From Oscillospiraceae bacterium (GTDB lineage Bacteria; Bacillota; Clostridia; Oscillospirales; Acutalibacteraceae): a stretch of DNA of 27,803 bases. Below are positions 1-27,803 of this stretch, in pieces; positions within the stretch are counted from its first letter, which is position 1; every line of letters starts with the position of its first letter. Under the pieces are notes generated by a model that did no database searches, was not told the DNA's origin, and worked only from the letters and a program-made list of their open reading frames with translations. A program made the position numbers and the translations under genes. The stretch lies in contig WRDE01000001.1 of assembly GCA_009783605.1 (NCBI GenBank), positions 1 through 27,803 on the forward strand. Direction: 5' to 3'.

Positions 1-671
1 ACCACGCCGGGGCCGGAGACGCCGACATTGATCACGCAATCCGGCTCCCCCGGCCCGTGGAACGCGCCGGCCATAAACGGGTTGTCCTCCGGCGCGTTGC
101 AGAACACCACCAATTTGGCACAGCCGATACAGTCGCGGTCCGCCGTCGCGACCGCCGTTTCCCGGACGATTTGCCCCATCAGCGCCGCCGCGTCCATGTT
201 GATACCGGCTTTGGAGGAGCCGATGTTGACGCTGGCGCAGACGTGTTCGGTTTCGGCCAGTGCCTGTGGGATCAATCGGATCAACTCCCGGTCGCCGGGG
301 CCGAAGCCCTTCTGCACCAATGCCGAAAAGCCGCCCAAAAAGTTGACGCCGCAGGCCGCGGCCGCCCGCTCCAGCGTATGCGCCAGTAAAACCGCGTCTT
401 TGTTTTCAGCGGCGGCGAGGATCATGGCCGCCGGGGTGACTGATATCCGCTTGTTGATGATTGGAATGCCGTATTCCCGCTCGATATCCTCACCAACGGC
501 GACTAAATTTTCGGCGCGGCGGGTGATTTTATCGTATATTTTATCGCAGGCGGCGTTGATATCACTGTCTGCGCAGTCAAGAAGGGATATCCCCATCGTG
601 ACGGTGCGGACGTCCAAATGCTCTTCCTGGATCATGGTGATGGTTTCAAGTATTTCCCGGGTATTCAGCAT
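1..671 (-). CDS. PFL family / DUF711 (UPF0210) protein, N-terminal part; runs off the left edge
   Basis: Not in the ORF track. Manual minus-strand reading from ATG at 671: [33 protein letters not shown]...KRISVTP...[10 protein letters not shown]...[40 protein letters not shown]. This is the typical DUF711 N-terminus. SD-like GGAAAGGA lies upstream and the usual ACT partner is nearby. Confidence 0.9.
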
Positions 672-689
672 GATGAGAATGTCCTTTCC

Positions 690-1085
690 CTAAAATGTGC
701 TTCCTTGTTCCATCATCGCCACAATACAGGCATCTAACTTGGTCTTGGAAAACATATATGTCGGCTTGGTATCGTTGCCGGTTTGATATGTAAGATAGGT
801 GCCGTCCAGTACGCCTTCCCGGAGTATCCGGTTGAATATGCCAATATGGTCGTCGTCGAATCCGAGATAATCGGCGGCCTCATCAAGATTCATATACTCT
901 TTGAAGAGGATACTGCTGTCCATCTCCGGGAGACGGTTGACATTAATATCTCCCGTAAGATAGGTTGGCGGATACGCAACCGGCCGGTTAGTGACGGCGT
1001 TCGCAAGCATAGTCAACCCGATAAAAACAAGCACTCCCGCGATCAAGATGCTGATGACAATGGATCCCGCTTTAATCTTTGTCAT
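690..1085 (-). CDS. Hypothetical 131-aa protein: N-terminal TM helix plus excisionase/MerR-like HTH motif
   Basis: Hydrophobic aa ~7-30. Motif EYMNLDEAADYLGF and wing-like TYMFSKTKLD. SD AGAAAGGGG upstream. Confidence 0.75.
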   Translation of the reverse strand: MTKIKAGSIVISILIAGVLVFIGLTMLANAVTNRPVAYPPTYLTGDINVNRLPEMDSSILFKEYMNLDEAADYLGFDDDHIGIFNRILREGVLDGTYLTYQTGNDTKPTYMFSKTKLDACIVAMMEQGSTF

Positions 1086-1101
1086 GAAGATTATTCGCCC
1101 C

Positions 1102-1129
1102 TTTCTAAGCTCTAAAATCTAAGATCTAA
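1102..1129 (-). repeat. 7-bp tandem array, 4 units (transcript sense TTAGATC/TTAGATT/TTAGAGC/TTAGAAA)
   Basis: Forward strand tttctaa gctctaa aatctaa gatctaa. The first unit supplies the TAG stop of the ACT gene. Confidence 0.85.
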
Positions 1130-1395
1130 ATCCGGTGCATCGCATTAAAAATATCCTCATGCATACAGTGGATGGTCAACCCCCGCCCGGCGCCGGTTTT
1201 TTCTAATCCGGCGGCAAAATCGGCGAAGGGGAGGTTGCTGGCCGACAGGTCCACCATCATCATCATCACAAACATCTCCTGCAATACCGACTGGGTCACC
1301 TCAAGTACGTTGATATTCTGTTCGGCACAGGCGGTGAATACCGCCGCCAGTATGCCGACAGTATCCCGGCCGATAACGGTGATTACCGCGCGCAT
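1126..1395 (-). CDS. ACT domain protein (UPF0237), 89 aa
   Basis: MRAVITVIGRDTVGILAAV...INVLEVTQSVLQEMFVMMMMVD...HEDIFNAMHRI. Start moved from 1611 to 1395 (SD GGGGG upstream). Confidence 0.93.
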   Translation of the reverse strand: MRAVITVIGRDTVGILAAVFTACAEQNINVLEVTQSVLQEMFVMMMMVDLSASNLPFADFAAGLEKTGAGRGLTIHCMHEDIFNAMHRI

Positions 1396-1547
1396 AGCTG
1401 TTCCCCCGTTCATTTTTATTTTTGCCAGTATATCATAAATTAGGCAAAAAGAAAAGAAAATATTGCGGGTACACCACGACGTACACAGGTCAAACGCGAC
1501 ACAATTCACGATTTGTATGCGAATTTTTGTATTTCGGCGAAAATCTG

Positions 1548-1576
1548 TTGCCTTTTCAACAGATTTATGGTATTCT
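1548..1576 (+). promoter_or_regulatory. Sigma-A promoter of the MarR gene, overlapped by inverted repeats
   Basis: TTGCCT-N17-TATTCT with an extended -10 TG. Inverted repeat AAATCTGTTG-N6-CAACAGATTT at 1541-1566. Confidence 0.7.
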
Positions 1577-1643
1577 GTTGAAAACGTGAATACGGTTATC
1601 CCAAAACGCACGAAAATACTTCATAAAACAGGAAGGGGAAAAA

Positions 1644-2111
1644 ATGGAAATTGAAAATGCCGCGTCAAATACATTGAACGAGGAAATCAATGAGGTGTTG
1701 GTCAACACTTTCCATCTCATTTTAAAAACCGAATTGAAGATGATTAAGGAATGTGAAAAAAATGATCTTTCGATGCGGGAGATCCATCTGTTGGAGATTG
1801 TGGGAAAAGCCGAAAACGGGATCGGCGTCTCTCAGATTGCCAATATATTTCAGATAACCGTGGCCAGCGTCACCATGATGGTTAAAAAAATGGAACAGCG
1901 GCAGCTGATAGAAAGGCAAAAAGATTCCACCGACGGGAGAAGCGTGCTGCTGCGGCTGACCGAGGCGGGGAAAAAAATCGACGCGTATCATTACCAGTTT
2001 CATCAGACGATGGTAGAACACATCACCGGGCGGCTGACGGATTTTGAGAAACAGGTTTTTTTGGGCAGTATTAAGAAGCTGAACGAATTTTTTAATATGG
2101 AGTTATTATAA
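1644..2111 (+). CDS. MarR-family transcriptional regulator (FabT-like)
   Basis: INEVLVNTFHLILKTE...LSMREIHLLEIVG...VASVTMMVKKMEQRQLIERQKDSTDGRSVLLRLTEAGK...HYQFHQTMV. This resembles the FabT-type MarR winged helix. Confidence 0.9.
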   Translation: MEIENAASNTLNEEINEVLVNTFHLILKTELKMIKECEKNDLSMREIHLLEIVGKAENGIGVSQIANIFQITVASVTMMVKKMEQRQLIERQKDSTDGRSVLLRLTEAGKKIDAYHYQFHQTMVEHITGRLTDFEKQVFLGSIKKLNEFFNMELL

Positions 2112-2152
2112 ACAAAAAAGTTGAAAAACGGCGGTTTTTCAACTTTTTTGTT
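2111..2152. terminator. Bidirectional intrinsic terminator
   Basis: AACAAAAAAGTTGAAAAAC-GGCG-GTTTTTCAACTTTTTTGTT, a 19-bp perfect stem between convergent genes. Confidence 0.85.
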
Positions 2153-2170
2153 CAGGAGGATTCTTAGAAA

Positions 2171-2692
2171 TCAGTCTTTTTTTACGAAATGAATAATGCC
2201 GGTACCCGCGGTTGCGACTAAGTAGAGGATGGATCCGAGCCCGATAGTGGCTCCGAATTCAAACACGTTTGGCTGGCCGGCCGGGAAATCGGGAAATACA
2301 AACCCGATGATCAGCGCCAGCGCCATAAACCCGAACGCCAGGATCGCCAGCCATTTTGTTTGCATTTTATGTACGATTGTTTCATCCTTCTTAATCAGCG
2401 CCACAACCCCCGCCGCGAACAGCGCCGCAGCGCACGCGACCGACAGGATAACCAGGATGACGCTCAGGGTGGACCAGAAGATGGTTTTGTTGCTGAAATC
2501 GGTAACGAATTTGTAAAACGAGATACCCATATCCCCGCCCCTGAGCGCCGCGACACCTTGACGGGTTGCCTCCTGCGCCTCCGCCGGGATGCCCGCCGCA
2601 AAATTCAGGCAGAGCGTGGAATAGCTGAAGAACAGCGCGGCAAACGAAACGATGCCTCCGAATAGGCTGACCAAACTTTTTTTCATAACCAT
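2171..2692 (-). CDS. Hypothetical integral membrane protein (~4 TM)
   Basis: Four hydrophobic segments. SD AAGGAG before the ATG. Has its own promoter and shares the terminator. Confidence 0.8.
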   Translation of the reverse strand: MVMKKSLVSLFGGIVSFAALFFSYSTLCLNFAAGIPAEAQEATRQGVAALRGGDMGISFYKFVTDFSNKTIFWSTLSVILVILSVACAAALFAAGVVALIKKDETIVHKMQTKWLAILAFGFMALALIIGFVFPDFPAGQPNVFEFGATIGLGSILYLVATAGTGIIHFVKKD

Positions 2693-2709
2693 TTCTCCTT
2701 TTTGATATT

Positions 2710-2730
2710 ATTTAGTTAAGCTAACTAAAT
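2710..2730. promoter_or_regulatory. Palindromic candidate repressor operator
   Basis: ATTTAGTTA-AGC-TAACTAAAT, just downstream of the predicted TSS of the 2171-2692 gene. Confidence 0.6.
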
Positions 2731-2738
2731 TGTTTGCC

Positions 2739-2767
2739 ATGATACACCTTCTGTTTTTATTTGTCAA
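2739..2767 (-). promoter_or_regulatory. Sigma-A promoter of the membrane protein gene
   Basis: Minus strand TTGACA-N17-TATCAT. Confidence 0.75.
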
Positions 2768-2857
2768 CTGTTTTGCGGAAAATAAATGTGAAGTTATTTT
2801 AAAATTTAAATTTTCCGTAAATTCTCAGTTTTTTACCCGATTTTATTAAAATAATAC

Positions 2858-2886
2858 TTGCAATCGCCTTATAACAGTGATATACT
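2858..2886 (+). promoter_or_regulatory. rpsB-tsf promoter
   Basis: TTGCAA-N17-TATACT with TG at the extended -10 position. Confidence 0.75.
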
Positions 2887-2891
2887 ATTTC

Positions 2892-3035
2892 GGCTGTCGG
2901 TTTCCCGGCAGCCGAAATTCTCACGCGGAGTATTGTCTTTCGGCTGGGTTCCTGCCTTTTATCGAAAAAGCAGGTGGCGCGGAAGGCGCCGCGGACGAAT
3001 GTAAAAAAAACCAAAAAACAGGAGGAAAACAATCT
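2892..3035 (+). ncRNA. Probable rpsB 5' leader (S2 autoregulatory leader)
   Basis: ~140-nt structured leader between the promoter and the rpsB ATG, with hairpins GGCTG/CAGCC and CCTGC/GCAGG and a GC-rich CACGCGG...CCGCG segment. Structured rpsB leaders are established in bacteria. No covariance model was run. Confidence 0.5.
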
Positions 3036-3767
3036 ATGGCAGTCGTATCCATGAAACAGCTGCTGGAGGCCGGTGTTCATTTCGGACACCAGACCCGGCG
3101 CTGGAACCCGAAGATGGCGACCTACATCTTCACCGAACGCAACGGCATCTACATCATCGATCTTCAAAAAACCGTCCGCAAGTTGGAGGAGGCCTACATG
3201 TTCGTGCGCGATCTCGCGCTGGACGGCCAGACGGTGCTGTTTGTCGGCACCAAAAAGCAGGCTCAGGATTCTATCCGCGAGGAAGCCGAACGGGCCGGCG
3301 GTCATTTTGTCAACGCCCGCTGGTTAGGCGGTATGCTGACCAACTTCAACACCATCCGCGGCCGGATCAAACGGTTGGCCCAGCTGCGGGCGATGGAAGC
3401 CGACGGCACCTTTGACCTGCTGCCGAAAAAAGAGGTCATCAAGCTCAATCTGCAGATCGAGCGGTTAGAAAAATTCTTGGGCGGCATCAAGCAGATGAAC
3501 AAGCTGCCGGGCGCGCTGTTTGTGGTCGACCCGCGCCGGGAGAAGATCGCCGTCGCCGAAGCGCGCAAGCTCGGCATCCCGGTGGTCGCCATCGTCGATA
3601 CCAACTGCGACCCCGACGAGGTGGATTATGTGATCCCCGGCAACGATGACGCCATCCGCGCGGTCAAGCTGATCGCGTCGGTCATGGCCAACGCCATCCT
3701 CGAAGGCAATCAGGGCAGCGACATCGCCCCGACGGCGGAGGACGAAGGGGAAGAAGGGTCTGAATAA
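3036..3767 (+). CDS. rpsB: 30S ribosomal protein S2
   Basis: [27 protein letters not shown]...[10 protein letters not shown]...DTNCDPD...[13 protein letters not shown]. Start corrected to 3036 (SD GGAGG). Confidence 0.99.
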
Positions 3768-3772
3768 CATTA

Positions 3773-3851
3773 TAGTGACGAGTGACGAGATGCAGACCAG
3801 TCATTGGCAGCAGACAAACCAATACTAACCACTCATCACTCGCCACTTCTA
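3773..3851 (+). repeat. Paired 7-bp arrays in inverted orientation (AGTGACG x2; ACTAACC/ACTCATC/ACTCGCC/ACTTCTA)
   Basis: GTGACGAGTGACGAG pairs at 13/15 positions with CTCATCACTCGCCAC, forming a hairpin in the rpsB-tsf spacer. Confidence 0.7.
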
Positions 3852-3903
3852 ACGGCGTCCCCGCGTATAAATTTTTAATCATAACTAAAAGGAGATTACT
3901 ATA

Positions 3904-4827
3904 ATGGCATTTACCGCGAAGGATGTACAGGCGCTGCGCGAGAGAACCGGCGCCGGTATGATGGATTGTAAAAAAGCGCTGACCGAGACCGACGGCGATA
4001 TGGAGAAAGCGGTGGATTTCCTCCGCGAAAAGGGATTGGCTGCCCAGGCGAAAAAGGCCGGCCGGATCGCCGCCGAAGGCGTCGTATTTGCCACCGTCGA
4101 TACGGCGGCAAAAGTCGGCGCGGTAGTCGAAGTCAACGCCGAAACCGATTTTGTGTCGAAAAACCCCGATTTTATCGCTTTTGTGGAATCGGTGGCCGCC
4201 GCCGTCATCAAATATAACCCGGCGGATGTGGAAGCGCTGCTGCCGCTGCCCTGCGCCGGCTACGGCTCGGTGGAGGAAGCGCTGCGGGACAAGATTTTTA
4301 TCATCGGCGAAAACATGAAGATCCGCCGGTTTATCCGGTATGAGGGCGACTGCGCCGCTTATGTCCACGGCGGCGGCCGGATCGGCGTGCTGGTAAAATT
4401 CAGCGCCGACGCCACAACCGCCGGCGGCGCCGCGCTGGCCGAATGCGGCAAGGACGTGGCGATGCAGATCGCGGCCCTCAACCCGCTCTATTTAGACGAG
4501 GCGGCGGTCCCGGCGGAGGATATCGCCCGGGAGCGCGAGGTGCTGATCGCCCAGATCAAAAACGACCCGAAACTGGCCGACAAGCCCGCCAATATCATCG
4601 ATAAGATGGTGGACGGCCGGATCGGCAAGTTCTATGAGAACAACTGCCTGCTCAAACAGGCCTTCGTCAAAAACGGCGATATCACCGTCGCCCAATATGT
4701 CGCCGATTGCGCCAAAGCGGCCGGCGGAGCTTTCTCGATCGCGTGCTTCACCCGGTTTGAGAAAGGCGAAGGACTGGCAAAGCGGGAGGAAAATTTCGCG
4801 GATGAAGTCGCGAATATGATTAAGTAA
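3904..4827 (+). CDS. tsf: Elongation factor Ts
   Basis: MAFTAKDVQALRERTGAGMMDCKKAL...KKAGRIAAEG...EVNAETDFV...AMQIAA...CLLKQAFVK...RFEKGEG. Confidence 0.99.
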   Translation: MAFTAKDVQALRERTGAGMMDCKKALTETDGDMEKAVDFLREKGLAAQAKKAGRIAAEGVVFATVDTAAKVGAVVEVNAETDFVSKNPDFIAFVESVAAAVIKYNPADVEALLPLPCAGYGSVEEALRDKIFIIGENMKIRRFIRYEGDCAAYVHGGGRIGVLVKFSADATTAGGAALAECGKDVAMQIAALNPLYLDEAAVPAEDIAREREVLIAQIKNDPKLADKPANIIDKMVDGRIGKFYENNCLLKQAFVKNGDITVAQYVADCAKAAGGAFSIACFTRFEKGEGLAKREENFADEVANMIK

Positions 4828-4841
4828 TCAACACATGCACA

Positions 4842-4879
4842 AGAAATCATTGCCGCGCCTTGGCGCGGCAATGATTTCT
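4842..4879 (+). terminator. Long hairpin after tsf (probable terminator or stabiliser; weak U tract)
   Basis: AGAAATCATTGCCGCGCC-TT-GGCGCGGCAATGATTTCT, an 18-bp perfect stem. Confidence 0.6.
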
Positions 4880-5024
4880 ATCTGCACCGACGCATATAGT
4901 CGGAATTTAACACATGGGATACTTCAATGAGAGTACCACGTAAAAAAATAGCGTGGAATTGGATTATATTGGAAATTCCGGGTTTATTTTATTTATGTCG
5001 AAAAAGTGAAAAAGCCATACCGGC

Positions 5025-5054
5025 TTGACAAGGCACTTAAAAAAATGTAATACT
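5025..5054 (+). promoter_or_regulatory. Candidate sigma-A promoter of the dockerin-MltG gene
   Basis: Perfect TTGACA followed by TGTAATACT at ~17-18 bp. The -10 register is uncertain. Confidence 0.55.
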
Positions 5055-5108
5055 TTTAGTTATGATATGATTGATCTCATAAAGACATCATAAGGCAGGA
5101 GTATTGTT

Positions 5109-6128
5109 ATGCTGCGAAAACGCATGTATTCTACGGTCGGGTTATTGTTGTCGCTGTGCCTGTTCACCGGTATCTTTCAGCCGGTACAGGCGGCGTTTCA
5201 ATGGGGTGATGTGGATGGTGACGGCAAAATCGGCGTGGGAGACGCCCGGCTGATCCTGCAATATCTGGTTGGAAAGACCGCGCTTACGCCGTCGCAGCTG
5301 GCTGTTGCGGATGTGGACGGCGACGAAAATGTGACGATAGCCGACGCGCGGAAAGTATTACAGTATTTAGTAGATAAAGTTTTTTCAATAAACCCGCCGT
5401 TACCCCTGACTGTCCGGGTCACTATTCCGGAGGGAAAGACGTTGGATGAGATCGCGGCGCTGTTAGAGAAAAAGCGGGTTTGTCCGGCAACGGATTTTTA
5501 CGCGGCGGTGCAAAACGGAGATTTTTTCGACTATGATTTTATTCGGGATCTTCCGGAATCGCCGGGGCGCGGTCACCGGCTGGAGGGATATCTGTTTCCC
5601 GATACATATGAATTTTATACCGACAGCTCCGCTGCGTCGGCTATCCGCCGGATGTTGAATAATTTTACCAACAGGATCGTCCCGCTGCGCCCGATTCTGG
5701 CCGAAAGTGACCGCACAATTCATGATATCGTGCTGATGGCTTCTATCATCGAGCGGGAGGTATACAGCGCGGCCGATATGAAAAGGGTCAGCCGGGTGCT
5801 GCATAACCGTTTGCATAATCCGGCGGAGTTTCCCCGTCTGCAATGTGATTCCACCGGCGAATATGTGGACAAAGTCAACGCCGCGGGGTATATCACATTA
5901 AAAGATGAGGATTATAATACTTATCAGCGCCGCGGAATGCCGGCCGGGCCGATCAGTAATCCGGGATTAAACGCGCTGACAGCGGCGGTTTATCCCTCGG
6001 AAGAGGCATCCGTGATATCCTGCTATTTTTTCGCCTCCGATATCACCACCGGCATCACGTATTTTTCAAAAACCTATGCCGAGCATGTCGAGATATGCGA
6101 GCGGTATAAAATCGGGGTCCACCAGTAA
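5109..6128 (+). CDS. mltG: Secreted dockerin-MltG (YceG-like endolytic transglycosylase) fusion
   Basis: Signal peptide aa 1-~28. Two Ca-binding dockerin repeats (GDVDGDGKIGVGDARLILQYLVG, ADVDGDENVTIADARKVLQYLV). MltG motifs VTIPEG, LEGYLFPDTYEF, MASIIERE (catalytic Glu), LQCDST, YNTY, GMPAGPISNPG, YFFA. Confidence 0.9.
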   Translation: MLRKRMYSTVGLLLSLCLFTGIFQPVQAAFQWGDVDGDGKIGVGDARLILQYLVGKTALTPSQLAVADVDGDENVTIADARKVLQYLVDKVFSINPPLPLTVRVTIPEGKTLDEIAALLEKKRVCPATDFYAAVQNGDFFDYDFIRDLPESPGRGHRLEGYLFPDTYEFYTDSSAASAIRRMLNNFTNRIVPLRPILAESDRTIHDIVLMASIIEREVYSAADMKRVSRVLHNRLHNPAEFPRLQCDSTGEYVDKVNAAGYITLKDEDYNTYQRRGMPAGPISNPGLNALTAAVYPSEEASVISCYFFASDITTGITYFSKTYAEHVEICERYKIGVHQ

Positions 6129-6357
6129 TCAACACATACACAAGAAATCATTGCCGCGCCAAGGCGCGGCAATGATTTCTTGTCTGCGCCGACGCATATA
6201 GTCGGAGTTTAACACATGGGATACTTCAATGAGAGCAGCGCCGTGCAAAAAATTATTGCGTGGAAGCAGACTATATTTGGATATTTCCGGTTTTTTTATG
6301 TCGAAAAAATGAAAAAAGCTGCACTTGCTTGACAAAATACCCAAAAAGTTGTAATGT
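6124..6357 (+). repeat. Direct repeat copy 2 (hairpin plus cvpA promoter)
   Basis: See copy 1. This copy has a 21-bp perfect stem at 6140-6183, TGTCGAA at 6299-6305 and TTGACA at 6329-6334. Confidence 0.92.
6329..6357 (+). promoter_or_regulatory. Candidate sigma-A promoter of the cvpA-pgsA-clp genes
   Basis: TTGACA-N17-TAATGT, followed by an AT-rich leader and SD AAAGGAG. Confidence 0.55.
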
Positions 6358-6408
6358 TATTTAGATATAAAATAAAATATCCATATACAGTGAAAGGAGC
6401 GGCGGAAA

Positions 6409-7143
6409 ATGGCATATCTGCTGGACTTTGCGGCCATACTCATCATTGCCCTGTCGATATTTCTGGGGGTAAAAAAGGGGCTGGTACGCGCCTTGATTTC
6501 GATGGCGGGATTCCTGCTGGCGCTGACGCTGGCCGGATTTCTCTGCAAGCCGATGGCCGGCTGGATCTACGGCGGCTCGATGCAGGAGAAGGTGATTGCC
6601 GCCGCCGAAACCGAGATACAGAAGAGCGGCACCGACAAGGTGCTGGAGAATATCGACCGGATCGCGTCGGAGCTGCCGGTTCTCGGAGGGGCTTCGGGGA
6701 AAGACTGGGTCGACCATGACGGCCGCCGGGCGGACCTGAATCAGGCGTTAGCCAAGGAGTCGGCCCCCACCGCTCGCCGGGCCGCCGAGATAGCCGAGGA
6801 AAAGGTGCTGGGGCCGATCGCGGTGACATTGCTGACCATTTTATGCTTTATCATCCTCTTTATCCTGCTGAACGTGGCGGCCTGGCTGTTCGGCATTTTT
6901 GCCGGGAAAATTTTTAACCTGCCGGTTTTGAAAACCTTCAACAAAGCGGGCGGCGGCATATTCGGCGCGGTCCGCGGTCTTGTGCTGGCTGTCGGATTCG
7001 CCGTGATCGCCAGTGTTGTTGCTTCCGGCGGCAGCGAATGGCTGAGTACCGCGGATCTGAATGATTCATTATTCTGCAAGACGATCCTCGACTTGTTTGC
7101 CAGAAACGGGTTGTTGAGCCAGTTGATGTCCCTGTTACCCTGA
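6409..7143 (+). CDS. cvpA: CvpA (colicin V production) family membrane protein
   Basis: LDFAAILIIALSIFLGVKKGLVRAL...NLPVLKTFNKAGGGIFGAVRG. This is the CvpA pattern with an inserted soluble loop. Confidence 0.85.
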   Translation: MAYLLDFAAILIIALSIFLGVKKGLVRALISMAGFLLALTLAGFLCKPMAGWIYGGSMQEKVIAAAETEIQKSGTDKVLENIDRIASELPVLGGASGKDWVDHDGRRADLNQALAKESAPTARRAAEIAEEKVLGPIAVTLLTILCFIILFILLNVAAWLFGIFAGKIFNLPVLKTFNKAGGGIFGAVRGLVLAVGFAVIASVVASGGSEWLSTADLNDSLFCKTILDLFARNGLLSQLMSLLP

Positions 7144-7229
7144 TAACCAACACATCCATAAACGCTCCGCGTTTGTCTGCGTTGCTACACAACTTTAGGA
7201 AACCAATTATTTATTATTTAGGAGTCGTT

Positions 7230-7796
7230 ATGTTGGTAGACGTAAAATTGACAGTACCCAATCTGCTGTCGTTGTTGCGTATCCTGCTGATACCCGTTTT
7301 CGTGGTGTTGTATCTGAGCAGCAGCGCGGAGAACTCCTGCCCGGCTTACTGGGCGTTCGGCGTGTTGTTTCTCTCCGGTGTGACGGATTTTCTCGACGGG
7401 ATTATCGCCAGAAAATTTAATCAGATCACCGATTTCGGCAAGTTACTCGACCCCATTGCTGATAAACTGACCCAGGTGGCGGTGGTGGTCGCTCTTGCCG
7501 TCCGCCATAACCAGTTGTTTATCCTGGCCGCCATCTGTGTTTTGAAGGAATTGATCCAGGGTATCGGCGGATTGCTGCTGCTGCGCAAAGGCGACGAGGT
7601 ACGGGGAGCGCGCTGGTTCGGTAAAGCGGCGACCTTTGTGTTTTATGGCGTGATGATCGCGATCGTGCTGATCCCGGACGAATATATGTCGGCGCCGCTG
7701 TTATACGGGCTGATCGCGCTGGTAGGCGCCGCGATGCTGGTCGCGTTTATCGGGTATATGAAGACGTTTATGACGGTGAGAAAAGATTTGAAATAA
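7230..7796 (+). CDS. pgsA: CDP-alcohol phosphatidyltransferase (PgsA-like)
   Basis: TVPNLLSLLRIL...SGVTDFLDGIIARKFNQITDFGKLLDPIADKL signature. Start corrected to ATG 7230 after SD AGGAG. Confidence 0.88.
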   Translation: MLVDVKLTVPNLLSLLRILLIPVFVVLYLSSSAENSCPAYWAFGVLFLSGVTDFLDGIIARKFNQITDFGKLLDPIADKLTQVAVVVALAVRHNQLFILAAICVLKELIQGIGGLLLLRKGDEVRGARWFGKAATFVFYGVMIAIVLIPDEYMSAPLLYGLIALVGAAMLVAFIGYMKTFMTVRKDLK

Positions 7797-7855
7797 TTTA
7801 GGGCTTAGGGGTTAAAAAGGGGTTTGATGCGTAATTTCTATTCCCTAACCCCTAT
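7797..7855 (+). repeat. Paired 7-bp arrays in inverted orientation (TTTAGGG/CTTAGGG/GTTAAAA; TCCCTAA/CCCCTAT)
   Basis: TAGGGCTTAGGG (7799-7810) is complementary at 11/12 positions to CCCTAACCCCTA (7843-7854). Confidence 0.7.
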
Positions 7856-7870
7856 AGTAGTGGTGACTGT

Positions 7871-10174
7871 ATGCTTTGTTCAAACTGTAAAAAACGCCCG
7901 GCGGTGGTTTTCATCACCCGGATGGAGGGGGATAAGACCACCAACGACGGGCTGTGCTTAAGCTGCGCCAAAACATTGGGGATCAAACCGGTCAACGATT
8001 TGATGTCCAAATTCGGCATATCGGATGAAGATATGGAGATGATGGACGAGCAGCTGGGAGAGATGATGGGGATACTGTCGGAGGACGAGGATTTCAGCCC
8101 CGGCGGCACCGGGACTTTTCCGCCGTTTTTGCAAAATTTGTTTGAAAAACACGATAAAGAGCGTCCCGGAGCGGAAGAAACGGCAAAATTAACCGGCGGC
8201 GATCCGAAATCAAAAACCGAATCCTCGGATAAAGAAAAAACCAAAGAGAACAAGAAAAAGGAAAAAAAGCGCAAATTTTTGCCCCAATACTGCGCCAACC
8301 TCACCGCTCAGGCCCGGAACGGGTCAATCACCCGGGTGGTGGGCCGGGAACGGGAGATCTACCGGGTGATGCAGATTTTGTCCCGCCGCACCAAGAACAA
8401 CCCCTGCCTGATCGGCGAACCGGGCGTCGGCAAGACTGCCATCGCCGAGGGGCTGGCGTTGCGGATCGCGGCCGGAAACGTCCCGCCGCGGCTGTTGGAC
8501 AAGGAATTGCATCTGCTGGATCTGACCGCGTTGGTGGCCGGCACCCAATTCCGCGGCCAGTTTGAGAGCCGGATCAAAGGGTTGGTGGACGAGGTCCGGG
8601 AAGAGGGAAATATCATCCTCTTTATTGATGAGGTACACAACTTAGTCGGCGCCGGCGACGCCGAGGGGTCGATGTCGGCCGCCAATATTTTAAAGCCGGC
8701 CCTTTCCCGGGGCGAGATACAGGTGATCGGCGCCACCACCTTCACCGAATACCGCAAACATATTGAGAAGGATTCGGCCCTCGAGCGCCGGTTCCAGCCG
8801 GTGACGGTGGAGGAGCCGTCGATTGACGATACGGTCAAAATGCTGTCCGGAATTAAAGAATATTACGAAGAATTTCATGGCGTGGTATTAGGCGACGAGG
8901 TGATACGCCAGGCGGTGGTATTGAGCGAGCGGTATATCACCGACCGGTTTTTGCCGGACAAAGCCATTGACTTAGTGGACGAGGCCTGCGCCGCCACCGC
9001 ATTGGAAAACCGCGATGCCGACCGGTATGCCGCGCTGATGAAAGAATTGAATGCGCTGCATACGATGGAGGAAACTGAACTGTCGGCCGAAGAGGTGGAC
9101 TATGAGCAGCTGGCGACGCTGCGGGCGGAGCTGATGCGGGCGGAGGCCGAATCGGCGGCGCTGAAAACCGCCGCTACCTCGGCACCGGTGACGCTGGCGC
9201 GGCTGGCCGACGTCATCGAGCTGTGGACCGGCATCCCCGCCTCCAAGGTACAGGAAAACGAGCTGTCCAAGCTGGCGGCGTTAGAGACTCATCTGCGGGA
9301 AAAGATTATCGGACAGGATGAGGCGGTAGCGGCGGTGGCGGCCGCCATCCGGCGTACCCGGGTCCAGATCTCCCCCCGCCGCCGGCCCGCGTCCTTCATT
9401 TTTGTCGGCCCCACCGGCGTCGGCAAGACCGAGTTGGTAAAGGTGCTGGCCGCCGAACTGTTCGATACGCCGGAGACGCTGATCCGGTTGGATATGTCGG
9501 AATTTATGGAAAAGCATTCGGTCTCCCGGATCATCGGCTCACCGCCGGGGTATGTGGGCTATGACGAAGCGGGCCAGCTGACCGAAAAGGTACGGCGAAA
9601 GCCCTATTCGGTGCTGCTGTTCGACGAAATCGAAAAGGCCCATCCCGACGTGCTGAACATTTTGCTGCAGATTCTGGACGAGGGCCGGGTTACCGACGCC
9701 CACGGACGGCGGATCAACTTTGAAAACACCGTGTTGGTCATGACCTCAAACGCCGGGTCGAAAAGCCAGGAGCTACTGATGGGATTTGGCCGCGGCAGCC
9801 GGGAGGCCTCCCGGGAAAAAGCCGAGCGGGCGCTGGCGGATCTTTTGCGCCCGGAATTTATCAGCCGGGTGGACGAGGTGGTGCATTTCGCCCCCCTCGG
9901 AGAACCGGAATACCGGAAGATCGCCGGGCTGATGCTGGAAGAGCTGCGCGGCCCGCTGGGTGAACGCGGCATCGGATTTGACTGGACCGAACAAGCGGTG
10001 GCGCTGCTGGCGCGGCAGGCGGCGGACGGCAAGCGCGGCGCCCGTGACCTGCGGATGGGGATCCGCCGGCAGGTAGAGGACCGGATCGCCACGCTGATGG
10101 TGGAGATGCCGGCGCAGCTCACCGGGTTGAAGGTGGCTGAGAGGGACGAAAAGATTGAGATTGAATATACATGA
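7871..10174 (+). CDS. ATP-dependent Clp protease ATP-binding subunit (Hsp100, ClpC/ClpE-type with N-terminal Zn finger)
   Basis: N-terminal CSNC...CLSC. Walker A motifs GEPGVGKT and GPTGVGKT. Pore loops GTQFRGQFE and PPGYVG. Walker B motifs FIDEVH and LFDEIEK. No Clp-N repeats. Confidence 0.95.
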   Translation: MLCSNCKKRPAVVFITRMEGDKTTNDGLCLSCAKTLGIKPVNDLMSKFGISDEDMEMMDEQLGEMMGILSEDEDFSPGGTGTFPPFLQNLFEKHDKERPGAEETAKLTGGDPKSKTESSDKEKTKENKKKEKKRKFLPQYCANLTAQARNGSITRVVGREREIYRVMQILSRRTKNNPCLIGEPGVGKTAIAEGLALRIAAGNVPPRLLDKELHLLDLTALVAGTQFRGQFESRIKGLVDEVREEGNIILFIDEVHNLVGAGDAEGSMSAANILKPALSRGEIQVIGATTFTEYRKHIEKDSALERRFQPVTVEEPSIDDTVKMLSGIKEYYEEFHGVVLGDEVIRQAVVLSERYITDRFLPDKAIDLVDEACAATALENRDADRYAALMKELNALHTMEETELSAEEVDYEQLATLRAELMRAEAESAALKTAATSAPVTLARLADVIELWTGIPASKVQENELSKLAALETHLREKIIGQDEAVAAVAAAIRRTRVQISPRRRPASFIFVGPTGVGKTELVKVLAAELFDTPETLIRLDMSEFMEKHSVSRIIGSPPGYVGYDEAGQLTEKVRRKPYSVLLFDEIEKAHPDVLNILLQILDEGRVTDAHGRRINFENTVLVMTSNAGSKSQELLMGFGRGSREASREKAERALADLLRPEFISRVDEVVHFAPLGEPEYRKIAGLMLEELRGPLGERGIGFDWTEQAVALLARQAADGKRGARDLRMGIRRQVEDRIATLMVEMPAQLTGLKVAERDEKIEIEYT

Positions 10175-10181
10175 GCAATTC

Positions 10182-10214
10182 ACAGCGGCTCCCTCCCGGA
10201 GCCGCTGTTTTTTT
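10182..10214 (+). terminator. Intrinsic terminator after clp
   Basis: ACAGCGGCTCC-N5-GGAGCCGCTGT followed by a T tract. Confidence 0.9.
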
Positions 10215-10215
10215 C

Positions 10216-10244
10216 TTGCCTTTTCTCCGCAGATGCGGTATACT
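10216..10244 (+). promoter_or_regulatory. Sigma-A promoter of the DUF975 / sulfatase-like genes
   Basis: TTGCCT-N17-TATACT. Confidence 0.7.
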
Positions 10245-10281
10245 GCAATGGATACATTTTATTTAAAAAGGGGGGACGGCG

Positions 10282-11004
10282 ATGTTTCCGCGGTCGATCT
10301 TAAAAGAGCGCGCCAAAACCATGCTGCGCCGTAATTATTGGATCTGTCTGGCGGCCTGTCTGATGCTGCAGTCAGGCGGGTTTATCCCGGGATTTTTCTT
10401 TCCCGCGGTTATCAACCCTTTTGAAAACTATGCGGACAAAATCTTCGCGAGCGATCCGGAGCTTTCGGTGCTGGTGCCGGTACTGTTGATATTCGCGGGA
10501 TTTATTCTGATCTTGTCCGTGGGTATCAGCATTTTTGTCATGAGTGTATTGGAAGTCGGGGTGGCAAAATTTTTTCTCCACGCTTCCGGCGGGCAGGATG
10601 ATCTGGGGTTTCTCTTTGCCGGATTCAAAAAACCGTTCTATTTCCCGATCGTCAAGGCGATGGCATGGCGGATGCTGATGACTTTTTTATGGTCGCTGCT
10701 TTTTATTATCCCCGGCATCGTAAAGAGCTACGCCTATTCAATGGTGCCCTATCTGCTGGCGGAGAATCCGGGCAGGACGCCGCGGGAAGCGCTGGCGGAG
10801 AGCGAGCGGCTTACCGACGGATTTAAGATGGAGCTGTTTGTGCTGGATCTCTCTTTTATCGGCTGGACGCTTCTGGGGATACTCGCCTGCGGCGTGGGGG
10901 TATTGTTTGTGACCCCCTATATACAGGCGGCTAAAGCCGAAGCGTATCAGCAGCTCAGAGGATCTCCATATACACCGCCGCCCTATCCCACCTATTCCAT
11001 ATGA
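10282..11004 (+). CDS. DUF975 family membrane protein
   Basis: LKERAKTMLRRNYW...TFLWSLLFIIPGIVKSYAYSMVPYLLAENP...EALAESERLTDGFKMELFVLDLSFIGW...FVTPY. Confidence 0.92.
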   Translation: MFPRSILKERAKTMLRRNYWICLAACLMLQSGGFIPGFFFPAVINPFENYADKIFASDPELSVLVPVLLIFAGFILILSVGISIFVMSVLEVGVAKFFLHASGGQDDLGFLFAGFKKPFYFPIVKAMAWRMLMTFLWSLLFIIPGIVKSYAYSMVPYLLAENPGRTPREALAESERLTDGFKMELFVLDLSFIGWTLLGILACGVGVLFVTPYIQAAKAEAYQQLRGSPYTPPPYPTYSI

Positions 11005-11033
11005 CAAAAACGAATGTAAAGGAATGAGTATAC

Positions 11034-13115
11034 ATGTTTACCGAAACCACCATCCGCCCGCGGGAACCCCGCCGGAATTATCTGGCGGCGGCGCTGCTGG
11101 TATCCGCAGCTTTCTCCTTCAACCTGATGGTGTTCGCGCCGTTGGACAGCTATCTCTCGAATGCCGCCGAATTCTGGTTCGGGCTGAATGATATCCTGCC
11201 GGTGGTCGGGCTGGCGTTTCTGGCGGTTTTCGCGGCCGGCTTTCTGCTGTGTTACCTGCTGCCCGGCCGGTTACGGTTAGTGGCGCTGGCGGTTACCTTT
11301 TCGGCGACGCTGGCGATGTATATACAGGGCAGCTTTTTGATGGGCGGTTATCCGCTGTTGGACGGCGAACCCATCGACTGGGGCGGGATGAAAACCACCG
11401 CTGTGTACAACACGCTGATCTGGCTCATCGTCTTTGCCCTGCCGATGGTGCTGGCATTTGCCCGGGAGAAAATGTTCAAAACCTTCGCCAGCGCCGTCAG
11501 CGGAATCATCATCGGCATCGGGGTGCTGACCCTGACCTTCTCGCTGGTCACTACCCCCTGGCCGACCGGCAACAACGTCTACCTCTCCACCGAGGGCCAG
11601 TTCAACATCCCCAAAAAGGGCGCCGTCGTCACCGTCCTGTCGGACACCTTTGAGAGCGGCTATCTCGAGCGGGCGCTGAAGGAATATCCTGAGCTGAAGG
11701 ATGATCTGGCCGGTTTCATCTTCTACCCCGATACCGCCGGCATATCCACCCTGACCTATCTGTCGATGGCGACGCTGATGACCGGCGAGGTGTTCCCGCT
11801 GGGCAAGGATATGAAATCCGGAATGGCCGATTGTTTCCAGAAAACCGGGTTTTACAGCCGGATGCGGGAATACGGCTATGACGTCCGGTATTATACCGAA
11901 AACAATTTTATGGACGAGAGCTATACCGGGGATATCGCCAACTTAGTCGCCGACAGCTCCTCCGCCAGCCCCGCTTCGGTCAAAATGGTCTCCAAATATC
12001 TGTATAAATACACGCTGTTCCGGGATATGCCCCATCTGCTGAAAAAATATTTTCTGGTGGACAACGCCGCGTTCGATTTTGCCCAGCGGCTGAGCGATTC
12101 GCCGATTTATTTAGTGGACGACGATGTGTTTTATGATACGCTGAAAAAAGACGGCGTCACCGCCGCGGGCGGTTCGGAATATATCCTCTACCATCTCAAC
12201 GGGATGCACGCGCCGAACACCCACGATAAAGACTTCCAAAAGGTCACGTATAAAGACGATGTCCCCTATGCCGAACGGCGGTATCAGGAGAGTCTCGGCC
12301 AGCTGACACTTTTCAAAGAATTTATCGCCCGGCTCAAAGCCGCCGGCTGTTATGACGATACCACCCTCATCTTCACCGCCGACCACGGACATCAGAACCG
12401 TTTCAACCCGGTATTTATGATCAAACCTGCCGGGGAAACCGCCCCGTTCCGGATCAATAACGCGCCGATTTCGTTGGTGACCGACTATCTGCCGCTGATC
12501 GAGGATCTCGCCGCCGGCCAGGGGCTGGAATCCGAATTTTTCGCCATCCCGGACAATCAGCCCCGGGACAGGTATGTCTATAACTACACCACCCGGGGCG
12601 GTTACGGCAAAACCGCCGTCAGCCGTTCAAAAATAAAGGTAGACGGCCATGCCGGCGATAAGGATGCCTATGTAGTCTGGCAGGACGAATATTTCGACAA
12701 CAGCGGCGCCCTCCCGGTCATCAAACCCGGAGATCCCATCCCGCTGACCGAGGACAGTGCCTATGCATTGGTGCTGGGATTCAGCGCCAAAAGCGCGCCG
12801 TTCTCCCGGACCGCGACCGTCACCTGCGATTTTGGCAGCGTACCGGAGCAGATGGACGCAAAATTGGCAGTCCAAAGGGTATTCGGCAGCAGCCAGCGGC
12901 TGAAAATCGAGGCCAACGGCTGCACCCTCTATGATGCCGCCGTCGCCGAAAGCGCCGTGTATGTCACCTTCAAAATAGGCCGTTCCGCTTTTAAGGACGG
13001 CAAGCTCACATTGGCGTTCACCTTCCCCGACGCGGTCAAAAATAACGACGACACCGAAATACTGGAACGGGTACGGTTCGATTCGTTTGTATTCGGGGAT
13101 TTGATATTGAAATAA
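11034..13115 (+). CDS. Membrane-anchored sulfatase-like hydrolase/transferase (alkaline phosphatase superfamily, LtaS-like architecture)
   Basis: About 5 N-terminal TM segments, then DTFES, TLTYLSMATLMTG (candidate catalytic Thr), YHLNGMHAP and FTADHG metal-binding motifs. Confidence 0.75.
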   Translation: MFTETTIRPREPRRNYLAAALLVSAAFSFNLMVFAPLDSYLSNAAEFWFGLNDILPVVGLAFLAVFAAGFLLCYLLPGRLRLVALAVTFSATLAMYIQGSFLMGGYPLLDGEPIDWGGMKTTAVYNTLIWLIVFALPMVLAFAREKMFKTFASAVSGIIIGIGVLTLTFSLVTTPWPTGNNVYLSTEGQFNIPKKGAVVTVLSDTFESGYLERALKEYPELKDDLAGFIFYPDTAGISTLTYLSMATLMTGEVFPLGKDMKSGMADCFQKTGFYSRMREYGYDVRYYTENNFMDESYTGDIANLVADSSSASPASVKMVSKYLYKYTLFRDMPHLLKKYFLVDNAAFDFAQRLSDSPIYLVDDDVFYDTLKKDGVTAAGGSEYILYHLNGMHAPNTHDKDFQKVTYKDDVPYAERRYQESLGQLTLFKEFIARLKAAGCYDDTTLIFTADHGHQNRFNPVFMIKPAGETAPFRINNAPISLVTDYLPLIEDLAAGQGLESEFFAIPDNQPRDRYVYNYTTRGGYGKTAVSRSKIKVDGHAGDKDAYVVWQDEYFDNSGALPVIKPGDPIPLTEDSAYALVLGFSAKSAPFSRTATVTCDFGSVPEQMDAKLAVQRVFGSSQRLKIEANGCTLYDAAVAESAVYVTFKIGRSAFKDGKLTLAFTFPDAVKNNDDTEILERVRFDSFVFGDLILK

Positions 13116-13140
13116 ATTTTAAAGCAGGATATACTGATAA

Positions 13141-14649
<1,509 letters not shown>

Positions 14650-14653
14650 TGAT

Positions 14654-14695
14654 AAAAAAATGCGGGACGGTTTTGGTGACCGTCCCGTTTTTTTA
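14654..14695. terminator. Bidirectional intrinsic terminator
   Basis: A tract-CGGGACGGT-N7-ACCGTCCCG-T tract between convergent genes. Confidence 0.88.
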
Positions 14696-15091
14696 TAGTC
14701 GTTCCACCATAAATCCCCATTGCACCCCGAACGCGTCGATAAACTGAACCGCCAGTTCACTATACGGTAATTTTTGCAATGCGTCTACCGTGATGCTGCC
14801 TTCTTTAAAAATTTCATAACAGGCCAACAATTCATCTTTATTTTGAAACACAATAATCAAATGAACGGCACAATTTGTTGATTTATCTTCATTTCCGAAC
14901 CGGTCATTCAAAAATACCGTTTGACCGTGGATATCCATGACCGCGTGAGCGATCCTGTTGTCGTTGGCGCATTCCTCCGGCGCAAAATCACGGTTGCGGA
15001 TGATGCCGTCCGCTTTTGTTTGGAACGCCTTTTCATATAAAGAAATTGCCCGGGCGCAGTCGCCGCAAAAGTGCAGATGTGGTATCAGCAT
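14693..15091 (-). CDS. VOC / PhnB-like glyoxalase superfamily protein
   Basis: LIPHLHFCGDCARAISLYEKAF...IAHAVMDIHGQTVFLND...FIDAFGVQW. Confidence 0.88.
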   Translation of the reverse strand: MLIPHLHFCGDCARAISLYEKAFQTKADGIIRNRDFAPEECANDNRIAHAVMDIHGQTVFLNDRFGNEDKSTNCAVHLIIVFQNKDELLACYEIFKEGSITVDALQKLPYSELAVQFIDAFGVQWGFMVERL

Positions 15092-15756
15092 AAAAAATTC
15101 CCCTTTATTTTCCCCGCAATCTCTCCCGCCGCCGTTTCCACAAATTCATCCATCTCGGCTTTTTTCATATACGGATATTCCCGGTCCAAATTGCCGTCGA
15201 AGCCTTTATAAAAACCCGTGATATACGCGATCTTCTTCTCAAAAGCCGCTTTTGAAAAATAATCCAGGTAGACATTGGGAAAAGCGGTAACGGCATCGAG
15301 GATGGCAAAAGCGCGGAAATCGGGGTGTTCCCGCAGATACAGGTGGTCGAGATCGTACCAGTCCCCCTTGAGCTGCCAGATAAACCCCGGATCCCGGGAA
15401 AATTCCGTCGCGTACCGCTCGAGACAGGGCAGATGGATCTCCCGGCTCCAGATATAATCGGTCAGCAGATGGGTGTAATAGCCTATATAAAAAGCGGCGG
15501 CATCCGGCTCCTGCGCCGCGTCAAGATACGTCTCCCGGAACCGCTCCGCCCGTTCGGCCCGCGGCACTCCCGTCAGCTTCCAGTGGGAAATTTCGGTGGG
15601 CGGCGTAAAAATCGTCCAATCCTCGTTCGGCTCCCCCGCATCCGGCGCGATGTTCCCGACGATGAAGTGTTTTTGCGGCAGATCGCCGATAAGTGCGGAC
15701 ATTCTGTCCGCCAGTAACTTGTCCGCGACCCGCAGATGCGCCATCCAGCTCGCCAT
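15085..15756 (-). CDS. Zinc-dependent phospholipase C family protein
   Basis: WMAHL, GNIAPD, ISHW and GYYTHLLTDYIW Zn-ligand pattern. Confidence 0.8.
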   Translation of the reverse strand: MASWMAHLRVADKLLADRMSALIGDLPQKHFIVGNIAPDAGEPNEDWTIFTPPTEISHWKLTGVPRAERAERFRETYLDAAQEPDAAAFYIGYYTHLLTDYIWSREIHLPCLERYATEFSRDPGFIWQLKGDWYDLDHLYLREHPDFRAFAILDAVTAFPNVYLDYFSKAAFEKKIAYITGFYKGFDGNLDREYPYMKKAEMDEFVETAAGEIAGKIKGNFLC

Positions 15757-15790
15757 AATGAACCCTCCGCTCCATAAATCTAAAAAACCA

Positions 15791-15819
15791 TTGACAGATA
15801 TGCAAAACCGTGGTACTAT
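15791..15819 (+). promoter_or_regulatory. Sigma-A promoter of the lipoprotein gene
   Basis: TTGACA-N17-TACTAT with extended TG. Palindrome GACTATT-GA-AATAGTC follows at 15827-15842. Confidence 0.8.
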
Positions 15820-15865
15820 TCCGTTAGACTATTGAAATAGTCAATCTGCTGTTTGGAGGACTTTT

Positions 15866-16939
15866 ATGATGAAAAAGATTCTTTTTGCCCTGCTGCTTAT
15901 ATCAATTGCCTGTACGTTGCTTTTTTCCTGCACCGACAAGAACGTTACAAGCTCTTTGAATTCCAGCGGCGAAAATACAACGCAAAGCGTTTCCGAACCC
16001 ACGAATTTCGACTATAAAAATGTCCCGAACGGGGTATTGAATTGGGACGAGTACGATTTCCCGTTCCCAAAACCTCCCGCCTCCCGCTTTGAAATGGCTG
16101 GCGGGGATAAAACGCTTTTTTGCTACGGGATGAATAAATCCACCTTCGACGAGTATAAATCCGTATTGAAAAAAGACGGCTGGCAGTTAGTCTGTTCCGA
16201 TACGGAAGGCCGGGAGGACCCTGACGACGCAGTATATTATTCGTATATTAAAGGGAATCAAACTATAAATATTGTCAATCAGGCTTTTTTTGACGGTGAC
16301 GGAGGCAATCATATTCGTATCGGATATATCGCGGGATACGCGGCGGAGCGCCGTTCGGGGGGAATATCAAAGAAAGACGCGCTCCCCCTGATCCAAGCCG
16401 CGATCGACGCAGATCCTGATGAGTACGAACAGGGAAAAAGGGCGGCCATCGTGGTGGAACTGCATATACCGAATGCCTTTGAAAAAGCGCAAATGCAGAT
16501 TTTTACGGCTTACGGGGAAAACACAACGTTTGGCAGCTTTATTATCAGGCGAGGCTATATACTGCGTGTTTTTGACGGCTTTTCAGATGTTTGCGTCGCG
16601 GATATCGATCATGACGGCGAATATGAGCTTATCAGTATGTTCGGGTGGGGTTCCGGTATCTATAGAATCCAGATAACCGCCTATAAATTCAAAAATCCGC
16701 CGGAGTTCAGCTCATTGACCGAGGTGGTTTATCCCGCATATGGGAACACCTGGGTCCCCGACGGTTATCTCGCGCTTAAAATGGTACAAATCAACGATAC
16801 CGACATAAAAATACTCGGAGGGGACTATGAGGAAAACGGCGAAATGAAGCTCACAGACGATTACGGATTGCTTAAAGTTGACGGTAAAAAGCTGGTTCCG
16901 GCCAATACGGAACATTTTCCGATTCGGGAATGGAATTGA
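15866..16939 (+). CDS. Hypothetical lipoprotein
   Basis: Basic N-terminus, hydrophobic core and lipobox LLFS-C. Ser/Thr-rich linker. ADIDHDGEYELI Ca-binding-like loop. SD GGAGG. Confidence 0.8.
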   Translation: MMKKILFALLLISIACTLLFSCTDKNVTSSLNSSGENTTQSVSEPTNFDYKNVPNGVLNWDEYDFPFPKPPASRFEMAGGDKTLFCYGMNKSTFDEYKSVLKKDGWQLVCSDTEGREDPDDAVYYSYIKGNQTINIVNQAFFDGDGGNHIRIGYIAGYAAERRSGGISKKDALPLIQAAIDADPDEYEQGKRAAIVVELHIPNAFEKAQMQIFTAYGENTTFGSFIIRRGYILRVFDGFSDVCVADIDHDGEYELISMFGWGSGIYRIQITAYKFKNPPEFSSLTEVVYPAYGNTWVPDGYLALKMVQINDTDIKILGGDYEENGEMKLTDDYGLLKVDGKKLVPANTEHFPIREWN

Positions 16940-17245
16940 TTATTTTCCCGGCTCCAGCGCGATCCCGGTTTCATACTTCCGGTTGTTGATCTCTTCTTTC
17001 AGCCGGATCGCCCGCTCCAGATCAATACTATAGCTGTTGGCGATGGCGATAATATAATACATAATATCCCACAGCTCCTCGTCGATGGTGCCTTTGATTT
17101 CACCATTGACGGGGCGCTTGTTTTCTCTCATTGCCTGCGCCAGTTCGCCCACCTCCTCCACCAATTTATAGAAACAGGCGCCCGCCATATCGGGATGATA
17201 ATCCTTTGATTTGATGTATTCCTGCAGATACCGGATCGTCAGCAC
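16940..17245 (-). CDS. MazG-like nucleotide pyrophosphohydrolase
   Basis: KLVEEVGELAQAM...IDEELWDIMYY (EExxE...EExD pattern). GTG start overlapping the upstream stop. Confidence 0.88.
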   Translation of the reverse strand: MLTIRYLQEYIKSKDYHPDMAGACFYKLVEEVGELAQAMRENKRPVNGEIKGTIDEELWDIMYYIIAIANSYSIDLERAIRLKEEINNRKYETGIALEPGK

Positions 17246-18012
17246 TTCCTCATCCCCTCCAACCGTTTCCCCCGCTCAAACGCGGCGGCCAAAAATTCTT
17301 CCGGAGACAGTCTCTCATAGCCCCCGTTCATGACCTCCAGCGCCGTCGGACCGGTGTATCCAGTTCCCGCGATGGATGCCATTATCGCCGGCCAGTCGGT
17401 GGTTCCGTCAAAGGGCAGCAGGTGCTGGTCGTCGCTGCCATCGTTGTCGTGGAGATGCAGCGCCATCAGCCGGGAGCCGTGCCGGCCCATCATATCGTCC
17501 CCGGGGTTGCGGCAGTTGTGGTGGCCGCTGTCATAGCAGAACCCGAGACGGGGGGAATTGATTTGATTCAGCACATAATCCAGATACGCGACATGCCGCA
17601 GGTTTTCCAGCGCTACATTGATCCCGAGCCGCTCGGCCTTTCCAACGACCCGGCTTATTCTGGATATCCCAAGTGGGTTATAGGACGGCGGATTTTCTCC
17701 GCCGGACAGGTGCACGATCATTGTAGGGATCTCAAACGCGGCGCAGTCGGTCACGCATTGCAGCAAACAATCGGTCAACGCCTCGCCGTCTATGTTGTCT
17801 AACCAAAGATTGTTTATACCGTCAAAGGGCGTATGGATATCCTCGACAAACAGCCCCGCCGCCCGGGCCAAAGCGGGGGATTCCCGGTAATCACCGCGGT
17901 CGAAATCCTCGCTCCACCACAGCAAAACCCCATCGAACCCGGCCTGCCGGATCATGCGGTACCGCTGCTTCATCGGGATTTCATAGCCGAACCAGTCGTA
18001 GATTGTCAGCAT
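17239..18012 (-). CDS. Sugar phosphate isomerase/epimerase family (AP endonuclease 2 TIM barrel)
   Basis: VALEN, FCYDSGH, LHLHDNDG, DQHLLPFDG and TALEV metal-binding motifs. Confidence 0.88.
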   Translation of the reverse strand: MLTIYDWFGYEIPMKQRYRMIRQAGFDGVLLWWSEDFDRGDYRESPALARAAGLFVEDIHTPFDGINNLWLDNIDGEALTDCLLQCVTDCAAFEIPTMIVHLSGGENPPSYNPLGISRISRVVGKAERLGINVALENLRHVAYLDYVLNQINSPRLGFCYDSGHHNCRNPGDDMMGRHGSRLMALHLHDNDGSDDQHLLPFDGTTDWPAIMASIAGTGYTGPTALEVMNGGYERLSPEEFLAAAFERGKRLEGMRKC

Positions 18013-18015
18013 GGT

Positions 18016-18828
18016 CTATTCCCCCTTCTTAACACCTAATCGCATCCGGTAACAAAAATCCACCGGCAGTGTCTTGTCGCCGAAATAGGTATCCACCGCC
18101 GCCCGGAAAGCAGCCAATTCTGCTTCGATCAGCGCCGGATTCCTTTTTAGAATAACCTGTGTGCCGCCCTGGGACAATGCGAACCGATAATACCGCTCCG
18201 CATCGCAGGGTTCGGTGTTGGCGAAAACGATCTCTCGCACATAGTAGAAATAACCGGACTTGCGGATATTTTCCAGATGCCCCGTTTTGGGATATCCGAT
18301 AAACCCGTCCCGATATTCCGGCACGTTCGCTTCGATGTCGTCAACATACTCATCCAATTTCTGATATGCCGCGTCTATGATGGCACCGCATACCGGCGGC
18401 CAGTCGCAGTCATACGCCGCGAAAACCCCGCCGGGTTTTAAAATCCGGTCTATCTCCCGCAGGGTCGACACCGGTTCCATCCAGTGGAAGGATTGGGAAC
18501 AGGTGACGATATCGGCGATCCCGTCCGCCAGCCCGGTATTGTCGGAAAAAGCGGAAACAAATACGATATTTTCCGCGCCCGCCGCGTTTGCCGTTGCCCG
18601 CGCCAGCATATCCTCATTCGGCTCAACACCGATAATAGTATCCGCCGCGTCCCGCCATACCAGTGTGGACAGCCCAGTGCCGCACCCCATGTCCACCACC
18701 GTCCGCGGGCGGTACCCAAGATAGCGGGTCAGCACCTCCACCACATAGGGCGGACAGGCCGGACGGGTGTTGTCATACAGCCCCGCGAAGCCATTAAACC
18801 GGTCGATGTTTTTATGCGCGTCAGTCAT
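18016..18828 (-). CDS. Class I SAM-dependent methyltransferase
   Basis: YDNTRPACP, VVDMGCGTGLST, IGVEPN, CSQSFHW, RILKPGGVF. Start corrected to 18828 (SD CAGGAG). Confidence 0.92.
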   Translation of the reverse strand: MTDAHKNIDRFNGFAGLYDNTRPACPPYVVEVLTRYLGYRPRTVVDMGCGTGLSTLVWRDAADTIIGVEPNEDMLARATANAAGAENIVFVSAFSDNTGLADGIADIVTCSQSFHWMEPVSTLREIDRILKPGGVFAAYDCDWPPVCGAIIDAAYQKLDEYVDDIEANVPEYRDGFIGYPKTGHLENIRKSGYFYYVREIVFANTEPCDAERYYRFALSQGGTQVILKRNPALIEAELAAFRAAVDTYFGDKTLPVDFCYRMRLGVKKGE

Positions 18829-20233
18829 TCTCCTGTTCCTCCCTCGCTTTTTTCGTGATCTCCCGGATAAACCCGCCCTTCGCCGCGGTATATCCGTCCC
18901 GGTCATGCTCGAATTTCTGCCGCAGCTCCCGCTTCAGCGCGGCATACGCGGCGGCGGCTTCGGGATGGGCGATCAGATAATCCCGGAAGTATACTTCATC
19001 ATGGTCGCCGGGATACCGCACATGGATATGATACACCCGCTCGGCGAAACCGGTCGATGTGTAGCCTTTTATAAACATCAGATGGGGCGGCGGCGATGGC
19101 ATAGACGGCGGGTTCAGGCAGATGTATTCAGGCGCGGGCAGCGCGGCGATCAATTGCGATAGATCGGCATCTTCGCTGATCTCCAGCAGGATATCCACCG
19201 TCGGTTTGGCCGTCAGCCCCGGCACAGAGGTGCTGCCATAATGAGTGGTCCTTACGATATGTTTCGCACCTATCAGCCGTTCCAGATTCGCTTTTTCCTC
19301 CGCAAACCACTGCGGCCAGGCGGGGTTATAGTTGCTTAAAATAATGGGAAACAACCGGGCGCGCTGCTCATCGGTGAGTTGATCCGGCGGCTTGGGTTCT
19401 CTCACCATCCGCAAATACGCCCGCATCCCGTCCTCTTCCTCCTGCCGGTATGTAAAACCTAAATGCTCCGCCACCGATACCGCCAGTGTATGGAATAGAT
19501 CGCACATCGTATACACCGCCGCCCAGACGTCGGCGTAGTCGCTGCCACACCAGGCGGCGGCATACTGCGCGTATAATTCCGGAGGTAAATACTTTTTGTA
19601 ATATTTGCCCATCTTGCCAGAGGATACCGAAAAATCGGTCTGGGTGCCGATATGCCAGTCAATCATATCGTGCAGCTCCGCACGCACTACACCGTTCAGC
19701 ATCTGCATCACATACGGCAGCTCGTCCCGGGCGATACCTTTGGCGACATTGTTCAGGCACCACCAGAAATTGTTGCAGCAGGAATAATAGAACAGCGGCG
19801 AGGGCGGTTTGACCCAAAAATCTTTGTCGGTCGGCGGCGGATAAACCGGAACAATCCCATCCTTGTCAAGCAATGTGACGGTTAAACAGTCATAGCGCTC
19901 TAAATTTTCGACGGTTAGCGGAACCAAAGACAGGTCGATCCGATTCCCGTCCTCAAAAAGCATCAGATAACCGAAATGTCCGTCGGCATTGTCCGGCCAG
20001 CGCATCGTTTCCGGCATCTGCAACATAAGCCTATTGCCGAAAACATCAATCCACCGGTGGTCTTTCGTAAAGGAATCGACATCGGTCACCATGTACGCAA
20101 TATCGTAATCCTGATAGTGGTCCTTCGGCGCGGCGGGATTCGCGCGCGAACCGTTCATAAGCACCGCCCGGATCCGCTCATCCGCCCGGGCAACACCCAA
20201 AATCAACTCCATCATTTCCTGTTCAGTGCGCAT
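18821..20233 (-). CDS. Aminoglycoside 6-adenylyltransferase (AadK/ANT(6))-like domain fused to a GrpB/UPF0157 domain
   Basis: aa 1-~280: MRTEQEMMELIL...RIRAVLMNGSRAN...QDYDI...LMLFEDGNRIDL...NNFWW...VAKGIARDELPY...GKMGKY. aa ~283-465: LFPIILSNYNPAWP...HYGSTSVPGLTAKPTVDIL...YHIHV...FRDYLIAHP...YTAAKG. Confidence 0.9.
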   Translation of the reverse strand: MRTEQEMMELILGVARADERIRAVLMNGSRANPAAPKDHYQDYDIAYMVTDVDSFTKDHRWIDVFGNRLMLQMPETMRWPDNADGHFGYLMLFEDGNRIDLSLVPLTVENLERYDCLTVTLLDKDGIVPVYPPPTDKDFWVKPPSPLFYYSCCNNFWWCLNNVAKGIARDELPYVMQMLNGVVRAELHDMIDWHIGTQTDFSVSSGKMGKYYKKYLPPELYAQYAAAWCGSDYADVWAAVYTMCDLFHTLAVSVAEHLGFTYRQEEEDGMRAYLRMVREPKPPDQLTDEQRARLFPIILSNYNPAWPQWFAEEKANLERLIGAKHIVRTTHYGSTSVPGLTAKPTVDILLEISEDADLSQLIAALPAPEYICLNPPSMPSPPPHLMFIKGYTSTGFAERVYHIHVRYPGDHDEVYFRDYLIAHPEAAAAYAALKRELRQKFEHDRDGYTAAKGGFIREITKKAREEQEND

Positions 20234-20245
20234 ACGGATCCAACC

Positions 20246-20280
20246 TTTCTAATCACTATCCACTAATCACTAATCACTAC
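20246..20280 (-). repeat. 7-bp tandem array, 5 units (transcript sense GTAGTGA/TTAGTGA/TTAGTGG/ATAGTGA/TTAGAAA)
   Basis: Forward strand tttctaa tcactat ccactaa tcactaa tcactac. The first unit supplies the aroK TAG stop. Confidence 0.88.
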
Positions 20281-20780
20281 CATAAAAGCTCCTTAATAAT
20301 CTCCCGCGCCACCGCGTCCGGCGACTGCTCGCCGTTGACGATATAATCCGAGATGCTTTTATACTGCGGATAACGGGTGATGAAAATATTATGCATCGCC
20401 TTACGCTTGTCCGGCTGGGTCAGCAGCGGCCGGGAGCTGTCACCCTGAAGCCGCCGCCAGGCGGTTTCCTCGTCGATATTCAACCAGACCAATACACTGT
20501 TTTCCGCCAGCGCCCGGCGGTTGCGCCGGTCTAACAGCGCGCCGCCGCCGGCGGCGATAACGAACCCCTGCTTTTCGCCCAGCATAGCGCAGACCGCGTT
20601 CTCCCGGCGCCGGAATTCTTTTTCGCCGTGGCGCTCAAAGATCTCGTTTACCGTCAGCCCGGCCTGCCGTTCGATCATCTCGTCCATATCCGCAAACGGA
20701 CGTCCGCCCAGCACCGCCAGCCGTTTGCCGACAGTGGTTTTTCCGCATCCCATGAAACCATATAATACAATATTTTTCAT
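20277..20780 (-). CDS. aroK: Shikimate kinase
   Basis: IVLYGFMGCGKTTVG, IFERHGEKEFRRRE, AAGGGA, RPLL. Start corrected to 20780 (SD GGAGG). Confidence 0.95.
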   Translation of the reverse strand: MKNIVLYGFMGCGKTTVGKRLAVLGGRPFADMDEMIERQAGLTVNEIFERHGEKEFRRRENAVCAMLGEKQGFVIAAGGGALLDRRNRRALAENSVLVWLNIDEETAWRRLQGDSSRPLLTQPDKRKAMHNIFITRYPQYKSISDYIVNGEQSPDAVAREIIKELLW

Positions 20781-20910
20781 TAGCGCGCATCCTCCGGGAA
20801 TGGTATTTTTTATGGAAATAATTTTAGCATTTTTATGAGTATTACGCAAGTAGAAAATTAGAGATTTGTGATATCGTCATATTGTGTCGAGACTTGTCAA
20901 CCTCTCCCTC

Positions 20911-20939
20911 TTGACGAACCGGATAAAAAGGGGTAAAAT
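20911..20939 (+). promoter_or_regulatory. Sigma-A promoter of DUF1292 (probably also drives the 6S RNA)
   Basis: TTGACG-N17-TAAAAT. Confidence 0.75.
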
Positions 20940-20976
20940 ATAATCAAGATATAAAAAAGAAGGGATCGGGATAACT

Positions 20977-21276
20977 ATGGCGGAGGAATACGGGCCGGAT
21001 CTGGTCACATTGGTCGACGACGAGGGCAATCAATATGAATTTGAGGTGATCGACGCCATCGAAACCGACGACGGCCGGTATATCGCCATCCTGCCGTACC
21101 ACGAAAACCCGGAGGAGTCCCTCGACGAGGACGGGGAATTAGTCATTCTCAAAGTCGTGGACGAGAACGGCGAAGAGGTGCTCGAAACCATCGAAGAAGA
21201 CGACGAATTCGACGAGATAGCAGAGCTGTTTGAAGAACGGCTAAAAGAACTGTATGAGATTGATCTGGTGGAGTAA
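20977..21276 (+). CDS. DUF1292 domain protein
   Basis: Acidic protein: DLVTLVDDEGNQYEFEVID...YIAILP...ETIEEDDEFDEIAELFEERL. Confidence 0.93.
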   Translation: MAEEYGPDLVTLVDDEGNQYEFEVIDAIETDDGRYIAILPYHENPEESLDEDGELVILKVVDENGEEVLETIEEDDEFDEIAELFEERLKELYEIDLVE

Positions 21277-21280
21277 ACAC

Positions 21281-21306
21281 AATTGAAAATTGAGAATTGA
21301 AAATTG
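21281..21306 (+). repeat. 7-bp tandem array (AATTGAA/AATTGAG/AATTGAA/AATTG)
   Basis: Starts 4 nt after the DUF1292 stop. TGA at 21284, 21291 and 21298. Confidence 0.85.
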
Positions 21307-21316
21307 GTTTTCATCC

Positions 21317-21605
21317 AGATACGGCGGCGCACCAAAAAACGCGGAATTTCCATTCTGATCAGCGCTTTATTGACTTTCACCCAGACGCGGCGGCGTCAAT
21401 AACAAACGCCTGGTATTGGCTTATACACGCCGGAACAGGCAGCCAGGCGTTTGTGAGTGGGATTTTAGACGCGGCGGCGCACCAAAAAACGCGAAACATC
21501 CATTTTAATTAGCGCTTTATTGACTTTCACCCAGACGCGGCGGCGTCAATAACAAACGCCCGGTATTGGCTTATACACGCCGGAACGGGCAGCCAGGCGT
21601 TTGTG
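21317..21605 (+). repeat. 150-bp tandem duplication of a palindrome-rich unit (21317-21455 and 21467-21605)
   Basis: The 95-nt blocks 21361-21455 and 21511-21605 differ at only 2 positions. Internal inverted repeats TTATTGAC/GTCAATAA and ACAAACGCCTGG/CCAGGCGTTTGT. Confidence 0.92.
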
Positions 21606-21613
21606 CGGCTCGG

Positions 21614-21814
21614 TTTCCTGCGCGGTTCGCGGACCGCTGTCCAATAACCCTACTACACTTGGAATTCGGGAGCTTGGCTCCGCTGTGGGACTGCAGACCT
21701 CCCGCGGGAAGCATGACTTTCTGCGGACGAAGGGAGCGAGAAAACAGCGGGCAGGCACCCACCCTGCTTACGTTAGTAGCAGGTTATCGAGGACAGTTTA
21801 CGGCCGGGCGGGAA
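21614..21814 (+). ncRNA. ssrS: Probable 6S RNA
   Basis: ~200-nt rod. Closing helices TTCCTGCGCGG/CCGGGCGGGAA, CTGTCC/GGACAG and ATAACC/GGTTAT. Central bubble with GGGAGCT on the 5' side and GGCACCCACC plus a CCTGC/GCAGG hairpin on the 3' side. Apical helix CCGCTGT/ACAGCGG. These motifs are recalled from Firmicutes 6S RNAs; Rfam was not run. Confidence 0.75.
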
Positions 21815-21960
21815 TTTTATTTTAACAGCAAAAGCGCTGCGACGTACCAAAAACGCCGCAGCGTTTTTGAGTGGGGTTCGGGCCGGGCGGGAATTTTATT
21901 TTAACAGCAAAAGCGCTGCGACGCACCAAAAAACGCCGCAGCGTTTTTGAGTGGGGTTCG
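21802..21960 (+). repeat. 79/80-bp tandem duplication (6S 3' end plus terminator-like hairpin)
   Basis: 21802-21880 and 21881-21960 differ by one substitution and one A indel. Each contains AAAAACGC-CGCA-GCGTTTTT. Confidence 0.92.
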
Positions 21961-22174
21961 GGGCTCGTAATTGGGGCTTGTGCGGCTAAAGCCGCGACTG
22001 CGCCTGTTCGCTGATTGTTGATTCAGCAGACAATGGGGACAGCGCTGTGGCAAATGCGGCGGTCGCGCAGGTCGCGACGATTTGTCTGCCAAGCACTTCG
22101 CCTGTGCGTTGTTCGCAGTTGAGTAGAATCAACGAACAGGCGATGTCGCGCTTTAGCGCACGAGCCCCGAACTC
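21953..22174. repeat. Inverted doublet of REP-like palindromes (REPIN/MITE-like)
   Basis: Arm 21973-22016 (GGGGCTTGTGCGGCTAAAGCCGCGACTGCGCCTGTTCGCTGATT) matches the reverse complement of 22127-22168 (GGGGCTCGTGCGCTAAAGCGCGACATCGCCTGTTCGTTGATT). Confidence 0.75.
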
Positions 22175-22980
22175 TCCAGAAGCGGCGCGTAGCTCATCAC
22201 CGCGTGATTTTCAATCAGGTATTCATCCGCTGTTTCGATTCCGCCGGCGTCAAACTGTTTGCGGAACAGCACATTGTGCCGGGTATATCCGCCCCACCAT
22301 TCGGGTTTCATGATATGCTCCCGCTCATATACCCGATAGGTAACCTCCGGCGGGGCGTCCGACTGCCATGTGCCGGTCAGGTTTTTTTCTCCCACCTCTA
22401 TATGCAGCCGGAAGGTCTGTTGGGTGTCGTTGCGGATCATCAGGTCGCCGTAGTTGTAAAAACAGGTGGCGCCGCTGCCGAATGGCTGGGTGCGGCTGGC
22501 GTCGGGGAACACGTCATATCCGTGGCGGTGGCGTTCGGTCACGGTCAGCGGGGTGTGGGCAGTCATCCAGAAAATCAGGTTGGACAGCTGGCACAGCCCG
22601 CCGCCGGTGGCCGCGTAAAACCCGCCGTTCCGCAGCACCATCCCTTTCAGATATCCCTTCCGTTTGGCGGGTCTGCCGATGGCTTTCCAATAGGAAAAGG
22701 TTTCGCCCGGCGCCAGCGTGATGCCGTCTAACTTTTTAACCGCGATTTTGAGATTGACGATCTTGTTATATTGCAGGATCATCTCCACATCCTTCAGCTT
22801 CCGCAGCAGCGGCGTGGCATGGGTAAACACGGTATATGCCAGCGGCTGCGGGGATTGCCGGGCGAACCGCAGTCCGCCGAATAGCCAGAGCCGGTACCTT
22901 TTCAGCGTATAATACTGTTTCCCTGCCCAGAGACGGAGAGGGGAACGTTTTTTTGGTTCGGGAAGAAAATCTTTCATCAT
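22153..22980 (-). CDS. VanW-family protein
   Basis: NKIVNLKIAVKKLDGITLAPGETFSYW...KGYLKG...GGGLCQLSNLIFW...ERHRH...GATCFYNYGDL. Confidence 0.88.
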   Translation of the reverse strand: MMKDFLPEPKKRSPLRLWAGKQYYTLKRYRLWLFGGLRFARQSPQPLAYTVFTHATPLLRKLKDVEMILQYNKIVNLKIAVKKLDGITLAPGETFSYWKAIGRPAKRKGYLKGMVLRNGGFYAATGGGLCQLSNLIFWMTAHTPLTVTERHRHGYDVFPDASRTQPFGSGATCFYNYGDLMIRNDTQQTFRLHIEVGEKNLTGTWQSDAPPEVTYRVYEREHIMKPEWWGGYTRHNVLFRKQFDAGGIETADEYLIENHAVMSYAPLLESSGLVR

Positions 22981-23117
22981 AGCTATACTGTATCATACTT
23001 CATTCCGGAATACAAATTACAATTTTGTTACCTTTGCAAAAAATATTCAAATATTATGACCCGCTGATGTGTTATACTTATGTATTGTTGTATGCATCCC
23101 GACAGGAGAGATACATA

Positions 23118-23648
23118 ATGGATAATCAAACATTGGAAACCCTGATCCGGCGGATCTGTCAGGAGGATAACGGCGCTTTTGAGGAGCTGTACCGGCTGAT
23201 GAAGGGCGGCGTCTTTTCATTTGCCTATTCCCTCTGCGGCAACTGGCACACCGCCGAGGATGTATTGCAGGATACCTTTCTGCGGATCCGGCAGTATGCC
23301 GGCACCTATCAGCCGGGCACCAACCCGAAAGCCTGGATCCTCACCATCGCCAAAAATCTGGCGCTGAACACGCTGCGGAGCGGGAAACGGTTTGCCGATG
23401 ACAATCCCGGAGAGGACATCTCTGCGGTATATGAGCAGGATCAGACCGAAATGATCGAAAACCGGGTGCTGCTGGACCAGCTGCTGAAAACCCTGAACCA
23501 GACCGAACGCCAGATTGTCGCGCTCCACGCGGTATCCGACGTCAAACATGCGGATATCGCCAAAATGCTGGGAAAACCGTATGGAACGGTGCTGTGGACT
23601 TACTCAAACGCGGTGAAGAAATTGAAGAAAGAGCTTAACAATTCATAA
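23118..23648 (+). CDS. ECF-subfamily RNA polymerase sigma factor
   Basis: AFEELY...AEDVLQDTFLRI...PKAWILTIAKNLALN...ERQIVALH...DIAKMLGKPYGTVLW. Start corrected to 23118 (SD CAGGAG). Confidence 0.93.
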   Translation: MDNQTLETLIRRICQEDNGAFEELYRLMKGGVFSFAYSLCGNWHTAEDVLQDTFLRIRQYAGTYQPGTNPKAWILTIAKNLALNTLRSGKRFADDNPGEDISAVYEQDQTEMIENRVLLDQLLKTLNQTERQIVALHAVSDVKHADIAKMLGKPYGTVLWTYSNAVKKLKKELNNS

Positions 23649-23663
23649 TGCATAATGCATAAT
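23643..23663 (+). repeat. 7-bp tandem array (TCATAAT/GCATAAT/GCATAAT)
   Basis: The first unit supplies the ECF gene's TAA (23646). Further TAA at 23653 and 23660. Confidence 0.8.
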
Positions 23664-23794
23664 TAGGGGCATCTGTTTTTTGCGATACAATCAGTCGGTG
23701 CCAATTTTTTAGCCCGTTCCGGTGTTATATTGACAGAAGCGCTTTTGAAACTTTTGAAAACACCCTTTTTTACAGAAAGGAAGGAGCTATCCTC

Positions 23795-25879
23795 ATGAAC
23801 AAACCAATAAAAACCCATCTAAAAGCCCTCTTTAACAAAGCCGCGCCGGCCCAGCCGCCTGAGTTACAAACTGCAACCGAACATTCAGCATTCAGCACTC
23901 AGCATTCCGCATTCAAAAAACGTCGTTCCATCATTTACCATGTCGCCGCCGTTGCCGCCGCTTTTGCGCTTATCGCGGCGGGATTGGGTTATTTCCCGAT
24001 TCTGCGGCAGCACGATGAAGAGGATCCCGGTCCTTCCCTTGGCGCGATGAATGTGGCCGCCGTGGGGAATACCGCTACGCTGAAAAAACTGCTGAAAGGG
24101 TCGAACAATTATTATGGCGGCAATAGGTTTTTTTCCTTGGGTGGGGGCGACGAGATGGCCGAAGACGCTGAGATGCCGGCATCCGCACCGCCTACCGGTC
24201 AAAATAGCAACGAAGCTAAAGGAAGTTCCTCTGCCAAAGATGACCACTCCACCACCAATCTTCAGGTGGAAGGGGTGGACGAGGCCGATATTATCAAGAC
24301 CGACGGGGAATTCGTTTACTACCTCGCCAACAACAGCCTCTATATCGCGGATATCCGCGATCCGCGGGATATGACGATCGTCACCAAAATGAAATATGAC
24401 AACTGGGACAACCCCAACAACAGTCGCGCCGAAACGCCGATTGAGATGTATGTGGACGGCGATATCCTGACCGTGATCTTTACTGTGTATGAATGGGACA
24501 ACAGTGAAAGCGACAAAAGACAATACTATTATTATGATAACAGCTATTCCACCCGCGTCCGCGTTTTTGACATGGCCGACCGGGCGGATATCCGCCAGAC
24601 CCGGGATTTTTCCTTCGACGGCTATTACAGCACCTCCCGCAAGGTGGGGGATCTGCTGTATGTGATCGGGTATAAAGGGACCTATTACTATCCGTATGAA
24701 ACCGACGTTTTCGGCAACGAGATATATCCCCCGATCGCATCGGTGCTGCCCAAATGCAGGGCCGAAAACGGCGGCTGGGAAGCGGTCGCGTTAGACACCA
24801 TCCGGTATTTCACCGAAGTGGAGGACAACAACATTTTCCAATACATTATCGGGATGGACGTCAAAAATCCGGATGCCGAGGTCAAAACCAACATCTTTTT
24901 GAACAACGGCAACACCGTCTACGCCAACGCCGAAAATATCTATATCGCCGGGGTCAAATACAGCTATGACAGCGAAGAGTGGTGGCAAAGCAGCTGCGAT
25001 ACCATCGTCTCGAAATTCACCCTCAACGGCGGCGAAGTCCTCTTCGACGCGATGGGGACGGTCCCGGGCAACGTGCTCAACCAGTTCTCGATGGACGCGT
25101 ATACCGGCAACTTCCGGATCGCCACCACCGTCGACAGATGGTCGCCCGACGGGGAAAATCACTCTGCCAACAACCTGTATATCCTCGGCCCGGATATGAA
25201 AATCATCGGCAAGCTGACCGGGCTGGCCCCGGGCGAGCGGATCTATTCGGTCCGGTTTATCGGACCGAAGGTGTATATGGTCACCTTCCGGACGGTGGAT
25301 CCGCTGTTCGTCATCGACGCGGAGGATCCCGCCAATCCGCAGGTGCTGGGCGAGCTGAAGATCCCGGGCTACAGCTCTTATCTGCACCCCTATGACGAGA
25401 CACACATCATCGGTTTCGGGATGGATGCCGAGGAAGTGGATAAAGATCTCGCACTGAGACAGGGCATAAAAATCGCCATGTTCGATGTGTCGGATTTCCA
25501 CAACCCAAAAGAACTGTTCAACACCGCCATCGGCAAGCGGGGTTCGTATTCCGAGCTGTTGGACAACCACAAAGCGCTGCTGTTCTCGAAAGAAAAGAAT
25601 ATCTTCGCTTTCCCCGCGGTGGTTTGCAGGGAAGAATACAGCGAGGGGTGGCAGGGTTTCCTGTATTTCTCGATTGATATGGAAGAGGGTTTTGTCGAAA
25701 AAGGCAGAATCTCCCATGCGGGAGCCGCATATAATACCTATTGGGACTATTATGGATCGGAGATTGCCGTCACCCGCGGTATCTATGCGGGAGATGTGCT
25801 GTATACCTTCTCCGGCGCAAAAATTATGGCGCATTCGTTGGTGGATATGGCGTTTATCGGGGAGCTTAAAATCAATTGA
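23795..25879 (+). CDS. Membrane-anchored beta-propeller domain protein (putative anti-sigma partner)
   Basis: One TM segment (~aa 47-68). HSTTNLQVEGVDEADIIKTDGEFVY, LNQFSMDAYTGNFRIATT, GERIYSVRFIG..YMVTFRTVDPLFVID, GELKIPGYSSYLHPYDETHIIGFG. The anti-sigma role is inferred from its position after the ECF gene. Confidence 0.88.
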   Translation: MNKPIKTHLKALFNKAAPAQPPELQTATEHSAFSTQHSAFKKRRSIIYHVAAVAAAFALIAAGLGYFPILRQHDEEDPGPSLGAMNVAAVGNTATLKKLLKGSNNYYGGNRFFSLGGGDEMAEDAEMPASAPPTGQNSNEAKGSSSAKDDHSTTNLQVEGVDEADIIKTDGEFVYYLANNSLYIADIRDPRDMTIVTKMKYDNWDNPNNSRAETPIEMYVDGDILTVIFTVYEWDNSESDKRQYYYYDNSYSTRVRVFDMADRADIRQTRDFSFDGYYSTSRKVGDLLYVIGYKGTYYYPYETDVFGNEIYPPIASVLPKCRAENGGWEAVALDTIRYFTEVEDNNIFQYIIGMDVKNPDAEVKTNIFLNNGNTVYANAENIYIAGVKYSYDSEEWWQSSCDTIVSKFTLNGGEVLFDAMGTVPGNVLNQFSMDAYTGNFRIATTVDRWSPDGENHSANNLYILGPDMKIIGKLTGLAPGERIYSVRFIGPKVYMVTFRTVDPLFVIDAEDPANPQVLGELKIPGYSSYLHPYDETHIIGFGMDAEEVDKDLALRQGIKIAMFDVSDFHNPKELFNTAIGKRGSYSELLDNHKALLFSKEKNIFAFPAVVCREEYSEGWQGFLYFSIDMEEGFVEKGRISHAGAAYNTYWDYYGSEIAVTRGIYAGDVLYTFSGAKIMAHSLVDMAFIGELKIN
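23882..23916 (+). repeat. 7-bp tandem array inside the CDS (CATTCAG x2, CACTCAG, CATTCCG, CATTCAA)
   Basis: Encodes HSAFSTQHSAF near the N-terminus of the beta-propeller protein. Confidence 0.85.
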
Positions 25880-25886
25880 TAGGCGA

Positions 25887-25930
25887 TACAAATAGAAAAG
25901 GCCGGCATACGCCGGCCTTTTCTATTTGTA
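25887..25930. terminator. Bidirectional intrinsic terminator
   Basis: TACAAATAGAAAAGGCCGGC-ATAC-GCCGGCCTTTTCTATTTGTA, a 20-bp perfect stem. Confidence 0.9.
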
Positions 25931-25938
25931 GAACCTTT

Positions 25939-26514
25939 TCACTTTTCAACCTCAATGGCAAACCCGCTCCAGTTATCCGCGTATTGCAGCAGCAGGGTCA
26001 GCCGTTCCTCTTTGGCGGCGACGCTGCGGTTGTCCTCCACATACTGGCCGTCATGATACAGGATGGCCTGGGTTTCGGCTTCGGTCAGCGGGATGTATGG
26101 CAGGATCAGATACAGGCTCCGGGCCGGAACGCTCAGGTAGGTCAGATCGGTGTTGAACCGGTAAGGGTAGGTGGCGGGATAGCCGTACTGCTTCTGTCTT
26201 GGGGTTGGCTCGTTGATCAGATATTGGGGGGTACCCGGTACCCCTGCTTTTCCCAAATCGTGCAGCAGCCCGACGATGACGCAGCTCTCGTCCGAAATCT
26301 CCGGCGCCAGCAGCGCCTTGAGCTTCAACAGCGTTTCGGCGACGTTGATGCTGTGCTCCAGCAGCCCGCCCTCCCGGCAGAGATGGAACCGGGTGGAGGC
26401 CGGCGCGGTGAGCCACGCGGTCTCTTTTTCTATGCAGGTTATCAGCCGATCAAAACAATCCTTCCGGTCGGTAACCTTTTGTTTGAGAGCGGCGTAGCGT
26501 TCGGGGACTGTCAT
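25939..26514 (-). CDS. HD-domain phosphohydrolase
   Basis: APASTRFHLCREGGLLEHSINV...GLLHDLGK...ILYHDG...LQYADNWS. Start corrected to 26514 (SD AAGGAG). Confidence 0.9.
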   Translation of the reverse strand: MTVPERYAALKQKVTDRKDCFDRLITCIEKETAWLTAPASTRFHLCREGGLLEHSINVAETLLKLKALLAPEISDESCVIVGLLHDLGKAGVPGTPQYLINEPTPRQKQYGYPATYPYRFNTDLTYLSVPARSLYLILPYIPLTEAETQAILYHDGQYVEDNRSVAAKEERLTLLLQYADNWSGFAIEVEK

Positions 26515-26573
26515 GGTGTAAACTCCTTTTTGTTTTGATTCTATTAATGTTAAGCGGCTATTCGCCCAATTCA

Positions 26574-26693
26574 TACTAATAACGAATGAGAAACATTCGT
26601 TATTAGTACGTTTTGCCGAAAGCAAAACCCGCTCCCCGCAGGGAGCGGAACCCATTCTTTTTGAAAAGCATCGCAACGATTTTCAAAAAGAAT
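26574..26693. repeat. Cluster of four adjacent hairpins
   Basis: Stems of 15 bp (26574-26608), 7 bp (26610-26628), 8 bp (26629-26648) and 14 bp (26654-26693). Confidence 0.8.
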
Positions 26694-27558
26694 TAGTATC
26701 ATTCGCCGCCGCGATAAACTGCTCCAGCGTCAGCGCTTCCGCCCGGATATTTACGGGCAAGTCCTGAGCCGCCAATACTTCCGCCAGCCGTTGCTTGTCA
26801 AATCCGCCCGCCGCCGCCGCGTTGACCAATGTTTTGCGCCGCTGGTTGAATCCGGCGCGGATCAGCGCGAACAGCCGCCGCTCATCCGCAGCGGCGTTAG
26901 CTGCCGCTTCCTCTGCCCGCGGCGGCTTCACCGTCAGCCGGATCACGCTGCTGTCGACGGCCGGGGCCGGCAGAAAGCTGCCCCGGGAAACCGAAAACAA
27001 TATCTCCGGCTCGGAAAAATACGACACCGCCAGCGAGACGGCGCCGCAGGCACGGGTGCCGGGCGCGGCACAGAGCCGGTCGGCAGCCTCCTTTTGTACC
27101 ATCACGGTGATTGACCTGACCGGCAGCCGCTGCTCCAGCAGCGCCATGATCAGCGGCGAGGTGATATAGTAAGGCAGGTTGGCGCAGACCGACACCGGCA
27201 TCCCGGGAAACCGTTCGGCAATAATCCGCCGCAGATCCAATTTCAGCGCGTCTCCCTGAATAATCTCAACATTCCCCTGTCCGGCCAGCGTCTCGTCTAA
27301 TACCGGCAGCAGCCGGCGGTCCAACTCGATAGCCGCCACCTTGCCGGCCCGGGAGGCCAGCTCCCGGGTCAACACCCCGACCCCCGGTCCGATCTCCAGT
27401 ACACCGGTATCCGCCGCCGCGCCGCAGGCTTCCGCCATCCGCGGACAGACGCTCGGGTTGACGAGAAAATTCTGCCCCAGCTTTTTGGAAAAAGCGAACC
27501 CGTGACGGTCCAGCAGTCCCCGCAGATAGGCGATATCGGTCAGTTTCGGATGGGACAT
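26683..27558 (-). CDS. rsmA: 16S rRNA (adenine1518/1519-N6)-dimethyltransferase
   Basis: FSKKLGQNFL, VLEIGPGVGVLT, IELD, ANLPYYITSP, MVQKE, F.PAPAVDSSV, GFNQRRKTL, RAEAL. Confidence 0.98.
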   Translation of the reverse strand: MSHPKLTDIAYLRGLLDRHGFAFSKKLGQNFLVNPSVCPRMAEACGAAADTGVLEIGPGVGVLTRELASRAGKVAAIELDRRLLPVLDETLAGQGNVEIIQGDALKLDLRRIIAERFPGMPVSVCANLPYYITSPLIMALLEQRLPVRSITVMVQKEAADRLCAAPGTRACGAVSLAVSYFSEPEILFSVSRGSFLPAPAVDSSVIRLTVKPPRAEEAAANAAADERRLFALIRAGFNQRRKTLVNAAAAGGFDKQRLAEVLAAQDLPVNIRAEALTLEQFIAAANDTNSF

Positions 27559-27588
27559 ATAGCCTCCTGCTTTCCGTATATTGCAATC

Positions 27589-27617
27589 AGTATACCATAC
27601 CCAACCACAATTTTCAA
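27589..27617 (-). promoter_or_regulatory. rsmA promoter
   Basis: Minus strand TTGAAA-N17-TATACT with extended TG. Confidence 0.75.
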
Positions 27618-27624
27618 AAAAATA

Positions 27625-27653
27625 TTGTATTTTATATATTATTATGCTATACT
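27625..27653 (+). promoter_or_regulatory. Divergent promoter of the right-edge ORF
   Basis: TTGTAT-N17-TATACT with extended TG. Confidence 0.7.
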
Positions 27654-27691
27654 GATATGAAAAATTATGTCATTTTCGGGAGAATTTGGCC

Positions 27692-27803
27692 ATGCTGCGA
27701 CCAATCGTGGAATTCGATTACTGGGGGCTGCCGGTTTACCTCATTATGGGGTTGATCGGGCTGCTGTTTGGGTATATCTCGCTCACCAATAAACAGACCA
27801 AGC
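27692..27803 (+). CDS. 5' end of a membrane protein (possibly Lgt-like); runs off the right edge
   Basis: MLRPIVEFDYWGLPVYLIMGLIGLLFGYISLTNKQTK. SD GGGAGA and a promoter upstream. Too short to assign a family. Confidence 0.55.
   Translation, partial: MLRPIVEFDYWGLPVYLIMGLIGLLFGYISLTNKQTK

Follow-up and report, generated by a model that had tools for sequence, protein, structure and literature searches.

Why should tandem arrays of 7-nt units, each unit with its own stop codon, stand at the ends of genes? The question is raised by a 27,803-nt stretch of DNA (GCA_009783605.1, WRDE01000001.1:1-27803; hereafter the window) from an Oscillospiraceae MAG that is Clostridia-like, of termite-gut origin, roughly 55% GC and 77% complete. 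A sequence-only reading had described six such arrays and considered them as all-frame translational insulators, RNA stability or processing signals, or scars of gene insertion. We followed these proposals across the whole genome, using our own codon-usage gene caller, in which stop positions are robust and start positions approximate.

Heptamer arrays at gene ends in the window

Six stop-adjacent heptamer arrays are confirmed in the window. In the orientation of the upstream gene, each unit contains TAG, TGA or TAA, and stops fall in all three frames in five of the six arrays, the rpsB array covering two frames only, all as first described. The antisense strand also contains stops in all three frames in two of the six (the ACT and pgsA-like arrays). 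In the same sense reading, the gene's own stop is indeed the first array unit for the ACT-domain, aroK and ECF sigma genes, and the other three arrays begin 0-5 nt past the stop.

On the minus strand, a single array of four TTAGNNN-type units (1102..1129) supplies in its first TAG (1126-1128) the stop of the ACT-domain gene, and a single array of AGTGATT/AGTGGAT units (20246..20280) supplies in its first TAG (20277-20279) that of aroK. As the earlier reading had noted, both terminate in TTAGAAAGG, which merges into the Shine-Dalgarno (SD) site of the downstream gene, a 131-aa ORF (690-1085) and an ANT(6)-GrpB gene, respectively. The ACT array has no partner arm and folds no better than shuffles (z = 0.38). 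The aroK array occupies most of a 43-nt spacer; the Pfam SKI domain of AroK is complete to 2 residues before the stop codon, so the protein is not truncated. On the plus strand, the single array AATGCAT x3.4 (23640..23663) provides the ECF sigma stop as its first TAA (23646-23648), and the single array AATTGAA x3.7 (21281..21306) begins 4 nt past the stop of a DUF1292 gene.

The two remaining arrays, also on the plus strand, are 5' arms whose proposed inverted partners do pair with them. AGTGACG x2.3 (3773..3789) lies 5 nt past the rpsB stop, and its complement, a 3' arm of CACTNNN-type units (3824..3851, plus strand), lies in the rpsB-tsf spacer; in the predicted fold the array pairs with 3826-3847 (MFE -22.1 kcal/mol, z = -2.3). 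The TTAGGGC/TTAGGGG units at 7797..7817 begin right after the TAA of a CDP-alcohol phosphatidyltransferase gene (pgsA-like), and the CCCTAAC-type 3' arm (7835..7855, plus strand) ends 15 nt upstream of the start of a ClpB-like gene; the predicted fold of this pair has an MFE of -20.5 kcal/mol, yet a z of only -0.8. All window arrays fall in spacers between protein genes or at gene termini rather than in 23S rRNA, and no PF05635-type ORF occurs within them.

A genome-wide family with two-fold symmetric orientation

The genome-wide scan that had been suggested shows that the excess is real: TRF finds 627 period-7 arrays, compared with 123 at period 6 and 89 at period 8. Non-coding DNA, 14% of the genome, holds 398 of the 627, and the remainder mostly overlap gene ends. 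Arrays occur in 243 of 1263 spacers (19%), and divergent (promoter) spacers are no exception, their rate per spacer being about the same. Copy numbers are small, and the heptamers fall into 146 unit classes. Head-to-tail 7-nt over-representation, dispersed and mostly intergenic positions and several unit families are the properties of the STRR/long simple-sequence repeat (LSSR) class. On balance, the six window arrays are probably gene-less arms of a heptanucleotide family of roughly 500 repeat elements genome-wide. No 7-nt indels in arrays were seen among the contigs of the three runs compared.

Placement relative to genes is tight. Array starts within -3..+3 nt of a stop number 59, where random placement within each array's own spacer would give 18.6, a result that bears out the proposed relation to stop codons; array ends 10-19 nt ahead of gene starts likewise number 59, compared with 17.9 expected. 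The stop codon lies inside an array in 169 of 1579 genes, and in 68 more an array starts 1-10 nt past the stop (together about 15%). Orientation is polar both at gene 3' ends (106:37) and at gene 5' ends (81:29). The units have a common form, 5'-A-R-T-K-N-N-N-3', whose ARTK core is shared across families, genera and phyla; the outward-pointing strand is ARTK in all 11 strongly polar families, by 63:8 in the main family (unit-level survey), and polarity is 13:0 in loci from other phyla. The rule is a two-fold symmetry, in which the C-poor ARTK strand runs 5' to 3' from the flanking gene towards the spacer midpoint, irrespective of whether the start or the end of that gene borders the spacer.

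Neighbouring arrays are related as mirror images. Inverted-related pairs number 76 and direct pairs 12, and an inverted partner within 150 nt accompanies about 38% of strong arrays, compared with under 1% in controls. The coupling of units acts across the spacer only (48 inverted versus 1 direct within 120 nt) and falls to random levels across genes. In the 70 non-redundant mirrored pairs, the two arms carry the same unit in mirror image, and the pair spans the spacer from the upstream stop codon, which lies within the 5' arm, almost as far as the ribosome-binding site of the following gene, whose SD comes directly after the 3' arm. The loop sequences of the pairs are unique, indicating that the elements are not ordinary MITE copies.

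Comparison with known heptamer repeats

The likeness to STRR-type heptamers that had been pointed out is correct. The cyanobacterial STRR, which go back to Mazel and colleagues in 1990, are said to comprise several tandem heptamer families, dispersed in non-coding DNA and of unknown function. Their units differ from those found here, and we know of no mention of a hairpin layout or of a relation to gene ends in the classical description.

A closer match is found in Xanthomonas campestris/axonopodis (GGGAATC) and Nostoc (GGGGA(C/T)T), whose heptamers are about 90% intergenic and are arranged in convergent plus/minus-strand pairs, 70-75 to a genome (Rehm et al. 2015, PMC4692102). These repeats adjoin the ORF on their 5' side, whichever way it is oriented, lying on the coding strand after stops, stop overlaps included, and on the non-coding strand before starts, and they are not conserved between related species (PMC4692102). 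The same-unit opposite-strand arrangement (70 pairs), the strand rule and the stop overlap (169 stops) are all found here. By comparison, Xanthomonas and Nostoc have one G-rich, quadruplex-forming unit, whereas this genome has more than 100 A/T-rich dialects that share an ARTK core and lack G-tracts; the hosts also differ, and the PF05635 gene link described below is not reported for the Xanthomonas/Nostoc repeats in PMC4692102.

TAACTGA direct repeats of marine Beggiatoaceae, cyanobacteria and Bacteroidetes form 2-6-copy arrays directly upstream of start codons, for which a role in translational regulation has been proposed (MacGregor 2015, PMC4679880). Their forward strand carries stops in three frames, 13 sets overlap an upstream stop codon, and only one set among 170 is inverted (PMC4679880). 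They share a patchy cross-phylum spread with the present repeats, and their complement AGTTATC fits the ARTK form and polarity; they are, however, a single unit, whereas many unit classes and mirrored pairs occur here. REP/REPIN sequences, associated with RAYT transposases, are likewise abundant intergenic palindromes, often just past stop codons, but are fixed sequences of roughly 20-40 nt rather than tandem heptamers, and no match to the Y1 (RAYT) transposase PF01797 was found in this 77% complete genome.

The heptamer repeats described here are a fresh instance of a known, still unexplained repeat class. The mirror-arm layout is already published for the Xanthomonas/Nostoc heptamers, and the three-frame-stop arithmetic for the TAACTGA repeats. 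We assign a probability of about 0.55 to the reading that the six window arrays belong to the STRR/long simple-sequence repeat class, with the Xanthomonas convergent heptamer pairs as closest match and the stop codons incidental.

A PF05635 gene between heptamer arms

The sole PF05635 (23S rRNA intervening-sequence protein) gene of the genome (C128:5123-5437) lies between AGTGGCG and CACTCGC arms, as the loop ORF of a mirrored element (C128:5006-5509) that is the only one of its type in the genome. In the one heptamer-rich relative (G017), the PF05635 gene likewise lies between mirrored heptamer arms. Among other phyla, five of five heptamer-rich genomes carry the gene, and 11 of the 12 copies examined there have 7-8-nt arrays on both sides. 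Seven relatives that have the gene, all heptamer-poor or unsampled, show no heptamer arms around the best-scoring PF05635 copy examined, and in an eighth a single array flanks the copy, on one side only. Eight gene-bearing relatives have no heptamer excess in the samples taken, indicating that PF05635 is not sufficient. With one copy per genome here, the role of PF05635 is only an association.

Intervening sequences of 23S rRNA in Coxiella and Leptospira have long terminal inverted repeats that form a stem, whose loop contains an S23p/PF05635 four-helix-bundle ORF (Warrier et al. 2016, PMC4990558). The Coxiella sequence has tandem heptameric repeats of strain-variable copy number at its stem and is excised by RNase III (PMC4990558). 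Those insertions occupy helix 45 of 23S rRNA, whereas the elements here lie between protein genes and nearly all are without an ORF; one element here has the PF05635 ORF in a loop between mirrored arms, and for RNase III it is the presence of the gene that is shown. The PF05635 protein of this genome shares 52% identity with its counterpart from a termite-gut Bacteroidota MAG, compared with only 29% with the one from its own family relative, and the same AGTGATT arms are present in many MAGs with names suggestive of a termite-gut origin.

Within the repeat-class reading, the arrays probably grow and shrink by slippage, and they probably derive from, or propagate with, the PF05635-carrying hairpin module. 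Transcripts across both arms would fold into long stems cut by RNase III, as in the rRNA intervening sequences, and the cutting would separate or stabilise cistrons as a consequence rather than as a designed stop barrier. The PF05635 observations tentatively suggest, as a possible but doubtful extension of this reading, that an uncharacterised element makes or spreads the arrays, its full form being the PF05635 gene between mirrored arms and its gene-less forms lying in spacers, and that it crosses phyla within a shared habitat. If true, this would give a concrete genetic handle on the decades-old question of the origin of bacterial heptamer repeats.

Alternative proposals: RNA structure, protein binding and slippage

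The mirrored arms could instead be maintained as RNA structure, an intercistronic hairpin serving as an RNase III site, a 3'-end stabiliser or a stop-SD bridge for translational coupling. The predicted stems of the 70 pairs are very stable (median MFE -34 kcal/mol, z = -8), an RNase III gene is present, and the location of the stop in the 5' arm and of the SD right after the 3' arm fits such a role, as does the preference of pairs for spacers bordered by one or two gene 3' ends (49 tandem, 13 convergent, 4 divergent). Furthermore, synteny at the rpsB-tsf junction extends to 24 of 26 family genomes, and the heptamer hairpin, found there in this genome only, takes the position of a GC-rich stem and T-run in the spacer of most relatives. 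However, about 60% of strong arrays are without a detectable partner arm, so the hairpin is not the whole story, and arrays are about as frequent per spacer in divergent (promoter) spacers. The lengths of paired arms are uncorrelated (r = 0.14), and the complementarity of true partner arms (0.672) is no better than that of same-unit arms from other elements (0.656), indicating that fine-scale pairing is not visibly maintained. Intrinsic (Rho-independent) termination was rejected, a T-rich tract following only 5 of the 70 pairs and the stems consisting of A/T-rich heptamers. Selected RNA structure is an unlikely explanation of the family, and the earlier proposal of RNA stability or processing signals stays plausible for the roughly 70 paired arrays.

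Alternatively, the arrays might be binding sites on which a protein polymerises, one 7-nt unit per subunit, regulating or organising the neighbouring genes; candidates would be the PF05635 protein, a single-strand RNA binder of the kind suggested for TAACTGA, or a ribbon-helix-helix protein resembling plasmid omega/ParB. The ARTK core common to distant hosts and the position of PF05635 genes within arms are consistent with this, but with more than 100 unit dialects in the genome, recognition by a single specific binder is hard to envisage. In addition, omega binds poorly to the arrangement in which the heptamer arms lie, and no match to the omega family (PF07764) was found at E <= 0.1 in this genome, G017 or three other heptamer-rich genomes. 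The commonest unit, AATCACT, does match exactly the heptad WATCACW, on which omega/ParB dimers polymerise at pSM19035 parS in contiguous direct and inverted 7-bp runs (PMC9499535), although parS comprises few, promoter-overlapping plasmid sites, compared with hundreds of chromosomal sites and many other units here. We regard protein binding as rather improbable.

Plain microsatellites would need neither element nor function, lineage slippage favouring 7-nt units and selection confining them to dispensable spacers. Among long simple-sequence repeats, heptamers are the most frequent in many prokaryotes (Mrazek 2007, as given in PMC4679880), and the small copy numbers, the independent variation of the two arms and the differing unit spectra of this genome and G017 agree with slippage. 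Slippage alone, however, leaves the same-unit mirror pairing across the spacer unexplained, and the universal polarity (13:0 in other phyla), the common ARTK core and the armed PF05635 genes go beyond it, making this account quite improbable.

Stop codons as a probable side effect

The proposal of all-frame translational insulators, selected to place three-frame stops after a gene and catch read-through or frameshifted ribosomes, draws on the three-frame coverage in most window arrays and on the presence of all-frame stops within 33 nt of the gene stop in 50% of genes with an array, compared with 12% of genes without. In the AGTG superfamily, stop-bearing units also reach 84% at 3' ends versus 74% at 5' ends (p = 0.016), but the excess is gone when ORF-end-touching arrays are removed (77% versus 74%, p = 0.63). 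The strand bias that the sequence-only reading had offered as its own test is absent: with ORF-end-defining arrays excluded, stop-bearing units make up 41 of 68 at 3' ends versus 73 of 113 at 5' ends (p = 0.63), and the 41 observed equal the 41.1 predicted from composition-shuffled units. Stop-free families are equally polar (AGTGGCG 19:4, AATGTAC 10:0, and AAATTGC likewise), the AATTCAC family faces outward with its stop-free strand, and beside gene starts it is the antisense strand that is rich in stops. Three-frame coverage is reached by just half of the gene-end arrays. The stop codons in the arrays look like a side effect rather than a purpose. A C-poor 7-nt unit yields three-frame stops arithmetically, and an array that reaches a gene end simply becomes the gene's stop. 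Insulation is accordingly a very improbable function.

Gene-insertion scars, in which arrays mark the junctions of inserted accessory genes, are hardly credible and not needed: two window arrays do link a core to a likely accessory gene (ACT/131-aa ORF and aroK/ANT(6)-GrpB), but the conserved rpsB-tsf junction has its pair without any inserted gene, arrays on either side of one gene are not unit-coupled, and arrays occupy nearly a fifth of all spacers.

A further window array, CATTCAG x4.9 (23882..23915, plus strand), is the stop-free complement of the AATGCTG family and lies within a beta-propeller anti-sigma-like ORF. It is in frame, 87 nt from the ORF start and just ahead of a predicted membrane helix, and its orientation obeys the gene-start polarity rule.

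Heptamer arrays are dense at gene ends

Contig C1, which constitutes the window, belongs to a 2.3-Mb assembly (G000; 372 contigs, 55.5% GC, 77% complete) that derives from a termite-gut metagenome and looks Clostridia-like by its dockerin and gene content. The six heptamer arrays that a sequence-only reading had located near stop codons were each recovered in place, next to genes for an ACT domain (1102–1129, minus strand), ribosomal protein S2 (rpsB; 3773–3789), a CDP-alcohol phosphatidyltransferase (7797–7817), shikimate kinase (aroK; 20246–20280, minus strand), DUF1292 (21281–21306) and an ECF-type sigma factor (23640–23663), as assigned by Pfam. As that reading had described, every unit of the six arrays carries a stop triplet when read on the coding strand of the upstream gene, stops fall in all three frames in five arrays and in two frames in the rpsB array, and the stops of the ACT, aroK and sigma-factor genes constitute the first unit of their own arrays. 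The ACT and aroK arrays also share a terminal TTAGAAAGG, placed at the ribosome-binding site of the next gene. In two of the six, the antisense strand carries three-frame stops as well.

Across G000, TRF reports 627 period-7 arrays, compared with 123 at period 6 and 89 at period 8. A self-trained codon-usage model called 1848 genes (86% coding); the non-coding 14% holds 398 arrays, and the majority of the 'coding' arrays overlap the last or first codons of a gene. Relative to random placement within the same spacers, array starts are enriched 3.2-fold at –3 to +3 nt from the stop codon (59 observed, 18.6 expected) and array ends 3.3-fold at 10–19 nt 5' of the start codon (59 observed, 17.9 expected). 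The stop codon lies within an array in 169 of 1579 genes, and an array starts at most 10 nt away in 68 further genes. Restriction to the best-scoring genes raises the share to 13.6%, indicating that weak ORF calls are not the source of the overlap between stops and arrays. Overall, arrays affect roughly a fifth of the spacers and some 15% of gene stops, which calls for caution in annotation, as many C-terminal codons and stops in G000 come from fast-evolving repeat DNA.

Thirty-three arrays are found at contig ends of G000, and Logan contigs break off precisely where an array begins or ends, as at 7817. This assembly probably owes part of its fragmentation to heptamer repeats, which probably disrupt short-read assemblies as well.

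Arrays are mirrored across spacers and share one polarity

Neighbouring arrays are predominantly related by inversion (76 inverted pairs versus 12 direct), and for about 38% of strong arrays an inverted partner lies no more than 150 nt away, as compared with less than 1% in controls. The layout is invariably 5'-[AGTGATT]n-loop-[AATCACT]n-3', with unique loops. On the outward strand, read 5' to 3' from the flanking gene toward the spacer centre, the unit takes its C-poor form; this also applies to single arrays, and to 3' gene ends (106:37) as well as 5' ends (81:29). The polarity is evident in individual families (AGTGATT, 63:8; AATGCTT, 22:1; AGTGGCG, 19:4; AATGTAC, 10:0), and all 11 strongly polar families place the form A-R-T-K-N-N-N on the outward strand. 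Units are coupled across spacers (48 inverted versus 1 direct, within 120 nt) and not across genes, indicating that the spacer rather than the gene is the unit of organisation; arrays as the two ends of a gene cassette were accordingly rejected, unit relatedness across genes being at the random level.

Seventy non-redundant pairs extend from the stop codon, often located within the 5' arm, to 7–26 nt before the next start, with a median predicted folding energy of –34 kcal/mol (z = –8). Of the two hairpins proposed in the window, the one formed by the rpsB array and its second arm (3824–3851) is more stable than shuffled sequences (z = –2.3), but the pair 7797–7817/7835–7855 is not clearly so (z = –0.8). 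The rpsB–tsf spacer (3768–3903) contains the heptamer hairpin without a T-run and is longer than in most relatives, where a GC-rich stem with a T-run behind it occupies this locus.

A hairpin reading has limits. The majority of arrays in G000 have no partner arm, and the lengths of the two arms are uncorrelated. Conservation of base-for-base pairing was rejected, as an arm complements its true partner no better than it does further arms built from that unit. The paired arms are not intrinsic terminators either, because just 5 of 70 are followed by a T tract.

Stop stacking as a probable by-product of unit composition

All-frame translational insulation had been suggested as a role for the arrays. 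Three-frame stop stacking is a genuine effect, occurring in 50% of genes with arrays versus 12% of genes without, but there is no sign of selection or orientation for it. Arrays that contain the gene's stop codon are rich in sense stops by construction, because an array without sense stops is read through. With this class excluded, outward units include a stop in 41 of the 68 arrays located at 3' ends, as against 73 of the 113 arrays located at 5' ends (p = 0.63), and base-shuffled units predict 41.1 stop-bearing arrays for the same 68. In the AGTG-NNN superfamily, where the variable triplet determines whether a unit has a stop, stop-bearing units make up 84% at 3' ends versus 74% at 5' ends, an excess lost on the same exclusion. 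Furthermore, stop-free families show the same polarity as stop-bearing ones, and the outward strand of the AATTCAC family is the stop-free one. The most plausible reading of stop stacking is therefore a by-product, arising from the composition of the units and from arrays that extend as far as the end of a gene.

A five-copy CATTCAG array (23882–23915) lies in frame within a beta-propeller anti-sigma-like ORF (23795–25879), where it encodes about 11 residues immediately ahead of a predicted membrane helix; stop-free repeat strands can thus evidently occur within coding sequence.

Distribution in other genomes

A comparison with 41 relatives places AGTGATT arrays in G000 and, sparsely, in a single relative, G017, a genome of the same family and a different genus. 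The control with the pattern written backwards is invalid in this search and hits the same repeats, because AGTGATT reversed is a rotation of itself. In TRF samples, G017 is heptamer-rich (86 period-7 arrays versus 10–11 at periods 6 and 8), and heptamer richness was not found in samples of 15 other relatives. G017 has a different unit spectrum from G000, yet shows the same mirrored pairs and unit-level polarity.

Beyond the relatives, over a dozen phyla are represented among the genomes listed as matches for exact (AGTGATT)3. Among these listed loci of other phyla, the AGTG form stands on the left and the CACT form on the right in 13 cases versus 0, and heptamers as a whole are in excess (417 period-7 arrays versus 52–82 at periods 6 and 8). 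Polarity and mirrored arms are the conserved features of the arrays.

About 25 of the 120 listed loci (L005–L124), a sample that may be biased, belong to metagenome-assembled genomes (MAGs) with isolate names resembling one termite-gut series; these cover Bacteroidota, Planctomycetota and Spirochaetota. Within the segment 19708–20374, contig depth across the AGTGATT array is hundreds-fold over its flanks in three termite-gut runs, and very many other community contigs must therefore bear the repeat. No 7-nt indels indicative of copy-number polymorphism were seen in the contigs of these runs, which cannot reveal rare variants.

A PF05635 gene lies between mirrored arms

PF05635, the 23S rRNA intervening-sequence protein, is a small four-helix-bundle gene present in G000 as a single copy on contig C128 (5123–5437, minus strand), outside our own codon-usage gene calls. 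It is flanked by an AGTGGCG array (5006–5037) on one side and a CACTCGC array (5484–5509) on the opposite side, with an additional CACT-type array at 5075–5105. The whole segment (5006–5509) thus shows the usual polarity and mirrored arms, with the gene in the loop. The G017 copy likewise lies between AATGCAG and TTCTGCA arrays. Arms of this kind were not found at the best-scoring copy in seven other relatives examined; the copy in relative G004 has unrelated heptamers on either side, and that in G036 has one array on a single side.

PF05635 is present in each of the five heptamer-rich genomes checked from other phyla, and 11 of the 12 copies examined there have 7–8-nt arrays on both sides, six of them clearly mirrored. 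In total, the gene is present in 7/7 heptamer-rich genomes versus 13/39 other relatives (p = 0.0015), the genomes being non-independent and chosen by their repeats. The G000 protein shares 52% identity with its counterpart in a termite-gut MAG of Bacteroidota and 29% with the G017 protein. As a sufficient cause, PF05635 was rejected: a heptamer excess was not found in 20–60-kb samples of eight gene-bearing relatives, G004 among them. The gene is thus linked to the repeats, with armed copies in heptamer-rich genomes, yet is not sufficient for them, and represents the most useful lead on heptamer repeats.

Comparison with known repeats

To our knowledge, heptamer repeats have been known for decades in cyanobacteria, Xanthomonas and Beggiatoaceae, with no agreed origin or function. 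The G000 arrays are a new, dense example of this class, from another phylum and another habitat. Rehm et al. 2015 (PMC4692102) reported convergent pairs in Xanthomonas and Nostoc, with the repeat close to an ORF and on its 5' side whatever the ORF orientation, and described overlap with stop codons; convergent pairs, a strand rule and stop overlap are thus all shared with G000. MacGregor 2015 (PMC4679880) noted that forward TAACTGA repeats place stops in every frame and that an upstream stop codon can lie within such repeats; the same paper reviews the findings of Mrazek et al. on a general excess of heptamers. The Coxiella intervening sequence of Warrier et al. 2016 (PMC4990558) holds an S23p ORF in the loop of a 28-bp stem that is cut by RNase III, and contains tandem heptameric repeats of strain-variable copy number. 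An RNase III gene is present in G000.

Other candidates fared poorly. The AATCACT unit fits the omega/ParB heptad WATCACW (PMC9499535), but an omega homologue was not found in G000, and an omega-type repressor was rejected, PF07764 being without a match in any genome searched. A reverse-transcriptase origin was likewise rejected for want of a consistent association, as one RVT_1 gene is present in G000 and none in G017, G041 or G042. A RAYT/REP system was rejected because no Y1 transposase was found in G000 (77% complete), and a match between AGTGATT and the 16S rRNA 3' tail was dropped as post hoc and suited to one family only.

The window contains further features. Rfam identifies a 6S RNA (51.5 bits) at 21612–21818, amid 79- and 150-nt tandem duplications (21322–21962) that constitute a repeat family distinct from the heptamers. 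By Pfam, a dockerin is fused to a YceG/MltG domain at 5109–6128, and a streptomycin adenylyltransferase domain to GrpB at 18821–20233.

Follow-up and report, generated by a model that had tools for sequence, protein, structure and literature searches.

A Dispersed Hairpin Repeat and a Duplicated Promoter Region Flank a Dockerin-MltG Gene between tsf and cvpA in an Oscillospiraceae Bacterium

Results

Gene Organization between tsf and cvpA

The analyzed window, a stretch of 27,803 nucleotides from an Oscillospiraceae bacterium, contains the rpsB-tsf genes, an open reading frame (ORF) of 339 amino acids with Dockerin_1 and YceG domains, and the cvpA-pgsA-clpC genes. The parts of the tsf-cvpA region described below all lie on the + strand. 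The tsf gene (EF-Ts, 3904..4827) ends in a TAA stop codon that is also the first triplet of a dispersed repeat unit (unit 1, 4825..4933). Unit 1 carries the head TAATCAACACAT and a tail ending in CTTCAAT, which is followed by GAGAG, and contains a long hairpin (4842-4879, loop TT) and a small hairpin (4887-4903) with a folding z-score of -7.1. Downstream lie the first copy of a promoter region (4934..5063; TGTCGAA at 4996-5002, TTGACA at 5025-5030, and TGTAAT at 5046-5051) and a non-duplicated leader with an AGGAG ribosome binding site (RBS; 5064..5108). The dockerin-MltG gene (5109..6128) encodes a signal peptide, a dockerin (amino acids 33-87), and an MltG/YceG catalytic domain, and repeat unit 2 (6126..6235) begins with its TAA stop codon. 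Unit 2 is the sister of unit 1 and forms a perfect hairpin with a flipped loop (6140-6183, loop AA) and a small hairpin (6189-6205). The second copy of the promoter region (6236..6368; TGTCGAA at 6299-6305, TTGACA at 6329-6334, and TGTAAT at 6350-6355) is located upstream of cvpA (Colicin_V family, 6409..7143), which opens the conserved cvpA-pgsA-clpC block. A third, short unit of the TAAYCAACACAT repeat family, absent from the earlier note on this DNA, is located directly 3' of the cvpA stop codon (7144..7206). Inspection of the ORFs of the window revealed no obvious recombinase or transposase, in agreement with the earlier note, and the three tyrosine recombinases of the genome are encoded on other contigs.

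The two direct repeats begin at 4823 and 6124, at the last codon and stop codon of tsf and of the fusion gene, with a spacing of 1301 bp (1302 bp past a 1-bp indel). Over the first 111/112 bp the copies show 94% identity, with one indel and six substitutions, two of which convert the TT loop of the hairpin into AA; the following ~130 bp align with 98 identities in 125 positions and 13 gap positions (72% identity by blastn). The similarity in this second half is far above chance (local alignment score of 105; none of 2000 shuffles scored above 39) and stops 5' of the RBS. The difference between the two halves is significant (7/112 differences compared with 35/127, Fisher P = 1.3e-5) and the drop from high identity coincides with the boundary of the repeat unit. 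The start points, the seven differences, and the stronger divergence of the promoter part that the earlier note had described are thus all confirmed, and the repeat pair is a composite of a dispersed unit of ~105-111 bp and a promoter duplicate of ~130 bp.

The longest identical stretch common to both copies is 28 bp and RecA-dependent excision between them, although possible, should therefore be rare. The same short identity, together with the differences between the copies, speaks against an assembly chimera across the repeat, a reading that might be favored by the fragmented state of the metagenome-assembled genome and by a tsf-cvpA adjacency that is unique to it. A second assembly (ENA, contig named k141) is identical across 6951 bp, although it may have been built from the same reads, and we regard a chimera as extremely unlikely.

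The earlier note had expected a single repeat and no insert between tsf and cvpA in relatives, a comparison that gene order does not permit: tsf and cvpA are adjacent in none of the relatives examined. The cvpA-pgsA-clpC order is conserved in the relatives, usually downstream of truA and a conserved gene of ~450 amino acids, and downstream of tsf lie pyrH or variable genes. The former upstream neighbor of cvpA is found in the present genome on contig C82, where it is followed by an unrelated gene. Judged from these gene orders, the tsf-cvpA junction is lineage-specific and not ancestral. No congeneric genome and no empty allele exists for comparison, and the three closest genomes yield no DNA match. 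The three closest relatives (L027:~7070-7790, L028, and L029) carry an extra ORF of ~230 codons directly 5' of cvpA, encoding a membrane protein that by eye is cvpA-like.

A Dispersed Family of Hairpin Repeats

A search of the genome (2.3 Mb, 77% complete) for further copies of 4823-4933 changed the interpretation of the 110-bp block, which the earlier note had taken as specific to tsf-cvpA: the block belongs to a dispersed family of units found at ~53 loci, mostly gene ends, an outcome that the note itself had named as a refutation. Members consist of an unpaired head TAAYCAACACAT, a hairpin that varies in sequence, and a conserved tail ending in AAACCAAT or ACTTCAAT. Exact heads occur 65 times in this genome, and the 40 relatives contain 0-2 each. 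Units number 68, spread over 53 loci, compared with two in a shuffled genome (about 70 units overall). A scan of 185,579 GTDB species genomes returned only single matches that lack the hairpin architecture and lie mostly within ORFs, a pattern scan of IMG/VR returned single unrelated matches or this assembly itself, and no Rfam covariance model matched the repeat at the gathering score.

The units are closely associated with stop codons. A same-strand stop codon is present at 31 of the 53 loci, and in 24 of the 53 the register is exact, that is, the TAA of the unit is the stop codon or directly follows it (79 out of 600 for random TAA triplets). Since a unit usually starts at a stop codon, with TAA as its own first triplet, the copied stop context that the earlier note had assigned to the fusion gene is the start of the dispersed unit itself. 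Units 1 and 2 are each other's closest kin, with all other units at ≤68% global identity. A partner with ≥90% identity at a different locus exists for 37 of 73 units, and an identity of 94% between units 1 and 2 is therefore ordinary for the family.

The units fold into stable stem-loops (z about -7) and 54 out of 65 contain a U-tract, a strong version of which is lacking in units 1 and 2; these two were not called in a terminator scan of the + strand. The predicted function of the units is probably that of terminators or mRNA-stabilizing hairpins.

As a multicopy, extragenic, species-restricted stem-loop at the 3' ends of genes, the family is REP/SPRITE-like. With the SPRITE repeats of Streptococcus pneumoniae (PMC3049150) it shares a species-restricted, interspersed hairpin of ~100 bp whose long stem precedes a U-rich tract, a location near the 3' ends of coding sequences, a probable terminator function, and the lack of a known transposase. 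In contrast to SPRITE, the stem of the TAAYCAACACAT unit varies freely between an unpaired head and tail that are fixed, no short terminal inverted repeat (TIR) was seen, and the units occur in head-to-tail arrays and are registered to the stop codon, which they often supply. With REP/REPIN elements (PMC3733652, PMC3116915) the family shares extragenic palindromes 3' of genes, high copy number, clustering, and the potential to act as recombination substrates, but the units lack a GTAG/CGTC tag, are longer (60-110 bp), and form doublets that are mostly direct and not inverted. The genome, at 77% completeness, yielded no RAYT/Y1 transposase (PF01797). The TAAYCAACACAT repeat is a new, species-specific family within this known kind of element.

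Several further observations concern the repeats and possible enzymes. TGAT precedes the head in 23 of 65 units and TTCAA is present at some tails, a pattern that we take to resemble the ends of IS605 under the rules for IS200/IS605 elements; neither TnpA nor TnpB was detected in this genome (77% complete). A role for reverse transcription was considered and rejected, as the sole reverse transcriptase found is retron-like and has no adjoining repeat unit. It carries a YCDD motif and is encoded 5' of an LRR-dockerin gene (L087:2058-3143, contig C193). Within the window, the 6S RNA (21612-21818) is surrounded, between 21308 and 22174, by palindromic units of a related type and by a second module (AATCAGCGAACAGGCG). 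The AATCAGCGAACAGGCG module also follows many TAACCAACAC units elsewhere in the genome, so that the repeats are modular, as BOX elements are. A separate, classical GTAG-type REP-like family is represented by 36 GTAGGGGCG matches, with no RAYT in the assembly.

Repeat units are about 10-fold enriched after the stop codons of dockerin genes (10/113 compared with 18/1838, P = 2e-6; e.g., on contigs C45, C18, C52, C85, C143, C230, and C280), and the enrichment persists if the comparison is restricted to genes that have a free gap downstream (10/70 compared with 15/978). We found no description in the literature of REP elements associated with dockerins in Clostridia. The repeat-bearing dockerin genes do not cluster on the dockerin tree (11 changes compared with 12.3 in shuffled data; an earlier clustering result was confounded by grouping) and the idea that dockerin and repeat travel as one unit is therefore unsupported.

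This enrichment, and the fact that the units bracket two successive genes at this locus, might suggest an active integron-like system in which the repeats are attC-like sites that capture and excise gene cassettes. The attC sites of integron cassettes have complementary RYYYAAC...GTTRRRY ends. As in a cassette, an imperfect palindrome lies 3' of the gene here; it begins at the stop codon, has an AAC-containing head, and folds strongly. Unlike those of attC, however, the ends of the units are not mutually complementary; head and tail are direct-like and both contain AACACA. Moreover, the gene has its own promoter, the units are dispersed and also follow core genes such as tsf, the window contains no integrase (IntI), attI site, or cassette array, dockerin and repeat form no clade, and a duplicated flank exists at one locus only. 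Overall, an integron-like system is highly improbable.

Origin of the Dockerin-MltG Gene

The YceG domain of the fusion protein matches PF02618 above the cut-off (185.5 bits). As in known MltG/YceG proteins (PMC8135044; PDB 4IIW, 2R1F), the SIIExE motif (here SIIERE) and the QxD motif are intact, and both glutamates of SIIExE are present, the catalytic one corresponding to E218 of Escherichia coli MltG (PMC8135044). The protein differs from these in that a signal-peptide-like segment and the dockerin replace the N-terminal membrane-anchor region and in that its domain stems from a second mltG that is specific to the lineage. The catalytic domain shares 66-68% identity with mltG2 of the same genome, the second gene of a tandem mltG1-mltG2 pair (L089, contig C30:700-3326; mltG1 is on a long branch), and groups with it as a sister (support 98/98). 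The dS between the two genes is 1.04 and even along the gene, with a dN/dS of 0.21. These values mark an old duplicate that evolves under purifying selection, and the divergence of the promoters likewise shows that the gene is old and retained.

In its signal peptide and dockerin the protein resembles the products of the genome's other N-terminal dockerin genes, and an origin of the signal peptide as a remnant of cvpA was ruled out by eye on account of this resemblance. The genome contains about 120 dockerin loci and a single weak cohesin match (L026:1200-1535, contig C339), which is located near two repeat units.

A second dockerin-MltG gene was identified in a relative (G023, protein P0003; L079:8001-8996 / L133, contig C9), where it is located between proC and an rny-like gene and no such repeat is present. 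Each dockerin-MltG domain is the sister of the mltG2 of its own genome and a common clade is rejected (AU test, P = 2e-5). The two fusions thus either had separate origins or underwent conversion in both lineages. A metagenome scan returned dockerin-only matches and no description of a dockerin combined with MltG was found in the literature.

The structure of the insert bears on one of the two mechanisms proposed in the earlier note, insertion with a long target duplication. An IS1634/IS1549-type element with dockerin-mltG as cargo could have duplicated a target of ~240 bp, a length within the 8-514 bp reported for the direct repeats of such elements (PMC2266710), and the copies are indeed direct and abut the insert. 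Yet neither TIRs nor insertion sequence ends are present at the termini of the insert, and the mltG2-homologous coding sequence extends right up to the TAA, which leaves no room for such an end. Searches of the 77% complete genome detected no transposase of the IS1634 (NF033559), IS110, TnpB, or Y1 type, and a target duplication is expected to diverge evenly instead of showing 94% followed by 72% identity. We consider this mechanism very unlikely; of the earlier proposals, a local duplication combined with insertion or replacement holds up.

Duplication of the Promoter Region

The promoter half is present in exactly two copies in the assembly, both collinear with a repeat unit, which shows that an old local duplication of repeat and promoter did occur. 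The TGTCGAA, TTGACA, and TGTAAT motifs are kept in both copies with equal spacing. This is the only pair among 50 repeat loci that shares promoter-like downstream DNA; in the remaining clusters the shared downstream sequence consists of additional repeat modules or of dockerin DNA. The regions upstream of cvpA in the relatives clearly match neither copy.

The two-step identity could have a different history, in which the promoter was duplicated alone long ago and the sister units were inserted later and separately at both stop codons. Local hopping of this kind would fit with units that target stop codons and with the near-identity often seen among neighboring units, and it accounts for the step from 94% to 72% without conversion. 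This history, however, requires that both insertions hit positions in phase with where the duplicated promoter begins, as the junction is collinear to within a few bp, although the targeting of stop codons would make such a landing partly automatic. Taken together, separate insertions are rather unlikely.

Discussion

We read the locus as the fossil of a gene duplication rather than as a mobile cassette, and its most likely history is an old repeat-assisted duplication with gene capture, after which the repeats were homogenized and the gene was kept by selection. An old one-off recombination would have duplicated the repeat and the promoter segment 5' of cvpA. At the 3' end the join was probably anchored by the repeat. 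The 5' end may have been set by non-homologous joining somewhere between the -10 box and the RBS, which would place the 5' junction of the captured gene within the leader (5064..5108) or at about 5063. A gene derived from the chromosomal mltG2 and fused to a signal-peptide-dockerin module would thereby have acquired a promoter and been retained by selection. A tandem duplication followed by replacement would lead to the identical end state. Later, the repeat halves were probably re-homogenized by conversion or copying; near-identical units are common in the TAAYCAACACAT family.

REPs are known recombination hot spots (PMC11708052). As in repeat-mediated tandem duplication and gene replacement, direct repeats here flank a duplicate gene copy and a promoter was captured. 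The present locus differs in that the duplicated flank includes unique promoter DNA and its two parts differ in apparent age. Some observations count against the preferred history. The middle unit resembles unit 1 throughout and is no hybrid with the unit after cvpA, so that a simple unequal crossover needs later conversion. The stop codon of the donor mltG2 shows only a faint head-like trace (AAACACA; a loose AACAC occurs at 22 of 1537 gene ends). Units 1 and 2 lack the strong U-tract seen in most units of the family and were missed by the terminator scan.

A more far-reaching reading is that the TAAYCAACACAT family represents undescribed, stop-codon-targeting mobile hairpins with their own mobilizing enzyme that help to reshuffle genes, with the present locus as a capture fossil; we regard this as unlikely. 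If true, capture would have given the dockerin-tagged MltG its promoter in a genome rich in dockerin loci.

Under the favored history of repeat-assisted duplication, the locus shows how small interspersed repeats and a local duplication can give a new fusion gene a promoter. It is of moderate interest for its new repeat family, the unusually exact registration to stop codons, and the bias toward dockerin genes. The separate origins of dockerin-MltG that the phylogeny points to in two relatives suggest selection for a scaffold-tethered peptidoglycan lytic transglycosylase.

Follow-up and report, generated by a model that had tools for sequence, protein, structure and literature searches.

The window analysed here is a stretch of 27,803 nucleotides from the forward strand of contig WRDE01000001.1, which belongs to a termite-gut Clostridia MAG of 372 contigs that is 77% complete (G000). 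At positions 5109-6128 (+) we found a single long reading frame, opening just 5 codons upstream of its ATG, which encodes a 339-aa protein (P0001) made up of a predicted signal peptide, a dockerin and an MltG/YceG catalytic domain. A first-pass annotation, made from the letters alone, had proposed this dockerin-MltG architecture, and Pfam, NCBIfam and motif alignment all confirmed it. It had also called the segment between the two domains a Pro-rich linker; proline is present there (3 of the 9 residues of SINPPLPLT), but the linker is short. The features of the gene and its flanks are collected in Table 1.

Table 1. Features of the dockerin-MltG gene and its flanking regions, numbered along the window
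Feature	Position	Strand	Remarks
Intergenic copy A	4823..5063	+	begins at the tsf stop; perfect 41-nt hairpin at 4839-4879
Promoter-like TTGACA-18-(TG)TAATACT	5025-5054	+	within copy A, ahead of the P0001 gene
Shine-Dalgarno-like AGGAG	5097..5101	+	7 nt ahead of the ATG; reading of the sequence
Predicted signal peptide, aa 1-28	5109..5192	+	n-region MLRKRMY, h-region ~16 aa, c-region PVQA, cleavage between A28 and A29
Type-I dockerin, aa 33-90	5205..5378	+	PF00404, E 7.7e-11; match at 5205-5369 in the genome scan
Two Ca-loop-plus-helix repeats of the dockerin, DVDGDGKIGVGDARLILQYLVGK and DVDGDENVTIADARKVLQYLVDK	within 5205..5378	+	
Short Pro-containing linker VFSINPPLPL	5379..5408	+	
MltG/YceG catalytic region, aa 101-339, without the membrane-proximal LysM-like subdomain	5409..6125	+	Pfam, TIGR00247, AF2, Foldseek
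Codon of E217, equivalent to catalytic Glu218 of E. coli MltG	5757..5759	+	alignment
Codon of D247, equivalent to Asp245 of E. coli MltG	5847..5849	+	alignment
Intergenic copy B	6124..6368	+	begins at the stop of the P0001 gene; hairpin at 6140-6183
TTGACA ahead of cvpA	6329-6334	+	within copy B

The P0001 gene sits between tsf and cvpA-pgsA-clp and is flanked on both sides by copies of one intergenic region, copy B being 80% identical to copy A over ~245 nt and ~95% identical over the first 118 nt. Judging from their contents, the two copies may supply the gene with its promoter and its terminator; the flanking hairpins matched no Rfam family. The cvpA-pgsA-clp order was kept in seven relatives, where tsf was absent within 1.5 kb upstream, so these relatives lend no support to an ancestral tsf-cvpA adjacency. 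Because tsf does not adjoin cvpA in these relatives, the duplication seen in this genome is the one piece of evidence for an insertion into an ancestral tsf-cvpA spacer.

Canonical MltG is anchored in the membrane by an N-terminal transmembrane (TM) helix, carries a LysM-like domain and ends nascent glycan strands. In the usual view the enzyme is tethered to the membrane, and where it lies with respect to the lipid anchor determines its job. In P0001, YceG (PF02618) was matched at aa 82-328 (E 1.9e-54; 185.5 bits against a cut-off of 32.4) and TIGR00247, 'endolytic transglycosylase MltG', at 117.9 bits (cut-off 103.4), while the E. coli-type equivalog NF007619 scored 54 against a cut-off of 532, a shortfall to be expected of a Firmicutes-type member. 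E217, in ASIIEREV, aligned with the catalytic Glu of Listeria Lmo1499 (4IIW) and E. coli MltG (2R1F) and was invariant across our alignment of homologs (A1); LQCD(247)ST aligned with the LQTDPT of solved MltGs, and YNTY..G.P.GPISNPG with their equivalent motif. Of the 50 family-conserved positions (columns at least 95% conserved among 114 homologs), 49 were retained. The catalytic Glu and the LQxD, YNTY and GxPxGPIxNPG motifs are intact, as had been read from the letters. The AF2 model had a pLDDT of 91-98 across aa 101-339, and Foldseek searches with it returned solely MltG structures (4iiw, 8yq7, 8yoa and 2r1f) at a probability of 1.0.

Glu218 is the catalytic residue of E. coli MltG, and in this family Asp at a switch position accompanies lytic transglycosylase activity and Asn muramidase activity, with further residues contributing too (bioRxiv 10.1101/2021.03.06.434200). 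D247 occupies the switch position in P0001, which predicts lytic transglycosylase chemistry; this remains a prediction because residues besides the switch position contribute. Streptococcus pneumoniae MpgA (formerly MltG), a YceG-family muramidase, has the YceG fold and the catalytic Glu in common with P0001, but it is a hydrolase with Asn at the switch position, whereas P0001 has Asp, like lytic transglycosylases.

Compared with MltG of E. coli and B. subtilis (2R1F, 4IIW, 8YQ7, 8YOA), P0001 shares the catalytic fold and motifs but lacks the TM helix, the cytoplasmic tail and the membrane-proximal LysM-like subdomain, in place of which it has a signal peptide and a dockerin. Its YceG match spans profile positions 56-271 of 275 only, with positions 1-55 unmatched, indicating that the first LysM-like module is missing; residues 39-66 of 4IIW gave just a 3.5-bit secondary match, to the module that P0001 retained. 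With anchor, tail and LysM-like part missing, P0001 is not expected to terminate nascent strands from a membrane tether.

We then compared P0001 with the other MltG proteins of its genome. The first-pass annotation had taken it for a paralog, and a separate canonical mltG was indeed found, so that P0001 is a true extra paralog, the third in this genome. The other two are encoded in tandem on one contig (G000:C30): the canonical MltG of 559 aa, which matches YceG profile positions 1-271, and a short TM-anchored MltG of 298 aa (P0002). These two would cover the housekeeping role. P0001 and P0002 are 66% identical in amino acids and 72% in nucleotides, the homology beginning exactly at TVRVTIPEG and running to the C-terminus, and both fall into one short-MltG clade (15 rows, support 99/98). 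Like P0001, P0002 is without the LysM-like subdomain; it is anchored by a 21-residue TM helix with a Pro-rich stalk, whereas P0001 has the signal peptide and dockerin. These data suggest that the short paralog was duplicated and that P0001 arose when the anchor of one copy gave way to the signal-peptide-dockerin cassette standard in this genome. As the short paralog already lacked the LysM-like subdomain, the membrane anchor (with its linker) would be the sole part exchanged. The initial proposal that the dockerin had replaced both the TM and the LysM-like part thus holds for the TM anchor but not for the LysM-like part, which was already missing in the short paralog ancestor.

Dockerins tie enzymes to cohesin scaffoldins. 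The dockerin of P0001 is complete, with two repeats as first described: the Pfam match (Dockerin_1, aa 33-87, 42.5 bits against a cut-off of 22.9) covers profile positions 2-56 of 57 and was the second-best dockerin match in the genome scan. Both Ca loops, D34-V-D-G-D-G-K-I-G-V-G-D45 and D67-V-D-G-D-E-N-V-T-I-A-D78, have acidic residues at positions 1, 3, 5 and 12, and each is followed by ARxxLQYLV. AF2 placed the dockerin helices at 43-56 and 77-90, a region of low confidence, and the PDB dockerins matched were 8x39, 4uyq_B and 5nrk_B. Dockerin-bearing frames number 79 by Pfam matches and 123 at the BLAST level in this genome, and the 20 that we scanned include GH2, GH3, GH29, GH43, GH95, LRR and CotH-like proteins and a solute-binding protein.

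The dockerin-MltG architecture was rare in our searches, not common: one other example was found, P0003, encoded by a 69%-complete MAG (G023) that belongs to the same family but to a different genus; gut-metagenome names stand on some of the records. Our search of representatives used aa 25-140 and was dominated by multi-dockerin proteins, and dockerin-YceG fusions with weaker matches or another layout could therefore have escaped it; within its best 150 matches, P0001 and P0003 were the only proteins that spanned the junction. A related-locus search of genome contigs with P0001 gave dockerin matches only and no further fusion.

P0003 is built like P0001, with a signal peptide, a dockerin, a short linker and then TVRVTIPEG, and is 54% identical to it over 93% of the length. 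Its catalytic domain, however, grouped with the TM paralog of its own genome, P0005 (support 100/97), and not with P0001, and the AU test rejected a common P0001/P0003 clade (p 0.007). The P0003 dockerin is 47% identical to that of P0001 and ranks 92nd among the G000 dockerins, and the gene lies on the proC side, in contrast to the tsf-cvpA location of P0001. Taken together, the tree, the dockerin similarity and the gene location suggest that the fusion arose independently in the two lineages. When both dockerin forms were compared with their TM sisters, no convincing convergent substitution emerged; only T310 was changed in both, to different residues.

We found no paper describing a dockerin-MltG protein, in line with the earlier remark that no description of this architecture was known, but dockerin-borne peptidoglycan hydrolases in general are already published. 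PMC6403190 and PMC13463774 report dockerin-borne GH25 lysozymes in the Ruminococcus champanellensis cellulosome (citing Morais et al. 2016, Environ Microbiol 18:5112), and rumen dockerin proteins have been annotated as lysozyme or D-Ala-D-Ala carboxypeptidase (PMC6487960). Dockerin-borne wall hydrolases have been summed up as a 'lyticome', with a proposed competitive role against other bacteria. P0001 has in common with the GH25 lysozymes a peptidoglycan-active module joined to a dockerin and an origin in dockerin-rich gut Clostridia; it differs in its family and predicted chemistry (YceG lytic transglycosylase) and in its N-terminal dockerin.

On this basis we tentatively prefer to read P0001 as a secreted, dockerin-held lytic transglycosylase of the MltG family whose role is to degrade exogenous peptidoglycan. 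The protein would be exported by the Sec route and cleaved after VQA, and its Ca-binding dockerin would then bind a putative cohesin of the organism's surface scaffold, as the ~80-120 other dockerin proteins presumably do. There the E217/D247 domain, judging from its conserved residues, would cut MurNAc-GlcNAc bonds endolytically and leave 1,6-anhydro-MurNAc ends. Because P0001 lacks both the membrane tether and the LysM-like 'ruler', it could not measure nascent lipid-linked strands and should work on wall material away from the zone of synthesis. In the termite gut its substrate might come from nearby cells or from wall debris, along the lines proposed for lysozymes that carry dockerins. Against this role, to our knowledge, MltG-family enzymes are known for work on nascent strands and not for attack on foreign walls.

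It is also quite possible that the same molecule, docked in the same way, acts in cis and trims the mature wall of its producer, serving outer-layer turnover, making room for or releasing wall-anchored scaffold complexes, or aiding cell separation. MltG paralogs are wall-maintenance enzymes of their own cell, and dockerin proteins are very numerous in both fusion lineages (Pfam counts of 79 and 48 in the 77%- and 69%-complete MAGs). What appears to be a copy of a housekeeping-type promoter would drive the gene in its place between tsf and cvpA-pgsA-clp. A role within the producer's own wall also fits our searches of G000 for other dockerin-borne secreted lysins in four families: GH25, GH73 and NlpC/P60 gave no match, and the single Amidase_3 lay on a contig that gave no dockerin match, indicating that no 'lyticome' set exists in this genome. 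AnmK and MurQ, which would serve the catabolic use of anhydro-MurNAc, were likewise not found, a weak negative because the genome is 77% complete. Both negatives also count against the exogenous role that we prefer. Against the cis role, the dockerin lysozyme precedent is read as acting on other bacteria, and no anchoring scaffoldin was identified; an LPXTG regex scan for one returned three proteins (transglutaminase-like, TasA-like and of unknown type), none of them cohesin-like by eye.

Both of these readings take the dockerin to be held by a cohesin. The cohesin-bearing proteins that the first-pass annotation envisaged are represented in G000 by a single borderline candidate, an adaptor-like cohesin-plus-dockerin protein (G000:C339) that scored 23.7-23.9 bits against a cut-off of 24.1. 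Its sole homolog in a search of 5.8 billion proteins, P0297, carries PF00963 and PF00404, and one homolog is too few for a profile. No further cohesin was found in G000 by Pfam at E<=10, which gave the same single match, or by phmmer/hmmsearch iteration starting at the C339 protein, and a PDB profile search matched dockerin parts alone. For the C339 protein AF2 gave a model with a pLDDT of 49, too poor for a fold search, and a complex predicted from its cohesin (aa 30-185) and the P0001 dockerin (aa 28-96) scored 0.06, which speaks neither for nor against docking. No multi-cohesin or wall-anchored scaffoldin was recognised in this 77%-complete, 372-contig MAG, and G023 had no Pfam cohesin. One borderline cohesin against ~80-120 dockerins in G000, and no Pfam cohesin in G023, would fit a secreted protein whose dockerin does not bind cohesin but works as a Ca-binding spacer, in self-association or on another ligand, leaving the transglycosylase free or loosely bound. 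We consider this unlikely. Repeat-rich scaffoldins assemble poorly, and both MAGs are fragmentary; moreover, both Ca loops are present in the P0001 dockerin, its helices are highly symmetric, and dozens of dockerins carried by glycosidases of G000 share 55-64% identity with it. Ruminococcal-type cohesins, in addition, are missed by sequence profiles (PMC13463774).

Cleavage of the N-terminus is a further premise of the preferred reading. An uncleaved signal anchor would leave P0001 tethered to the membrane, its dockerin bringing a cohesin partner to the membrane-proximal zone of wall synthesis, and the sister paralogs are indeed all membrane-anchored. But the P0001 N-terminus (MLRKRMY, an uncharged stretch of 16-18 residues, then PVQA/AF) differs from that of the TM-anchored sisters, which lack an AXA site and whose uncharged stretch runs to 21-23 residues; in P0003 the stretch is as short as 14 aa. 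In P0001 the AXA-type site directly follows the stretch, and the dockerin begins 5 residues further on. The genome encodes ~30 further proteins with this signal-peptide-then-dockerin layout (glycosidases with N-terminal dockerins and other exoproteins), 39-55% identical end to end, and our signal peptide call was made from the sequence features together with this analogy. The short h-region, the AXA site and the shared layout bear out the cleavable-looking signal peptide noted at first, suggesting that P0001 has no N-terminal TM anchor and that its predicted Sec-type signal peptide is cleaved (VQA/A); we regard the anchored form as quite unlikely.

It is very improbable that P0001 is an artefact, whether a dockerin gene misjoined to an MltG gene during assembly or a pseudogene in decay. 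The sequence does come from a metagenome assembly in which dockerin genes abound, and Logan contigs break at the repeated hairpins flanking the gene, but an independently built 815-nt Logan contig from a termite-gut run bridges the dockerin/MltG junction (4850-5664) with 0 differences, P0003 shows the same architecture in several assemblies made independently, on no fewer than 6 contigs, and the P0001 frame is intact with its conserved positions retained, so that the misassembly considered at the outset is not borne out.

A broader proposal, which we regard as rather doubtful, joins the two fusions: two genera of gut Clostridia rich in dockerins would each have swapped the anchor on their own, and the enzyme would cut the producer's own wall at scaffold attachment sites instead of being a weapon. 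Two independent swaps, if real, would point to selection for a scaffold-mounted lytic transglycosylase, and own-wall cutting would imply a part in the insertion, turnover or programmed release of enzyme complexes, that is, wall remodelling within a cohesin-dockerin machine.

Whether P0001 degrades exogenous peptidoglycan, as we prefer, or its own wall, an MltG catalytic domain appears to have been moved, apparently twice, from a tether and ruler domain onto a putative cohesin-dockerin scaffold. If the enzyme is active when docked, the wall-active enzymes of cellulosome-like complexes extend past GH25 lysozymes, and P0001 offers a natural test case for an MltG domain away from the membrane. Activity when docked would also make the short MltG paralogs of Clostridia a family exploring anchors, since other members of the short-MltG clade in related Clostridia carry a zinc ribbon plus TM helix or a probable lipobox, besides the TM helix of P0002 and the dockerin of P0001. 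The P0001 gene is in itself a clean example of module shuffling, with the genome's own signal-peptide-dockerin cassette at its 5' end and a copy of the same intergenic region on either side.

An AGGAG, by sequence reading, lies 7 nt ahead of the ATG of P0001, and the encoded 339-aa protein carries a dockerin followed by a YceG domain (see table). The YceG match lacks the start of the profile, so P0001 has no counterpart of MltG's first module, which is membrane-proximal and LysM-like. P0001 exceeded the curated cut-off of NCBIfam TIGR00247 (endolytic transglycosylase MltG), and its closest solved structures by sequence were Listeria Lmo1499 (4IIW, 9e-30) and E. coli MltG (2R1F). In structure-sequence alignments, E217 (ASIIEREV) aligned with the catalytic Glu of both structures, D247 (LQCDST) with the Asp of LQTDPT, and YNTYQRRGMPAGPISNPG with the matching motif of solved MltGs. 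An AlphaFold2 model built with 60 sequences had a pLDDT of 91-98 over aa 101-339, and Foldseek with this model returned MltG/YceG structures only (4iiw, 8yq7, 8yoa, 2r1f). Conservation reaches 95% or more in 50 alignment columns among 114 non-dockerin homologs; P0001 retained 49 of these, the single departure being a conservative L277M. In E. coli MltG, Glu218 is catalytic and Asp245 tracks lytic-transglycosylase chemistry, Asn at this position giving muramidase products, e.g. in S. pneumoniae MpgA; the distance from lipid anchor to cut is set by a LysM-like subdomain that separates the TM helix from the catalytic domain (Taguchi et al., bioRxiv 10.1101/2021.03.06.434200). Unlike MpgA, P0001 has Asp at the switch position. 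Judged by these residues, its chemistry would be that of a lytic transglycosylase, and by the criteria of Taguchi et al. it is predicted to work with neither ruler nor tether.

Coordinates of the features (window forward strand unless a locus is named)
Feature	Position	Strand	Remarks
P0001 ORF	5109-6128	+	sole long frame here; opens five codons 5' of ATG
Dockerin_1 in P0001	aa 33-87		Pfam E 7.7e-11, full profile
YceG in P0001	aa 82-328		Pfam E 1.9e-54, profile positions 56-271 of 275
Intergenic copy A	4823-5063		follows tsf stop
Intergenic copy B	6124-6368		follows P0001 stop
Perfect hairpins, 41-44 nt	4839-4879 (copy A); 6140-6183 (copy B)		loops mutually inverted, TT vs AA
TTGACA boxes	5025; 6329		ahead of P0001; ahead of cvpA
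6S RNA	21612-21818	+	RF00013, 51.5 bits, above gathering score
Canonical MltG, 559 aa	L001:1462-3141 (G000:C30)	-	cytoplasmic tail, TM helix, full YceG profile 1-271
P0002, short MltG, 298 aa	L001:515-1411 (G000:C30)	-	TM helix, Pro-rich stalk, truncated catalytic region as in P0001

Four cysteines of P0001, C125, C246, C305 and C330 (window 5481-5483, 5844-5846, 6021-6023 and 6096-6098), are invariant in all seven aligned short-clade MltGs, and C125 is nearly invariant across a 60-sequence alignment; where P0001 has C246 and C305, different residues are aligned in E. coli and Listeria MltG (LQTDPT vs LQCDST). These cysteines may be disulfide-bonded or bind a metal.

The N-terminus of P0001 is of the secretion type that the first-pass annotation had proposed: MLRKRMY, 16-18 uncharged residues and PVQA/AF, with the dockerin beginning five residues on. 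Its TM-anchored sisters have 21-23 uncharged residues and no comparable cleavage site. About 30 other frames in the same genome (G000) share this layout of a signal peptide and a dockerin immediately after it; aa 1-100 of P0001 aligned end to end with signal-peptide-dockerin frames at 39-55% identity, and several dockerin frames have strikingly similar signal peptides, e.g. ...VFTGIFTVIQPVRAQEE on C113. These features suggest that P0001 would be exported and its signal peptide cleaved.

G000 has three YceG genes, including a separate canonical mltG with P0002 in tandem directly downstream. A tandem pair plus a third copy also occurs in G023, a genome of another genus of the family, and MltG pairs occur in many other family genomes (e.g. 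G162:C44, G293:C29, G398:C71). P0001 and P0002 share 66% protein identity and 72% DNA identity over 709 nt, and their homology starts exactly at TVRVTIPEG. In an ML tree of 39 catalytic domains the two paired, and a single clade (15 rows, support 99/98) separated the short forms from the long canonical ones. The dockerin had been thought to stand in place of both the TM helix and the LysM-like part. The exchange of the TM anchor stood, but the LysM-like domain was already lost in the short paralog family, so the dockerin displaced no such domain and the anchor alone was exchanged. Canonical MltG has a cytoplasmic tail, a TM helix and a LysM-like module, whereas P0001 has a signal peptide and a dockerin without that module. 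Anchors in the short clade are a plain TM helix, a signal-peptide-dockerin, or a zinc-ribbon (N-terminal CPxCG...CxxCG) ahead of a TM helix (P0004, P0007, P0045, P0085). A group of equally short homologs from related Clostridia (280-290 aa) are probable lipoproteins (LLGLCAC/G in P0031, P0046 and P0072) placed in the canonical clade.

G000 is a 2.3-Mb MAG of 372 contigs, 77% complete, and sequence near-identical to the window is present in termite-gut metagenome runs from two studies. It has 79 dockerin matches at the Pfam level, and by BLAST the P0001 dockerin matches 123 of its frames (87 C-terminal, 34 N-terminal). A Pfam scan of 20 dockerin frames found GH2, GH3, GH29, GH43 and GH95 glycosidases, and also BspA-type LRR, DUF5050, CotH-like, purple-acid-phosphatase-like and solute-binding proteins; this diversity suggests that the dockerin is a general surface-display tag of the organism. 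The non-glycosidase loci are L073 (G000:C58:6220-7794), L061 (G000:C9:1285-3834 and C9 neighbours), L068, L056 and L060, encoding ABC-type solute-binding, CotH-like, purple-acid-phosphatase-like and DUF5050 proteins; the CotH-like proteins on C9 form a tandem series, each with an N-terminal dockerin. On C42 (7501-8475, minus strand), the gene immediately upstream of one for a GH29 fucosidase with a dockerin encodes a secreted protein of 325 aa, which has a TasA/camelysin-like LLPGD region, a stalk of Thr/Pro and a sortase-type anchor, IPKTG.

A search of G000 for cohesin-bearing proteins gave only one probable case, a protein of 326 aa on C339 with signal peptide, cohesin and dockerin, whose score of 23.7-23.9 bits falls just under the 24.1 cut-off; its sole database homolog bears PF00963 and PF00404. 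Scaffoldins assemble badly and divergent cohesins elude profiles, so this scarcity is uninformative. Such elusion is known for divergent ruminococcal cohesins (PMC13463774). P0001 would presumably dock on a cohesin and act away from the membrane.

As to its role, we lean slightly, by analogy, towards degradation of exogenous peptidoglycan, because the sole published analogues have been interpreted as serving competition between microbes: the GH25 lysozymes that carry dockerins in R. champanellensis (PMC6403190), and dockerin-bearing rumen proteins whose annotation is lysozyme or D-Ala-D-Ala carboxypeptidase (PMC6487960). The GH25 enzymes likewise join a wall enzyme to a dockerin, whereas P0001 belongs to MltG/YceG. 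Against that role, and for one in cis, in turnover of the cell's own wall or in insertion or release of wall-anchored complexes, speak the ordinary action of MltG on its own wall, the housekeeping-type setting of the gene, and the searches of G000, at 77% completeness, which yielded neither other dockerin-tagged wall hydrolases (four families covered) nor AnmK and MurQ for anhydro-muropeptide use. These data do not discriminate between the roles. No convergent substitutions setting the dockerin forms apart from their TM sisters were found. Domains, conserved catalytic residues, paralogy, rarity and genomic context are shown here. The first-pass observation was confirmed, and the initial interpretation was largely right; besides the ancestral LysM-like loss, it needed correction in that dockerin-borne wall hydrolases are an already published concept.

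P0001 belongs to the MltG family but is anchored in a new way, and the architecture is rare. PF00404 and PF02618 occurred together only in P0001 and P0003, a G023 protein, among the best 120 of 6031 homologs in a 5.8-billion-protein collection, and a query with aa 25-140 (dockerin, linker and catalytic start) again gave only these two. A HMMER scan of 1.84 billion representatives with aa 25-140 gave 6193 matches; among the 150 listed, which multi-dockerin proteins dominate and which are not exhaustive, only P0001 and P0003 matched in one stretch across the junction. The catalytic domain was present in 384 of 401 family genomes (185 genera), and a match including the dockerin only in G000 and G023, whose genera have one genome each in this set. 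ESM Atlas neighbours had YceG fused to Cu_amine_oxidN1 or PepSY and not to a dockerin, and a full-text literature search found no description of a dockerin-MltG/YceG fusion.

P0003 has the architecture of P0001 but differs in catalytic-domain grouping, dockerin and neighbourhood. Its catalytic domain pairs with P0005, the TM paralog in G023 (support 100/97; 69-73% identity), and not with P0001; constraining P0001 and P0003 to group lowers the log-likelihood by 48.8 units (AU p 0.007). The P0003 dockerin is 47% identical to that of P0001 and would rank 92nd among G000 dockerins, where dozens share 55-64% identity with the P0001 dockerin; with G023 dockerins it shares 59-60% identity. P0003 lies at the proC side in G023, P0001 at tsf/cvpA. 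The tree pairing, the dockerin similarity within each genome and the differing loci point to separate origins. We consider it fairly probable that the two fusions arose independently, two anchor swaps being the simplest reading, and the architecture is possibly convergent. Gene conversion between paralogs with concerted dockerin evolution within each genome is the alternative.

P0003, with its P0001-like architecture, occurs in several independent assemblies, on six contigs or more, which argues against a chimeric assembly. An 815-nt Logan contig of the termite-gut run X1 covers 4850-5664 with 0 differences, reaching from the intergenic copy into the catalytic domain by way of signal peptide, dockerin and linker, which makes a misassembled junction very unlikely. 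Two other termite-gut runs match with no differences at the catalytic part, at the tsf end and at cvpA, and at a depth of ~4 have no contig across the dockerin. Logan contigs break at the hairpins, as repeats lead one to expect.

The intergenic copies flanking P0001 (~245 nt, spacing 1301-1304 nt) each begin at a stop codon (AGTAA) and are 80% identical overall and ~95% over the first 118 nt. P0001 is thus flanked on either side by a copy of one intergenic region, which gives it a cvpA promoter copy in front and a tsf terminator copy behind. Relatives retain the order cvpA-pgsA-clp and lack tsf next to it, so the evidence for an ancestral tsf-cvpA spacer comes from G000. An Rfam search matched no family to the flanking hairpins. 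Shorter relatives of them occur on at least 25 other G000 contigs, several right after dockerin genes, and may act as shared terminators or, in module shuffling, as substrates of recombination. Members of this family are 45-65 nt long, have a TAATCAACACAT-like lead and are 78-86% identical to the window hairpin; they occur on C86, C11, C23, C143, C52, C71, C85, C38, C45 (3 copies), C117, C94, C33, C222, C207 and others, and several, for example those at C52:6745, C143:2932, C117:938 and C85:6786, directly follow dockerin-gene stops.
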